From positions 930,001-994,000 of the forward strand of contig NC_043023.1 in assembly GCF_006345805.1 (NCBI RefSeq): a stretch of 64,000 nucleotides of DNA, in the 5' to 3' direction. The notes under the pieces were generated by a model. The model was not told the origin of the DNA and ran no database searches. It saw only the letters and a program-made list of their open reading frames with translations. Source of the DNA: Octopus sinensis (Eukaryota). Below are positions 1 to 64,000 of the stretch, piece after piece (the stretch's first letter is position 1; each line of letters begins with the position of its first letter). The translations under genes and the position numbers were made by a program.

Positions 1-178
1 ATCTGCCATTACATTCTGAGTTCAAATTCCGCCGAGGTCGACTTTGCCTTTCATCCTTTCAGGGTCGATAAATTAAGTACCAGTTACACACTGGGGTCGA
101 TGTAATCAACTTAATCCCTTTGTCTGTCCTTGTTTGTCCCTTCTATGTTTAGCCCCTTGTGGGTAATAAAGAAATAAG
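1..178 (+). mobile_element. SINE type B, 3' part (window edge)
   Basis: GAGTTCAAATTCC B-box-like motif, GCCTTTCATCCTTTCAGGGTCGATAAATTAAGTACC central domain and AAAGAAATA end; same family at 14867, 19695, 30032, 40845, 59693, 61544 and 61677. Confidence 0.8.
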
Positions 179-400
179 AAGCTGAATGAAGCCCATCATG
201 TGTGTGTGTGTGTGAGTGTTTGTGGTTCTCTGCTTGGCAACCAGTGTTGGTGTGTTTATGTTCTTGTAACTTATCAATTTGGCAAAAGAGATCAATGGAA
301 TAAGCATTAGGCTTAAAAATATTCCTGGGATCAATTTATTTGACTAAAGCTCTTCAAGGCAGTACCCCAGCATGGCTTCAGTCAAATGACTGAAACAAGC
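179..400 (+). mobile_element. SINE type A (CORE-like), 3' half
   Basis: Matches the 3' half of the abundant SINE (GAAGCCC...CCAGCATGG...GTCAAATGACTGAAACAAG). Confidence 0.75.
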
Positions 401-481
401 AATGGCGTAGTTTAAGAGTGCAGGCTACTAACCCCAAGATTCTGAGTTCGATTCCAAGCAGTGACCTGAACAATAATATAA

Positions 482-518
<37 letters not shown>

Positions 519-616
519 TTGAAGATAGGAATGAGAACCCAGGTTCGAAATTTCCCCAAGACAACAAACAAGGTGAGGGACAAATATCCATCAAATGTAA
601 ATAATGTAAATAATGA
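400..616 (+). mobile_element. tRNA-headed SINE type D with the hammerhead segment deleted
   Basis: Homologous to 35569-35805 (tRNA-like head with GTTCGATTCC B box, (AAT)n, GGAATGAGAACCCAGGTTC) but jumps from CCCCAAGACA to ACAAACAAG. Confidence 0.75.
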
Positions 617-1589
617 AAAGATACGGCTGACCCCAGGACTATTTTAAAGCCTAATGCTTATTCTATTGGTCTCTTTTGCCAAACTGATAAGTTACAGGAA
701 CATAAACACACCAACACCGGTTGCCAAGCAGAGAACAACAAGGTTGCCTCACATGTTGGCTTGATGTGATTGGTCAATTAATTGGCTGATCACAGGAATT
801 AAATGTTACTAAGCTGTGATTTTTACTTGGCAATTTGCTGATTGCACCATCAGTTTCACTGTTCATGACCATCTTCGATCCAGGGGCAAGACCAGGTCAG
901 AATGACAGGGGATGGAGATGGATGCAGGGAATGACCAAGGCATCTTGTTTAGCCCGGGGTTACAGTAGAAAACACTTGCCCAAGGTGTCATGCAGTGGGA
1001 CTGAACCTAGAACCTTGTGGTTGGAAAGAAGACTACCTACCACACAGCCATGCCTGTACCTAAATATATGCATACCTTCACACACACACACACACACAAT
1101 TGTACATATACCTATCAACGAGTTTTGGCATAGGATATCCTATGTTCAAACACACACATACACACAAATATACACACACACAGACACATATACACACACC
1201 TATACACACACACAGATACACTCACACACACATATGCAGACATACACACACATGCTCACACACACACATGTTCACAAACACACATACGCAGACATGTACA
1301 CAAACACACACACACATACGCAGACACGTACACACACACACGCATGTTCACACATGCACATATCTAGACACACACTCACACACACACACGCCCATGTAAC
1401 ATCACTTCCACAGCAACCTCCGGAGTACAATAATTGTCTACAATTCACCTCCACCCAATCAACCTCCATCACCATCCTATTGTATCCACCACCACCTTCC
1501 TCTCTTCTCTTCCCCTCCCCCATGGAGTACTTCAATGATAACTTGGTTTCCAATCCATAAAGTGAAAATTGAAAGCTGTCATTGTTGCA

Positions 1590-2621
1590 GTTTAGTGGTG
1601 TTGTTGTTGTTGTTGATGTTGTTGTTGGTGTTGTTGTTGTTTTTGTTGTTGGTGGTGGTGGTGTTACTAATGCATTAGTTGTGGTTACTTTTAGTTAATG
1701 TTGGGACCATTACTACTGCTGCTGCTGCTGCAGTAGTGGTAGTAGAAGTGGTAGTAGAGTAGTAGTAGTAGTAGTAGTATGAGAAAAATAGGAAGAATGA
1801 GGAGGAAGAAGAAGAATTGGAAGAACAAGAATTAGGAGGAGGAAAAGAAGAAGAACAACAACAAAAATGGAAGAATGGAAGAAGAAGAAGAAGAAGAAGA
1901 ATTAGGAGGAGGAGGAGGAAAAGAAGAAGAAGGATGCGAAGAAGATGGAGGAGAAAAAGATGAAGGAGGAGGAGAAGGAGAAGAAGAATAAGAAAAAGAA
2001 GAAAAAGAAGAAGAATTAGGAGGAGAAGAAGAGGAAGAAAAAGAAGAAGAGGAAGAAAAAGAAGAAGAAGAAACAACAGAATTTGGTGAATAGGAATAAG
2101 AAGAATTTGAGGAAGAATTATTTTTGTTATTGTTTATTGTTTTGTCTTCTCCCTCCTCTTCTGCCCCGTTTCCTCTTCTCATTCTTCTTGTACTTGTTAT
2201 CATCGTTCTTCCTGTTGTAACCATTGTCCACCATTCACTGTCGCTGGAGTAACTGTTGCTGTTAACCATCACCATCACCACCATCATCATCACCATCACC
2301 ATCACCATCATCATCACCACTACCACCATCATCATCATCACCACCACCACCATCATCATCATCACCATCATCATCATCACCATCATCATCATTATCACTA
2401 TCATCATCACTATCATCATCACCATCATCATCACCACCACCACCATCATCATCATCACCACCACCACCATCATCATCACCATCATCATCATCACCATCAC
2501 CACCATCACCATCACCACCACCATCATCATCACCACCATCACCATCATCATCATCATCATCACCACCATCACCATCACCACCACCATCATCATCACCATC
2601 ATCATCATCATCATCATCACC

Positions 2622-2652
<31 letters not shown>

Positions 2653-2654
2653 CC

Positions 2655-2686
<32 letters not shown>

Positions 2687-2843
2687 CATCATCATCACCA
2701 CCATCATCATCATCATCATCACCACCATCACCATCACCACCACCATCATCATCACCACCATCACCATCATCATCATCATCATCACCACCATCACCATCAC
2801 CACCACCATCATCATCATCATCATCATCATCACCATCATCACC

Positions 2844-2874
<31 letters not shown>

Positions 2875-2876
2875 CC

Positions 2877-2908
<32 letters not shown>

Positions 2909-3053
2909 CATCATCATCACCACCATCATCATCATCATCATCATCCACCACCATCATCAACCATCATCATCATCACCATCCCATCATCATCACACAACCA
3001 TCACAATCATCATCATCATCATCACCACCACCATCATCATCACCATCATCATC

Positions 3054-3085
<32 letters not shown>

Positions 3086-4230
3086 CATCATCATCACCAC
3101 CATCATCATCATCATCATCATCACCACCATCATCACCATCATCATCATCACCATCATCATCATCACCACCATCACCATCACCACCATCACCATCACCACC
3201 ACCATCATCATCACCATCATCATCATCATCATCATCATCATCACCACCATCATCATCATCATCATCATCATCATCACCACCATCATCATCACCATCATCA
3301 TCACCATCATCACCATCATCATCATCACCACCACCATCATCACCACCATCATCATCATCACCACCACCATCATCACCACCATCATCATCATCACCACCAC
3401 CATCATCACCACCATCACCATCAACATCACCATCATCACCATCATCACCATCATCATCATCATCGCTATCATTGTCGTTCTTGTTATTACTCTTGTACCG
3501 TTTACCAATCGATAACGTGTTTCCCAACCATTGCAGCAATTGCCTTACTGCTGCCTGCTGCTGTTGCTTGTGCTGTTGTTGTTGTTGTTGTTGTATTCGT
3601 TTGTTGCTCACCTCGTAAATCAACCGAACAACAGGTAGACATGACATTTTGAGTGTTCCGAGTCATTGAGCTGATAGTCGGAGTATGGTTATTGATGGCG
3701 GGAAGCGGTGGCGCGGGGGGGGGAGGTTCCAGATCGGCGGGGGTGGGTGGGGGGGAGAGGAAGCGGAGAAGCGGAGAGGTGTGTGTGGTGGTGGTGGTGG
3801 TGGGGAGGGAGGTATATGATGGACTATTAGCTTCCACCACTATAACTATGACAGCAATGATGACGACAACGACGACGATGACGACGATGACGGCAACAGT
3901 AATGACAAGAACAATGGTTAATGGGGGCGGGGTGGGGGGAGTGGGGGTTGTCGACGGGAGGTGGGGGTTGGCAGGTGGGTGGGTGGGTGGGTGGGTGGGT
4001 GGACGGAGGGTGTAGTGGGAGATGTATAGAGTATTAGCTTTGTCATCAACATCAGCAACAACAATAATGATGATGGCCACCACAACGACAGCAGCTGTTG
4101 ATGGGGACGGAGGATAAGTAGCACAAACAGCTGTAATAGTAACAACAGCAACAATAACAACAACAATAATAACAACAACAACAACAACCGTAACTGCAAC
4201 AGCAGCTGCAACAACTACAACAGCTGGTTT
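1590..4230. repeat. Compound trinucleotide low-complexity island: (GTT)n, (GTA)n, (GAA/GGA)n, 1.2 kb (CAT/CAC)n at 2265-3465, G-rich block, (AAC)n
   Basis: Directly visible; produces the poly-I/T, M/V and D/G ORFs. Confidence 0.9.
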
Positions 4231-4536
4231 TGGGAGAATGGCTACTGATGATGAGGAACGGAATATTTCGTTGCTTGCTTAAGTCGTTGGACTGTGGCCA
4301 TGCTGGGGCACTGCTGGGCCTTGAAGGGTTTACTTCCAGGCAAATCGATCCCAGTACGTTTTTTTTAATTTTTAAAGCCTGCTACTTTTTATGGCAGTCG
4401 CTTTTGACAAACTGCTAAGTCACAGGGATGTAAACAAACCAACACAAGTTGTCAAGTTGTGGTGGGGACAGTCTCAATAGAAATACAGATGCACACACAC
4501 AGATATATGCACACACACACACATAAATTTATATAT

Positions 4537-4571
<35 letters not shown>

Positions 4572-5902
4572 AGTCCTGGGGTTGTTTTGCTCGACTAATG
4601 GTTGTGCTCCAGCATGGCCGCAGTCAAATGACTGAAACAAGTAAAAGTGTAAAAGAATATATATATATATATGTGTGTGTGTGGTGAAAGCCCACCAAAT
4701 GTGTGTGTATATATATATATATATATATGTATGTTTGTATGTATATATACACACACACATTTGGTGGGCTTCCACACAGTTTCTGCTTACCAAATCCACT
4801 CACAAGGCATTGGTCCTCCTGGGGCTACAATTGAAGACACTTACCCAAACTTCTGCACAGAGGGACTGAACTCAAGACCACGTGTTTTGGAATCAAGCTT
4901 TTTAACCGCACCAAATCCTGTTCCTGTGCGTAGCACAAATAGCTTACATAAGTAACAACAAGAGCTGGCAGTAGAGTACATGGGTTGATAAGAGAGGAAG
5001 GGTAAGAAGAGTATAAAAGGTTGGGTGGCCCTTTTTTTGTCATTAGGTCAATGGGAGAGAAAGAGCTATCACTGTTTGATTGGTTTCAGTCAGTTGTGGC
5101 TGAAAAGGGTTTGTTTATGTACATTTTCCATTCACTAGTTAGCAAGTGAAGACAATGCTTCCAACATGAATTTTCAATCATGTGGGCACTGACTAAACAT
5201 CTCACTTTTTGAATATAAGAAGGCACCTGGACCTAGAAAACTTTTACCTCTCAGTCAAGCAAAATTTGCATTATCTTCTTCCATTAAGGTATGGTCCAGG
5301 TTGTTCCAGGTGTGTCCAAAAAACTCTGTATGGCATTCCTTACTGCACAATCATGCTTGTGCCTATATATATATTTTTATACACATACACACATGTGTAT
5401 ATACGACAAGCTTCTTTGCTTTCTGTCCACCAAATCCACTCACAAGGCTTTGGTTGGCCCAAGGCTATGATACGAGATACTTACCCAAGGTGCCATACTG
5501 TGGGACTGAACCCTGGAATTATGTGGTTGGGAAGCAAGCTTCTTACTACACAGCCATGCTTGTGCCTTTGTGTATATATCAATAGATAGATAGATAGATG
5601 ATAGATAGATACGTACATACATACATACCATTTACTGCTTTTTCATTTTCACTGGGAAAGACCAGCAGAAACAAAGGCCGCTTGCCTTGAGTAACCATAT
5701 TTCTTATTGCTTTCAGTTCTATTCAACGTTCCAAGAATATAATTACATCACCTCATATAGTTTAAAATCTTACATTCACCCATGTTTACAAATGTTAATG
5801 ATTCCGCGCTCTACATAATTATTCTATAATATAATACCCGTTTATTACAGTTTATCTCTCTGTTGCTTTCATATATATACATACATGCACACATTAATAT
5901 AT

Positions 5903-5938
<36 letters not shown>

Positions 5939-6367
5939 TATATATATATATACGCTTACTGTGTTAGTGTTTTATTAATCTCTCATGTTATCTTTATAAT
6001 TTCATATACAACATCGCTAGAAAATTAATGTTTCTTTCCAATTGCTGTCATGCTAGCTTCAATTTATTATCATTTGGTTATATATCGTTTGGCGATATAT
6101 GTCCTTATCGTCTATGAATTTGCTTGAGAATTATTCTTTTCAGAGTGTCCATACATTTTCGTTCATGTAAAATCACTTCCCTACAGTGTGGTTCATTAAA
6201 CATCAACTCCCACCTACACACACACACACACCTATGTACACATGGGCTTTACTCTGTTATCAACAGAATGAATTACCCATACAGCTCCTGCACACATGCA
6301 CACACACATATGTGTATCTCTCTCTCTCTCTCACTATATATATATATATGCATTTACTATTTTCTCT

Positions 6368-6760
6368 TTTACTCTTTTACTTGTTTCAGTCATTTGACTG
6401 TGGCCATGCTGGAGCACCACCTTTAGTCGAGCAAATCGACCCCACAACTTATTCTTTGTAAGCCTAGTACTTATTCTATCAGTCTCTTTTTCCGAACCGC
6501 TAAGTTACGGGGACGTAAACACACCAGCATCGGTTCTCAAGCGATGTTAGGAAGACAAACACAGGCACACAAACACATATACACACACACACACATACAT
6601 ATACATATATACGACGGGCTTCTTTCAGTTTCCGTCTACCAAATCCACTCACAAGGCTTTGGTCGGCCCGAGGCTATAGTAGCTGCCATGTAGTGGGACT
6701 GAACCCTGAACCATGTGGTTGGTTAGCAAGCTACTTACCACACAGCCACTCCTACGCCTA
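6368..6760 (-). mobile_element. SINE type A (tRNA-derived, CORE-like), near full length
   Basis: Head with A box TGGCTGTGTGG and B box GGTTCAGTCCC; internal (TA/TG)n; (AAAAGAGT)n tail. Confidence 0.85.
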
Positions 6761-6761
6761 T

Positions 6762-6800
<39 letters not shown>

Positions 6801-6805
<5 letters not shown>

Positions 6806-6963
6806 CATTTGTATATTTAGGGAAAAACCACTTGGTGGATAACCAATACACTAGAAGAAGATCATATACGATCTAACTACAAAGAAAAAAGATCGTATGT
6901 GATCTTCTTCTAGTGTATTGGTTCTCCACCAAGTGGTTTTTCCCTAAATATACAAATGTATAA
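6801..6963. repeat. Near-perfect palindrome, ~73 bp arms and ~15 bp loop, within (TA)n
   Basis: TTATACATTTGTATATTTAGGGAAAAACCACTTGGTGGA... mirrored by ...TCCACCAAGTGGTTTTTCCCTAAATATACAAATGTATAA. Confidence 0.9.
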
Positions 6964-6976
6964 TATATATATATAT

Positions 6977-7151
6977 AGGCGTAGGAGTGGCTGTGTGGTA
7001 AGTAGCTTGCTAACCAACCACATGGTTCAGGTTCAGTCGCACTGCGTAGCACCTTGGGCAAGTGTCTTCTGCTATAGCCTCGGGCTGACCAATGCCTTGT
7101 GAGTGGATTTGGTAGATGGAAACTGAAAGAAGCCTGTCGTATATATGTATG

Positions 7152-7186
<35 letters not shown>

Positions 7187-7395
7187 TTGTGTGTCTGTGT
7201 TTGTCCCCCTACCATTGCTTGACAACCGATGCTGGTGTGTTTACGTCCCCGTCACTTAGTGGTTCAGCAAAAAGAGACCAATAGAATAAGTACTGGGGCT
7301 TACAAAGAATAACTCCTGGGGTCGAGTTGCTCGACTAAAGGTGGTGCTCCAGCATGGCCGCAGTCAAATGACTGAAACAAGTAAAAGAGTAAAAG
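6977..7395 (+). mobile_element. SINE type A, full length
   Basis: AGGCGTAGGAGTGGCTGTGTGG head; GCACCTTGGGCAAGTGTCTTCT resembles the CORE domain of MIR-type SINEs. Confidence 0.85.
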
Positions 7396-7404
7396 AGAAT
7401 GTAT

Positions 7405-7790
7405 AGGTTCAGGCATGGTTGTGTGGTAAGAAGCTTGCTTCTGAACCACAGGGATCTAGGTTCCATCCCACAGCTTGGAACCTTGGGTAAATGTCTTCTA
7501 CTATAGCTGCAGGTCAACCAAAACCTTGTCAATGAATTTGGTAGATGGAAACTGAAAGAAGCCCATCGAATATATATATGTGGGGGAGCATGTGTGCGTG
7601 CATGCATGTGTGTGTGTCCCCCATTGCCACTTGACAACGAGTGTTGTTGTGTTTTTACACCCATAACTTAGCGGTTTGACAAAAGAGCCCAATAGAACAA
7701 GGTACCAAGCTTTAAAAAACACTTACTGGGGTCTGTTTGTTCAACTAATTTCCTTCAATGTGGTTCCCCTGTCTAATGATTGAAACAGTT
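7405..7790 (+). mobile_element. SINE type A, older diverged copy
   Basis: Same architecture with many substitutions. Confidence 0.7.
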
Positions 7791-7904
7791 AGAAGTTAGA
7801 AACCTTGTGATGAACCAGTGTCCTGTTCAGCAAGAAATACATACACAGTGGTGTCAAAAGGTTCCTGGACTATGATTGTATGTATGTATGCATGCATGTA
7901 TGTA

Positions 7905-8240
7905 TGTAAAGCTGGACTCAAGAGTCATCTTCGTAGTCATAAAACGAGACAGATGAGTGACAACCTGGTCACTGGTGGTGGTGTAACACACCATACTAAT
8001 CATATCTGTCGGGAATGTGGAAGAGAGTGTAATTTGGCGGGAGGACTTAAACGACATGCAAAGGTACATGAAGCCCAGTTACAACTACAGCTGGCTACTG
8101 CCGGTAAAGGTTTTATCTGCCAATTCTGTACAAGACATTGTAGAACTTTAGCTGGGTTAAAAAGTCACATTCGATCACAGCACCAATAACAGTTAAGCTT
8201 CGTGCAATGGCCAAACTCGATAACGAGGGGGCAGCCATCA
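7905..8240 (+). mobile_element. 5'-truncated LINE 3' end (RTE-like) encoding C2H2 zinc fingers
   Basis: AGLKSHLRSH, CRECGRECNLAGGLKRHAKVH, CQFCTRHCRTLAGLKSHIRSQH then stop, a short 3'UTR with CTCGATAACGAG hairpin, and (TGTA)n on both flanks; resembles RTE C-terminal GLxSHxRxH fingers. Confidence 0.7.
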
Positions 8241-8529
8241 TGTATGTATTTATGCATGACATTGTTCAATTCTATTTCAAGATTTCTTGTCAATAGAGAA
8301 AGAGGCGGTTTCTAACCTATATCTAATGTTCCTTCATTGGAATTTCAACATCAACAACAAGGTAATTTTGTATATATATTTGTATATGTGTAGATTTGTA
8401 TGCTTTGTTTTATGTATGTATTCTCATGCATATAGTTGCATATCTAGACATGCTCATATATACTCAAATGATAAACTTCTGGAAAGTTTGACAGATATTT
8501 ACAGTTCCAGTGATGGATTGGACTTATAG

Positions 8530-8705
8530 CCTTCAGATAATCTTTCTCCTTTTTGGTTATTAGAATCCTAATTTCTCAAGATTGGTATTTAGGGAGTGCA
8601 TTACATATCCCAGGGCCCCATTGATTACAAGTATAAACCTGAACTTGTAATCTGGATAGAGTAACTGCAAATTTCTCAATAGTTCAGCATAGGTATTCTT
8701 TTTTT
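8530..8705 (-). mobile_element. Restriction-like endonuclease C-terminus remnant of a non-LTR retrotransposon (R4/NeSL-like)
   Basis: KKNTYAELLRNLQLLYPDYKFRFILVINGALGYVMHSLNTNLEKLGF matches the KxxKY...IGALG...L..LG pattern. Confidence 0.65.
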
Positions 8706-8730
8706 CACATGTATGTACGTATGTATATAT

Positions 8731-8980
8731 GTAACGGGAAGCTTTATGAAAATAAACAAAAGACGAAGGCAGGTGGAATACAAACAAACAATTGTTTTAT
8801 TTATATTCCTGAGCGCCATACTAATACAATTGTTTGTTTGTATTCCACCTGCCTTCGTCTTTATATTCCTGAGCGCCATACTAATACAAGTCTTTTACGT
8901 TTCGAGCCTACGCTCTTCAACAGAAAGATACACAGAAAAGAAACACGGAGAGAAACAAGGAGAGAAAAAAATGCGTGCAG
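8731..8980 (-). mobile_element. Fold-back Penelope-LTR-like element with variant minimal hammerhead at 8891-8928
   Basis: Inverted repeat 8759-8796 vs 8827-8862; minus strand UCUUU CUGUUGA A GAGC guag GCUC GAAA CG UA AAAGA; relatives at 10410-10450 and 25480-25640. Confidence 0.55.
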
Positions 8981-9223
8981 AAGCTGTATGTATGTATGTA
9001 TGTATGTATGTATGTCTGTCTGTCTCTCTGTCTGTCTGTATGTATGTATGTATGTATGTATGTATGTATGTATGTATGTATGTATGTATGTATGTATGTA
9101 TATGCATGTGTTGTATGTCTTACTTTTTTCTTGTCCATCCCAAAGAACAATATCTGGCTAGTTATCCTTGCACTCGGTTGAAATTTTGATGGAAATGTTC
9201 CACGAACATTGCTGGTGTTGATG

Positions 9224-9265
<42 letters not shown>

Positions 9266-9729
9266 AACACAAATGCATAACGTTTATTACATGAATATAT
9301 ATCATATATTTTAGTATGATACACAAACATCATATAAAATACACACACACATGTATACACAGGCACCTAATCACAAATACTCGACACATATACTCACACA
9401 CGTGTGTTTGTATATACATACATATATATATATATATGTATAGACTCACACACACACACATACTGGAGTACACAAAGAGAATTTCATATCATATAAAATA
9501 TCCATCAAATTTATAGCATGGATGTGTGTTTGTGTAAAAAAAAAACCAATGGCAGTTAAAATATATATGGCCACTAGGGACTGTAAAAGAACGGCCATAT
9601 TGAATTGCCTTTCATCAGACACTTATCTTAAAATATTATCTTTTTAAATAATTAGCATTAATTGAAACAGCATACATACATACGTACATACATACATACG
9701 TTCATATATATATGTATATATCTATATAT

Positions 9730-10018
9730 AGAGAGAGATTGATAGACAGAGAGAAAAGGAGAGAGATTGATAGACAGAGAGAGAGAGAGAGAGAGAAAGG
9801 GAGAGAGATTGATAGACAGAGAGAGAGAGAGAGAGAAAGGGAGAGAGATTGATAGACAGAGAGAGAGAAAGAGAGAAAGGGAGAGAGATTGATAGACAGA
9901 GAGAGAGAGAGAGAAAGGGAGAGAGATTGATAGACAGAGAGAGGAGAGAGAGAGAGAAAGGGAGAGAGATTGATAGACAGAGAGAGAGAGAGAGAGAAAG
10001 GGAGAGAGATTGATAGAC

Positions 10019-10049
<31 letters not shown>

Positions 10050-10205
10050 TTGATAGACAGAGAGAGAGAGAGAGAAAGGGAGAGAGATTGATAGACAGAG
10101 AGAGAGAGAGAGAGAGAAAGGGAGAGAGATTGATAGACAGAGAGAGAGAGAGAGAGAGAAAGGGAGAGAGATTGATAGACAGAGAGAGAGAAAGGGAGAG
10201 AGATA
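9730..10205. repeat. (GA)n-based minisatellite, ~40 bp unit AAAGGGAGAGAGATTGATAGACA(GA)n
   Basis: About 12 visible units. Confidence 0.9.
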
Positions 10206-10447
10206 CATGTGTATGTACATATATATATCTTATATGTGATGTGTGTATATGTATATTTATATATATGCATGTGTGTATGTGTGAATTTATAATATGTATA
10301 TATATCTGAATGTGTACATTAATATATATGTGTGTGTATGCTTAGGCGTATGTATGGGCATGTTATGTAAATGTGTGTATATGCACATGTGTCTGTGTGT
10401 ATATATATTTTGCCTTCGTCTTTTGTTTATTTTCATAAAGCTTCCCG

Positions 10448-10486
<39 letters not shown>

Positions 10487-11112
10487 TACATGGGTGTTTA
10501 TAAATTTCTTTGTGACTAGTTTCCTGTAAAATAATCACAAATTAACATATATCATGGAGAGAAAGAGGCAGGAATGTTTGTGCGTGTATGTGTGTGCGTG
10601 TATGTGTGTGTGTGTATGTGTGTGTGTGTGCATGTGTTTAGCAAGCAGAACGCACCTCTGAGGCATATTTTTTCTGCGTTATTTTTGATAATGATAATCA
10701 ACATCCATATACTCTCCCTCCATACACACACACGTCATCATCACCGTCATCACATCATTATCATCACCATCATCATCGTCATAATCATCATCACCACCAT
10801 CATCACCATTACTCGTACAAATATATATATAGGTGTGTGTGTGCTGACTGCTGCACAGTTTCCATGCAGAGCCTTACACAAGTTATAATAGAAGGCCAGA
10901 ATGACTGAAGATATATGGTAAGTCACAAAGCCACGGCTGTGTGGTAAGAAGCTTGCTTCCCAACCACATGGTTCCAGGTTCAGTCCTACTGCGTGGCACC
11001 TTGGGCAAATGTCTTCTGTTGTAGCCTTGGGCATATCAAAGCCTTCTAAGTGGAATATGTAGACAGAAAAGGGTACACATGTCTGTGGAGTACTCAGCCA
11101 CTTGCACCTTAG

Positions 11113-11455
11113 CAAAGGGACATGGCTCAGTGGGTAGAGTGTTTGATTTACAGTCATGAAGTTGTGAGTTCGATTCCCGAGCCAGGCTGCGTGTTGTGTT
11201 CTTGAGCAAGACACTTTATTTCATGTTGCTCCAGTTCACTCAGCTGTAGAAATGAGTTGTGGTGTCACAGGTGCCAAGCTGTATCGGCCCCTTTGCCTTT
11301 CCCTTGGATAACATCAGTGGCGTGGAGAGGGGAGGCTGGAATGCAGAGGCGATTGCTGGTCTTCCATAAACAACCTTGCCTGGACTTGTGTACCTCGGAG
11401 GGTAACTTTCCAGGTGCAATCCCATGGTCATTCATGATGAAAAGAGGTCTTTACT
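11113..11455 (+). mobile_element. tRNA-headed SINE type C (V-domain-like)
   Basis: TGGCTCAGTGG A box, GTTCGATTCC B box, TGTGTTCTTGAGCAAGACACTT; other copies on the minus strand at ~25300-25445, 41860-42095, 46800-47130, 52290-52382. Confidence 0.7.
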
Positions 11456-11709
11456 AGGATTATAGGAGATAACAAATATCTTATTAGTGCTTCAGTAATG
11501 AGAATACTACACACACTTATGATATCTTTTACCCCTCTCTTGTTTGGGTCCTGCTGGGGTACTGCCTAGACAGCTTTTCATTATACACATTGACCCTAGT
11601 TTTCAAAGTCTGGTGCTTATCTTATCTGTCTTTTCACCAAACTGCTAAGTTATGGGAATGCAAACAAACCAATGGTGGTTATCAAGTGGTGGAGGTTACA
11701 GACAAAAAC

Positions 11710-12110
11710 ATCATCATCATCATCATCATCTTCGTTTAGCGTCCGCTTTCCATGCTAGCATAGGTTGGACAGTTCAACTGGGGTCTGGGAAGCCAGAAGG
11801 CTGCACCAGGCCCAGTCTGATCTGGCAATGTTTCTACGGCTGGATGCCCTTCCTAACGCCAACCACTCCTTGAGTGTAGTGGGTGCTTTTTACGTGCCAC
11901 TGGCACAGGTGCCAGACGGGGCTGGCAATTGGCCACGATCGGATGGTGCTTTTTACGGGCCAGGCGAGGCTGGCAATGGCCACGATCAGATGGTGCTTTT
12001 TACGTGCCACTGGCACGGAGGCCCGTTGGGGTGGCACTGGCAATGGCCACATTCGGATGGTTCGCTTACGTGCCACCGGCACTGGTATCACAGCTACAAT
12101 TTCCATTGAT
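11710..12110 (-). mobile_element. RTE LINE 3'UTR fragment with (GAT)n tail
   Basis: Homologous to the 3'UTR of the element at 23735-24432. Confidence 0.75.
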
Positions 12111-12289
12111 ATATATATGTATGTATGTATGTATGAATGAATGCATGCATGCATGCATGCATGCATGCATGCATGCATGTATGTATGTATGTATGTATGT
12201 ATGTATGTATGTATGTATGTATGTATGTATGTATGTATGTATGTATGTATGTATGTATAGGAAAAAAGCAACAAGAATGGATTAAATTA

Positions 12290-12373
12290 TCGGTACAATT
12301 CTTTCGTACGAGGACATCTTTAATAAGCTACAAAAAATGCAGTAAATATAGATGGCTCGTACTCGTCAGCCGA
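12290..12373 (-). ncRNA. Type I hammerhead ribozyme motif (one helix III substitution)
   Basis: UCGG CUGACGA GUACGAG...CUCGUAC GAAA GAAUUG UA CCGA; 7 bp helix II base and 4 bp helix I. Confidence 0.75.
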
Positions 12374-12759
12374 AAAAACATCAGAGATTCCCAAACATCA
12401 AAAGGGGTAGATACAAATGAGGGTGTGAGTTTAACTGCATTGAAGAAAGTTCGATTCCTGGAGATCCGATGAAAGGTCTTGAACTTACAGAATTTGTGCA
12501 TGTCCATATATAGTTCATAGTGAATTGTTAATCAAGTTATGTGAAGAAATTTTGGATACAATCGTGCGAAATTTCTGAGAATACGAGTAAGAAGCAAAGT
12601 CTATATATGGTCTATATATGTATGTATGTATGTATGTATCCTGTGAGCAGCGAAGATTGAGGAATTACAATCTATGCACATGCTGTGGATTTTTAATGTT
12701 TTTAAATGTTCCTCATACTGTGGTTCATGTATTCATCTGAAGAAAACGGTTTTTTATAA

Positions 12760-13168
12760 CTCTTTTACTCTTTTACTGGCTTCAGTCATTTGACTGCGGC
12801 CATGCTGGAGCACCACCTTCTGTTGGATTAAACGACCTCAGGATTTATTCTTTGTAAGCCTAGTACTTATTCTATTGGTCTCTTTAGCCGAACCATTAGG
12901 TTACGGGGACATAAATACACCAGCATCAGTTGTCAAGCGATGTTGGGGGGACAGACACAGACACATGCACACATACATACACACATATATATATATATAT
13001 ATATACGACGGGCTTCTTTCTGTTTCCGTCTACCAAATCCACTCACAAGCCTTTGGTCAGCCCAAGGCTATATAGGAAGATACTTGCCCAAGGTGCCACA
13101 CAGTGGGACTGAACCCGGAACCATGTGATTCGTAAGCAAGTTACTTACCACACAGCCACTTCTGTGCA
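12760..13168 (-). mobile_element. SINE type A
   Basis: Full-length match to the family. Confidence 0.85.
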
Positions 13169-13741
13169 TATAATGATATAATATATCCATTAATCAATTA
13201 AAATTGCTTTGTAAACATCTGTAATGAATTGACACCTATCCATCATTTATTTTATACACACACATACACACATTTAGAGAGACAGACAGACATTTTATAT
13301 AAATACACTTTGTATATTTTATTCATTTTTTTGTAAGTAACTCTTTAACATTTGAAGCTGTTGAATTAGTTCCGTTTTGCATGATTTACCATCTAAATCA
13401 TTCGATATGACCTGGAGTTGTTCTGCTTATTTTTTTGGTATTTGTCTCATAATTCTTCATGAGGCAGTTTCAAGTTTTCTCAATTAACCCACAGCATTTC
13501 TACTATTTCACAGCAAACAGCATCTCTATTAAGTTGTTCTGTCTGCATCTTATATTTGAAAGTTCATTCCTGCTTTCTTAATGTCTAACAAATGTTTTGA
13601 TATTTACCATGCATCACAATATTTATAAGAGATTCCTTCATCAGTATTATAGCCTAAACAGTTCTTTTGAGGTAAGTTAAGTTGCTGCCATACCAGAGAA
13701 CAATGGTGCTTAAGTCTGATTTGATTTCTTTCTCCAAAAGA

Positions 13742-13957
13742 CTCTTTTACTCTTTTACTTGTTTCAGTCATTTGACTGTGGCCATGCTGGAGCACTGCCT
13801 TTAGTCGAGCAACTCGACCCCAGGACTTATTCTTTGTAAGCCCAGTACTTATTCTATCGGTATCTTTTGCTGAACTGCTAAGTGACAGGGACGTAAACAC
13901 ACCAGCATCGGTTGTCAAGCAATGCTAGGGGGACAAACACACATACACAAACATATA

Positions 13958-14003
<46 letters not shown>

Positions 14004-14121
14004 GTGCATATGTACGACAGGCTTCTTTCAGTTTCCGTCTACCAAATCCACTCAGTGGGACTGAACCCGGAACTATGTGGTTGGTAAACAAGCTACTTAC
14101 CACACAGCCACTCCTGCGCCT
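13742..14121 (-). mobile_element. SINE type A with internal deletion
   Basis: AAATCCACTCA joined directly to GTGGGACTGAACC. Confidence 0.8.
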
Positions 14122-14237
14122 GATAACAATCTCTCTCTCTCTCTCTTAATCTTCAAACAAGGTCTCCATTAACTTACTGGAATTGTTCTGTTTAACTTTT
14201 GTATTCAGAAGTTCATTTTGCTATCTTTATTATCATA

Positions 14238-14845
14238 TAGGTGCAGGAGTGGCTGTGTGGTAAGTAGCTTGCTTACCAACCACATGGTTCCGGGTTCAGT
14301 CCCACTGTGTGGCACCTTGGGCAAGTGTCTTCTACTATAGCCTTGGGCAAACCAAAGCCTTTTGAGTGGATTTAGTAGATGGAAACTGAAAGAAACCCGT
14401 TGTGTATATATATATATATATATATATAGGCGCAGGAGTGGCTGTGTGGTAAGTAGCTTGCTTACCAACCACATGGTTCCGGGTTCAGTCCCACTGTGTG
14501 GCACCTTAGGCAAGTGTTTTCTACTATAGCCTCGGGCCAACCAAAGCCTTGTGAGTGGATTTGGTAGACGGAAACTGAAAGAAGCCCGTCGTATATATGC
14601 ATATATATATATATGTGTGTGTGTGTGTATATGTTTGTGTGTCTGTGTTTGTCCCTCTAGCATTGCTTGACAACTGATGCTGGTGTGTTTATGTCCCCAT
14701 AACTTAGTGGTTCAGCAAAAGAGACCGATAGAATAAGTACTGGGCTTACAAGGAATAAGTACTGGGGTCGATTTGCTCGACTAAATGCAGTGCTCCAGCA
14801 TGGCCACAGTCAAATGACTGAAACAAGTAAAAGAGTAAAAGAGAA
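14238..14845 (+). mobile_element. Two SINE type A copies: 5' half at 14238-14400, then a full copy at 14428-14845
   Basis: Two successive tRNA heads, the second inside the (TA)n of the first. Confidence 0.8.
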
Positions 14846-15279
14846 TATAATATATCTTTTATTGTAAGGCAGTAAACTGGCAGAAATGTTAGCATGCCAG
14901 GCAAAATGCTTCTCAGTATTTCATCCGCTGTTACGCTCTGAGTTCAAATTCTGCCGAGGTCGACTTTGCCTTTCTTCCTTTCAGGGTCGATTAACTAAGT
15001 ACCAGTTGTGTACTAGGGTCAATCTAATCTACTTGCCCCCTCCCCAAAAATTTTAGGCCTTGTGGCTAGTGTAGAAAAGAATCTATTACTGTGTTTTGGT
15101 CATTAGCCTGTGGCCATGCAAGGGACATTGCTTTGAAGAATTTCAGTTGAGCTGATTGATCTCAGCACTTATTTTCCATTTAAGCTTCACACTCTGTTGG
15201 TCTCTTTTGCTAAAGACCCTAAGTTGCAGGGATATAAACACACCAACACTGGTTGTAAAGCCTGGTACTTATTCTCTCT

Positions 15280-15692
15280 CTTTTACTCTTTTACTTGTTT
15301 CAGTAATTTGACTGTGGCCATGCTGGAGCACCATCTTTAGTTGAGGAAATCAACCTCAGGACTTATTCTTTGTAAGCCTAGTACTTATTCTATCGGTCTC
15401 TTTCACTGAACTGCTAAGTTACAAGGACTTAAACACACCAGCATCGGTTATCAAGCAATGTTGGGGTGGACAAACACAGACACACAAACATATACACACA
15501 CACATACACATATATATACATATATATGATGGGCTTCTTTTCAGTTTCTGTCTACCAAATCCACTCACAAGGCTTTGGTCAGCCCGAGGCTATAGTTGAA
15601 GACACACATCCAAGGTGCCACACAGTGGGACTGAATCCGGAACCATGTGTCTGGTAAGCAAGCTACTTACGACACAGCCACCCCTGCACCTA
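15280..15692 (-). mobile_element. SINE type A
   Basis: Family match, nested within older copies. Confidence 0.8.
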
Positions 15693-16344
15693 TCAGTATC
15701 TTTTGCTGAACCACTAAGTTATGGGGACATAAACACACACACACCAGTTGTCAAACAGTGGTAGAGAAGAAACAAAGGCACACACACACACATATCTTTT
15801 ATCTTTTACTTGTTCAGTCAAATTGACTGTGGTCATCAGAAATTTGGATGTTATTTTAGCATGTGACTTACTGTGAAAGGGCCTGATCTGGGTGAGGATT
15901 AGGGGTAGGAATTCTTTGGAATTACAAATTGAAAATTCGGAAGGCCTCCTTATGTCTTCACATGTTCTTAATGAATTTCTGCAGTGAATCATACCTGTAA
16001 AATATTTTGGGAGTGATACTTATAATTTTCTTATTTTTCTGTTATTTTGGTATTTTTATTTACTTCCTCATTCTCTAATTACCAACTTTAATCCAGTAAC
16101 TTTTTCAACCATAAAGTCCTCAGATACTCTACCATGGTGTGTGTGTGTGTGTGTGTGTATCTATATAGATATGTATTCTTTTATTCTACTTGTTTCAGTC
16201 AATTGACAGCAGCCAGAGCACTGTATTAAAGGGCTTTTGAAGAAATCGACCCCAGGACTTATTCATTGTAAGCCTAGTACTTATTCTATCGGTGTCTTTT
16301 GCCGAACTGTTAAATTACAGGTACATAAACACACCAACATCAGT

Positions 16345-16898
16345 TATAACATTAAGTGTAATAACTATGGACCAAGTTATATTATACTTAATTTTATCTT
16401 CATTCGGGTGCCACATAAAATCGGCCAAAGACGTTGAATGTCACTTATTGATCTTCTTGAAGCTGGTGACATGGTTGCGATAACTATTCTTAAACGAATC
16501 AGCTGTTTGTCCAATGTAAACATACGGCCTTCCCCTTATGTGCATCGTACATTTATATACCACATTTGTACTCATACAGAGGTTCATCAATGGGCATTTT
16601 GATTTTTCTATGCATGAGCATTTATCATATTTATTTGTATACATGGCAGTTCTGACTTCATTTCCTGATGTTGCTGTGTTAGCTATATCTTAATTATTTC
16701 TACTATCACAATTTGGCCATATTTAGTGATTTTGATTATGGTTTACATCTCCTTCATTGGTATTTAGATGCGTATGTTTGCTAGATCCAATAGGGGGGTT
16801 ATTGAACAGTTGTTGCATTTTATCCTTGTTCATGACGTGCATATACTGCTTTAAATTAGCAGAGTTAGAATAGGATACCTTCACAGTGTGCCGATTAT
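16345..16898 (-). mobile_element. Penelope-like element remnant: end of RT, Cys linker and GIY-YIG endonuclease (decayed)
   Basis: NRHTVKVSYSNSANLK, then CSCIEKSKCPLMNLCMSTNVVYKCTM...YVYIGQTADSFKNSYRNHVTSFK, typical of Neptune-type PLE VVY-YIG...FK.RY.NH. Confidence 0.8.
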
Positions 16899-17164
16899 AT
16901 ATGTACATTCATATATAGATGTATGTATAGGCATGTACATATATATATAGACACACACACATATATATATATATACAAATTAGTAAATAAATGGCACAAC
17001 TAAGTACCGATATTTACTGGAAATAGCGAACATAAAAATACGACGCTAATGTGTAGCTTCACCGCGTATGTATTAGCAAAAATGCGTGTGTGCAACAAAT
17101 TAGAGAAAAAACCGACTTACCTCCAGGGAGAACATCTGAAAGATGAAACACCCGGAAAAGAATA

Positions 17165-17242
17165 ATGTGGGACCTCCAGGTTTCAGGTTTTACAAGATAT
17201 GTCTCTCACCCATATTTTGTTTTACCTTCATCAGCCAAGCAT
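17165..17242 (-). ncRNA. Type I hammerhead ribozyme motif
   Basis: AUGcuUGG CUGAUGA AGGU...ACCU GAAA CCUggAGG UC CCACAU; intact core and GUC cleavage triplet. Confidence 0.75.
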
Positions 17243-17345
17243 ATACCAAGACGAAATCTACGATGTTACCACATTAATACTATCACACTCGACTGAAATG
17301 CAGAACGCTAACAGTACGAGAAACGGTGAAGAAGTTTCAAAATAT

Positions 17346-17502
17346 ATGTAGGTCCCGGGTTGAGTCGGGGTTAACCACAGTAAATAAGGTACTCAATACA
17401 TGGCAGAGTAAATTAATTTATTTATAGAGGAGCTTCTACAGGACTAGAACTGTTTCATTGAATGAAACAGTTCTAGTCTGTGTAGAAAGCTCCTTCTATA
17501 AT
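17346..17502. repeat. Fold-back element with terminal palindrome (17423-17500); relative at 40590-40705
   Basis: GGACTAGAACTGTTTCATT g AATGAAACAGTTCTAGTC; GTAGGTCCCGGGTTGAGTCGGGGTTAACCACAGTAAATAAGGTACTCAATA recurs inverted at 40650-40705. Confidence 0.7.
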
Positions 17503-17530
17503 ATAAATTATATTATATATATAGGATTGC

Positions 17531-17562
<32 letters not shown>

Positions 17563-18532
17563 GGCATGTGTATATATATATATATATTATATATATATAT
17601 ATATATATAGGCATGTGTATGTATTATATATAGGCATGTGTGTATATATATATATGTATGTATACATGTGTATGTGATGGGCTTCCATGCAGTTTTCATG
17701 TGCCAATTCACTCAGAATGCATTGGTTGGCCCTAATCTAGAGTAGAAGACAACCTGCCTAAGATGCCAGGCATTGAGACTGAACCTAAAATCACTTGGTT
17801 GTAAAGCAACCTCCTTAACCACACAGCCAGACCTGTGGCCTTACATCCATGTATCATCATCATCATCATAATCATTTAACATCTGTTGTCCATGCTGGCT
17901 GGCATGGGCTGGACAGTTTGACCTGGGCTGGCAAGCTGAGGGGCTCCACCAGATCCCAGTCTGATACATTCATGAAACTGGATCTTCTTTGAATTGCATA
18001 TTCTTGGAATTTTTTCGAAAAATGAAGAACTTCCTATAATGAATTCTTTCGTCTTCTACACGTATTTATTTAATGCCTTCCGATGGTGATTCATTTCAAA
18101 GATGAAACCATTTGGGTGCAGTTTGTTATTATAAAGAGAATATCTGCTCCATACTTAGCTGCATGGAGACCAGCTCAGCTTTTGTAATGTAATTCTTTTC
18201 CCCAGTTTACTTGCTTCAGTCATTGGAATACGGCCATGCTGGGGCACCACCTTGAAAGGTTTGTTTTTCAAGTGAATCGACCCCAGTAATTATGTTTTCT
18301 TAAAGTCTGGTACTTGATCTATCAGCATCTTTTTAACAAACTCCTAAGTTACAGGGACATAAACAAACCAACCCTGGTCAGTGGTTAGGGACAAGTAGAC
18401 ACAAAGACATGTACACACACACACACATATTCACAGGCATATTAAGGCTTGTTTTTGTGGTCAGTTATAATAAGAACAATTTTACATTAATCTGAGGGGT
18501 TTCTCTATACATTTGTAGAGTACTTAGTCATT

Positions 18533-18674
18533 GTTCCTATACAAGGATGTATTTGTCAGTGACTTCGAAGTTTTAGCCATCTAAGCCATCATCAGATGAT
18601 GGCTAGGCAGTCTGATGATGTCTCAGCTGGCCAAAACTTCAAAGTCACTGTAAAAAGATATTCTTGTATAAGAA
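18533..18674. repeat. Palindrome whose two arms are degenerate hammerheads
   Basis: Plus arm CAGU CUGAUGA...GCC AAAA CUUCAAAG UC ACUG (18608-18650); minus arm keeps ACUUCGAAGU; G12 changed to A in both. Confidence 0.6.
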
Positions 18675-18891
18675 TATATATATATATATTCTTTTATTCT
18701 TTTGCTTCTTTCAGTCGTTTGACTATGGCCATGCTGGAGCACCGCCTTTAGTCAAGCAATTGACCCCAGGACTTATTCTTTGTAAGCTTAGTACTTATTT
18801 TATCAGTCTCTTTTGCTGAACCACTAGGTTATGGGGATATAAACATACCAATATCGGTTGTCAAGTGATAGTGGGGATGGGGGGCAAACAT

Positions 18892-18925
<34 letters not shown>

Positions 18926-18959
18926 CCATATGTATATATATGTATACACACACATGCAC

Positions 18960-19075
18960 ACGCAGGCATCATACAATCTGTCTTTTACTCTGAGAGAGAG
19001 GCCCTTTTGTTGCCAGCAGAGGTAGGAGCTCCCTGAACTTTGTGCACATAATCTTATTCTCCCAGCCATGTTCTC
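18960..19075 (-). mobile_element. RTE reverse transcriptase fragment
   Basis: KFRELLPLL.../KGLSLRVKDRLYDACV, frameshifted. Confidence 0.65.
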
Positions 19076-19169
19076 AGAGCACCCATCTCCGCTATTATAT
19101 GTTGGGTTGTTGGTATGGCTGTTTTTGTATATGTAGAATAGTGTTATAACACATCCTTTTGATATGTAT

Positions 19170-19532
19170 ATTGAGTGTGATTGTTACCAGCGTCGCCTTA
19201 CTGGCACTTGTGCTGGTGGCATGTGAAAAACAACATTCGAGCAAAGTTGTTGCCAGTGCCGCTGGACTGGCTCCTGTGCAGGTGGCACATAAAAAATACC
19301 ATTTGAGCGTGACCGTTGCCAGTACCGCCTGACTGGCTCTCGTGCTGGTGGCACATAAAAACACCCACTACACTCAAGGAGTAGTTGGCGTTAGAAAGAG
19401 CATCCAGCTGTAGAAACTCTGCGAGACCAGATTGGAGCCTGGTGCAGCCATCTGGCTTGCCAGTCCTCAGTCAAACCGTCCAACCCATACTAGCATGGAA
19501 AGCGAACGTTAAACAATGATGATGATGATGAT
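19170..19532 (+). mobile_element. RTE LINE 3'UTR fragment (variant subfamily)
   Basis: Internal ~60 bp repeats, GGCGTTAGAAAGAGCATCCAGCTGTAGAAAC and (GAT)n tail. Confidence 0.7.
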
Positions 19533-19926
19533 TTATAAAATTATTAAGGTGGCTAGATGCAAATTAATGCCAAAAGGAAAATTTAATTGTCACTAAAAGT
19601 GACTAGGGTGCAAGTCTGCCTTGACATTGCTAGAAATAAGAGTCAAATAACTCTTCACCACAAACATGGAAACTGTTATATACACACATATATAAGGCAG
19701 AGAGCTGGCAGAAACATCAGCACGCCAGGCAAAATACTTATTGGTATTTTGTCTGCTGTTACATTGAGTTCAAATTCCACCAAGGTCGACATTGCCTTTC
19801 ATCCTTTTGGGGTCGATTAAATACGTAACAGTTATGTACTGGGGTCGATGTAATCGACTTAATCCCCTTGTCCTTGTTTGTCCCCTCAATGTTTAGCCCC
19901 CTGTGGGAAACAAAGACATATATATT

Positions 19927-19959
<33 letters not shown>

Positions 19960-20799
19960 GTAAAAGATTAATGCATGCATTACATAAATATTTTCAGGAT
20001 AAAATAAAAGGACAATAAATGGAAAATTTGACATACCTGTATATATAATTCAAAAAGTCAGCGTGTGTGTTTGTCCTCCTACTTGACGACCAGTGTTGGT
20101 GTGTTTACATCCCCATGACTTAGCGGTTCAGCAAGAGAGATTAACAGAATAAGTACCAGGCTTAAAAAAAGAAATGTCTCAGGGTCAATTTGTTTGACTA
20201 AAACTCTTCAAGTTTGTGCTCCAGCATGGCCACAGGCAAATGATTGAAACAAGTAGAAGATCACATGTTCCTGGGTTTGGTCCCACTGCATGGTACCTGG
20301 GGCAAGGGTCTTCTACTGGGGTAGCAATGTACCTTCTCTACAGCAGGATGTCAATGTCTATCCATTTCTTATAATTGAACCTCTTATCACCTGATACAAA
20401 ACTACCTCTCTTCATATTACTTACCCCGCTCCGCCCAGTCAAGGGATTTTGGCTCACAAATTACCTGGTGACCTCAACAGTGCTGGTGCCATTGAAAAAG
20501 CACCCAGTACACTTGGGGAAAGGATTAGCACTGGGAACGGCATGCATCCGTAAAAACCCTGCTAATGCAGGGGACAGGGTCTGGTGCAGTTCTCTTTGGT
20601 TTGCCAGCGCCAATCAAACCGTCCAACCTATGCAAGCATGAAAAACAGATGTTAAATTATAATGAGGATGATGATGATGATGATACTGATAATGACGACG
20701 ATCATACACACACAAACACACACAAACACACACAAACACATACACACATATATATATTGTAATTAAAAATGCAAAAGCAACATTAAACATACATATTTA

Positions 20800-21212
20800 T
20801 AGGCGCAGGAGTGGCTGTGTGGTAAGTAGCTTGCTAACCAACCACATGGTTCCAGGTTCAGTCCCACTGCGTGGCATCTTGGGCAAGTGTCTTCTGCTAT
20901 AACCCCGGGCCGACCAAAGCCTTGTGAGTGGATTTGGTAGACGGAAACTGAAAGAAGCCCGTCGTATATATATATGTATATATATATGTGTGTGTGTGTT
21001 TGTGTGTCTGTGTTGGTTCCCCTAGCATTGCTTGACAACCGATGCTGGTGTGTTTATGTCCCCGTTACTTAGCGGTTCGGCAAAAGAGACCGATAGGATA
21101 AGTACTGGGCTTACAAAAAGAATAAGTCCCGGGGTCGATTTGCTCGATTAAAGGCGGTGCTCCAGCATGGCCGCAGTCAAATGACTGAAACAAGCAAAAG
21201 AGTAAAAAGAGT
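20800..21212 (+). mobile_element. SINE type A, young full-length copy
   Basis: CpG-rich and close to the family consensus. Confidence 0.9.
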
Positions 21213-21799
21213 ATAAGCTAAAAACAAGACGTGTTTTCACTGGGAACGTTAAAAGCTGGAAGCGGTTTATGTTAGACCAAGGGCTTTGATCATTTTACAC
21301 ACCCAAATCTCTGTAATAAAATTGTAATTAATTAATCAAACTTGATATGTTTTAATTAGCGGAAATATATGTAACGGGATATACATTCATAAATACTTTA
21401 TTGAGTTTCTTGTATACTTAAGTTTTATTTTGGGGATCCGCACCGCATGTGATTTTGGGGATAGGATGTATACAGGGTGTGTGTGTGTGTGTGTTTCTGT
21501 ATGTTTGCGTGCTTATATACTATCGTGTGTGTGTTTTATATATATGTTGTGTGTGTGGGAGTATTTATCAGTAGAGTTTTGTGCCTCTCTCTATTTCTTT
21601 CTTCCTCTGTGTATGTATGAGTAAACATTAAAACTAGCCCTCGGTGGGTTATGAACTCATGGTTTTATGTTTGTGAGACACATACCCTAACCACTAACCC
21701 ATGTGCTTTATCTTGTGTGTGTGTGTGTGTGTTGTAAGTGTATCGTATATCCCAAAAAAGAAGCTCTCTCTAAACCATAGAACAGTAATGTATCTATAG

Positions 21800-22258
21800 G
21801 CAGTTAAGTCTATGCCTGGTCATATATATGCAAAATCGTTGGTCACTCTATGGAGTGACCAACTATTTTGCATCCATAAAGGGATTAGCCCCATGGTCAG
21901 CTCATCTGACTTTAAAGCCAAAGGCATATAATCCGTAACAGATTCCTACTTTCCAGAGTTGAAGAATTATATGCTTTCAGCTTTCGAGGCTGACGAATTG
22001 TCCATGGGGCTGAGTCGAATAAGGAAGCAAAACCATTGGTCACTTTATGACTGGACATATACTGTACTGCATATATATATATATAAGCTTCGTACTGCTT
22101 GGACATTAATTCAATATGGAAGAGATAGGTCTTGTTTTTACTTTCCCCCTTAAAATAATTATATATAATTATTAATTTAATTTATAAATTGCATATTTCC
22201 ATGCTGACTATCTGATATTTATAATTAACATGATTTTTATCCGTATTTTATGAGTATA

Positions 22259-22300
<42 letters not shown>

Positions 22301-22912
22301 GTATATGTATATATATATACTTTATAATTAGGGTTCAGCAAAGATTTGCTTTACCACATACCGAAGTTTAGAAATAGCAGCCAAAGAGCCTTAGCTATTT
22401 CCTCTAATTTTAGCCTTTGTTATTATGTATATATGTATATATATATGTAACAATTAATAAGAGGAATGACCATTAAAGTAGATTCCTAATATGCTAAAGA
22501 TAGAAGTCAAATCGCCTTACCATGAAGAGCATTTAAAGTCAGACGAGCTGTCCATGGAGCTAAGCCCAATCATCATCAACATCATCATCATCATCATCAT
22601 CGTTTAACGTCTGCTTTCCATGCTAGCATGGGTTGGACGGTTCAACTGGGGTCTGGGAAGCCAGAAGGCTGCACCAGGCTCCAGTCTGATCTGGCAGTGT
22701 TTCTACAGCTGGATACCCTTCCTAATGCCAACCACTCTGTGAGTGTAGTGGCTGCTTTTTATGTGCCACCAACACAGGTGCCAGACGAGGCTGGCGAACG
22801 GCCACACTCAGATGGTGTTTTTTACGTGCCACCAGCATGGAGGCCAGGCGAGCTGGATGGATGCAAAATCATTGGTCACTCTATGACCAGACATAGACTT
22901 AACTACATATAT
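21800..22912. mobile_element. Cluster of three degenerate copies of one hammerhead-bearing repeat, one split by an RTE 3'UTR (22570-22850)
   Basis: Consensus from copies at ~21862-21915 (-), 21985-22045 (+) and 22535-22882 (+): AAAGU CUGACGA GC..UCCAU...AUGGA.GC (G)AAA CCAUUGG UC ACUUU. Confidence 0.5.
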
Positions 22913-23192
22913 ATATATATCGATTATCTAAAACTTGTTCCAGTCATTTGACTGTGGCCATGCTGGAGCACCACCTCAAAGGATTTTAATCAAACTAATC
23001 GACCCCAGAACTTCTTTTCTTCAGCTTAGCACTTACGCTATTGGGTTCTTTTTGCCAAACTGCCAAGTTACAGGGACATAAACACACCAACACCAGTTTT
23101 GAAGCAGTGATGGAGGAACAAATAGAGACACAAAAACACACACAACATACATATACACATAGATACATACATAAATATAATATATATATATA

Positions 23193-23720
23193 CTCTCAAA
23201 CCGCTAATAGTTGTAATTCTGAAATTTTTTCTAGAATTTTTTGCTACCCTTATATTTATTAATTAATGATTTTTTGGCTAATTTTGAAATTAATTCAGCA
23301 GTTTATTTTTGCTGCTGAGAAGACCGCACGATTGCGGTAGATTTTGAAAATTTATAGCATATAGACTTGAGGCTTCCTTACCATCGCCTCGTGGATATAT
23401 GTTCGTCCTTGGCTTCTCTGCTGATGAGGCACGCCAGTTGTAAATAAATTTAATTTAACTAATTTGTTTACTAAAGTTTGCCGAAACTATGCATAGTCCA
23501 GAGATGAAAGGGTAAACGTTTTTATGTCTCTTTCAATTTCAGAATTACAACTATTTAGCGGTTTGAGTTTGGCTGGTCTTTCTAGTGAGTCGAATGTCCT
23601 ATTATGGCCATTCCTTATATTGTTGAATGTATATTATATAGTCTTTGACTATCTTTTCTCTCTCACTGGACCGCTGGTAGCGGAGAATTTTTTCTAGAAT
23701 TTTTTGCTACCCTTATGTTT
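23193..23720 (+). mobile_element. Non-coding Penelope pLTR/retrozyme-like element (~530 bp)
   Basis: 5' end 23193-23226 is an inverted copy of 23536-23568; 23223-23256 is directly repeated at 23686-23720; (TA)n flanks; contains an intact hammerhead. Confidence 0.7.
23415..23504 (+). ncRNA. Type I hammerhead ribozyme, canonical core
   Basis: UCUCUG CUGAUGA GGCA...UGCC GAAA CUAUGCAUAG UC CAGAGA; helix I 6 bp, helix III palindrome ACUAUGCAUAGU, predicted cleavage after C23498. Confidence 0.88.
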
Positions 23721-23731
23721 ATTATATATAT

Positions 23732-23734
<3 letters not shown>

Positions 23735-23773
<39 letters not shown>

Positions 23774-24432
23774 GTTTAACGTCCGCTTTCCATGCTAGCA
23801 TGGGTTGGACGGTTCAACTGGGGTCTGGGGAGCCCGAAGGCTTCACCAGGCCAGTCAGATCTGGCAGTGTTTCTACAGCTGGATGCCCTTCCTAACGCCA
23901 ACCACTCCGTGAGTGTAGTGGGTGATTTTATGTGCCATCGACACAGGTGCCAGACGAGGCTGGCGAACGGCCACACTCGGATGGTGTTTTTTTATGTGCC
24001 ACCGACACAGGTGCCAGACGAGGCTGGCGGACAGCCACGCTTGGATGGTGTTTTTTATGTGCCACCGACACAGGTGCCAGACGAGGCTGGCGAATGGCCA
24101 CGATCGGATGGTGTTTGTTACATGCCCACAGCACGGAGGCCAGTCGATGCGGTACTGGCTATGGCCACGTTCGGATGGTTTTCTTATGTGCCACCGGCAC
24201 TGGTACCACAAAGATACAAATTCCATTGATGTTCATCTATTTTGAGTTGGTGTGATTTTCACTTGCCTCAACAGGTCTTCACAAGTGTCCCAAGAAGGAA
24301 GGTATGCACAGGTGGACTGACTATGTCCCAGGTAGGTGCCACAGGTTATGGCCTCACTAGTCTTGCCGGATCTTCTCACGCACAGCATACTTCCATAGGT
24401 CTCGGTCTCTAGTCATTTCCTTGGTGAGACCT
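23735..24432 (-). mobile_element. 5'-truncated RTE-clade LINE (ORF end, long 3'UTR with ~61 bp tandem units, (GAT)n tail)
   Basis: Minus strand GLTKEMTRDRDLWKYAVREKIRQD* matches the RTE C-terminal xDRxxWR motif. Confidence 0.75.
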
Positions 24433-24478
24433 ATATCTATATAAGAAGGTTTGCAGATGATGTACAAGTATTATATAT

Positions 24479-24629
24479 TAGAAGAAATAAGGTACTCAGA
24501 AATCTGGATGGTTTTATATTTACAGATATTTATTAGTATGTTACATGTTTTTATTAAAAAAATGTGATATATTAATAAAAATCTGTAAATATAAAACCAT
24601 CCAGATTTCTGAGTACCTTATTTCTTCTA
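24479..24629. repeat. Near-perfect palindrome, ~70 bp arms
   Basis: TAGAAGAAATAAGGTACTCAGAAATCTGGATGG... / ...CCATCCAGATTTCTGAGTACCTTATTTCTTCTA. Confidence 0.9.
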
Positions 24630-24850
24630 CTCTTTACTCTTTACTCTTTTACTTGTTTCAATCATGTGACTGGCCATGCTAGAGCACCACCTTTTAGTCA
24701 ATCAAATCGACCCCAGGACTTATTCTTTGTAAGCCTAGTACTTATTTTATCGGTCTCTTTTTGCCGAACCACTAACTTACGGGGACGTATACACACCAGC
24801 ATCAGTTGTCAAGCAATGCTAGGGGGACAAACACAGACACACAAACACAC

Positions 24851-24882
<32 letters not shown>

Positions 24883-25068
24883 TATATATATACATACATA
24901 TGTACGACAGGCTTCTTTCAGTTTCCGTCTACCAAATCCACTCACATGGCTTTGGTCGGCCCAAGGCTATAGTAGAAGACACTTACCCAAGGTGCCACGC
25001 AGTGGGCCTGAACCCAGAACCATGTGGTTCGTAAGCAAGCTACTTACCACACAGCCACTCCTGCGCCT
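24630..25068 (-). mobile_element. SINE type A
   Basis: Family match. Confidence 0.85.
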
Positions 25069-25444
25069 CTCTCTCTCTCTTTCTCTCTCTCTCCTCTCTA
25101 TATATATATATATATTATATATATATATATCATGGACTCTCCCATTGTTAAATAATATGAGAGTTCAGAAATTTCTCACTGAACAACCACACAGATGATT
25201 TGTTTATAGGGGTCAAAAGTTTATATTCACTTAAGCTCACTCTCCCTCCATCAACTCATCATTATCTGTACATTTCATCACTGGATATGTGGTACCGTGT
25301 GCCACATATCCAATGATGAAACAATCAGAGTGCAACATGAACAGAAGTGGTTTGAACAAGAACACAACACAATACCCTGTTTGGGAATTGAATCCACGAT
25401 CTTGCAGCTGTGAGTGAAACACTCTAACCACCAAGCCATGCACC

Positions 25445-25478
<34 letters not shown>

Positions 25479-25649
25479 AGTATTTTTTATTCTCTGTTTA
25501 TTTCCTCATTTTTCTTTCTGTTGAAGAGCATAGGCTTGAGATGTAAAAGACTTTCTCACTTTCTCAAGTATCAAGCTAATTAATACATCTGCTTGTTCCT
25601 CACCTGTCTTCGTCTTTTGTTTTTCTGTAAATTTCAACTATATATAAAT

Positions 25650-25935
25650 ATGTGGCCGATGCCAGGGCTGCATTGACTGGCTTCTGTGCTGGGGCACGTA
25701 AAAAGCACCAACCGATCGTGGCCGCTGCCAGACTCCCCTGGTACCTGTGCCGGTGGCACGTAAAAAGCACCCACTACACTCACGGAGTGGTTGGCATTAG
25801 GAAGGGCATCCAGCTGTAGAAACACTGCCAGATCAGACTGGAGCCTAGTGCAGCCTCCTGGCTTCCCAGACCCCGGTCGAACTGTCCAACCCGTGCTAGC
25901 ACGTAAAACGGACATTAAAGGATGATGATGATGAT
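25650..25935 (+). mobile_element. RTE LINE 3'UTR fragment
   Basis: Family match with (GAT)n tail. Confidence 0.75.
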
Positions 25936-26599
25936 AATATATATGTATATGATAAGCTTCTTTCAGTTTCTATCTAACAAATCCAGTCACAAGGCTTTGG
26001 TCGGCCCGTGGTTATAGTAGATAATACTTCCCTAAGGTACCACCCAGTTGGACTGAAAACAGAACCTTGTGTTTGGGAAGCAAGCTTCTTACCATACAGT
26101 TTTGCCAATGCATGCATGTATATATATATATATAAATGGAACAAAAACACAATAGAGGACAATAAACCATTCGGACAAATAGAAGATACAAAGGCAGACA
26201 AGAGAAACAACAATTAGAAGGACAGGCACAAAAAGACGGGTCATACGTGGCTTTCTTTCCTCAGTCAAGTTCCAGAAGTCATAACCATTTTGGACAGTTA
26301 CACTTGAGATGGTTTGATCTGGTTGCCCCTAATATACACACACACAATGCACGTAGTCTTTTTATTATATTATTTACTATTCATTGATTTTGTACTTTAT
26401 TGATTTTTAGAATAAGGTTTTATTTTAGTATATATTTTCTATATGGTGTGAATAACATCTTTCATTATTGAATTGTTTAATGGAGGTTTTTCTCTAAATT
26501 ATATACATATATATATTATATATTGCAAAATTTGATTTAGAATTGCTTAATTGAATTTTTCCCTGTAAGTTTGGAATCATATTCCCAACTATTATTATC

Positions 26600-26641
<42 letters not shown>

Positions 26642-27196
26642 CATACACATATACACACACACACACACACAACAATCTTCTTTCACTTTCTATCTACAAA
26701 ATCCACTCACAAGGCTTTTGTCAGCCTGAGGCTACATATTGTAGCAGACATGTGCCCAAGGTGCCACACAATGAGACTGAACCCAGAGCAATGTGGTCGG
26801 GAAGCAAGCATCTTACCACAAAATATTTTGAGTAGTGTAGAAGTATAACTAATTTATTGCTCATAAACTTTAACAGGAGAATCTGATATGGAACTCTTAG
26901 GGTCATACGGACCCAGGTGAGAACCTCACCATGAAGGAGGGATCGTGAAAGCCCTATTCCATTTCAAGATATAGAGAGGCGGCTATTTTTAGTGTTATTC
27001 AATAGTGTCTTTGAGAGTTTCCATGGCTTGGCAGAGATTTATAGTGCATTGCAATACCTATCTGCATCTGAAGCTGCCTCACACCATCCACTTGTGCGTG
27101 TGTGTGTATATATACATGTACACATATACACACCTACATTTATAGAGGTACATCAGTGTGTGTATATATGTGTGTGTGTAGGTATGTGTATATATA

Positions 27197-27230
<34 letters not shown>

Positions 27231-27283
27231 CTGTGTGTTTGTGTGTGCAATTATATCTATATATATATATATATATACATCAT

Positions 27284-27319
<36 letters not shown>

Positions 27320-28199
27320 AATACATACATTCCTAAAGAATTTTCTTTGTCTTCTTCTTTTCATTGGTATACACACACACACACATCACTATGTATGCTT
27401 ATATTTATATATGTATATAATTATGTATATATATGTGTGTGTGTGTCTCTCTCTCTCTATATATATGTATTTATATGTTTACATATGTATGTAAGTATAT
27501 GTATATAAGTATGTATATGTATATTTATCTGTGTATATAAATATGTATATGTGTATAAGAATGTGTATATATATGTATGTGTGCAAATATATGTATATAT
27601 ATATATATATATATTTGTATATGCATATATGCTTTTATATATGTGTGTGTATGTAGGAATGTGCACATATATATATATAAATATATATTTATATATATAT
27701 ATATATGTGTGTGTGTGTGCGTGTGTGTGTATAGATAGACATATATAGACAGACAGATAGATATGGGTACGTAAGTATATATATCGTTTCTCTTAATCAC
27801 TCCAGGGAGTTGTGTCTTAAAAGCATTTAGCACTCCCAATAAGTTCAACTGTTGCATTCACAGAGGTAGTTTAGAAGGGTGGAAGGAAAGGTGAGGGAGT
27901 AGGGTGGAAAACGGGTGGAATGCCTTCGTTGTTTTAGTGTGGCAGGTTACATTGACATTGGGTGTGATTACGCATATCTCCAGGTAATAATACAGGTGAT
28001 TACTAATTAGATATATACATAGGTTCTGGTGTAGCTGTGTGGTTAAGAAGCTTGCTTCCCAACCATGTGGTCTTGGGTTCAGTCCCACTGCATGATACCT
28101 TGGGTAAGTGTCTTCTACTATAGCTTCAGGCCAACCAAAACATTGAGAGTGAAATTTGTTGATCAAAACTTAAAAAAGCCTATCTCATATATATATATA

Positions 28200-29214
28200 T
28201 AGGGTTGGCAACTAAGTTCCTGCCATTTATTAAAATCTAAATTTTTTAAAGGTTTAATAAAAAATAACAACTAATTAATCAATAATGTATTCACCGTTGT
28301 GGTTTTTTCAACTTCTTCCCAATGTTCAACAAGTTTTTCAATACCTCGTTGGTAGAAATTACCTGATTTCGACTCAAAAAATTGATCCAACCAAGCTCTC
28401 AAGTCTGCATCAGTATTGAACCAAACTCTGTGCATAGCATTTGAAAGAGATTGAAAGAGGTGGAAATCTGTTGGTGCCAAATCAGGAGAGTATGGCGGAT
28501 GTGGCAACATTTCCCAGCCATACGTTTGAATGGCTTCCTTGGTCATATTGGCAATATGAGGGTGGGTGTTGTGCAGCAGAAGAACCCCAAGCTCCCAATT
28601 AGGTCTTTTCTCTTGAACAGCCGTGTTGAGTCGTTCCATCTGTTGAACATCGTGTTCCACATTGACCATTTGGCAAACCAGCTGAGATTGTGGCTTGTTA
28701 ATTTTTGTTGTTGTCACTTAAAGCATGCAGAACCCATGCTCCATACTTCTGAAACTTTCCCATCGAGTGAAGATGCTTCTCTGTAGCAGTGTGGGAGTAT
28801 TCCATTTTCTCTGCCAGTTTCCTTTTCATTTGACAAGAATTTTTGTGCAAACTCAACTGGACGGCCAGAACATTTTTGAACTTGGCATACTAATCACGAG
28901 CTGTTCTTTCAGCTTTGGCACCGTCTCCATACACAATACACAGCTCAAATGTTGCAAGCATCTTTAGTGGCCTTAGAACCTTGATTAAAAGCAAAAAGAA
29001 GGAGGTGTTGAAAATGCTTGTTTTTCTTAACTTGACATTCCATTTTAATGATCTGAAAATAAACAACAATTAAGTAAAATTAACTAGAAAAAAAAACAAA
29101 ATAGATTCCAAAATGATTCAAAAATAGAATTCTCCAAAAAATAGATTCCAAAATTTAAAAAATGCTATAAATTCCAAAATTTAAATAACGTCTGGAACTT
29201 AGCTGCCAACCCAA
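28200..29214 (-). mobile_element. Decayed mariner transposon with TIRs
   Basis: TIRs GGGTTGGCAACTAAGTTCC (28202) / GGAACTTAGCTGCCAACCC (29194-29212), in (TA)n; transposase begins MECQVKKNKHFQHLLLFAF at 29043 and contains HPPYSPDLAPTDFHLFQSL; frameshifts and deletions. Confidence 0.9.
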
Positions 29215-29302
29215 GATATATATATATCATCATCATTTAATATATATATATATATATATATAATATATATATATATTATATATATATATATATATGATAT
29301 AT

Positions 29303-29790
29303 ATGAGGGGTGTTCATTAAAGATTTTCTCCAAGGAAAGGGATAAACGAAAACTTGGCATAATTATTGGTCCTTCTCTACATAAACGCCACCAATGATGA
29401 CACACTTCTCCCATCGCTTTATACAGCTGTGAAGACCTTGTCTGAAGAAGTCAGTAGGTTGCGTCTGGAGCCAAGACTTTATCTCAGAAATAAGTTCATC
29501 ATCATCTGATAAGTGCTTCTTCTCCAAAAAGGACTTCATGGTTGGAAAGATGTGGAAGTCAGATGGTATGGGGTCAGGAGACTAAGGGATGAGGAAGGAT
29601 TTCATAGCCACAGGAGTGTGCTTTCACCTGGGCAACATCCACATTGGGAACTGACATGTTGTCTTGAAGAAGGCTTCTCTGCTTTAATGGCATCCTGCAA
29701 TTTCTGCAGCAGAGAAGCATGATATGCCTTATTGTTTGTGGTGCCCTTTGACAAAAAATCCATCATCATTACTCCACGCTAGTCCCATCA
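29303..29790 (-). mobile_element. Second mariner family, 3' fragment
   Basis: SPDPIPSDFHIFPTMKSFLEKKHLSDDDELISEIKSWLQTQPTDFFRQGLHSCIKRWEKCVIIGGVYVEK; TATGAGGGGTGTTCA TIR-like end. Confidence 0.8.
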
Positions 29791-30519
29791 TTGGAGGTGG
29801 TGAGTTATCATGCTTCTACTGTGTGTATTTGTGCATGTGAGTGCATGTATATATGTATGTAAATATCTGGGTGTGTGTGTATGTGTTGTGTTTGTCCCCC
29901 ACCACTACTTGACAACCAGTGATGGTTTGTTTACATTCCTGTAGCATAGCAGTTAAGCAAAACAGGCCAACAAAAATTGCTGGCCTTCTTTCAAAATTTG
30001 AACCCTTTATAATTATTATCATTTTCATGAAAGTGGTGAGCTCACAGGATTGTTAATGTGTCAGAGAAAATGCTGAGTGGCATTTCGTCTGCCTTTATAT
30101 TCTGAGTTCAAATTCTGCCTAGGTTGACTTTGCCTTTCATTCTTTCGGGGTTAATGAAATAAGTACCAGTTGAACACACCGTCCCCTAAAGTTTCAGGCC
30201 TTGTGCCAATAGTGGAAAAGGTTATTATTATTATTACTGAGCCAAATATAATGCTTAGTGACATTTTGTCTTTTTACTTTTGTTTTTTTACTTACTTCAG
30301 TCATTTGACTGTGGCCATGCTGGAGCACCACCTTTAGTCAAACAAATCGACCCCCGGGACTTATTCTTTGTAAGCCTAGTACTTATTCTATCAACCTCTT
30401 TTTGCTGACCCACTAAGTGATGGGGATGTAAATATACCAACATCGGTTGTCAAGTGATGGTGGGTAGACAAATAACAAAGACACATGTACATATATATAT
30501 ATATATACACATACATACA

Positions 30520-30567
<48 letters not shown>

Positions 30568-30664
30568 CATACATACATACATACATATATATACGACAGG
30601 CTTCTTTCTGTTTCCATGTACCAAATCCACTCACAAGGCTATGGATGACCCGAAGTTATAGCAG

Positions 30665-31200
30665 TGCATGCCATCAAAGTGACACTGGGGTAAAATATAT
30701 GAAGCCCAGTATACCCATCATGACTACCCATCTGATAAGGGTACATTAGGCACATGCATCACAGCCATATATGTGCAACATGGTGATCTCATATCAAGAC
30801 AAACAGCACATTACCTTGCAGGTGGGGCCCAGTTAGAATTTTCTTCTGATCAAGTAACCCATCCCACTCAAAAGGTCTCTGAATAAGGGTTGTTTAAGGA
30901 TGTTTTCAGAGGTGAATTATTCAAACCCCAAAGAATTCCTCTCAACACATGGCTATGATGCTTCCCCACTACTTCTGCTTGTGATCAGTGATTTACATAT
31001 CGTCAGCCACTAAGGGACATGCTCAACTTGTTAATGTCAAACAACTGACAAGCAAATCTGTGGTATTGAGCAGAATATTTGCTGTAGCCCATCTTTTATA
31101 CCAAGACAAAACAATGTACATGATAACACTTCCAATCAGTTAAGATCAGAAGCCACGAGAGCCACTGCCTGGTACTGCATCAGGGCATTCATTATTATTA
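30665..31200 (+). mobile_element. Unclassified insertion, probable LINE 3'UTR with (ATT)n tail
   Basis: Complex sequence that truncates a type A SINE and ends in an ATT repeat; no homolog in the window. Confidence 0.35.
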
Positions 31201-31311
31201 TCATCTTTTCGGGGTCGATAAAATAAGTACCAGTTGAAAACTAGGTTTGAGATAATCGAGTCATCCCTTTCCCAAAATTTCTGCCCTTATGGAAAAAATT
31301 GAAACCATTAA

Positions 31312-31356
<45 letters not shown>

Positions 31357-32063
31357 TACTACTACTACTACTACATTGATGTTTGGAGTATTTTTCCTTC
31401 TGTTTGTGAATGCAGAGATAGCCATGAACCCAAACACATACAGATATATATATATATGTGAATATGTATGTATATGAGTGTGTGGATGTGCATACATATG
31501 AATATGCACACACACACATTCTCCTATATACATACTATACATACAAAAACTGGGACACACACATACATACATATATGTATATATATATATACATGTATAC
31601 ATATACATGCATACATACATATATACATACAATCATATATATATATATATATATTTATATGTATATATTACCTTATTGGTGTGAACTGAGGCTTGAAAGA
31701 AAAATAAATTGATTCCAGACAATTTTAGTGGAAAAAAAAATAAAGAAACCAATATAAACAAAAGAAAAAGAAAAACCAAAACAAAACCAAACAAAAAAGC
31801 AAATATTGAAATGTCTAATACATGTTTAAGCCGTATGATATGGAGTAGGGTAATAATACGTGAGACAACAAACATAATTAATTAAATAATTTTAAATAAA
31901 ACATATTATATACGACTATTTATTATATTTGATATGTATGTGTTATGCGTATATATGTATGTATGTATGTTTATGTATGTTTATGTGTGTTTATGTGTGT
32001 GTTTGTGTTGTGAGTGTGGATATACATATTTCATATATATTATCTAGAATGTCATATTAATAT

Positions 32064-32101
<38 letters not shown>

Positions 32102-32174
32102 TGTGTGTAGCTGACTCTGTGTACAGATATACATAATATTTAATATATCACATACACACACATATATATGCATG

Positions 32175-32213
<39 letters not shown>

Positions 32214-32404
32214 GTATGAATGTATATATCTGTATATATATATACGTATACACACACACACATTATATATATATATATACATACATATATATGTGTGTGT
32301 ATGTTTGACTGGGTGTACAATACAGATATGCATAATATTTAATATATATCATTTATAAAGCCATTCAAATATATTCATGTGAAAACATAAATAAACATAC
32401 ATAT

Positions 32405-32436
<32 letters not shown>

Positions 32437-33989
32437 CATCATTTAGTGTCTGCTTTCCATGCTGGCACTAAATGATGATGATGATATATATATATATATT
32501 GATATCCATAAACTGTGTGTATATGCATAGTTATGTATACATACATATACAACCATATATGTGTGTGCATGTGTGTGTATGTATGTATATATATATATAT
32601 ATATAAGACGTCCTCCCCATACAACGACAATGATGGCCACCACCACTGCCACCACGATAACCTTTCTACATCACCACCTCCCACCACCTCTCCCCCTCCT
32701 CCATTTTACCAAATAACTAATAACATAAGCCAATGGTAATTTTTCTGGATTTTCGCTTATTTCTTTTCTATATTTTTTTTTTTGGTCTTTTTGTATTTAT
32801 TGTGGGAAATTTAAAAGAATCCGTGCAAGAAGACCAGGATATTTCACAGTTCCATGCACAAGACTTGAAGACAAAAAATGGATTAGCAGCGAATCTTGGC
32901 TGTTGGCTGTCCAAATGTGACACAGAGATGGAGGGAAGTAAGGAGAGAGAGAGAGAAGGGAAAGAGAAAGGCAGATGGAAGATGGAGAGGAGACAGAGAG
33001 TGAAGACGAGGAATTTGAGAAGGAGAGTCAGATATGTAGAGGGAAGAGAGAAAGAGAGAGAGAGAGAGAAACTGAGGGAAAGAGAGAGGGAGAGAAATGG
33101 GGTGGAGAGAGGGATGGAATATGAGGAATTTAAGAATGAATGAGGGACAGGCTGAGAAAGAAGAGAGATAGAGAGGGGGAGAAAGAGAGAGAGAAGAAGA
33201 GAGACTGAGAGAGGGAGATAGAGAAAGAAAGAGAAAGAGAGAGAGAGAGAAATGGGGTGGAGAGAGGGATGGAATATGAGGAATTTAAAAATGAAGGAGG
33301 GACAAGCTGAGAGAGAAGAGAGATAGAGAGAGGGAGAGAGAGAAAGAGAGAGAGAGGAAGAGAGGGAGAGAGAGAGAGAGAGGAAGAAATGACAAGAGAA
33401 TGAGGTGAATGAGCTTTTTGCTGATTTTGGGGGTTTATTTCAAGGAATTTAGGGATGAGAGAAAGAGGGAGGGAAGAAGAAAAAGAAAGAAAAATGGAGA
33501 GATATAGAGAGAGACAGAGTGATATATAGGGAGAGAGGAAGAAAGAGAGATAAAGAGAGAGAGAGGGAGAGTAGGAGGATGAAGAAAGTTGAAGTGATTG
33601 AATGTGCAAGAGAGGGGGAGATCAAGAATGAGAGAGATCGATCGAGTGTCATGGAGCCATCATGAGAGAGAATAAGGGGAGATGGAAAAAGGGTTAGAAG
33701 GAGAGTGATAGGAATGATCATTTTGCAATTTCAGGGGTTTAATTTAAGGAATTTAGTAGTAAATGAAAGACAGAGGGATAGATAGGTAGATAGATAGAAT
33801 GGAAATTAAGGAAGGGATATAGAGAGGGAGTGACATGAAGGAATTTGTTGTTGTTTTTGTGGGGTTTATTTTAAGGAATTTTGGAATAAGGGAAGGATAG
33901 AGAGAGAGAGAGAGAGAAAAGAGAAGGGGCAAAAGGATTTTTTTTTGGCTGTTTTGGTGTGTTGTTTCAAGGAATTTACAAATGAGTGA

Positions 33990-34136
33990 AAGACAGATAG
34001 ATAGATAGATAGACAAATAGATAGATGAATAGATAGATGGATGGATAGATAGATAGAAATGCAGATAGATAGATAGATAAAGATACAGACAGTAGAGAGA
34101 TAGATAGATAGATAGATAAAGATACAGACAGTAGAG

Positions 34137-34171
<35 letters not shown>

Positions 34172-34247
34172 CAGACAGATGGAGAGATATACAGATAGAT
34201 TGACAGGCAGACAGATAGACGGACAGGTGGATAGATAGATGAGATAG

Positions 34248-34281
<34 letters not shown>

Positions 34282-34313
34282 AAAGACAGACAGACAGAGA
34301 GAGAGACAGAGAC

Positions 34314-34354
<41 letters not shown>

Positions 34355-34374
34355 TAGATAGATAGATGGATAGG

Positions 34375-34413
<39 letters not shown>

Positions 34414-34500
34414 GAAGACAGATAGATAGACAGACAGACAGACAGATAGGTAGATAGATACACAGACAGATAGATGGAAAGATAGATAGATAGATAAATA
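33990..34500. repeat. (GATA)n/(GACA)n microsatellite, preceded by a GA-rich tract from 32925
   Basis: Directly visible. Confidence 0.9.
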
Positions 34501-35568
34501 GGAAAAGGTGACAAAATTGTGGAAAGGAAGAAGAAAGCATCGAATTGAGAAATTCTTACTATTCTTGTGTTTAAGAGAGGAGAAAAAGAGAGAATAGAAT
34601 TCTTTGTATTTATTTGAAAGTTTTATAAGAATTTAAGAGGAAAAAGAGAGAGAATGAGGTGGGTGGAGAATGAAGATTTTTAAATTCATTTCTGAGATTT
34701 GAAAGAACTTGACTCTTTTGCATTCAGATTATTTTGTCAAATGTAATATTTATTTACTCACATTGTTTTGAATTAATTAACCATGCACTATATCATAGCT
34801 TTCTGATTTCATTGATGTTAATGTTTAGTTTTAGAATGGCATTGTAAGGTAGGTGTGAGAGGTAGGATCTGATCAGTTTAACCATTTAGTATACAGATTC
34901 CTCGGTCAAATGTAATAATTATTTATTCCCATTGTTTTGAATTAATCATGCATCATCTTTTTTTTCTTTTTTACTCTTTTCCTTGTGTCAGCCATTTGAC
35001 TGCGGCCATGCTGGAGCACTGCCTTTAGTCGAGCAAATTGACTAAGCCTAGTACTTTGTAAGCCTAGTTCTTATTCTATCATTCTCTTTTGCCAAACCGC
35101 TAAATTACGGGGACATAAACACACCAGCATCAGTTGTCAAGTGATGTTGGTGGAGACAAACACAGACACACAAACATAAGCACATATATATATACATATA
35201 CATATATACGACAGGCTTCTTTCAGTTTCCATCTACCAAATCCACTCACAAGACCTTGGTCAGCCCGAAACTATAGTAGAAGACACTTGCCCAAGGTGCC
35301 ATGCAGTGGGACTGAACCCGAGACCATGTGATTGGTAAGCAAGCTACTTGCCACACAGCCACCCCTGCACCTATAAGATTTTGATGGTGTGATTGTTTAT
35401 TTTCAGAATGACATGTAGGGTGGCATGAGAAGCTAGATCTGTCCAGTTTGACCATAAAACAGAATATTAGGATCTGATATGGCGAGTTTATTCCTTTAGC
35501 ATTTAGATTACTCTATCAAATGTAATGCTCATTTATGCAGATTGTTTTGAAGTAATCAGTCTCAAGAA

Positions 35569-35805
35569 TTCAATGTGGTATAGTGGTTAAGAGCGCAGGC
35601 TACTAACCTCAAGATTCCAAGTTCGATTCCAAGTAGTGACCTGAACAATAATAATAATGATAACATCAAAAAATATCTTAGGAATGAGAACCCAGGTTCA
35701 AAATTTCCCCAAGACACCTGATGAAGGCTGGAGGGTATATCAGCCGAAATGTTGTGTGTAACAACAAACAAGATGAGGACAAATATCTGTCAAATGTAAA
35801 TAATG
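35569..35805 (+). mobile_element. tRNA-headed SINE type D with a minimal hammerhead (35713-35758)
   Basis: GTGGTATAGTGG A box, GTTCGATTCC B box; GACAC CUGAUGA A GGCUG...CAGCC GAAA UGUU GUGU. Confidence 0.75.
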
Positions 35806-36556
35806 ATGTGATGGTTTATTTTTAGAATGGCATTGTAAGGTAGGGGTGGAGGTAGGATCTGATCAGTTTAACCATTTAGTATACAGATTCCTCGGTCAAA
35901 TGTAATAATTATTTATTCCCATTGTTTTGAATTATCATGCATCATCTTTTTTTCTTTTTTACTCTTTTCCTTGTGTCAGCCTTTGACTGCGGCCATGCTG
36001 GAGCACTGCCTTTAGTCGAGCAAATTGACTAAGCCTAGTACTTTGTAAGCCTAGTTCTTATTCTATCATTCTCTTTTGCCAAACCGCTAAATTACGGGAC
36101 ATAAACACCCAGCATCAGTTGTCAAGTGATGTTGTGGAGACAAACACAGACAACACAACATAAGCACATATATATATACATATACATATATACGACAGGC
36201 TTCTTTCAGTTTCCATCTACCAAATCCACTCACAAGACCTTGGTCAGCCCGAAACTATAGTAGAAGACACTTGCCCAAGGTGCCATGCAGTGGGACTGAA
36301 CCCGAGACCATGTGATTGGTAAGCAAGCTACTTGCCACACAGCCACCCCTGCACCTATAAGATTTTGATGGTGTGATTGTTTATTTTCAGAATGACATTG
36401 TAGGGTTGGCATGAGAAGCTAGATCTGTCCAGTTTGACCATAAAACAGAATATTAGGATCTGATATGGCGAGTTTATTCCTTTAGCATTTAGATTACTCT
36501 ATCAAATGTAATGCTCATTTATGCAGATTGTTTTGAAGTAATCAGTCTCAAGAATT

Positions 36557-36790
36557 CAATGTGGTATAGTGGTTAAGAGCGCAGGCTACTAACCTCAAGA
36601 TTCCAAGTTCGATTCCAAGTAGTGACCTGAACAATAATAATAATGATAACATCAAAAAATATCTTAGGAATGAGAACCCAGGTTCAAAATTTCCCCAAGA
36701 CACCTGATGAAGGCTGGAGGGTATATCAGCCGAAATGTTGTGTTAACAACAAACAAGATGAGGACAAATATCTGTCAAATGTAAATAATG
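36557..36790 (+). mobile_element. Duplicate SINE type D with hammerhead (36699-36744)
   Basis: As 35569-35805; helix I GACAC/GUGUU. Confidence 0.75.
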
Positions 36791-37339
36791 ATGTGATGGT
36801 TTATTTTTAGAATGGCATTGTAGGGTAGATGAGATAAGCTGGACCCAGCCAGTTTGAACATAAAACCAGCCAGATATGGCTGGCTTAACACTTTAGCATT
36901 CAGATTACTCTGTCAAATAAGAAGCTTATTTATCCATTGTTTTGAATTAATCAAGCATTACCTTGTGGCTTCAAGATTTTGATGATGTGATTGTTTATTT
37001 TAGGAATGACCATGTTGGGTAGGTGTGAAAGGTTGGATCTGGTTGGTTTCAGCATTAAACTGTTAAACTATTTGGCCAGATTATGGCCAGTTTAATCCTT
37101 TGGCATTGAGATTATTCTGTCCAATGTAAAGCTTATTTATTCACATTGCTTTGAACTAATCACACATTATCTCATTGCTTTGAGATTTTGATGATGTGGT
37201 TACTTTTAGAATTACTAACAAAGAAAAGCAAGAACAAAGGAGGCAAAGAAAGACAGGGAAGCAAGGAGGGAGGAAGGGAAGGATTACTGAAAAGGGGAGG
37301 TAATTCGTATAAAGTTCTGTTCTGCTGTGATGATAATCT

Positions 37340-37940
37340 GTTACTGTTGCTGTTTAATGCCTTATAAGTCTTGATCCAAGAGACCTATGATCAAAAATGT
37401 TCCAGCTGTGACCATCCCATCCATTATTCAGACATAATGTATCTTGGACTACATTAGCTGATGTGTATTATAGTACTTATTACCAGAAGCTATAGTTGTT
37501 GTTGTTTAGCCCCAGGTCAGTCTAGATCCAACAGACCTACGATCAAGGATGTTCCAGCTGTGACCATCCCATCTATTATTCAGGCATAGTGTATCTTGGA
37601 CTACATTATCAAATGTATAATATATTAGTGATAATGAGGATGTTGTTGTTGTTTAACGTAAGGTCAGCCATGATCCAGTGGATCTATGATCAAAGATGTT
37701 CCAACTATGACCATCCCATCATTTATTCAGGCATAGTGTATCTAGGACTACATTATCTAATGTACAATACAGTAGTTAGTATTGGTGGTTATGGTTGCTG
37801 TTGTTTAGCCCCAGGTCAGTCCTGATCCAGTCAACCTATGATCAAAGATGTTGCACCTTTTATTCAGGCATAGTGTATCTAGGACTACATTATCTAATGT
37901 ATAGTATGGTAGTTAGTATTAGGGGTTATAATTGTTTACG
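37340..37940 (+). repeat. Four-unit ~150 bp tandem repeat
   Basis: GTTGTTTAGCCCCAGGTCAG...ACCTATGATCAAAGATGTTCCAGCTGTGACCATCCCATC...GGACTACATTA repeated. Confidence 0.85.
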
Positions 37941-38838
37941 TGTTGTTAGGGACCACACACAGTATCTAACGTGCAGTTGTTTGTTTTAAGATAACAAGGG
38001 TGGGTATAAATTGAGGGAGGATTAGCTGCTATTTCTGGTAGGTTGTGAGGAAGGAAAGACCGGGGAAACAGACTAAAACAAAACAAAGAAAAATTAAACC
38101 AAAACAAAAAAAAATAAAAAACAAAACAAGATGCAAAAAAACGCAGTGTCGCCATGGAAGGATTGTGTGTGTGGTAGGAGCAAATTGAGAGGGAAGTGGG
38201 AGTAGGGACCGGTGCCTTGCTCTCCTGTGTGTTAATAAATGTCAAATATTTTGTGTTGTGTTTAAAATGTAATTGCGATGTAATACGATATAGCTTTAAT
38301 ATACACTCGTTTAAATTGGACTTCTACTTTTCGGCTCATGTATGGGGTGTATATATATATATATATGCATGTATATATGGGTGTGTGAGGTAATGTGGTG
38401 TGTGTGTGTGTGTGTGTGTGTCTGGCAGGTTTTTGAATTACATAATTCAAAAATACTGTATAGGTGTATGAATGTACCTATATGTATGTGTATATTCATA
38501 TATATATATATATACATATTTACATACACACACACAGACAGACATATATATATATATTTACATACACACGCAGACAGACATATATATATATATTTACATA
38601 TACACACAGACATATATATATATATATATATGGAAAGAGTGAAGTACATAGATGCATACATAAATACATACATACATATATACATACATATATATATATA
38701 CTAGTATATATATATATATATAAATGTACTTGAGTGTATGTAGGAACTTGTATAAATATACCAGTTTATAAATGTGTATGTGTATACATATATAAATATA
38801 TGTATGTGCATATATATATATGTGTGTGTGTTTGTGTA

Positions 38839-38879
<41 letters not shown>

Positions 38880-39008
38880 CAGACATGTCTCATTTCGTAA
38901 GCATATCCTAAGGGATGAGTATCCATGTTCAGAGTATATATATGTATATTTATTCATATATATATTTATTATAAATATCAAATATATCATAAAATTAATC
39001 TTGTTTCT

Positions 39009-39043
<35 letters not shown>

Positions 39044-39545
39044 ATACTTATATATTGTATGTATGTATGTAAAATATTAATAAAATACAGGAAATATATT
39101 TGGTATTTTATGCCTTATATAACATACACATGTTTTGAGCAGACACACAGACACACATATATAAGTATATTTGCATATCTCAGATTTCCTTAAAACTACA
39201 TCAATTTATATCAAAATTCCAGAAACGCAACACACGCTAGTCACAAGACACGCACATAAACTCACATGCATACACAGTATATATGTATTTTCACATGTAT
39301 ATGCAATAAATATATATATATATGTATTAGGTTAGGTTTTTGTATACTGATGTAATTTACATTCAGATGAAAACAGAAAAGCAGTTTTTTAAGGATAGAC
39401 ACATATACTTATATATACAGTTACAATTAAATGCATTTGGAACATAGTATTTGTGTATAGGGAGTGTATGGTTATATATTGCTATGTATTTATATGCATA
39501 TGTTAAACATATCGATATGTATTTTAACATATGTACAAATAGTTG

Positions 39546-39597
<52 letters not shown>

Positions 39598-40173
39598 GGA
39601 GTAAACAGGCTTTGTTGAATTTTCTGCTGCTTTAAATAAAGTATGTATATATATATATATATATAATATATATATATGGATATATGTATGTATATTATAT
39701 ATATGTATGCACACACACAAATATTTATACACACATAATACACACCCATATATATATGAATGTAGGTGTGTGTGTGAGAGTGTATATCTATGATATATTC
39801 ACAAACATGAGTGTGTGTGTGTGTATGTGCACATATGCACACACATAGCATTTTTGACAAAAATGCAGTAATTCGTAACAACCTTTCACCTGCAAGCACA
39901 ATCATAAAAATAGACACACACACACACATGCACGTTGATATGCACACATGCACATATATGCATATATACATGTACACCATATAGTTACACATATATACAC
40001 TTGTTATTAGATTGCTGTCAGTTTGTCTCCATGTAAAATTGCATAAATGTCATGTACACACATATATACATATACACGTGCTCATGAAAGCATACAATTC
40101 TATATGCGTGAAAAAAACACGTACACATACTCACAAATAATTAAAACTGTTTTTTTTGTTGGTTATGAAGATG

Positions 40174-40560
40174 AGGTGCAGGAGTGGCTGTGTGGTAAGT
40201 AGCTTGCTTACCAACCACATGGTTCTGGGTTCAGTCCCACTGCGTGGCACCTTGGGAAAGTGTCTTCTAGTATAGCCTCGGGATGACCAAAGCCTTATGA
40301 GTGGATTTGGTAGACGGAAAATGAAAGAAGCCCATATATATGTATGTGTGTGTATATGCTTGTGTGTCTGTGTTTGGTCCGCCAACATCGCTTGACAACC
40401 TATGCTGGTGTGTTTACATCCCCATAACTTAGCAGTTTGGCAAAAGAGACCGATAGAATAAATACTAGGCTTACAAAGAATAAGTCCTGGGGGCAATTTG
40501 CTCGACTAAAGGCGGTGCTACAGCATGGCCACAGTTAAATGACTGAGCCAAGTAAAAGAG
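40174..40560 (+). mobile_element. SINE type A
   Basis: Family match. Confidence 0.85.
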
Positions 40561-40719
40561 TTTATATATATATATATATATATATTTATTATATAGAAGG
40601 AGCTTCTATTGAGTACCTTATTTACTCTGCTAATAATTTAATTTACTGCTATGTATTGAGTACCTTATTTACTGTGGTTAACCCCGACTCAACCTGGGAC
40701 CTACATATATATAATATTA

Positions 40720-40796
<77 letters not shown>

Positions 40797-40844
40797 CTGT
40801 GTTTCTGGGTGTGTGTGTGTGTATGTATATGTGTGTATATATAT

Positions 40845-41072
40845 ATTTCTTGTTACCTACAAGGGGCTACACACAGAGAGGACAAACAAGGACAGACAAA
40901 CGGATTAAGTGGATTACATTGACCCCAGTGCGTAACTGATACTTAATTTATCGACCCCAAAAGGATGAAAGGCAAAGTCAACCTCGGCGGAATTTGAACT
41001 CAGAACATAACGGCAGACGAAATACGGCTACGCATTTCGCCCTGCATGCTAACGTTTCTGCCAGCTCACCGT
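40845..41072 (-). mobile_element. SINE type B, full length
   Basis: GGTGAGCTGGCAGAAACGTTAGCA head on the minus strand. Confidence 0.8.
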
Positions 41073-42113
41073 GTGTATATAAATATATGCTCATATATTT
41101 AGAAATGTGTATGAGTGTGTATTGATAGATAGATAGATATCCTTTCACTCTTTTTGACCGTGGTCATGCTGGAGCACTGCATTGAAGGGTTTTAGTTGAA
41201 TGAATTGACCCCAGGAGTTATTTTGTAAACCTAGTACTTATTATAATGGTCTCTTTTTGCCAAGCCACTAAGTGACAGGGACATAAACACACCAACACTG
41301 GTTATCAGGTGGTGGAGGCAGTGACAAACACAGACACACACAAATAGATACACACAGACATACACACATACATAAACACATACACACATATATATATATA
41401 TATATATGATGGGCTTCTTTCAGTTTCCATCTACCATATCCACCCTCGAGGCTTTGGTTGGTCTGAAGATATAGTAGAAGACACGTGCTCAAGGTGTTAC
41501 ACAGTGGAACTGAACCTGGAACAATGTGGTTGGGAAGCAAGCTTCTTACCACACAGCCATGCCTGATCATTTAAGATCCATGTTCCATGTATGTGTATAT
41601 ATATATATATATATATACACACACATATATATATATATGTATATGTAAAAAAAGACAAACTGGGACAAGAACGCAAAACATTTAGAAGACGATACAAAAA
41701 ACATGGACGGGACATTCGAAACATTCAATCTTCAGATCATCCACGCAATCTTCGGATCATCCACGCAATTTCAGCTGATATATATATGTATATACATATA
41801 TATACACACACACACACACACGTGCACACTATATATATATATATATATATATAAATGCACCCTTTTAAAGCCTAGCCAGGCTCATGTGCCCAGTTTCCCA
41901 GTTTCTATGGCGTATGTGTTCCCTAGCTGGACGGGACGCCAGTCCATCGCAGTGTTACTCATTTTGCCAGCTGAGTGGACTGGAGCAACATGAAACGAAG
42001 TGTTTTGCTCAAGAACACAAGGCATCGCCCGGTCCAGGAATCGAAACCACAATCTTACGATCATGTGGACACCCTAACCACTAAGCCATGCACCTCCACA
42101 CTCTATATATATA

Positions 42114-42152
<39 letters not shown>

Positions 42153-42221
42153 TGCATACATACATATATTTATATATATATATACATACACACGCACACA
42201 TATATACACACACATTCATGC

Positions 42222-42255
<34 letters not shown>

Positions 42256-42332
42256 CACCACACATGCATACATACATATATATTATTATATATATATACA
42301 TACACACGCACCACTATACACACATACATTCA

Positions 42333-42387
<55 letters not shown>

Positions 42388-42574
42388 TATATACACACAT
42401 ACATATATACACATACACACACGCATATATATATTTGTTTGCACGGTGTGTATGTGTTTACCAGAAATCCTTTATCTGTACTCCAGTATGTATAAAGGGA
42501 AAAGACAATAAACATACATCCATATTATGACACAGTGCTTGCCTGTTTATTTATGTATATACAACCCCACACTC

Positions 42575-42605
<31 letters not shown>

Positions 42606-42615
42606 TTTGTAGGCA

Positions 42616-42652
<37 letters not shown>

Positions 42653-42995
42653 CGTTATCCATCTAGCTCTCTTTCTATAATATATATATATATATATTAT
42701 ATATATATTATATATATATATATAATATACGGTATATATTTACATGTTCCTACCTTCACACATGTATGCATATGAGTAAACAGAATACAGATGCAATTAA
42801 AACCTCTCTCTCTCTCTCACTTTCTGTATGTGTGTGTGTGTATGGACACATATACACACACATACAGATATTTTTATATGTATGTGTGTGCATGAGTATA
42901 CACTTATTTATGTTTATATATATATATATATAATACATACATACATATATACTCACACATATATAGTGCCTATAGTATGCATATATACTTTTTAA

Positions 42996-43376
42996 ACTCT
43001 TTTACTTGTTTCAGTTATTTGACTGTGGCCATGCTGGAGCCCTGCCTTTAGTTGAGCAAATTGACCCCAGGACTTATTCTTTGTAAGCCTAGTACTTATT
43101 CTATTGGTCTCTTTTGCTGAACCACTAAGTTATGGGGACGTAAACACATCAGCATCAGTTGTCAAGTGATGTTGGGAGCAACAAACACACACACACACAC
43201 ACACACATATAGCTATACAATGGGCTTCTTTCAGTTTCCGTCTACCAAATCCACTCACAAGGCTCTGGTTGGCCCGAGGCTATAGTAGAAGACACTTGCC
43301 CAAGGTGCCACACAGTGGGACTGAACCCAGAACCATGTGGTTTGTAAGCAAGCTACTTACCACACAGCCACACCAG
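42996..43376 (-). mobile_element. SINE type A
   Basis: Family match. Confidence 0.85.
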
Positions 43377-43485
43377 CTATAATAATAATAATAATAATAA
43401 TAATAGCTGATGAGAATGCATCGTAGTTCTTCACTCTGACTTCTGAAACTCTAAGTACTATAATGACAATCGTTTGTTCTAAATT

Positions 43486-43527
<42 letters not shown>

Positions 43528-43649
43528 CATATATATACATATATACATACATATATATATATACATATATACATATATACATATATATATATATATGCAC
43601 ACTCATATAATGTTATAAATATACACAATGTTTATTATTACCACACATA

Positions 43650-43681
<32 letters not shown>

Positions 43682-44205
43682 GCAACTCTCATACACACAG
43701 ACATATACACACACACACATATACACCCACACACATGCCTCCATCTCTAAATTATCGACATATGACACTTAAATATTTATAAACAATATTTTGTTTCCAA
43801 TGGAAATCTTAATCCCAAGAAAATAAACAGAAAAACGCATGAGACTCTGCGTCCTGCTTCCTACACGTCTCTACTCCCACCACTTCTTGACTCCTCCCCC
43901 ATCCGCCACCCCTATCTCACCCAGACAGCCCAATGTCTCTGTGGGAATTCCATTATTAAATCTTTTCTCAAACAGCACATGTTCTTCGAAACTGACTGAA
44001 TTCTTCTCTTCTGGCCAACCATACACACACACACAGATATATAGGTGCAGGAGTGGCTGTGTGGTAAGAAGCTTGCTTCCCAACCACATGGTCCCAGGTT
44101 CAGTCCCACTATGTGGCACCTTTGTTGAGTGTCTTCTACTGTAGCCTCGGGCTGACCAAAGCCTTGTGAGTGGATTTGGTAGATGGAAACTGAAAGAAAC
44201 CAGTC

Positions 44206-44255
<50 letters not shown>

Positions 44256-44377
44256 ATATAGATTGATAGATATATATATACACACACACATATATATATA
44301 AGTTGAATTTAATGTATGATAGCATCTTATAAAGCTAAATTTATAAATCCTAAATTTGTAGAAAAATTTGTTGTTCA

Positions 44378-44453
44378 GGCAGTTTAGCTTAATGGTAAAG
44401 CACTTGACACGTAATCACAGGGATGTAAGTTCGAGTCTCATGGCTGGCCACCA
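44378..44453 (+). pseudogene. tRNA-like sequence (possibly Thr-CGT derived), pseudogene or SINE head
   Basis: TAGCTTAATGGTAAAGCA D arm, CACGTAA loop, GTTCGAGTC T arm, ends ACCA; stems imperfect. Confidence 0.5.
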
Positions 44454-44777
44454 ACAGATTTTTCTGCAAAATATGGGTAGTTTATCCTGTCCATGCTATA
44501 TTATTAGCTTTATCCTGTGTTTGAGAATAAAATTATTTCCTTATCTTTATCTTTCAATACATCTCAACACGTCTAAAGCAAACTTTGTTTACTTTCATTG
44601 TAATTTGAATTTAATATATATATATAAAGTTAAAGTTAACTTTTTGGCTCAAAAAGCAAAAAGCAAGGCCATGTAGGATATATAAGGTTAAGATCGTTAA
44701 TTTAAATTAAGTAACGATCTTATCAAGTGGCCAGCATGGAAATAAAAACCTTCAAAGGTAATAATTATTATTAAACT

Positions 44778-45202
44778 TTATAACTTATGGCATCTACGAG
44801 ATACCACCATGCTGAAAATAGCAGCCAGTAACTGACTCTAAAACCACCTTAAGTGTTCATATAGCACACGGAGAGAAGACAAAAAGACAAAATAAAACTA
44901 ATAAAAAATTAATGGATAATTCCAGTATGTATAAGTTCGTATATGTAAGTATTCGTATGTTGTAAATATACATATATATATATGTTACTATCTGAGTATA
45001 TTCCACTGATGAGGCAAAGCATTTCTTAATGCAAAGCCAGAAATCCGGGATCTAGAATTATCCAGTAATTTTTTTACTAGTTTCATCTTGTCTTTTTGTC
45101 TTCTCTCCCTGTTGCTATATGAACACTTAAGGTGGTTTTAGAGTTAGATACTGGCTGCTATTTTCAGCATGGCGGTATCTCGGAGATACCCTAAGTTATA
45201 AT
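44778..45202 (+). mobile_element. Fold-back element (~147 bp arms) with a hammerhead at 45000-45058
   Basis: Arms 44778-44924 / 45053-45202; AUUCCA CUGAUGA GGC...GCC A GAAA UCCgGGA UC UAGAAU, with the other arm preserving UGGAAU. Confidence 0.75.
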
Positions 45203-45262
45203 TTTATATATATATTTATATGTTAATATATATATATATAACCGTGTGTGTATATATGTACA

Positions 45263-45313
<51 letters not shown>

Positions 45314-47137
45314 CATACATACAAGGGGCTTCCTTTGTCTATACATCCATGTGTTTGTGATTGTCGTACACCATCACTTGACAACCGGTGTGGGCGTGTT
45401 TACATCCCCATAACTTAGTGAGTTGGCAAAAGATATTGATTGGATAAGTACTAGTCTTTAAAAAGGAAGAAATAGTACTGGGGTTGATACATTCAACTAA
45501 AAAGATCTCAAGGTAGTGCCCAAGCATGGCCACAGTCTAATCACTGCAACAAGTAAAGGATAAAGATGTGTGTGTGTGTAGGAGTAGGCCTGGCTGTATG
45601 GTTAAGAAGCTTACCTTCCAAAGACATGTCACCCGAGACAAATGTCTAAGCCCTGCGCTGACAAATGCCTCGTGTGTGAATTTTGCAGATGGAAACTGTG
45701 TAGAAGCCTGTCATATATATCTGAGTGTATGTATTTCATCATCATCATTTAATGTCTATCTTCCATGCTAGTATGGGTTGGACCGTTTGACTAGAGCTGG
45801 TAAGCCAGAGGCCTGCACCAGAATCCAGTCTGCTATGGCATGGGTTGTATGGTCAGATGTCGTTCTTAACACCAACTACTTTATGGAGTGGACATTTCTT
45901 CTTTTCTTGACTTTTGTTTCAGTCATTTGACTGTGGCCATGGTGGAGCACTGCCTTTAGTTGAACATATCAACCCCAGGACTTATTCTTTGCAAGCCTAG
46001 TACTTATTCTAAAGATCTCTTTTGTCAAATAGCTAGGGTTACATAGACGTAAACACAGAAACATTGGTAGTCAAGCAATGGTGGAGGGCAGACACACATA
46101 TGTATACATACACACACACACATTCACACACACACACACACATATATACGATGAGCTTCTCTCAGTTTCCATCTATCAAATCCACTCACATAGCTTTGGT
46201 CAGCCCAAGGGTGTAGTAAAAAATCATATGCCCAAGGTGTCATACAGTGGGACTGAAACAAGAACCATGTGATTGGTAAGCAAATTACTACCACACAGCC
46301 ATTCCTGCACCTATGTTGTTTTTTAAATGTTTCTATATATATATATATTATATTATATATATATATATACATACATCATTCAAAGCAATGATTAGTAAAT
46401 TCATGAAACCAGTATGCTTTTGAATCTCTTTAACAATTCACAATAATGACTTTTATTACTTTTACTCCTACCTCTGTTCATCTAATTGTATATATATCTA
46501 TCGTTACTTTTCATAGAAAGCCTTCACTGTTTTTGATTTACAATGTGCATTTTCGCTTATTTTTTTCTTATTTTCCCCTTATATTTCCATGTGTAGTTTT
46601 TATTTTATTTTTGCAACATATTTCTATGTTATATATATATCTAACAGACCCTCTTCAGTCATGAATGACCATAGATTTGTACCTAGAATTTCCCCTCTAA
46701 GGCAGAAGTCCAGGCAACATTGTTTATGGAAGACCAGCTGTGTCCCATGCATACCAGTCTTCCCTCTCCACACCATTATATGTACATAGGATAAAAGAGT
46801 AAAGACCCCCTTCGGTCCTGAATGACCATTGGATTGCACCTAGAAAGTTACTCTCTGAGGCAGTAGTCTGGGCAAAGTTCTTTATGGAAGACCAGCAGTT
46901 ACCCCTACATACCATCCTCTTCTCTCCATGCCTCTAATGTTGTCCAAGGGAAAGGCAAATGGGCTGATACAGCTTGGCATCTGTGATGTCACGACTCATT
47001 TCTACAGCTGAGTGAACTGGAGCAACATGAAATAAAGTGCCTTGCTCAAGACCACAACACGCAGCGCAGGCCAGGAATTTAACTTACAATCTCATGATTG
47101 TGGGCCTAATGTTCTAACCACTGAGCCATGTATCTTC

Positions 47138-47273
47138 TTGCTTACCAACCACATGGTTCTGGGTTCAGTCCCACTGCGTGGCACCTTGGGCAAGTGTCTT
47201 CTACTATAGCCTCAGGGTGACCAGAGCCTTGTGAGTGGATTTGGTAGACGGAAACTGAAAGAAGCCTATCGTA

Positions 47274-47319
<46 letters not shown>

Positions 47320-47535
47320 CGTTTGTTCGTGTGTCTGTGTTTGTCGCCCTAGCATTGCTTGACAACCGATGCTGGTGTGTTTATGTCCCCGCAACTTAGC
47401 AGTTCAGCAAAAGAGACCGATAGAATAAGTACTAGGCTTACAAAGAAAAAGTCCTGGGGTCGATTTTCTCGACTAAAGGCGATGCTCCAGCATGGCTACA
47501 GTCAAATGACTGAAACAAGTAAAAGAGTAAAAGAG
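47138..47535 (+). mobile_element. SINE type A, slightly 5'-truncated
   Basis: Family match. Confidence 0.85.
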
Positions 47536-48391
47536 AGAAAAAGAGTACTGGGGTCGATTCATTTGACTAAAAATTCAAAGTGGTGCCCCAGCATGGCCAC
47601 AGTCAAATATCTGAAACATGCAAACTGATAAAAAGATATTTTAGCTGTTAGTTGCAGTTTCTGTTGTCGTAAATGTGTTAAGTTCATAGGTGTTGTAGAT
47701 GTTGTTGTTGCAATTGTGCTGCTGTTGTTGTTGTTGTTGTCGTTGTAGTAGTTATATAGTACCTCTTATTGTTGTGGTACCCCTCCTGCCCTCCATTTTG
47801 TTGTTGGTACACGGATGTTGTTTGTTTGTTTTGTGGGGTCTTAAGCAGGTTGTGTTGACATTTAAGAGATTTTTATCTGTTTATACAGTGGCAGAGATTA
47901 GGGGCCTCGAAAAGGGAGCGGAGATGGGGGTGGCCCCCCCCCCACCGCATTCTCTCTCCTTTTCTCTTTCATCGCCAGCTTTCTCAATCTTTCACTGACA
48001 GGCTGTCTGTCTCTTAAGTCCTGAAGTCTATTTTCTCACTCAGTTTCTCTTTACTGCTGAAATATATATGTATGTATGTATTTGTGTGTGTATATGTTTG
48101 TGTGTCTGTGTTTATTCCCCCCCTCCACCATAGCTTGACAACCGATGCTGGTGTGTTTACCTCTTCGTGTATGTGTGTTTGGATGTGTGTGTATATGTAT
48201 ATATGTGTATGTATGCAAATATGCCTCCACATGTCAATCAGCCTACAGTTATGACAAATCTTTAAAATGTGAAGATATACAAAACTTATGTACATATGTC
48301 TACATATGTGTGAGTGCGCTTGCGGGCTGAATTTTGAAAAGTTATAACATATAATGATGGGACACGTGTTATTTGTCTCTGAATATATATT

Positions 48392-48438
<47 letters not shown>

Positions 48439-48524
48439 ATACCTGCATACATATATATATATATATATACACACATACATGCATGCATACATACATACAT
48501 ACATATACATATATATATATATAA

Positions 48525-48602
<78 letters not shown>

Positions 48603-48917
48603 TCGACTGCTTCTCTGCCGGTGGCACATAAAAAGCACCATCCGAACGTGGCCGATGCCAGCGCCGCCTTGACCGGCTTCCGTGGCACGTTAAAAGCACC
48701 AACTGATCGTGGCCGATGCCAGACCCCCCCCTGGCACCTGTGTAGGTGGCACGTAAAAAGTACCCACTACACTCGCGGAGTGGTTGGCGTTAGGAAGAGC
48801 ATCCAGCTGTAGAAACACTGCTAGATCAGACTGGAGGCTGGCTTCCCAGACCCCGGTCAAACCGTCCAACCCGTGCTAGCACGGAAAACGGACGTTAAAC
48901 GATGATGATGATGATGA
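48603..48917 (+). mobile_element. RTE LINE 3'UTR fragment
   Basis: Family match, CpG-rich. Confidence 0.75.
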
Positions 48918-48975
48918 TATATATATACATATATATATAATATATATATAATAATATATATATATATATGTATAT

Positions 48976-49347
48976 AAGGAAAAATAAGTCAAGATAGAAG
49001 ATGCTAAAATAATTTTATAAAAAACATTTTAGTACCGGTTTTGGTTATGGAGACTTTTTCAATTCTAAGTATGGAAAACAATTAAATTTTAGAAAAATTA
49101 AATGAAAAGTATTTTATAAGAATACTTGCATTAGTAAACAAGAGAGACAGAGACAGGCAGAAACAAGGAAAATGTCCCTTGTATTTGAATACTATGCAAA
49201 TATTCCTTTATAAATTTTTCCTTTAATTTTTCCAAAATTTAATTGTTTTTCATACTTAGAGTTGAAAAAGTCTCAATGACTGCAACTGGTACTGAAATGT
49301 TTTTTATAAAATTATTCTAGCATTTTCTACCTTGACTTATTTTTTCA
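48976..49347. repeat. Diverged fold-back element, ~160 bp arms
   Basis: GAAAAATAAGTCAAGATAGAAGATGCTA... / ...TAGCATTTTCTACCTTGACTTATTTTTTC. Confidence 0.75.
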
Positions 49348-49404
49348 TATATATATCAACTTGTGTGTTCCTTTACAACCTTCTACACACACACACACAC
49401 ACAT

Positions 49405-49439
<35 letters not shown>

Positions 49440-49442
<3 letters not shown>

Positions 49443-50119
49443 ATTTATAAAAATATGGTAAAGTAAAAAAATTCACTTTACCGCACACCGAACTTTTCAG
49501 AAATGGCAGCCAAAAATTTGGCTATTTCTTCAACTGCAAGTAAAAGTCTCCAGACAATGCATACTCAGAAAAATAACTCACATAGGTATAAGGGAAAAAC
49601 AATGAAAGATCACATCCATATAAGATACCCGAGAACAGCCTGTTTCTGGATTCGTGGGTTAAACGCCACTTTTCCTTCATCAGCTCAGAGATTTCTTCTG
49701 CTTTGGATTTGAAAATACTAAGGACCAAACATACCCATCCGATATCTGTAACATCGGACAAACTATGCTGGACACACAGTACTAGCGAATCCAAAAATAC
49801 AAATGAGATATCGGATATCGGATGGGTATGTTTGGTCCTTAGTATTTTCAAATCTAAATCAGAAGAAATCTCTGAGCTGATGAAGGAAAAGTGGCGTTTA
49901 ACCCACGAATCCAGAAACAGGCTGTTCTCGGGTATCTTATATGGATGTGATCTTTCATTGTTTTTCCCTTATACCTATGTGAGTTATTTTTCTGAGTATG
50001 CATGTCTGGAGACCTTTTACTTGCAGTTGAAGAAATAGCCAAATTTTTGGCTGCTATTTCTGAAAAGTTCGGGTGCGGTAAAGTGAATTTTTTTACTTTA
50101 CCATATTTTTATAAATTAA
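49440..50119. mobile_element. Young fold-back element, ~305 bp near-identical arms, each with a hammerhead
   Basis: Arms 49440-49746 / 49814-50119; hammerheads at 49871-49932 (+) and 49628-49689 (-): UCUGAG CUGAUGA A GGA...UCC A GAAA CAGgCUG UU CUCGGG. Confidence 0.85.
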
Positions 50120-50210
50120 TACTTCAAATATACTGTAAATGGTCCTTTTACATACCGAATACTGCTTGGTCGAATTGATTAACAATTAATTAATTCTACC
50201 CTTTTTTAAT

Positions 50211-50241
<31 letters not shown>

Positions 50242-50453
50242 CTATGATCTCCCTTTTAAGTAGAAAGAATAGCCAAAACATTTTGACTGCTATTTCTAAA
50301 TTCGGTGTGTGGTGAGGCAAATCGTTGCTAAACCCTTAATTACTTAGTATTACTTAAACCTTCCTTGAATGGGGCTTTTATATGCCGAACTCTACGTGGT
50401 GAAATTAATGATTATTTCTAAATTAATTAATTTCACCCTTTATTATTGATAAT

Positions 50454-50501
<48 letters not shown>

Positions 50502-50699
50502 ATACATACATACATATATATGGCACAAGTGTGGCAATAAGTTTGCTTCCCAACCACATCATTTCAGGTTCAATCCCAATCTGTTGCTCCTCTTTCTATA
50601 GCTCTGGGAATGATTTAGTAGATGGAAACTGAAAGAAGCCCTTTGTATATGTATATGTCTGGTCAGTACTGTGATGTATGTATATATGATATGCTTCAC

Positions 50700-50975
50700 C
50701 TCTTTCTCCTGCTTGATGGGGCTGCGGGTCAGCCCAAGTTAGTGGTCCAAGTGATGTCACCACACGTAGAGCTGACCAGGTCCTTCAGTGCTCTCCATCA
50801 CATGTGATTCTATGCCAGCCCCTTTACATCCTCCAAGATGGTGTCGAACCTCTGGAGATCTTATTAATCATGTGCATCCATGAGGCATCTTCCAGCCACA
50901 ACAGCTGTGCTGAATGTGAATAAAGCCCTGGGAGGATGATCTAGCGGGAGACAGAGGACATGTCCATACCAGCTT
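50700..50975 (-). mobile_element. LINE (RTE/L2-like) ORF2 C-terminal remnant
   Basis: WYGHVLCLPLDHPPRALF...RFDTILEDVK, a decayed LRWxGHVxR motif. Confidence 0.6.
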
Positions 50976-50996
50976 GATGTGATATATTACATACAT

Positions 50997-51120
50997 ATAA
51001 GAGGGATGAACTGTAAGTGGACATCCATTATGCTAGAAGAAGATCCACTATGGTCTTACCACTAAGAAAGGAATATTCTTATAGCATCAGGGATGTCCAC
51101 TTAGTGGTCATCCCTCTTAT
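50997..51120. repeat. Imperfect palindrome, ~50 bp arms
   Basis: ATAAGAGGGATGA...TAAGTGGACATCC / GGATGTCCACTTA...TCATCCCTCTTAT. Confidence 0.8.
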
Positions 51121-51552
51121 ATTTATATAATATAATTTTTTCAGAAACTTCAAATTTTTCTATATGTTAGACCACTGGTTTCAAATTGATATTAATCAAA
51201 TTATTATTCAAATTTTCACCCTTATTATTTTTAATTTATATGTTATGTATAGATTTATCTCTCTTTCTCTTTGTCTCTGTTTGTCAGTCTGTCTGTCTCT
51301 GTCTCTCTCTCTCTCGTGTTAATGATTAAAGACTGACGATGAGCAAATTAGCTTGAAATTGAGTCAGTCATGTGATCCTGTCGTCTGCTGGGGGATCATA
51401 GGGGTTCATTCACCTGCTAGCAATATATATGCACAGGGTGCAGTGCTACAACGATAACCGGCTGGCGGAAGATCTGCCTAGGGTTAAACTAGTAGTAACA
51501 TAGAACAGCCACTTTGATATGGTGATTAACTTTACTTGTTTTAATACATAAA

Positions 51553-51960
51553 TAGGTGTAGGAGTGGCTGTGTGGTAAGTAGCTTGCTTACGAACCACAT
51601 GGTTCCGGGTTCAGTCCCACTGTGTAGCACCTTGGGCAAGTGTCTTCTACTATAGCCTCGGGCCGACCTAAGCCTTGTGAGTGGATTTGATAGACGGAAA
51701 CTGAAAGAAGCCTGTCGTATATATGTATATATATATATATGTATTTTTGTGTATGTTTGTGTGTGTGTGTTTGTCCCCTTAGCATTGCTTGACAACCGAT
51801 GCTGGTGTGTTTACGTCGCCGTCACTAAGCGGTTCAGCAAAAGAGACCGATAGAATAAGTACGGGGCTTACAAAGAATAAGTCCCAGGGTCGATTTGCTC
51901 GACTAAAGGCGGTGCTCCAGCATGGCCGCAGTCAAATGACTGAAACAAGTAAAAGAGTAA
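51553..51960 (+). mobile_element. SINE type A
   Basis: Family match. Confidence 0.85.
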
Positions 51961-52027
51961 ATATAGCACCTGCCAGGTCCTATCTCTGGGTTAATTACCA
52001 TGTCTGTGTATGTCTTTTGTATGGTTT

Positions 52028-52240
52028 TTAATCCTTTAGCATTCAGAAATGCTTATTTATTCATATTGTCTACAATTAATTAAGCATTATCTCGTTGCTT
52101 CAAGATTCCAATGATGTGAGTGGTTTGTTTTAGAATGACATTGTAGAGCAAGTGTGAAAGGTCAGATCTAGCTTGTCTCGACATAAAACAGGCAGAACAT
52201 TTGGGCTGGGTATATCTAGTTTAAATGCTAAAGGGTTGAA
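52028..52240. mobile_element. piggyBac-like MITE
   Basis: TTAA-TCCTTTAGCATT ... AATGCTAAAGGG-TTGA terminal inverted repeats with TTAA-like flanks. Confidence 0.6.
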
Positions 52241-52509
52241 TTTCATCTGGTTCTGGGGTGCTGGTTCAGGAATTCCAGAGCTTTGGAGAGTCTTGCTCAA
52301 GAACACAATACAAAGCCTGGTCCAGGAATTGAACTCACTACTTTATGATTGTGAGCCTGACGCCCTAACCACTGAGCCATGTGCTAACTACAACACCCTT
52401 TAAAAAAAAATTGTCTGTCATCCATAAGGATGATGAGAAGACCATCATCACTACATCAGACAAACATGAGCCCCTTTCTTCAGACTAAACCTGATGAAAT
52501 ACTCTCTCT

Positions 52510-53033
52510 CTTTACTCTTTTACTTGTTTCAGTCATTTGACTGTGGCCATGCTGGAGCACCACCTTTAATTGAGCAAATCGACCCTGGGACTTATTCTGT
52601 GGCCATGCTGGAGCACCGCCTTTAGTTGAGCAAATCGACCCTGGGACTTATTCTTTGGCCATGCTGGAGCACCGCCTTTAGTTGAGCAAATTGACCCCGG
52701 GACTTATTCTTTGTAAGCCTAGTACTTATTCTATCTGTCTCTTTTGCTGAACTGCTAAGTGACGGGGACATAAACACACCAGCATCGGTTGTCAAGCGAT
52801 GTTGGGGGGACAAACACAGACACACAAACATATACACACACACACACACATATATATACATACATATATACGACGGGCTTCTTTCAGTTTCCGTCTACCA
52901 AATCCACTCACAAGGCTTTGGTCGGCCCGAGGCTATAGTAGAAGACACTTGCCCAAGTTGCCACGCAGTGGGACTGAACCCGGAACCATGTGGTTGGTAA
53001 ACAAGCTACTTACCACACAGCCACTCCTACACC
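52510..53033 (-). mobile_element. SINE type A with a triplicated ~57 bp tail segment
   Basis: TGGCCATGCTGGAGCACC...GGACTTATTCT occurs three times in tandem at 52543-52710. Confidence 0.85.
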
Positions 53034-53689
53034 TATATAGGAGTTTGTACAAGTAGGACTGCTTGGCTCAATTGAGTTATGAATGCTTGCGTGCGAAGGA
53101 GCCCTTCATCTTAAAACAAGTATATGAAAGCACAACAAGGACAAAATGACACAGGAAACTCACAGATTAGATGCTATCTGGGATTGATTAGGTTACTGAG
53201 AATATCTCGCACACATACGCATATACACAAACAGGTATACATATAAACATATATATATGCATCGATGAATACCTGCACACATATACACACACGTATATGT
53301 GTGTGTGTGTGCGTGTGTATATTCTTTTATTCTTTTACTTGTTCTGTCATTTGATTGTGGCCATGCTGGTGCACTACCTTAAAGGGTTTTAGTCAAACAA
53401 GTCAACCCCTACTACTTATTCTGTCAGACCCTCTTTGCTGAAATGTTAAGTCAGAGAGACATAAACACACCAACACCAGTTGTCAAGCGGTGATGAGTGG
53501 ACAAACACAGACACAAAGACGCTCATAAGGCTTTGGTTAACCCGAGGCTATAGTAGAAGTCACTTGCCCAAGGTGCCACGCAGTGGGACTGAACCTGGAA
53601 CCACGTGCTTGGGAAGCAAGCTACTTACCACACAGCCACTCCTGCACACACACACACACACACTCTCACACACAAATGCGGGTATATGA

Positions 53690-54070
53690 GAGTAAGTTGT
53701 GATTTGACATTTGGCTGCTATTTCCAGCAGGACTAGCTCTCTATAGACATCTCACTCAGTATCTTATCCATATGTATGTAAATGTATATGACAGCGGGCT
53801 GTATTTTGAGGAGTTTTTGGTCGCTATTTCTAGCAGGTCAGCTACCATGTGGAAGTCACCTTAATTGGTGCAAGTATACATATATATGCATATAAGACAG
53901 TGGGGTGTGATTTGAGGGAGATTTGGTTGTTTTTTTCTGCAAGGTCTATCTATCATGTAGAGGTCTCCCTCATTAGCTTATACATACATATATACATAGG
54001 ATGCGATTCAAGGGGTATTTAGCTGCTATTTCTGAGAGGCTTGGCTATCATGTAGAGGCCTCACTCGCTC
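53690..54070 (+). repeat. ~105-115 bp tandem units GATTTGGCTGCTATTTCTAGCAGG...CATGTAGAGGTC; two more at 54745-54890
   Basis: Four diverged units plus two downstream. Confidence 0.7.
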
Positions 54071-54946
54071 AAATATCACATATTTGTGTGTGTGTGTGTG
54101 TGTAAGTATGTATGTATGCATGCATTGCATGTATGTATGTATGTATGTATGAATGTATGTATGTATATGGTATGGTATATATATATATAATATATACACC
54201 ACTTTTTTTTTACTCTTTTTACAGGTTCAGTTATTTGACTGTGGCCATGAGGTGAGCACCGCCTTTAATCGAGCAAATCGATCCCAGGACTTTCCTTGTA
54301 AGCCTAGTACTTATTCTATCGGTCTCTCTTTGCCAAACCACTAAGTTATGGGGATGTAAACACACCAGCATCGGTTGTCAAGAATCTTTGGGGGGACAAA
54401 CAGACACACCAACACATACACACATATACATACATATATACAACAGGCTTCTTTCAGTTTCCGTCTACCAAATCCACTCACAAGTCTTTGGTCGGCCCGA
54501 GGCTATAGTAGAAGACACTTGCCCAAGGTGCCACACAGTGGGACTGAACCTGGAACCATGTGGTTCATAAGCAAGCTAGTTACCACATATATATATGAGT
54601 ACAAATATGTATGTATATATGCATACACACATATTTTTTTATTTTTTAAATTTTATCTAGTTTCAGCTCACGAGCTGTGGCCATGCGGGGGCACCGCCAT
54701 TTGTTTATATATGTATAAATGTATCTGGATATATGTAGCTGAGTGATATTTGACTGCTATTTCTAGCAAGCTAGCTATCATATAGAGGTGTTCCTTATTG
54801 GCTCATACATGCATACACATACATAAAATATAAAGGAATTTTGACTGCTGTTTCTAAAATTCCGATCTACCATGTGGAGGTCTCCCTCGTTTGTTCCTTC
54901 TTGACATAGACAGTACAGGTGAGGAGTGTCACCTGTACGGACTGAC

Positions 54947-54997
54947 CTGGGCCAGGTGAATTGAAATGTAACGAAGCTTGTTCTGTCGCCAATGTGT
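54947..54997 (-). CDS. Candidate 51 nt internal exon (THWRQNKLRYISIHLAQ), gene unidentified
   Basis: Unique sequence bounded by pyrimidine-rich ...CCCTCAG and CAG|GTCAGT; open phase-0 frame. Confidence 0.4.
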
Positions 54998-55199
54998 CTG
55001 AGGGTTCGAACATGCATGGAGATGTGGAGAGAGATAAAAATGAGATTGAGACGGACACAATGAGGTGTTGAGATCAAATAACGGATAAGACAGCTGAGGT
55101 GTCTTGTAGTGTGTGTGTGTGTGTGTGGTAGAATAAAGTGAATTGGGTTGATAGGTACATAGAAAAATTGATATGTGGATAGGGAGATAGATTGATGAA

Positions 55200-55273
55200 T
55201 AGAGATGGATAGATAGATAGATAGAGAAGATAGACAGATAGATAGGTAGACAGATAGATAGGTAGATAGACAG

Positions 55274-55308
<35 letters not shown>

Positions 55309-55515
55309 GAAGATAGGTAGGTAGATAGATAGATAGATAGATAGAGAAGATAGGTAGATAGATAGATAGAGAAGATATGTAGGTAGATAGATAGATAGAT
55401 AGATAGATAGTGAAGATAGGTAGATAGATAGATAGATAGAGAAGATAGGTAGATAGATAGATAGATAGAGAAGATAGGTAGGTAGATAGATAGATAGATA
55501 GATAGAGAAGATAGG

Positions 55516-55559
<44 letters not shown>

Positions 55560-55572
55560 GAAGATAGGTAGG

Positions 55573-55604
<32 letters not shown>

Positions 55605-55687
55605 GAAGATAGGTAGATAGATAGATAGATAGATAGAGAAGATAGGTAGGTAGATAGATAGATAGATAGATAGATAGAGAAGATAGG

Positions 55688-55731
<44 letters not shown>

Positions 55732-55781
55732 GAAGATAGGTAGGTAGATAGATAGATAGATAGATAGATAGAGAAGATAGG

Positions 55782-55833
<52 letters not shown>

Positions 55834-55999
55834 GAAGATAGGTAGATTGATAGATAAATAGGCAGGTAGGTAGGTAGATACATAAATAGATAGGTTGCAG
55901 ATAGATAGATAGAAAGATTGATAGATAGATGGATAGATATAGATTGATAGAGAGAGAGGAGAGAGAGTGAGAGAGTGATAGATAGATAAACAGACAGAC

Positions 56000-56038
<39 letters not shown>

Positions 56039-56160
56039 CAGAGATAGATAGACAGATAGATAGGTGGACAGATAGATTGATAGATAGATAGATAGATAGG
56101 TAGGTAGGTAGGTGGGTAGGTAGGTAGAGAGATAGATAGATATAGATAGATAGATTGATA
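55200..56160. repeat. (GATA)n minisatellite punctuated by GAGAAGATAGGTA
   Basis: Directly visible. Confidence 0.92.
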
Positions 56161-56278
56161 GGTGACCCAATAAATTGATACATATAGAGAAAGGAAGACA
56201 TGGATGGATAGAAAATAACACATAGGTAGACAGAGGTTGGAAGATGGATAAATTGATAGCTACAGATATAAACAGATA

Positions 56279-56592
56279 TCAAAATAAGCAACAAGGATAT
56301 GCAGAGGTAATGCAGTACGATCGTTTCATGCGACTCCATTTAATTGAACAATGCAATCATTTCATTACATCAATTTAATATGTAGAGCAATCTTCAGCTG
56401 CACAAACACATATAGAATTTAATTTAATTATACTAATGTTTCCATCTGTTCTAATTTAATTAAATTCTATGTCTTTGTGCAGCTGAGGATTGCTCTGCAT
56501 TTTAAATTGATGATTGTATTGTTCAATTAAATAGAGTTGCATGAAACGATCGTACTGCATTACCTATGGGTATCCTTGTTGCTTATTTTGAT
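56279..56592. mobile_element. Fold-back element with a hammerhead in each arm
   Basis: Plus 56478-56559 UGCAG CUGAGGA UUGC...GCAU GAAA CGAUCG UA CUGCA; minus copy 56311-56402 has CUGAAGA. Confidence 0.8.
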
Positions 56593-57537
56593 TTTAATCA
56601 ACTTACTTAGAAATTGTATGGATAATACCATACTAAATTCTGGTGTCTCAACTCAAGTACCATATTCATCTGAATCTAAATTTTTGCTGATATAAACAGA
56701 TATAAATAGATAGACAGAGGTAGTTAGATAATAGCTATCCATCTACCCATCCATGTATCTAAATATGGCAGCGTAAGAAAAGAGGAAGTTGGAAAATTTA
56801 TTGGTACTGTTTATTCATCATTACATATCTCTCTTTCTCTTTTACTTCTTTCAGTAATTTGACTGTGGCCATGCTGGAGCACCGCCTTTAGTCAAGCAAA
56901 TCGATCCCAGGACTTATTCTTTGTAAGCTCAGTACTTATTCTATCGGTCTCTTTTGCCGAACTGCTAAGTGACGGGGACATAAACACACCAGCATCAGTT
57001 GTCAAGCAATGTTGGGGGGACAAACACAGATACACACACATATATATATATATACATATATACCAAATCCACTCACAAGAGACTATATTAGAAGACACTT
57101 GCCCAAGATGCCAAGCAGTGGGACTGAACCCGGAACCATGTCAGGGTGTACACGAATCATGAAAATACCTCATGGAGTGGTGACTATGCCCTGAATACTT
57201 ATGGGTTGCATTTGTTCAGATTCCTGCCAGGGATATGGTGAAGCTGTGGGACTGCAACATGGTAGATTGTGGTGGGGTAGTGGAAGAGCAGAACTGAACA
57301 TCTTACGTAGATGCTGAGCAGAGGAATCCCTAGAAGATCAACAGTGAGGACCACCAAGCTTTATCAGGGGAGTAACTGCAATAGGCTATCCAAAGGCTTT
57401 GTGTCTGTGGTTGTGTGGTCAGCTATTGAAAGACTCACTATGACTCAAGCTCCCAATTCAGATGGAATTGGGTGGTGAGAAAGAGAGAGTCACAGGAGTC
57501 TGTGCAAGCAGTGTGACCAACTGGACATGTTAGGGAC

Positions 57538-57870
57538 ATCATCATCGTTTAGCATCCGCTTTCCATGCTGGCATGGGTTGGACGGTTCAACTGGGGTCTG
57601 GGAAGCCAGAAGGCTGCACCAGGCCCAGTCTGATCTGGCAGTGTTTCTACGGCTGGATGCCCTTCCTAACGCCAACCACTCCATGAGTGTAGAGGGTGCT
57701 TTTTACATGCCACCAGCACAGGTGCCAGGCGAGGCTGGCAATGGCCACAATTGGATGGTGCTTTTTACATGCCACCGGCACAGAAGCCAGTCAGGGTGGT
57801 GCTGGCAACGGCCACGTTCAGATGGTTCTCTTATGTGCCACCGGCACTAGTATCACAGCTACAATTCCAT
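57538..57870 (-). mobile_element. RTE LINE 3'UTR fragment
   Basis: Family match. Confidence 0.75.
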
Positions 57871-58129
57871 TGTAGAGATATGTAAGGGATTTTAGATGGT
57901 AGTATTTAGATTTTAGAAGGCACCACATGCATATGCACACAAACACACAAACACACATGTATGAAGAGAGTGAGAGGAGAGGATGGTGGTTTTCTTGTGT
58001 AAAAGGATTATGTCAAGGTATTATACATCATCATCATCATCATTTGATGTCCATTTTCCATGCTGGCATGGGTTGGATGGTTTGACAGGAACTGGCAAGC
58101 TGGAGAGCTGCCCTGGTTTCAATTGTGAG

Positions 58130-59206
58130 CATGTGTGTGTGTATGTGTGTATATATGTATGTATGTATGTGTGTATATAGATATATGTATGTATGTGTAT
58201 ATATATATATATATGGGTGTATATATGTGTGTGTGAAGATATATATGTGAGTGTATATATATATATGTGCGTATGTATGTGTGTATATATGTATGTATGT
58301 ATGTGTGTATATATATGTATGTATGTGTATATATAGATATATGTATGTATGTGTATATATATATATATGGGTGTATATATGTGTATGTGAAGATATATAT
58401 GTGAGTGTATATATATATATGTGCGTATGTATGTGTGTATATATGTATGTATGTATGTGTGTATATATATGTATGTATGTGTATATATAGATATATGTAA
58501 TGTATGTGTATATATATATATGGGTTATATATGTGTTATGTGGATATCTATGTGAGGTAATATATATATATGTGCGTATGTATGTGTGTATTATGTATGT
58601 ATGTATTGTGTATAGATATGTATGTATGTGTATATATGATATATGTATGTATGTGTTATATATATATATGGGTGTAATAATGTGTATGTGAAATATATAT
58701 TGTGAGTGTATATATATATATGTGTGTGTGTAGTGTGTATATATGTATGTTGTATGTTGTGTTATATATATGTATGTGTATATATAGATATATGTATTTA
58801 TGATGTATATATATATATATGGGTGTACTATTGTATGTGAAGATATATATGTGAGTGTATATATATATATGTGCGTATGTTGTGTGTATATATTATGTAT
58901 GTATGTGTGTATATATATGTATGTATGTGTATACTAGATATATGTCTGTATGTGTTTATATATATATGGGTGTATATATGTGTATGTGAAGATATATATG
59001 TGAGTGTTATATATATTGTGGTTGTGTGTGTTGTATATATGTATGTATGTATGTGTGTATATCTGTATGTATGTGTATATATAGATATAGTCGTATGTGT
59101 ATATATATATATCTGGGTGTATATATGTTGTGTGAAGATATATATGTGAGTGTATATATATATATGTGCGTATGTATGTATGTGTATATATGTATGGGTG
59201 TATATA

Positions 59207-59247
<41 letters not shown>

Positions 59248-59450
59248 GAGTGTATATATATATATATATGTATGTGTATATATATATATATATGTATGAG
59301 TGTGTGTACATATATGTGTGTATGTCTGGGTGTGTATACATATATATATATATGTATGCATGTATGTATGTGTATGTATATATGCATATGTATATGTATG
59401 CATGTATATATACAGATATATATACATGTATGTATGTGTATGCATGTGTG
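58130..59450. repeat. (TA/TG) microsatellite with ~150 bp higher-order period
   Basis: GTGAAGATATATATGTGAGTG recurs about every 150 bp. Confidence 0.8.
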
Positions 59451-60323
59451 CTCTAAATAAGCACTCGAACTATTCAGGTCAAAGCCGTGAGATAAGAACA
59501 ATTCCCAGCCAAGACATTACATGACAAATATTTCAGGATGTCGACTGTACTCAGACTTCCATTGTCTAGAAAGAAGAGGGGGGGTTACACACGAGTAGTT
59601 CAACCGGCACGTAAGTGTGTGTGTGTGTATGGGGGGGAGGATAAATATAGTGCACATACATTCACACATGTATCTGCTTTTACGTATATGAAAGGTGGCG
59701 AGCTGGGAGAAACGTTAGCACTCTGGGGGAAATGCTTGGCAGTGTTTCATCTGTCTTTAGGTTCTGAGTTCAAATTCCACTGAGGTCGACTTTGCTTTTT
59801 ATTCTTTCGGAGTCGATAAGATAAGTACCAGTTGTGTACTGGGATTGATCTAATTGATTGGCCCCACCTATGCAAAAATTCTGGGCCCTGTGCCTAGAGT
59901 AGAAAAGATTATGTATATTGATAGAAAATATAAGTAGTTAGGTGCAGGAGTGGCTGTGTGGTGAGTAGCTTGCTTACCAACTACATGGTTCCGGGTTCAG
60001 TCCCACTGCGTGGCACCTTGGGCAAGTGTCTTCTACTATAGCCTCGGGCCAACCAAAGCCTTGTGAGTGGATTTGGTAGACAGAAACTTGAAGAAGCCTG
60101 TCGTATATATGTATATATATCTGTATGTATATGTTTGTATGTCTGTGTTTGTCTCCCCCCACCCACCATCACTTGACAACCGATGCTGATATATATATAT
60201 ATATACACACACACAGACATACACACACACACACACATATGAATATAGGTGAAGGTGTAGCTGTGTGGTAAAAAGTTTACTTCCCAACCCAATGGTTCGA
60301 GGTTCAGTCCCACAGTGTGGCAC

Positions 60324-60423
60324 NNNNNNNNNNNNNNNNNNNNNNNNNNNNNNNNNNNNNNNNNNNNNNNNNNNNNNNNNNNNNNNNNNNNNNNNNNNNN
60401 NNNNNNNNNNNNNNNNNNNNNNN
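60324..60423. other. Assembly gap (100 N)
   Basis: N run. Confidence 0.99.
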
Positions 60424-60574
60424 GCCGAGTAAGGGGGGTCCCCTCCATCCCCCCCCACCCACGATAAATATTTGTGATAACTTACAACTTGATATCTGAT
60501 ATGTGCGTATATTTGTGTGCATGTATGTGACTATATATACACACACACACACATGCATACATAGATATACATAT

Positions 60575-61023
60575 TCTCTCTTTTACTTGTTTCAGTCATT
60601 TGACTGCGGCCATGCTGGAGCACTGCCTTTAATCGAGCAACTTGACCCCGGGACTTATTCTTTTGTAAGCCCAGTACTTATTCTATCGGTCTCTTTTGCC
60701 GAACCGCTAAGTGACAGTGACGTAAACACACCAGCATCGGTTGTCAAGCGATGCTAGGGGGACAAACACAGACACACACACGCATATATATATATATATA
60801 CATATATATATACACACATATATATATATATTTATATATATATATATATACATATATACGGCGGGCTTCTTTTCTGTTTCCATCTACCAAATTCACTCAC
60901 AAGGCTTTGGTCAGCCCGAGGCTATAGTAGAAGACACTTGCCCAAGGTGCCATGCAATGGGACTGAACCCGGAACCATGTGGTTGGTAAACAAGCTACTT
61001 ACCACAAAGCCACTCCTGCGCCT
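60575..61023 (-). mobile_element. SINE type A
   Basis: Family match. Confidence 0.85.
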
Positions 61024-61142
61024 ATATATATATATATATATATATTATTAAGGGCTCCTAAATAAGGATGCCAAGTGCTAGGGGCACAAAGAAAGGATAG
61101 ATTTATTGAGAGTGAAAATCAAAAACATTTACCGATAACGAT

Positions 61143-61226
61143 ACATCCCGGACTGATCAGTTTCTACCTCTTTCTAGCAAAACAAACAGAATATGTATGC
61201 TACGGTTGGTTTCATCAGCGAGACAC
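61143..61226 (-). ncRNA. Type I hammerhead ribozyme motif in a fold-back element (IR 61047-61082 / 61226-61262)
   Basis: GUGUCUCG CUGAUGA A ACC...GGU A GAAA CUGAUCAG UC CGGGAUGU; helix III palindrome ACUGAUCAGU. Confidence 0.82.
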
Positions 61227-61371
61227 CTAAGCACTTGGCATCCTTATTTAGGAGCCCTTAATTATATTTCTATATGAATAATATTTTTCTGCATGAATAA
61301 TATTTTGTCTAATGACTAATTCGTCTTTTGTGCTGGGCCACTGGTAATAATCCATATTATTACCCTTTGTT

Positions 61372-61403
<32 letters not shown>

Positions 61404-61409
61404 CACATA

Positions 61410-62040
61410 TATGGCTGTGTGGTAAGAGGTTTGCTTCCTAACCATATGATTCTGGATTGAGTCTCACTGCTTGGACATCTAGGGCAAGTGTCTTCGATAG
61501 CCTAGGTCTTGTAGGTGAATTTGGTAGAGAGAAACTGAAAGAAGGTGAGCTGGCAGAAACATTAGCACGCCGAGTGAAATGCTTAGTGGTATTTCGTCTG
61601 CTGTTACGGTCTGAGTTCAAATTCTGCCGAGGTTGACTTTGTCTTTCATCCTTTCGGGGTCGCTTAAATAAGTACCTATTTCTTTATTACCCACAAGGGG
61701 CTAAACATAGCAGGGACAAACAAGGACAGACATGGGGATTAAGTCGATTACATCGACCCCAGCGCATAACTGGTACTTAATTTATCGACACCGAAAGGAT
61801 GAAAGGTAAAGTCGACCTCGGCGGAATTTGAACTCACAACGTAACGGCAGACAAAATACCGCAAAGCATTTCACCCGACATGCTAACGTTTCTGCCAGCT
61901 CGCCGCCTAATTAAATAAGTACCAGTTACGCACTGGGGTCGATATAATCGACTTAATATTTTTGTCTATCCTTGTTTGTCCCCTCTGTGTGTAGCCCCTT
62001 GTCGGCAGTAAAGAAATACGAAACTGAAAGAAGCCCGTTG
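61410..62040 (+). mobile_element. Triple nest: SINE A containing SINE B (+), which contains SINE B (-, 61677-61908)
   Basis: TSD GAAACTGAAAGAAG (61531/62021) and TSD TTAAATAAGTACC (61664/61911). Confidence 0.85.
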
Positions 62041-62738
62041 TATATAGGGATTTCTAGACTGGTGTTTTCGGGCAATTACAGGCCCTGTTAGTATATATTC
62101 TTCTATTTGTTTCAGTCATTGGACTGCGTCCATGCTGGAGCAATGCTTTTATTTGAACAAATTGACCCCAGGACTTATTCTTTGTAAGCCCAGTATTTAT
62201 TGCATTGGTCTCTTTTGCTGAACCACTAAGTTACGAGGACGTAAACACACCAACATCAGTTGTCAAGTGATGGGGAGGGGGGACAAACACTGACGCACAT
62301 ATATAGGCGCAGGAGTGGCTGTGTGGTAAGTAGCTTGCTAACCAACCACATGGTTCCGGGTTCAGTCACACTGCGTGGCACCTTGGGCAAGTGTCTTCTG
62401 CTATAGCCCCGGGCCGACCAATGCCTTGTGAGTGGATTTGGTAGACGGAAACTGAAAGAAGCCCGTCGTAAGAGTATATATATATATATACATACATATA
62501 TATATAAACATACATATATATACATACATACATTATATACATACATATATATACATACATACATATATACATACATATACATACATATATATATATACAT
62601 ACATATATATAAACATACAAGAATATATATATATATATATATATACCAATTATACACACATACACATATATATACATACATATATATATATACATACATA
62701 TATATAAACATACATAGATATATATACATATAGCATAC

Positions 62739-62769
<31 letters not shown>

Positions 62770-62905
62770 TATACACATACACATATATATACATACATAT
62801 ATACACATACATATAGATATATATATATACAGTGGGCTTCTTTCAGTTTCCATCTACCACATATGCCCGTCATTTGTAAGCATGACAGGCTTTCTACCAT
62901 CATAC

Positions 62906-62996
62906 CAAAGTATTCCTTTGAATGTTTCCTTTCAAGAAACTTTATTTTCCCCAGCAAGAACTGTAGGTTGTTGATGTCATAAAAATATTTCATAAA
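62906..62996 (-). CDS. Candidate 91 nt exon ([30 protein letters not shown]), gene unidentified
   Basis: AG acceptor, G|GTATGA donor, protein-like composition. Confidence 0.4.
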
Positions 62997-63524
62997 CTTT
63001 TAAGAGGACATGAAACAAATCTCATTTATTTAATAACAATATTTTTATTTCTGAATAAAGGAAAAATAAGAAACTCATACAAAACAACAGCATCTCCATC
63101 CCTGCAATTATAAAATTGAAAAACAAAAAAAATAAAATAAATAAAATACAAGGACAAAACTAGCAATAAATTTGAGGTGTTGTGGTGTTGATGCTGGTAT
63201 AGTTGGATAACGGAGCTTGTGTAAAGAGCATTTAAAGATTTTGATGGGTTTTCAATTACACACCGGGTCACTCAGGAACTGTTAGGGAAGTGCATGAACT
63301 GATACATAAACACACATATATACACACATATATATACACACCCACACATACATACATGTATATATATATACACACATAAATGCATATATATAAACACACA
63401 CACACACAGAGAAACACATATATATATATATACACACAAACATACATGTGTGTATGTGTATATATTTATATATATACATACACACGTGCACAAACAAACT
63501 TATTAAATATATATCTCTATACAC

Positions 63525-63692
63525 AGATGTAAAGTAGATCAGTAATCTTCTTCTGTGACATCTTCAACAAGACTTTCAGCTCCACTTCTGCTTCAAACCA
63601 GTCATGCTCTGCGTCTACTCTATCTCGCATGAACGTGCGAGATTCACATTAAACGTCCCTTTGACCAGGGTGTCAGCAAACATTGGTGACAG
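63525..63692 (-). CDS. Candidate exon needing one frameshift (LSPMFADTLVKGTFNV/ESRTFMRDRVDAEHDWFEAEVELKVLLKMSQKKITDLLY)
   Basis: Strong acceptor CTTTTCTCTCATTCTAG and protein-like text; donor unclear; pseudogene or assembly indel. Confidence 0.4.
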
Positions 63693-64000
63693 CTAGAATG
63701 AGAGAAAAGGGACTTTGTTAATATTTGACCCTTATGATCCAAATCCCCTTCAGACCATCCCTGCTTCATTATTCCAAGGTCCCTCTTTGAAAATCTTCCT
63801 TCATAATTTCATAATTCTAAACACTTAATTAATAATACCCTTTTACTCTTTTACTTGTTTCAGTCATTTGACTGCGGCCATTTAGTCGAGCAAATCTACC
63901 CCGGGACTTATTCTTTGTAAGCCCAGTACTTATTCTATCAGTCTCTTTTGCCGAACCGCTAAGTAACGGGGATATAAACACACCAGCATCAGTTGTCAAG

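Follow-up and report, generated by a model that had tools for sequence, protein, structure and literature searches.

Hammerhead-tipped retroelement families in an Octopus sinensis locus and their probable spread by Penelope-like enzymes

Described hammerhead elements and the octopus families

The kind of element described here is already known: hammerheads have been published from Penelope-like elements (PLEs), from retrozymes of animals and from a Hydra element of the octopus. What is new is the scale and diversity of hammerhead-bearing elements. The published octopus element, Hydra-1_Obim, is given with its hammerhead and its (TA)n preference in Files S1/S2 of Craig et al. 2021 (PMC8557442), and 235 Rfam hammerhead matches are on record for the giant squid (PMC6962438). 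Cephalopod cases are therefore on record, of which a preliminary description of this DNA knew none. Term searches of the main text of two octopus repeat papers (PMC13282606, PMC8967140) returned no mention of ribozymes.

We analysed the whole 64-kb stretch of DNA (the window) and refer to families by the window position of a hammerhead core. As described in the parts of PMC8557442 considered here, Hydra-clade PLEs share with the octopus families the motifs RW(R/K), DKT, CxCx5C, CxxC and CxH, a C-terminal GIY-YIG, a hammerhead in the pLTR, (TA)n targets, an inverted 5'-truncated copy and an optional tail. In contrast to those elements, which are mostly shorter than 3 kb and have tails of 30-40 nt, the octopus elements have a frame that is longer (1124 aa) and contains an Asn-rich insert, a long helix II loop and tails of ~60-120 nt, and their hammerhead sequence differs from that of Hydra-1_Obim.

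The minimal hammerheads of metazoan PLEs, which in the consulted part of Cervera and de la Pena 2014 (PMC4209133) include those of the molluscs Lottia and Crassostrea, likewise form many heterogeneous families per genome, mostly as single motifs. They also share opposite-strand pairs 100-700 bp apart, a palindromic helix III, an extra nucleotide after A9 and a U3-A8 variant. Many octopus families differ from them in combining palindromes of 6-10 nt with a long helix II, and an estimated ~81,000 motifs compare with ~2,000 in Schistosoma and ~9,000 in Xenopus, counts obtained with different descriptors. The one supplement file of that paper that was searched contains no cephalopod; another could list some.

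Animal non-LTR retrozymes, as portrayed in the relevant sections of Cervera and de la Pena 2020 (PMC7229834) and of Li, Clavereau and Pollet 2026 (bioRxiv 10.64898/2026.07.22.740005), are also non-coding and low in GC; each head-to-tail unit bears one type I hammerhead and pairs strongly with itself as a circle, and PLEs are proposed as both their origin and their means of mobilisation. Whereas these retrozymes form long arrays and carry canonical hammerheads, the octopus units (430-560 bp) are for the most part monomeric, dimeric or two-armed insertions with PLE-type hammerheads, and are known from DNA sequence, their circles being predicted. The 35 genomes in the part of Li et al. considered include no mollusc, although the supplements could list cephalopod motifs. 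Finally, a Pol III-type head upstream of the hammerhead is common to family 35718 and to Schistosoma Sm-alpha/Sj-alpha as described in part of PMC6765202. The latter form tandem arrays, whereas 35718 has a minimal PLE-type hammerhead and head-to-head inverted arms in 7/10 loci.

Hammerhead motifs in the window

Nine type I hammerheads in the window matched a strict descriptor that asks for CUGANGA, at least 4 bp in helix I, at least 3 bp in helix II, GAAA, helix III and UH. Dinucleotide shuffling, in three sets of 100, gave means of 0.04-0.06, and none of the 300 shuffles reached nine. The preliminary description had listed 15 CUGANGA/GAAA motifs from about 10 unrelated families, most of them in non-coding fold-back units in (TA)n. 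A hammerhead or a recognisable remnant was present at all 15 places. Eight motifs passed the strict descriptor (23421+, 35718+, 36704+, 49683-, 49877+, 56397-, 56483+ and 61218-) and 17234-, with a helix I of 3 bp followed by a bulge, passed the relaxed one only. The other six are damaged or variant: 45006+ has an intact core and a mismatch in helix I, 12369- likewise keeps its core but has the first pair of helix III broken, 8923- has CUGUUGA instead of CUGANGA, and GAAA has become AAAA at 18612+, 18595- and 21990+. The ninth strict match (43407+) was absent from the earlier list (Table 1).

Table 1 Hammerhead-related features of the window. Positions, strand and details of each feature are indicated.
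Feature	Position	Strand	Details
Variant-hammerhead short repeat, ~300 bp	8709..8985	-	Core CUGUNGA; C3 8923, predicted cut after 8896
5'-truncated 3' end (pLTR) of Hydra-clade PLE	12262..12600	-	C3 12369, predicted cut site 12294; family helix III CAAUUG
Old, broken, SINE-interrupted Hydra-type GIY-YIG remnant	16364..16975	-	Lineage carrying the 56483 hammerhead; tblastn E 5e-14; 79% identity over 617 nt with L331
Partial copy of 431-435 bp non-coding head-to-tail unit	16985..17345	-	C3 17234, predicted cut site 17171; family helix III CCUGCAGG
Fold-back fragment of another hammerhead family	17414..17510		3' half of motif only; not listed earlier; intact relatives in L014 and L046
Old two-armed insertion	18470..18680		Cores 18612+ and 18595-, both GAAA to AAAA; relatives 79-86% identical, GAAA in majority line
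Old decayed copy	21850..22085 (approximate)	+	Core 21990; GAAA lost, helix II broken; relatives (71-83% identical) carry GAAA, CCAUUGG and UC
One permuted 463 bp non-coding unit with 32 bp inverted arm	23195..23722	+	C3 23421, predicted cut site 23498; helix III CUAUGCAUAG; flanked by (TA)n runs
Second, decayed copy of position-6 variant family	25513..25553	+	
tRNA-like head (A box, B box), (AAT)n and minimal hammerhead	35574..35805	+	C3 35718, predicted cut site 35753
Duplicate of the 35718 element in local ~1 kb tandem duplication	36560..36790	+	C3 36704, predicted cut site 36739; A box 36562-36572, B box 36607-36616
Decayed copy of a further hammerhead family	43397..43468	+	Strict match, C3 43407; relative in L057 83% identical, 6-bp helix II
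Two-armed insertion of ~490-500 bp non-coding unit	44678..45204	+	C3 45006, predicted cut site 45052; helix III UCCGGGA
Young two-armed insertion of 560-562 bp non-coding unit	49441..50213		Cores 49683- and 49877+; between (TA)n runs
Two-armed, 5'-truncated 3' end of second Hydra-clade element	56261..56712		Cores 56397- and 56483+; helix III CGAUCG
Two-armed insertion of ~452 bp non-coding unit	61024..61372	-	C3 61218, predicted cut site 61151; helix III CUGAUCAG; flanked by (TA)n runs

The 15 listed motifs collapse to 11 insertions from 11 multi-copy families, as six of the motifs are paired as opposite arms of three inverted insertions and 35718/36704 lie within the local duplication (34813-36828, 98% identical). 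All 11 families are dispersed repeats, and the majority lines of 9/10 meet the relaxed descriptor. Apart from a 16-nt simple-repeat match, the listed families did not align with one another within the window. Families 12369 and 56483 are nevertheless distant relatives, joined through autonomous copies. Two families are Hydra-linked, five form head-to-tail units, one is tRNA-headed, one is a position-6 variant and two are old. Inverted arms were found in six of the 11 insertions, and in none at 12369, 17234 and 35718.

Rfam gave no match in the window at gathering score; among the 150 E-value matches listed of 316 there was no hammerhead, and these microsatellite-driven matches were nearly all to microRNA models. 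The long helix II loops and the unfoldable helix III likely explain why Rfam misses the motifs.

The helices, described earlier as unlike in sequence yet still paired, covary across family copies. In the Hydra lineage (21 motifs), 97.2% of cells were paired with 27 double changes, which was matched by 0/500 shuffles, a figure that is not a probability since the rows are kin to one another. Sliding the helix partners in the same lineage gave at most 42% paired cells and 6 double changes, and nine sister pairs showed 8 double changes in 65 pairs. Two traits outside the descriptor also separated real from chance matches, namely a self-complementary helix III (11/20 versus 1/20) and C15.2 (18/21 versus 1/20). 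Single motifs were not unusually stable (z above -2 in 8/9). As a monomer hairpin, the palindromic helix III had an energy of 0 to -0.4 in 8/8 cases; as a self-duplex it reached -7.8 to -15.9 kcal/mol in 6/8, and was weak or lacking for two 2-nt types. According to these models, helix III would fit a PLE-type hammerhead that acts as a dimer, being palindromic and unable to fold as a monomer.

Coding parents and non-coding units

Families 12369 and 56483 extend upstream into Hydra-clade PLE coding sequence elsewhere in the genome. The frame to which 12369 belongs as pLTR measures 1124 aa and contains RWR, DKT, CxCx5C and CxxC; this link was seen in 8/28 loci of the family, with the full element in L284 (G000:C11:54580000-54586000). 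In family 56483, a Hydra-type GIY-YIG lies ~540 nt upstream of the hammerhead on the same strand (L331). Reverse transcriptases with a C-terminal GIY-YIG and with RWK, DKT, CxCx5C, CxxC and CxH were found in L284, L278, L291-L301 and L331, with YRHD in L284 and YRDD in L278. Pfam returned no match, and the clade assignment is based on these motifs and a by-eye comparison with an alignment in the supplement of PMC8557442. Following the same part of that source, the L278 endonuclease fits Hydra, and its reading as Nematis was dropped. For both families, a pLTR with hammerhead, a (TA)n target, an inverted truncated copy and a tail were all found. A 56483 match beside a GIY-YIG in L075/L131 was set aside, as it had no downstream hammerhead of that family. 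The genome also contains Neptune-type frames of 775-781 aa, 99% alike between copies, and Neptune-type families carry hammerheads near (TA)n. The reading of a window family as a Neptune-type pLTR found no support, the blastn matches at those loci lying apart from the frames in the stretches examined.

The other nine of the 11 families yielded no contiguous coding parent: six had no PLE match in 68 loci, and three had five PLE matches in 38 loci, none of them demonstrably contiguous. We therefore infer the driver of these nine from its footprint. The suspected Penelope link is supported, and young, intact PLE frames are present in the genome. The label non-autonomous does not suit every family, 12369 and 56483 being the truncated ends of coding elements.

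Judged by sequence, families 17234, 23421, 45006, 49877 and 61218 appear retrozyme-like. Their head-to-tail units measure 432, 463, ~495, 562 and 452 bp, respectively, each with one type I hammerhead, a longest Met frame of 49-57 aa and a GC content of 31-38%. At least two consecutive complete hammerheads were seen in 17234 and 49877, once each in 23421 and 45006, and in no 61218 locus. Folded as circles, four of the five units were more stable than shuffles (z -3.5 to -7.2), whereas the 61218 unit was not (z -1.4). For this last family, an insert in L012 resembling the relic of a longer element was rejected as a parent, as it occurred at one locus only, and an endonuclease relic read by eye within the unit was dropped for want of tblastn support. 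Fourteen runs presumed to be RNA contained 20-42% of the words of 16930-17400, and contigs assembled from such runs covered the 17234 unit and the L284 reverse transcriptase in part, with no informative joint and no molecule ends, a result that speaks neither for nor against the reading.

In the tRNA-headed family 35718 the 5' end is conserved and bears an A box and a B box, both in the window copies and in 10 heads from 9/10 loci; ARAGORN called no tRNA. The 3' end of this family is the hammerhead followed by a non-A tail, without the LINE-like 3' end or A-tail expected of a tRNA-derived SINE. A (TA)n bias was lacking (3/15).

Insertion footprint and proposed mechanism

Across nine families, (TA)4 lay within 400 nt of 104/115 terminal copies, a count that includes a few copies twice through overlapping loci, compared to 31% of random positions. 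Copy ends adjoin (TA)n, and in each family most of them fall at one of two set distances. An opposite-strand arm was present in 37/88 loci of eight families, 8923 and 18612 being omitted as their queries contained inversions. Ends abutting (TA)n at two fixed points are a Penelope footprint, and these traits match PLE insertions as described in PMC11167929 and in the relevant part of PMC8557442.

We consider it probable that the motifs are the hammerhead-tipped ends of many independent retroelement families, comprising two truncated Hydra-clade PLEs and non-coding families whose copies PLE enzymes likely inserted in trans at (TA)n; for the latter, fixed ends, (TA)n and inverted arms point to the driver. 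A tandem locus would be transcribed, and two hammerheads could pair via their palindromic helix III, itself unable to fold alone, and excise a unit-length RNA, which might circularise. The PLE reverse transcriptase/GIY-YIG protein would then nick (TA)n and start synthesis 45-300 nt beyond the cut, at either of two sites. Read-through of the unit junction would yield permuted tandems, and the fold-back would arise when a further copy is made in the opposite direction. Most copies in the genome, with one hammerhead per strand, would be dead ends that decay. Against this reading speak the nine families that yielded no coding parent, the lack of (TA)n bias in 35718, the unremarkable fold of the 61218 unit and the ordinary stability of single motifs, as well as two published results: insertion of a PLE in vitro was equally good with a dead hammerhead (PMC11167929), and Xenopus dimers were cleaved in only 1/9 cases (consulted part of bioRxiv 10.64898/2026.07.22.740005).

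The same elements and drivers might instead spread without any need for cutting, the hammerhead fold lying beside or forming part of a protein-binding tail. Hammerhead mutants left insertion in vitro unchanged, and RNA-seq revealed no ends at the cut (PMC11167929); a young, abundant octopus family has U at position 6 in 15/19 distinct copies and A in none. We regard dispensable cutting as unlikely, however, as core letters are invariant across Hydra subfamilies with a mean identity of 82% while the helices covary, and the position-6 family preserves every other core letter and varies only at N7.

It is more improbable still that the non-coding units, though PLE-derived, now spread by LINE enzymes in the manner of SINEs or by tandem amplification at the DNA level. 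The sample is rich in LINE-type frames, family 35718 combines Pol III boxes with a lack of (TA)n bias, and local amplification by unequal crossover is discussed in the part of Li et al. cited above. Against this stand copies on many chromosomes that are permuted, lack A-tails and have inverted arms, as well as the two fixed 3' ends also seen in the coding Hydra family. Chance matches in AT-rich, repeat-rich DNA, for which the missing Rfam matches and the 0.9 matches expected in 740 kb could be cited, have a negligible probability, given family conservation; shuffle counts and covariation refute them. Spread by PLE enzymes is the preferred reading. How PLEs move hammerhead passengers, and whether the cut matters, are live questions in PMC11167929 and the portion of Li et al. 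considered. Intact PLE frames, truncated ends, end-mapped non-coding units and a natural core variant within one genome make trans-mobilisation and dimer cleavage directly testable.

Genome-wide scale and the position-6 family

A genome sample of 739,700 bases contained 23 strict matches, or 1 per ~33 kb; a few of them look like chance. The density of one motif per ~5 kb considered earlier for the whole genome is therefore too high, the window being ~3-4 times richer than average. The idea of a large and diverse population is supported by the estimated ~81,000 intact-looking motifs and 60 or more lineages.

A bolder reading, which we hold to be rather doubtful, is that no animal counted so far has a ribozyme-retroelement community as diverse as that of the octopus (~80,000 intact motifs and at least 60 lineages, which would follow three life styles and depend on at least two PLE clades), that helix III palindromes are family pairing codes, each cutting only its own kind, and that a young family of ~26,000 copies runs on a U6 core. 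None of 351 cross pairs came within 2 kcal/mol of self-pairing, but as the palindromes are distinct this is no evidence of selection. Moreover, CAAUUG, CGAUCG and CAUG recur as helix III across unrelated lineages, which counts against a strict pairing code.

A6 of the hammerhead core matters for catalysis. A literature search for a hammerhead A6U variant found only a twister report, and the variant may already be in print in Lunse et al., whose subject is small variants of PLE hammerheads. The position-6 family is young and abundant; its copies are 98-100% alike over 104 nt and end in (TA)n ~114 nt past helix III. In its window copy at 8709..8985, an inner inversion lies downstream.

Hammerhead motifs and families in the window

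Using a strict descriptor (CUGANGA, helix I of at least 4 bp, helix II of at least 3 bp, GAAA, helix III and UH), we detected nine type I hammerhead motifs in the window. The window spans G000:C27:930001-994000. This count was never reached in 300 dinucleotide shuffles, 100 each over the whole window, within 500-nt blocks and within 200-nt blocks (means 0.04-0.06 per set), which places the motifs beyond chance. At its gathering score, Rfam returned zero hammerheads in the window. Of the 15 motifs listed in the preliminary description, eight passed the strict test and 17234 (names give the window position of core C3) met a relaxed descriptor. The remainder are imperfect: 45006 and 12369 have an intact core with one helix pair broken in each, 8923 has the core CUGUUGA, and in 18612, 18595 and 21990 GAAA no longer has its G. 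The 15 motifs represent 11 insertions, because three motif pairs are arms of single insertions and 35718 and 36704 lie within a ~1 kb duplication of 98% identity.

All 11 window families are dispersed repeats with at least 40 matches each among the matches listed (361 to 3,952 first-look candidates per family, a figure that should not be read as copy number). Copies of the youngest families (49877, 12369, 8923) share 96-100% identity, those of the oldest (18612, 21990) 71-86%. Majority lines satisfied the relaxed descriptor, with position 6 left free, in nine of ten families tested. In the line of 18612, GAAA was restored while helix I failed (0/8 copies pass), and the GAAA missing from window 21990 is present in its relatives. 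The damaged window copies are therefore decayed members of families whose cores are whole. Unlike them, 8923 is a fixed core variant: 15 of 19 distinct copies of this ~300 bp element carry CUGUNGA and none CUGANGA, with U at position 6 and a variable N7, whereas look-alike families (L183, L305, L317) retain A6. Seven homologues in 740 kb correspond to roughly 26,000 genome copies.

The proposal that the helices differ in sequence yet still pair was borne out in the lineage holding 12369 and 56483. Across 21 motifs, 97.2% of cells were paired and 27 had changed on both sides, spread over all three helices. This level was reached by 0/500 shuffles, a descriptive figure as the rows are mutually related and pattern-picked; slid partners gave at most 42% pairing and six double changes. 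In nine sister pairs with homologous flanks, 51 helix pairs were unchanged, 6 had changed on one side and 8 on both (P 3e-5 to 0.017 under a rough neutral model). Two features not required by the descriptor were also enriched in real over chance matches, namely a self-complementary helix III (11/20 vs 1/20) and C15.2 (18/21 vs 1/20). In eight motifs computed, helix III alone had no hairpin energy, and in six of them its self-duplex reached -7.8 to -15.9 kcal/mol, which corresponds to the dimer design in PMC4209133.

Features of the hammerhead system and other repeats (L numbers, other loci of the same genome; z, circular folding)
Feature	Location	Length	Description	z
17234 unit		432 bp	head-to-tail, non-coding	-3.5
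23421 unit		463 bp	head-to-tail, non-coding	-7.2
45006 unit		~495 bp	head-to-tail, non-coding	-6.0
49877 unit		562 bp	head-to-tail, non-coding	-6.6
61218 unit		452 bp	head-to-tail, non-coding	-1.4
35718 element	window 35574-35805, 36560-36790 (+)		tRNA-like head, minimal hammerhead
Position-6 (U) repeat	window 8709-8985 (-), 25513-25553 (+); L052, L063, L068, L175-L185, L306, L315		young, very abundant
56483 lineage	window 16364-16975		old fragment
Tandem duplication	window 34813-36828	~1 kb	98% identity; genuine or assembly artefact
Hammerhead family	L014, L046, window 17414-17510		true stem-loop helix III, not palindrome; may allow monomer cutting
Hydra-type frame	L284:298-3669		RT-endonuclease interval holds two long Asn-rich inserts, which lengthen the frame
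Neptune-type PLEs	L118:2032-4374, L121:2745-5069, L232	775-784 aa	young families, open frames; several with U3-A8 core, missed by CUGANGA search
Fragment	window 28271-28717 (+)		resembles mariner-type transposase
Short frame	window 7800-8189 (+)		three C2H2-like zinc-finger motifs, read by eye; possibly LINE end
CAT run	window 2267-3464		single run of ~400 triplets
Short repeat	window 14235-14614 (example)		no hammerhead hit, abundant window-wide

Coding parents and copy anatomy

Family 12369 runs upstream into RT and GIY-YIG at two loci (L277, L278). A third locus, L284 (G000:C11:54580000-54586000), has the layout pLTR, 1124-aa frame, pLTR and (TA)n. Its frame contains RWR, DKT, CxCx5C and CxxC, the Hydra-clade marks in section 11 of PMC8557442; Pfam gave no match for this frame. 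The protein was matched in 8 of 28 loci of family 12369, and at L331 a 56483-family hammerhead lies ~540 nt behind a Hydra-type GIY-YIG. Judged by these motifs, 12369 and 56483 represent ends of Hydra-clade coding elements. The link to Penelope-like elements (PLEs) in the preliminary description is thereby upheld, while its label of a non-autonomous system does not suit these two families; a contiguous coding parent was not found for 9 of the 11 window families. Candidate PLE drivers are present in the genome: GIY-YIG matches have open frames of up to 883 aa, and putative Neptune-type elements (assigned by motifs rather than by a tree) encode frames of 775-781 aa with RT and GIY-YIG, with 99% identity between copies and hammerheads, some with a U3-A8 core, shortly before (TA)n. 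A further PLE family (L246-L253; 5,368 first-look candidates) has an RT and C-terminal GIY-YIG unlike those of the Hydra and Neptune types; its 3' region is rich in (CA)n, and its hammerhead has the U3-A8 core. GIY-YIG matches at L082 and L083 are unlike PLEs, and we take them to resemble the SLX1 nuclease.

The five head-to-tail units have a GC content of 31-38% and a longest Met frame of 49-57 aa. In keeping with the proposed setting in (TA)n, (TA)4 occurred within 400 nt of helix III in 104 of 115 terminal copies from nine families, compared to 31% of random positions. The exception is the tRNA-headed family 35718 (A box, B box, (AAT)n, minimal hammerhead), which showed no such bias (3/15 copies) and has head-to-head arms at 7/10 loci. 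Per family, (TA)n lies mostly at two fixed distances from helix III (46-52 and 166-169 nt in 12369, ~145 and ~240 nt in 23421, ~205 and ~300 nt in 49877), and an opposite-strand arm was found at 37 of 88 loci in eight families. All three features, the pair of ends, the inverted truncated copies and the (TA)n targets, are known from PLEs (PMC8557442), and the two fixed ends agree with the two internal priming sites of a PLE in vitro (PMC11167929).

Genome-wide abundance and relation to published systems

In 74 evenly placed 10 kb stretches at round coordinates of C1-C30 (739,700 bases, placed contigs), we found 23 strict motifs in 21 insertions, compared to 0-2 in eight shuffles, as well as 4 position-6 and 4 U3-A8 motifs. 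This strict density of 1 per 33 kb, rather than the suggested 1 per 5 kb, corresponds to ~81,000 motifs in the 2.72 Gb genome (95% interval 50,000-124,000). The sampled motifs form 19 lineages, 17 of them singletons; Chao1 gives ~64, a lower bound slightly inflated by ~1 chance match, and pooling all genome DNA from the loci examined gave 44. The expected large and diverse population is thus present. The window, selected for its motifs, holds 6 strict insertions vs 1.8 expected (P 0.011), and the 60 kb beside it hold 2.

Published counts, obtained with other descriptors, are >6,000 in 16 families for coral, ~5,000 for mussel, up to 120,000 in 28 Gb for axolotl and ~9,000 for Xenopus (PMC4209133). 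The octopus is therefore probably several-fold, not orders of magnitude, denser than these genomes.

Heterogeneous PLE-linked hammerhead families in metazoans, molluscs included (PMC4209133), retrozymes (PMC7229834) and their PLE origin (bioRxiv 10.64898/2026.07.22.740005) are already in the literature. Cephalopod descriptions, of which the preliminary description knew none, do exist: the octopus element Hydra-1_Obim and its hammerhead appear in Files S1/S2 of PMC8557442, and 235 Rfam hammerheads are reported for giant squid (PMC6962438). A literature search (hammerhead with octopus or cephalopod; retrozyme with octopus) yielded no survey of such a population; the word "ribozyme" is absent from the main text of the octopus repeat papers PMC13282606 and PMC8967140, one of which counts 31 recently active PLE families. 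The octopus hammerhead-retroelement system is real, well supported and of an already known kind. The analysis adds its measured scale and a direct tie between two window families and parents in the Hydra clade, along with two bench-worthy oddities, the position-6 core and the palindrome diversity.

Possible route of amplification

The DNA anatomy of the proposed mechanism is directly observed in the copies. Transcripts would arise from a tandem source locus; two hammerheads, paired via helix III, would then release a unit RNA, possibly as circles. A PLE protein acting in trans may then nick (TA)n and begin copying at either of two internal sites; copying would run through the unit junction, often adding a second inverted arm. 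Several points count against a need for the cut: dead hammerheads left insertion unaffected in vitro (PMC11167929), one of nine Xenopus dimers was cleaved (bioRxiv 10.64898/2026.07.22.740005), and the position-6 family succeeded, with its ~26,000 copies.

The short repeat with no hammerhead hit accounts for most of the window's long inverted repeats; its head is closely matched at 11 places in the window.

Follow-up and report, generated by a model that had tools for sequence, protein, structure and literature searches.

The 64,000-nucleotide stretch of Octopus sinensis DNA analysed here (the window) carries at positions 23193–23724 a hammerhead-bearing insertion whose origin from a Penelope-like element (PLE) is very probable, whatever template it was copied from. 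The link appears to narrow to the Hydra clade of PLEs in view of the (TA)n target, the type and position of the hammerhead, and a remnant with a CxCX5C linker elsewhere in the window. The favoured explanation, held at about even confidence, is a recent one-event insertion by the reverse transcriptase (RT) and GIY-YIG endonuclease of a Hydra-clade PLE, which would have copied the hammerhead-bearing 3' end of a linear RNA. The readings weighed against it are a retrozyme copied from a circular or tandem RNA, host repair of a plain truncated end, and chance similarity or an assembly artefact. The features of the locus are collected in Table 1.

Table 1. Features of the insertion, its hammerhead and the protein remnant in the window
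Feature	Position	Strand	Remarks
Whole insertion	23193..23724	+	inverted stub, 39-nt upstream copy of the end and 463-nt hammerhead unit
Left (TA)n target tract	23180..23192	.	a target-site duplication is indistinguishable inside the microsatellite
Inverted stub	23193..23226	-	reverse complement of 23535-23567; two extra outer bases
Microhomology, 4 nt, between stub and upstream repeat copy	23223..23226	.	at the inversion junction
Upstream copy of the element's 3' end (miniature pseudo-LTR)	23223..23261	+	begins within the 5' arm of the terminal hairpin
Non-coding unit, 463 nt	23262..23724	+	strongly structured; hammerhead strand
Type I hammerhead	23415..23504	+	predicted cut after C 23498
Helix II with extension	23428..23482	+	4 bp, mismatch, 2 bp, internal loop, 11-bp outer stem
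Helix III, perfect 12-nt palindrome	23486..23497	+	
Internal segment, template of the stub	23535..23567	+	3' edge is a candidate second RT start, ~155 nt before the end
Terminal hairpin, 16 bp, GGU...ACC closed	23676..23711	+	~11 nt before (TA)n
Downstream copy of the 39-nt repeat	23686..23724	+	true 3' end of the element
Right (TA)n tract and, beyond it, the (ATC)n tail of an abundant, unrelated repeat	23723..23773	.	
Broken C-terminal remnant of a Hydra-type PLE protein	16363..16896	-	CxCX5C linker, GIY-YIG-like endonuclease; not part of the insertion

The two copies of the direct repeat are identical at 38 of 39 positions with a period of 463, and their ungapped score of 35 exceeds the maximum of 15 obtained from 300 shuffles. 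A preliminary description of this DNA had placed a terminal direct repeat of ~34 bp at both ends; its presence and period hold, but the repeat is 39 nt long and its 5' copy lies inside the inverted stub rather than outermost. A target-site duplication is ruled out as an explanation of the repeat, because stub sequence derived from the element lies outside it. The stub (23195–23226) matches 23535–23567 as its reverse complement in 32 of 33 columns, and the gapped match of 52.7 bits is above all 300 shuffles (maximum 26.5), which bears out the earlier claim that the stub is an inverted internal segment. The claim rests on the gapped match, because the ungapped 21-nt part alone is equalled by the best of 300 shuffles. 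Repeat and stub each carry one difference from their source, which at a quoted rate suggests an age of a few million years, a very rough figure drawn from two events. Both flanks of the insertion are (TA)n.

Coding sequence for RT, the CxCX5C linker or GIY-YIG was not found within the element, and 150 relatives of the endonuclease remnant gave no match inside it. A 66-codon open frame (23497–23694) was rejected as a gene, as it is without homologue. Splice-like signals, namely donor-like hexamers and a pyrimidine tract with AG, lie 3' of hammerheads at 23512, 23527–23542 and 23585 (+) and at 17120–17017 (-); such signals are common in AT-rich DNA, and PLEs keep introns.

The order of an inverted stub, a short upstream copy and a downstream copy is the textbook PLE arrangement, and the connection to Penelope that the preliminary description drew from the inverted stub is supported. 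In PLE insertions as described, a partial tandem stands next to an inverted copy truncated at its 5' end, and there is a tail of 30–40 bp (PMC8557442); the 39-nt repeat fits this tail size, and the offset between the two ends of the element is ~155 nt. Penelope of Drosophila virilis and Poseidon of Anolis share with the octopus locus the partial tandem, the pseudo-LTR, the inverted 5' copy and a terminal repeat of 34–37 bp, and in both, as proposed here, RT starts internally at a stem-loop and at two sites (PMC2377424, PMC11167929). In the Anolis PLE, the tail is the stretch between the two stem-loop start sites (PMC11167929). In these two elements, as described, the end falls within the start of the ORF and the sites are 30–40 nt apart, whereas here the end is non-coding and the ends are ~155 nt apart (~80–100 nt in the siblings).

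The hammerhead of the insertion is of type I, with the CUGANGA, GAAA and NUH elements arranged around three helices and helix I open. Its core consists of CUGAUGA (23421–23427) and GAAA (23483–23486), with a GUC cleavage triplet whose C17 is at 23498. Helix I has 6 bp (23415–23420 with 23499–23504) and basal helix II has 4 bp (23428–23431 with 23479–23482, G10.1–C11.1); these are canonical sizes (PMC4209133), a point in favour of a retrozyme. With a score of 16, this motif ranks first among 10 descriptor matches in the window, as compared to a mean of 0.06 matches and a best score of 12 in 100 block-shuffled windows. The canonical core, the GUC site and the 12-nt palindromic helix III noticed at the outset are thus confirmed by sequence and descriptor score. 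The term 'perfect hammerhead' applies to the core but not to the periphery, where helix II is capped by a 47-nt extension and not by a small loop. The outer stem of this extension has 11 bp (23440–23450 with 23461–23471), and 47 nt lie between the basal strands. The extension also argues against a retrozyme, in that it replaces the small loop 2 used for tertiary contact by canonical retrozyme hammerheads. Rfam gave no match in the whole window at gathering score and no hammerhead family at E up to 10 in the 2 kb around the motif, probably because of the long helix II.

Helix III was calculated at +0.4 kcal/mol as the 4-bp hairpin of a monomer and at -15.9 kcal/mol as the 12-bp duplex of a dimer. 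The active hammerhead fold lies 1.4–2.1 kcal/mol above the minimum, whether locally, in the linear unit or in the circle, and 5.4 kcal/mol above it with the stub. In a model without tertiary contacts, its share of the ensemble comes to 0.03 when computed locally and to 0.002 when computed in the 463-nt unit; a predicted share of 0.03 or less would speak against the truncated linear end. Self-cleavage after 23498 is plausible, and would be most efficient in a dimer held together by the palindromic helix III. According to Cervera and De la Pena 2014 (PMC4209133), PLE hammerheads with a palindromic helix III act as dimers, and circular templates were proposed there.

The 463-nt unit folds at -130.2 kcal/mol with a z of -5.5, and none of 100 shuffles was as good. 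The z is -5.4 without the terminal hairpin, as compared to -2.2 on the opposite strand, and this strong folding of the hammerhead strand favours a retrozyme. Six sibling arms gave z values from -3.0 to +0.4 (15 shuffles each), and a lower fold than that of the unit was recorded in 4 of 56 background windows, each of which overlaps a long inverted duplication. As a circle, the unit reaches -123.9 kcal/mol, a weaker fold than that of its linear form, and this argues against a retrozyme.

The motif GGU...ACC closes the hairpin at six insertion ends, namely 23711, 45190, 50200, 50437 and 61364 (+) and 22332 (-). At these ends the hairpin is followed by a short AT-rich stretch and then by (TA)n, and the stems vary in sequence and length between insertions. 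ACCCT closes a GGU...ACC hairpin at 6 of 7 sites beside (TA)n, as compared to 2 of 67 elsewhere in the window; the p-value of 1e-6 for this link is overstated, as the motif was defined after the sites had been seen and three of the six are related. When the (TA)n condition was dropped, a permissive scan for GGU...ACC hairpins showed no enrichment, with 10 sites where shuffles average 8.8. In the siblings at 49.4–50.2 kb and 61.0–61.4 kb, one arm ends about 80–95 nt before the hairpin end, and the stub at 23193–23226 ends ~155 nt before the element end. By analogy, the terminal hairpin may mark the RT start site, and the octopus families would have longer tails than those published. An internal hairpin at 50334 matches the end at 22332, which suggests two end sites ~100 nt apart in one family.

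The Hydra clade is characterized by a CxCX5C linker, insertion into (TA)n and canonical hammerheads, and it includes Hydra-1_Obim of Octopus bimaculoides (PMC8557442). The insertion resembles this clade in its (TA)n target, in the type I hammerhead with palindromic helix III within the last few hundred bases, and in its presence in Octopus; an inverted 5' copy is also noted for one published family. The hammerhead lies 87–425 nt from the 3' end in 24 Hydra families and at the 5' end in one more (PMC8557442 Files S1/S2, subtracted here), and the corresponding distance in 23193–23724 is ~327 nt, with ~173 nt to the stub end. The insertion differs from the clade in that it holds no RT or endonuclease coding and in that a second copy of its 3' end stands 160 nt 5' of the hammerhead; loop 2 has 47 nt as compared to 3–10 nt in the published Hydra families, and helix III has 12 nt as compared to a near-palindromic 8–10 nt (PMC8557442). 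The published distances from hammerhead to end fall mostly near 90–105 or 170–210 nt (PMC8557442), and these clusters may represent two end sites ~90 nt apart as a feature of the clade. Octopus vulgaris is reported to be rich in PLEs, 31 families of which were active recently (PMC13282606).

The protein remnant at 16363–16896, 6.3 kb from the insertion, reads CxCX5C and then a YIG motif, and its 3' side is cut by an abundant repeat. At a cut-off of E 0.001 the remnant has 247 relatives, and CxCX5C is present in 118 of the 150 examined. One relative of 759 aa, in which an RT-type YRDD precedes linker and YIG, matches the remnant with an E of 1e-14; this relative led to no useful solved structure and is without the RWK motif named for Hydra, the latter being a point against the truncated Hydra-clade end. 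The Atlas gives GIY-YIG as a lead for the closest relative (19% of cluster members), and Pfam GIY-YIG matches 1 of 12 long relatives. An assignment of the remnant to Neptune was dropped in favour of Hydra on the linker definition. Of the 264 frames in the window that run for 55 aa or more without a stop, 169 were searched with Pfam and showed no RT or GIY-YIG, which is a weak negative because the same search missed the remnant. The spacer of a palindrome at 49749–49812 (+) resembles by eye a decayed GIY-YIG start, and tblastn with Hydra-type relatives gave no match. The open frame in the most abundant repeat of the window has its one match among 448 candidates in an Argonauta hians hypothetical protein, which makes an octopod host probable.

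Further hammerheads are located at 12369 (-), 17234 (-), 45006 (+), 49683 (-)/49877 (+), 56397 (-)/56483 (+) and 61218 (-), with a weak match at 43407 (+), and they belong to six unrelated families. An alignment of 8 of the 10 descriptor matches, without the second arm at 49683 and the weak match at 43407, showed an invariant core at a mean column identity of 53%. The helix II region measures 27–63 nt in all eight, and the helix III palindrome measures 8–12 nt, six being perfect and two having one mismatch. Head-to-head inversions with the core on one or both arms occur at three sibling loci (44761–45219, 49438–50121 and 56278–56592), in favour of the linear PLE end. Related copies are stacked at one (TA)n site (49438–50216 and 50259–50456), and the sibling units are simply truncated at varied points 5' of the core, two observations that count against a retrozyme. 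The unit at 17234 was considered as a second short monomer and dropped, as a TA remnant separates its two parts.

Several neighbouring sequences were recorded alongside. The sequence at 40586–40710 (+) copies part of the 17340–17510 piece at 94%; it carries a short inverted stub, is flanked by (TA)n left and right and has no hammerhead, and so represents a minimal insertion of stub plus end. Long palindromic insertions without a hammerhead match (6800–6975, 24479–24629, 48968–49356 and 50983–51134), several of them in (TA)n, are probably head-to-head ends of other PLE families. At 56260–56700, an inverted pair is seemingly flanked by a ~15-nt repeat that could be a target-site duplication. Two copies at 35570–35800 and 36555–36790 (+) show a head that is tRNA-like by eye, followed near 35715 and 36704 by a minimal-hammerhead-like motif with one core change; both lie within a 98% tandem duplication (34813–36828) that may be an assembly artefact, and ARAGORN reported no tRNA. 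The window also holds Mariner-type transposase fragments at 28274–28717 (-) and 29605–29778 (-) (Pfam DDE_3, weak, and Transposase_1) and an open frame with C2H2 zinc fingers at 7800–8186 (+) (Pfam E 3e-6).

According to the favoured explanation, the GIY-YIG endonuclease would nick the (TA)n tract, and RT would start just 3' of the terminal GGU...ACC hairpin (~23722) and copy 463 nt to 23262. It would then restart at the same end site and copy 39 nt before stopping inside the hairpin. A second cDNA of 33 nt would be primed from the other strand at 23567, and the two cDNAs would be joined via the 4-nt microhomology, giving the usual PLE order of inverted copy, truncated upstream copy (pseudo-LTR) and downstream copy. 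This order of events and these start sites are read from the arrangement of the copies and are presumptive. The stop 160 nt 5' of the core would need no coding sequence, because Hydra 3' UTRs hold roughly 130–330 nt of non-coding sequence between the stop codon and the hammerhead, as judged by eye only from the consensus ends. The explanation is weakened by the lack of nucleotide or protein homology to a named PLE, the Hydra consensus having been compared by eye only, and by the contrast between published tails of 30–40 nt and a stub end ~155 nt before the element end. Moreover, the downstream copy is full-length in the partial tandems described, which favours 463 nt as the full unit.

A second reading takes the 463-nt unit as a complete non-autonomous non-LTR retrozyme derived from a Hydra PLE end, of which a Hydra RT would have copied 1.08 turns of a circular or tandem RNA; this is a serious possibility, short of an even chance. 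Tandem transcripts would self-cleave after 23498, the monomers would circularise, and priming of the stub would take place on the same RNA, 118 nt upstream. The 23261/23262 junction is seamless and has no (TA)n remnant, an observation which favours the retrozyme and counts against the truncated linear end. The stub template, a gap of 118 nt, the repeat and the full unit likewise follow one another in the order expected of two-site priming on a tandem RNA, as in the twin-priming model known from L1. The ~460-nt circular or tandem template suggested in the preliminary description is consistent with this geometry, but it is opposed by the single copy in the window, the absence of a terminal repeat in the 11 other units compared and a circular fold no better than the linear one.

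It has been argued that retrozymes derive from PLEs and that many of their monomers are dispersed (PMC7229834; bioRxiv 10.64898/2026.07.22.740005), and families of 51–972 bp, occurring as dispersed monomers and derived from pLTRs, agree with the retrozyme reading (bioRxiv 10.64898/2026.07.22.740005), as do the 450-bp hammerhead tandems of Drosophila willistoni (PMC4209133) and the published Penelope solo ORFs between two 34-bp repeats, described as complete copies. The unit is non-coding, within the 50–1000 nt size range of retrozymes and strongly self-paired. It shares with metazoan non-LTR retrozymes, as reported, a non-coding length of a few hundred nucleotides, low GC, a type I hammerhead, self-pairing and co-occurrence with PLEs (PMC7229834; bioRxiv 10.64898/2026.07.22.740005). 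It differs from them in that it is not a tandem of at least two hammerhead units, has a PLE-type inverted stub and has a non-canonical loop 2.

The retrozyme reading is also opposed by the presence of one hammerhead in 1.08 units, with no tandem array and no second or permuted copy of the element in the 64-kb window, and by the absence of a terminal direct repeat in all 11 other units compared there. A partial tandem with an inverted stub is, in addition, the ordinary form of PLE insertion. Hammerhead cleavage was unneeded for insertion in the one PLE tested in vitro (PMC11167929), and 8 of 9 predicted Xenopus retrozyme dimers were reported uncleaved (bioRxiv 10.64898/2026.07.22.740005), both of which count against the retrozyme. 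Searches for exact 20-mers in GTDB genomes returned 0 matches, and distant blastn in plasmids and phages returned none. It is less likely than not that the locus is a 463-nt cephalopod retrozyme bearing every mark of insertion by Hydra PLE enzymes, namely the (TA)n target, a start at the conserved terminal hairpin, more than one turn around a circular RNA and the inverted stub, and that its hammerhead belongs to a very large octopus class, so far without a count, in which helix II is extended and which current models miss; if true, it would constitute direct genomic evidence of PLE enzymes mobilising retrozyme circles.

It is improbable that the locus is a plain 5'-truncated PLE end to which host repair added the repeat and the stub by microhomology-mediated templated insertion from new cDNA or DNA. 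Both pieces are short, have their sources within 500 nt and meet at a 4-nt microhomology, and the one difference that each shows from its source indicates that all parts are similarly young, as such repair would have it. The upstream copy, however, ends exactly at the family end common to five other insertions, and inverted arms ending ~80–100 nt before the hairpin end recur in the siblings, so that the machinery of the element itself is indicated. An assembly artefact, or mere chance resemblance in AT-rich DNA, suggested by the richness of the window in microsatellites, an N gap and the 98% tandem duplication at 34813–36828, is hardly credible, as hammerhead, repeat and stub exceed the shuffle controls, the core is invariant in the eight aligned motifs at a mean column identity of 53%, and repeat and stub differ from their sources, unlike a collapsed-read artefact.

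Earlier papers already describe hammerheads at the ends of PLEs, the layout of the insertion and retrozymes derived from PLEs. What looks new is the formation of helix II as a long stem-loop in all eight aligned hammerheads and the GGU...ACC hairpin at six insertion ends; octopus hammerheads with extended helix II or a shared terminal hairpin are not described in the literature covered, a coverage outside which lie most subscription journals and Repbase reports. The helix II extension is not unique, since loops of ~30–35 nt are listed for two plant PLE-X families (PMC8557442). A published hammerhead descriptor, which allows up to 10 nt in loop 2 and two bases in helix III, would miss the extended motifs on account of these limits.

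Should the insertion prove to be no more than the truncated 3' UTR of a Hydra element, it would be a common transposon fragment. As the extended hammerheads escape both Rfam and the published descriptor, octopus ribozyme counts may be far too low; the density of about one motif per 7 kb is a figure from a single window and not a genome-wide number. The locus and its siblings bear on how PLEs produce tandem and inverted insertions and on which enzyme moves animal retrozymes, and they offer as handles a conserved 3' hairpin as candidate start signal, ends ~80–155 nt apart and one insertion longer than its unit.
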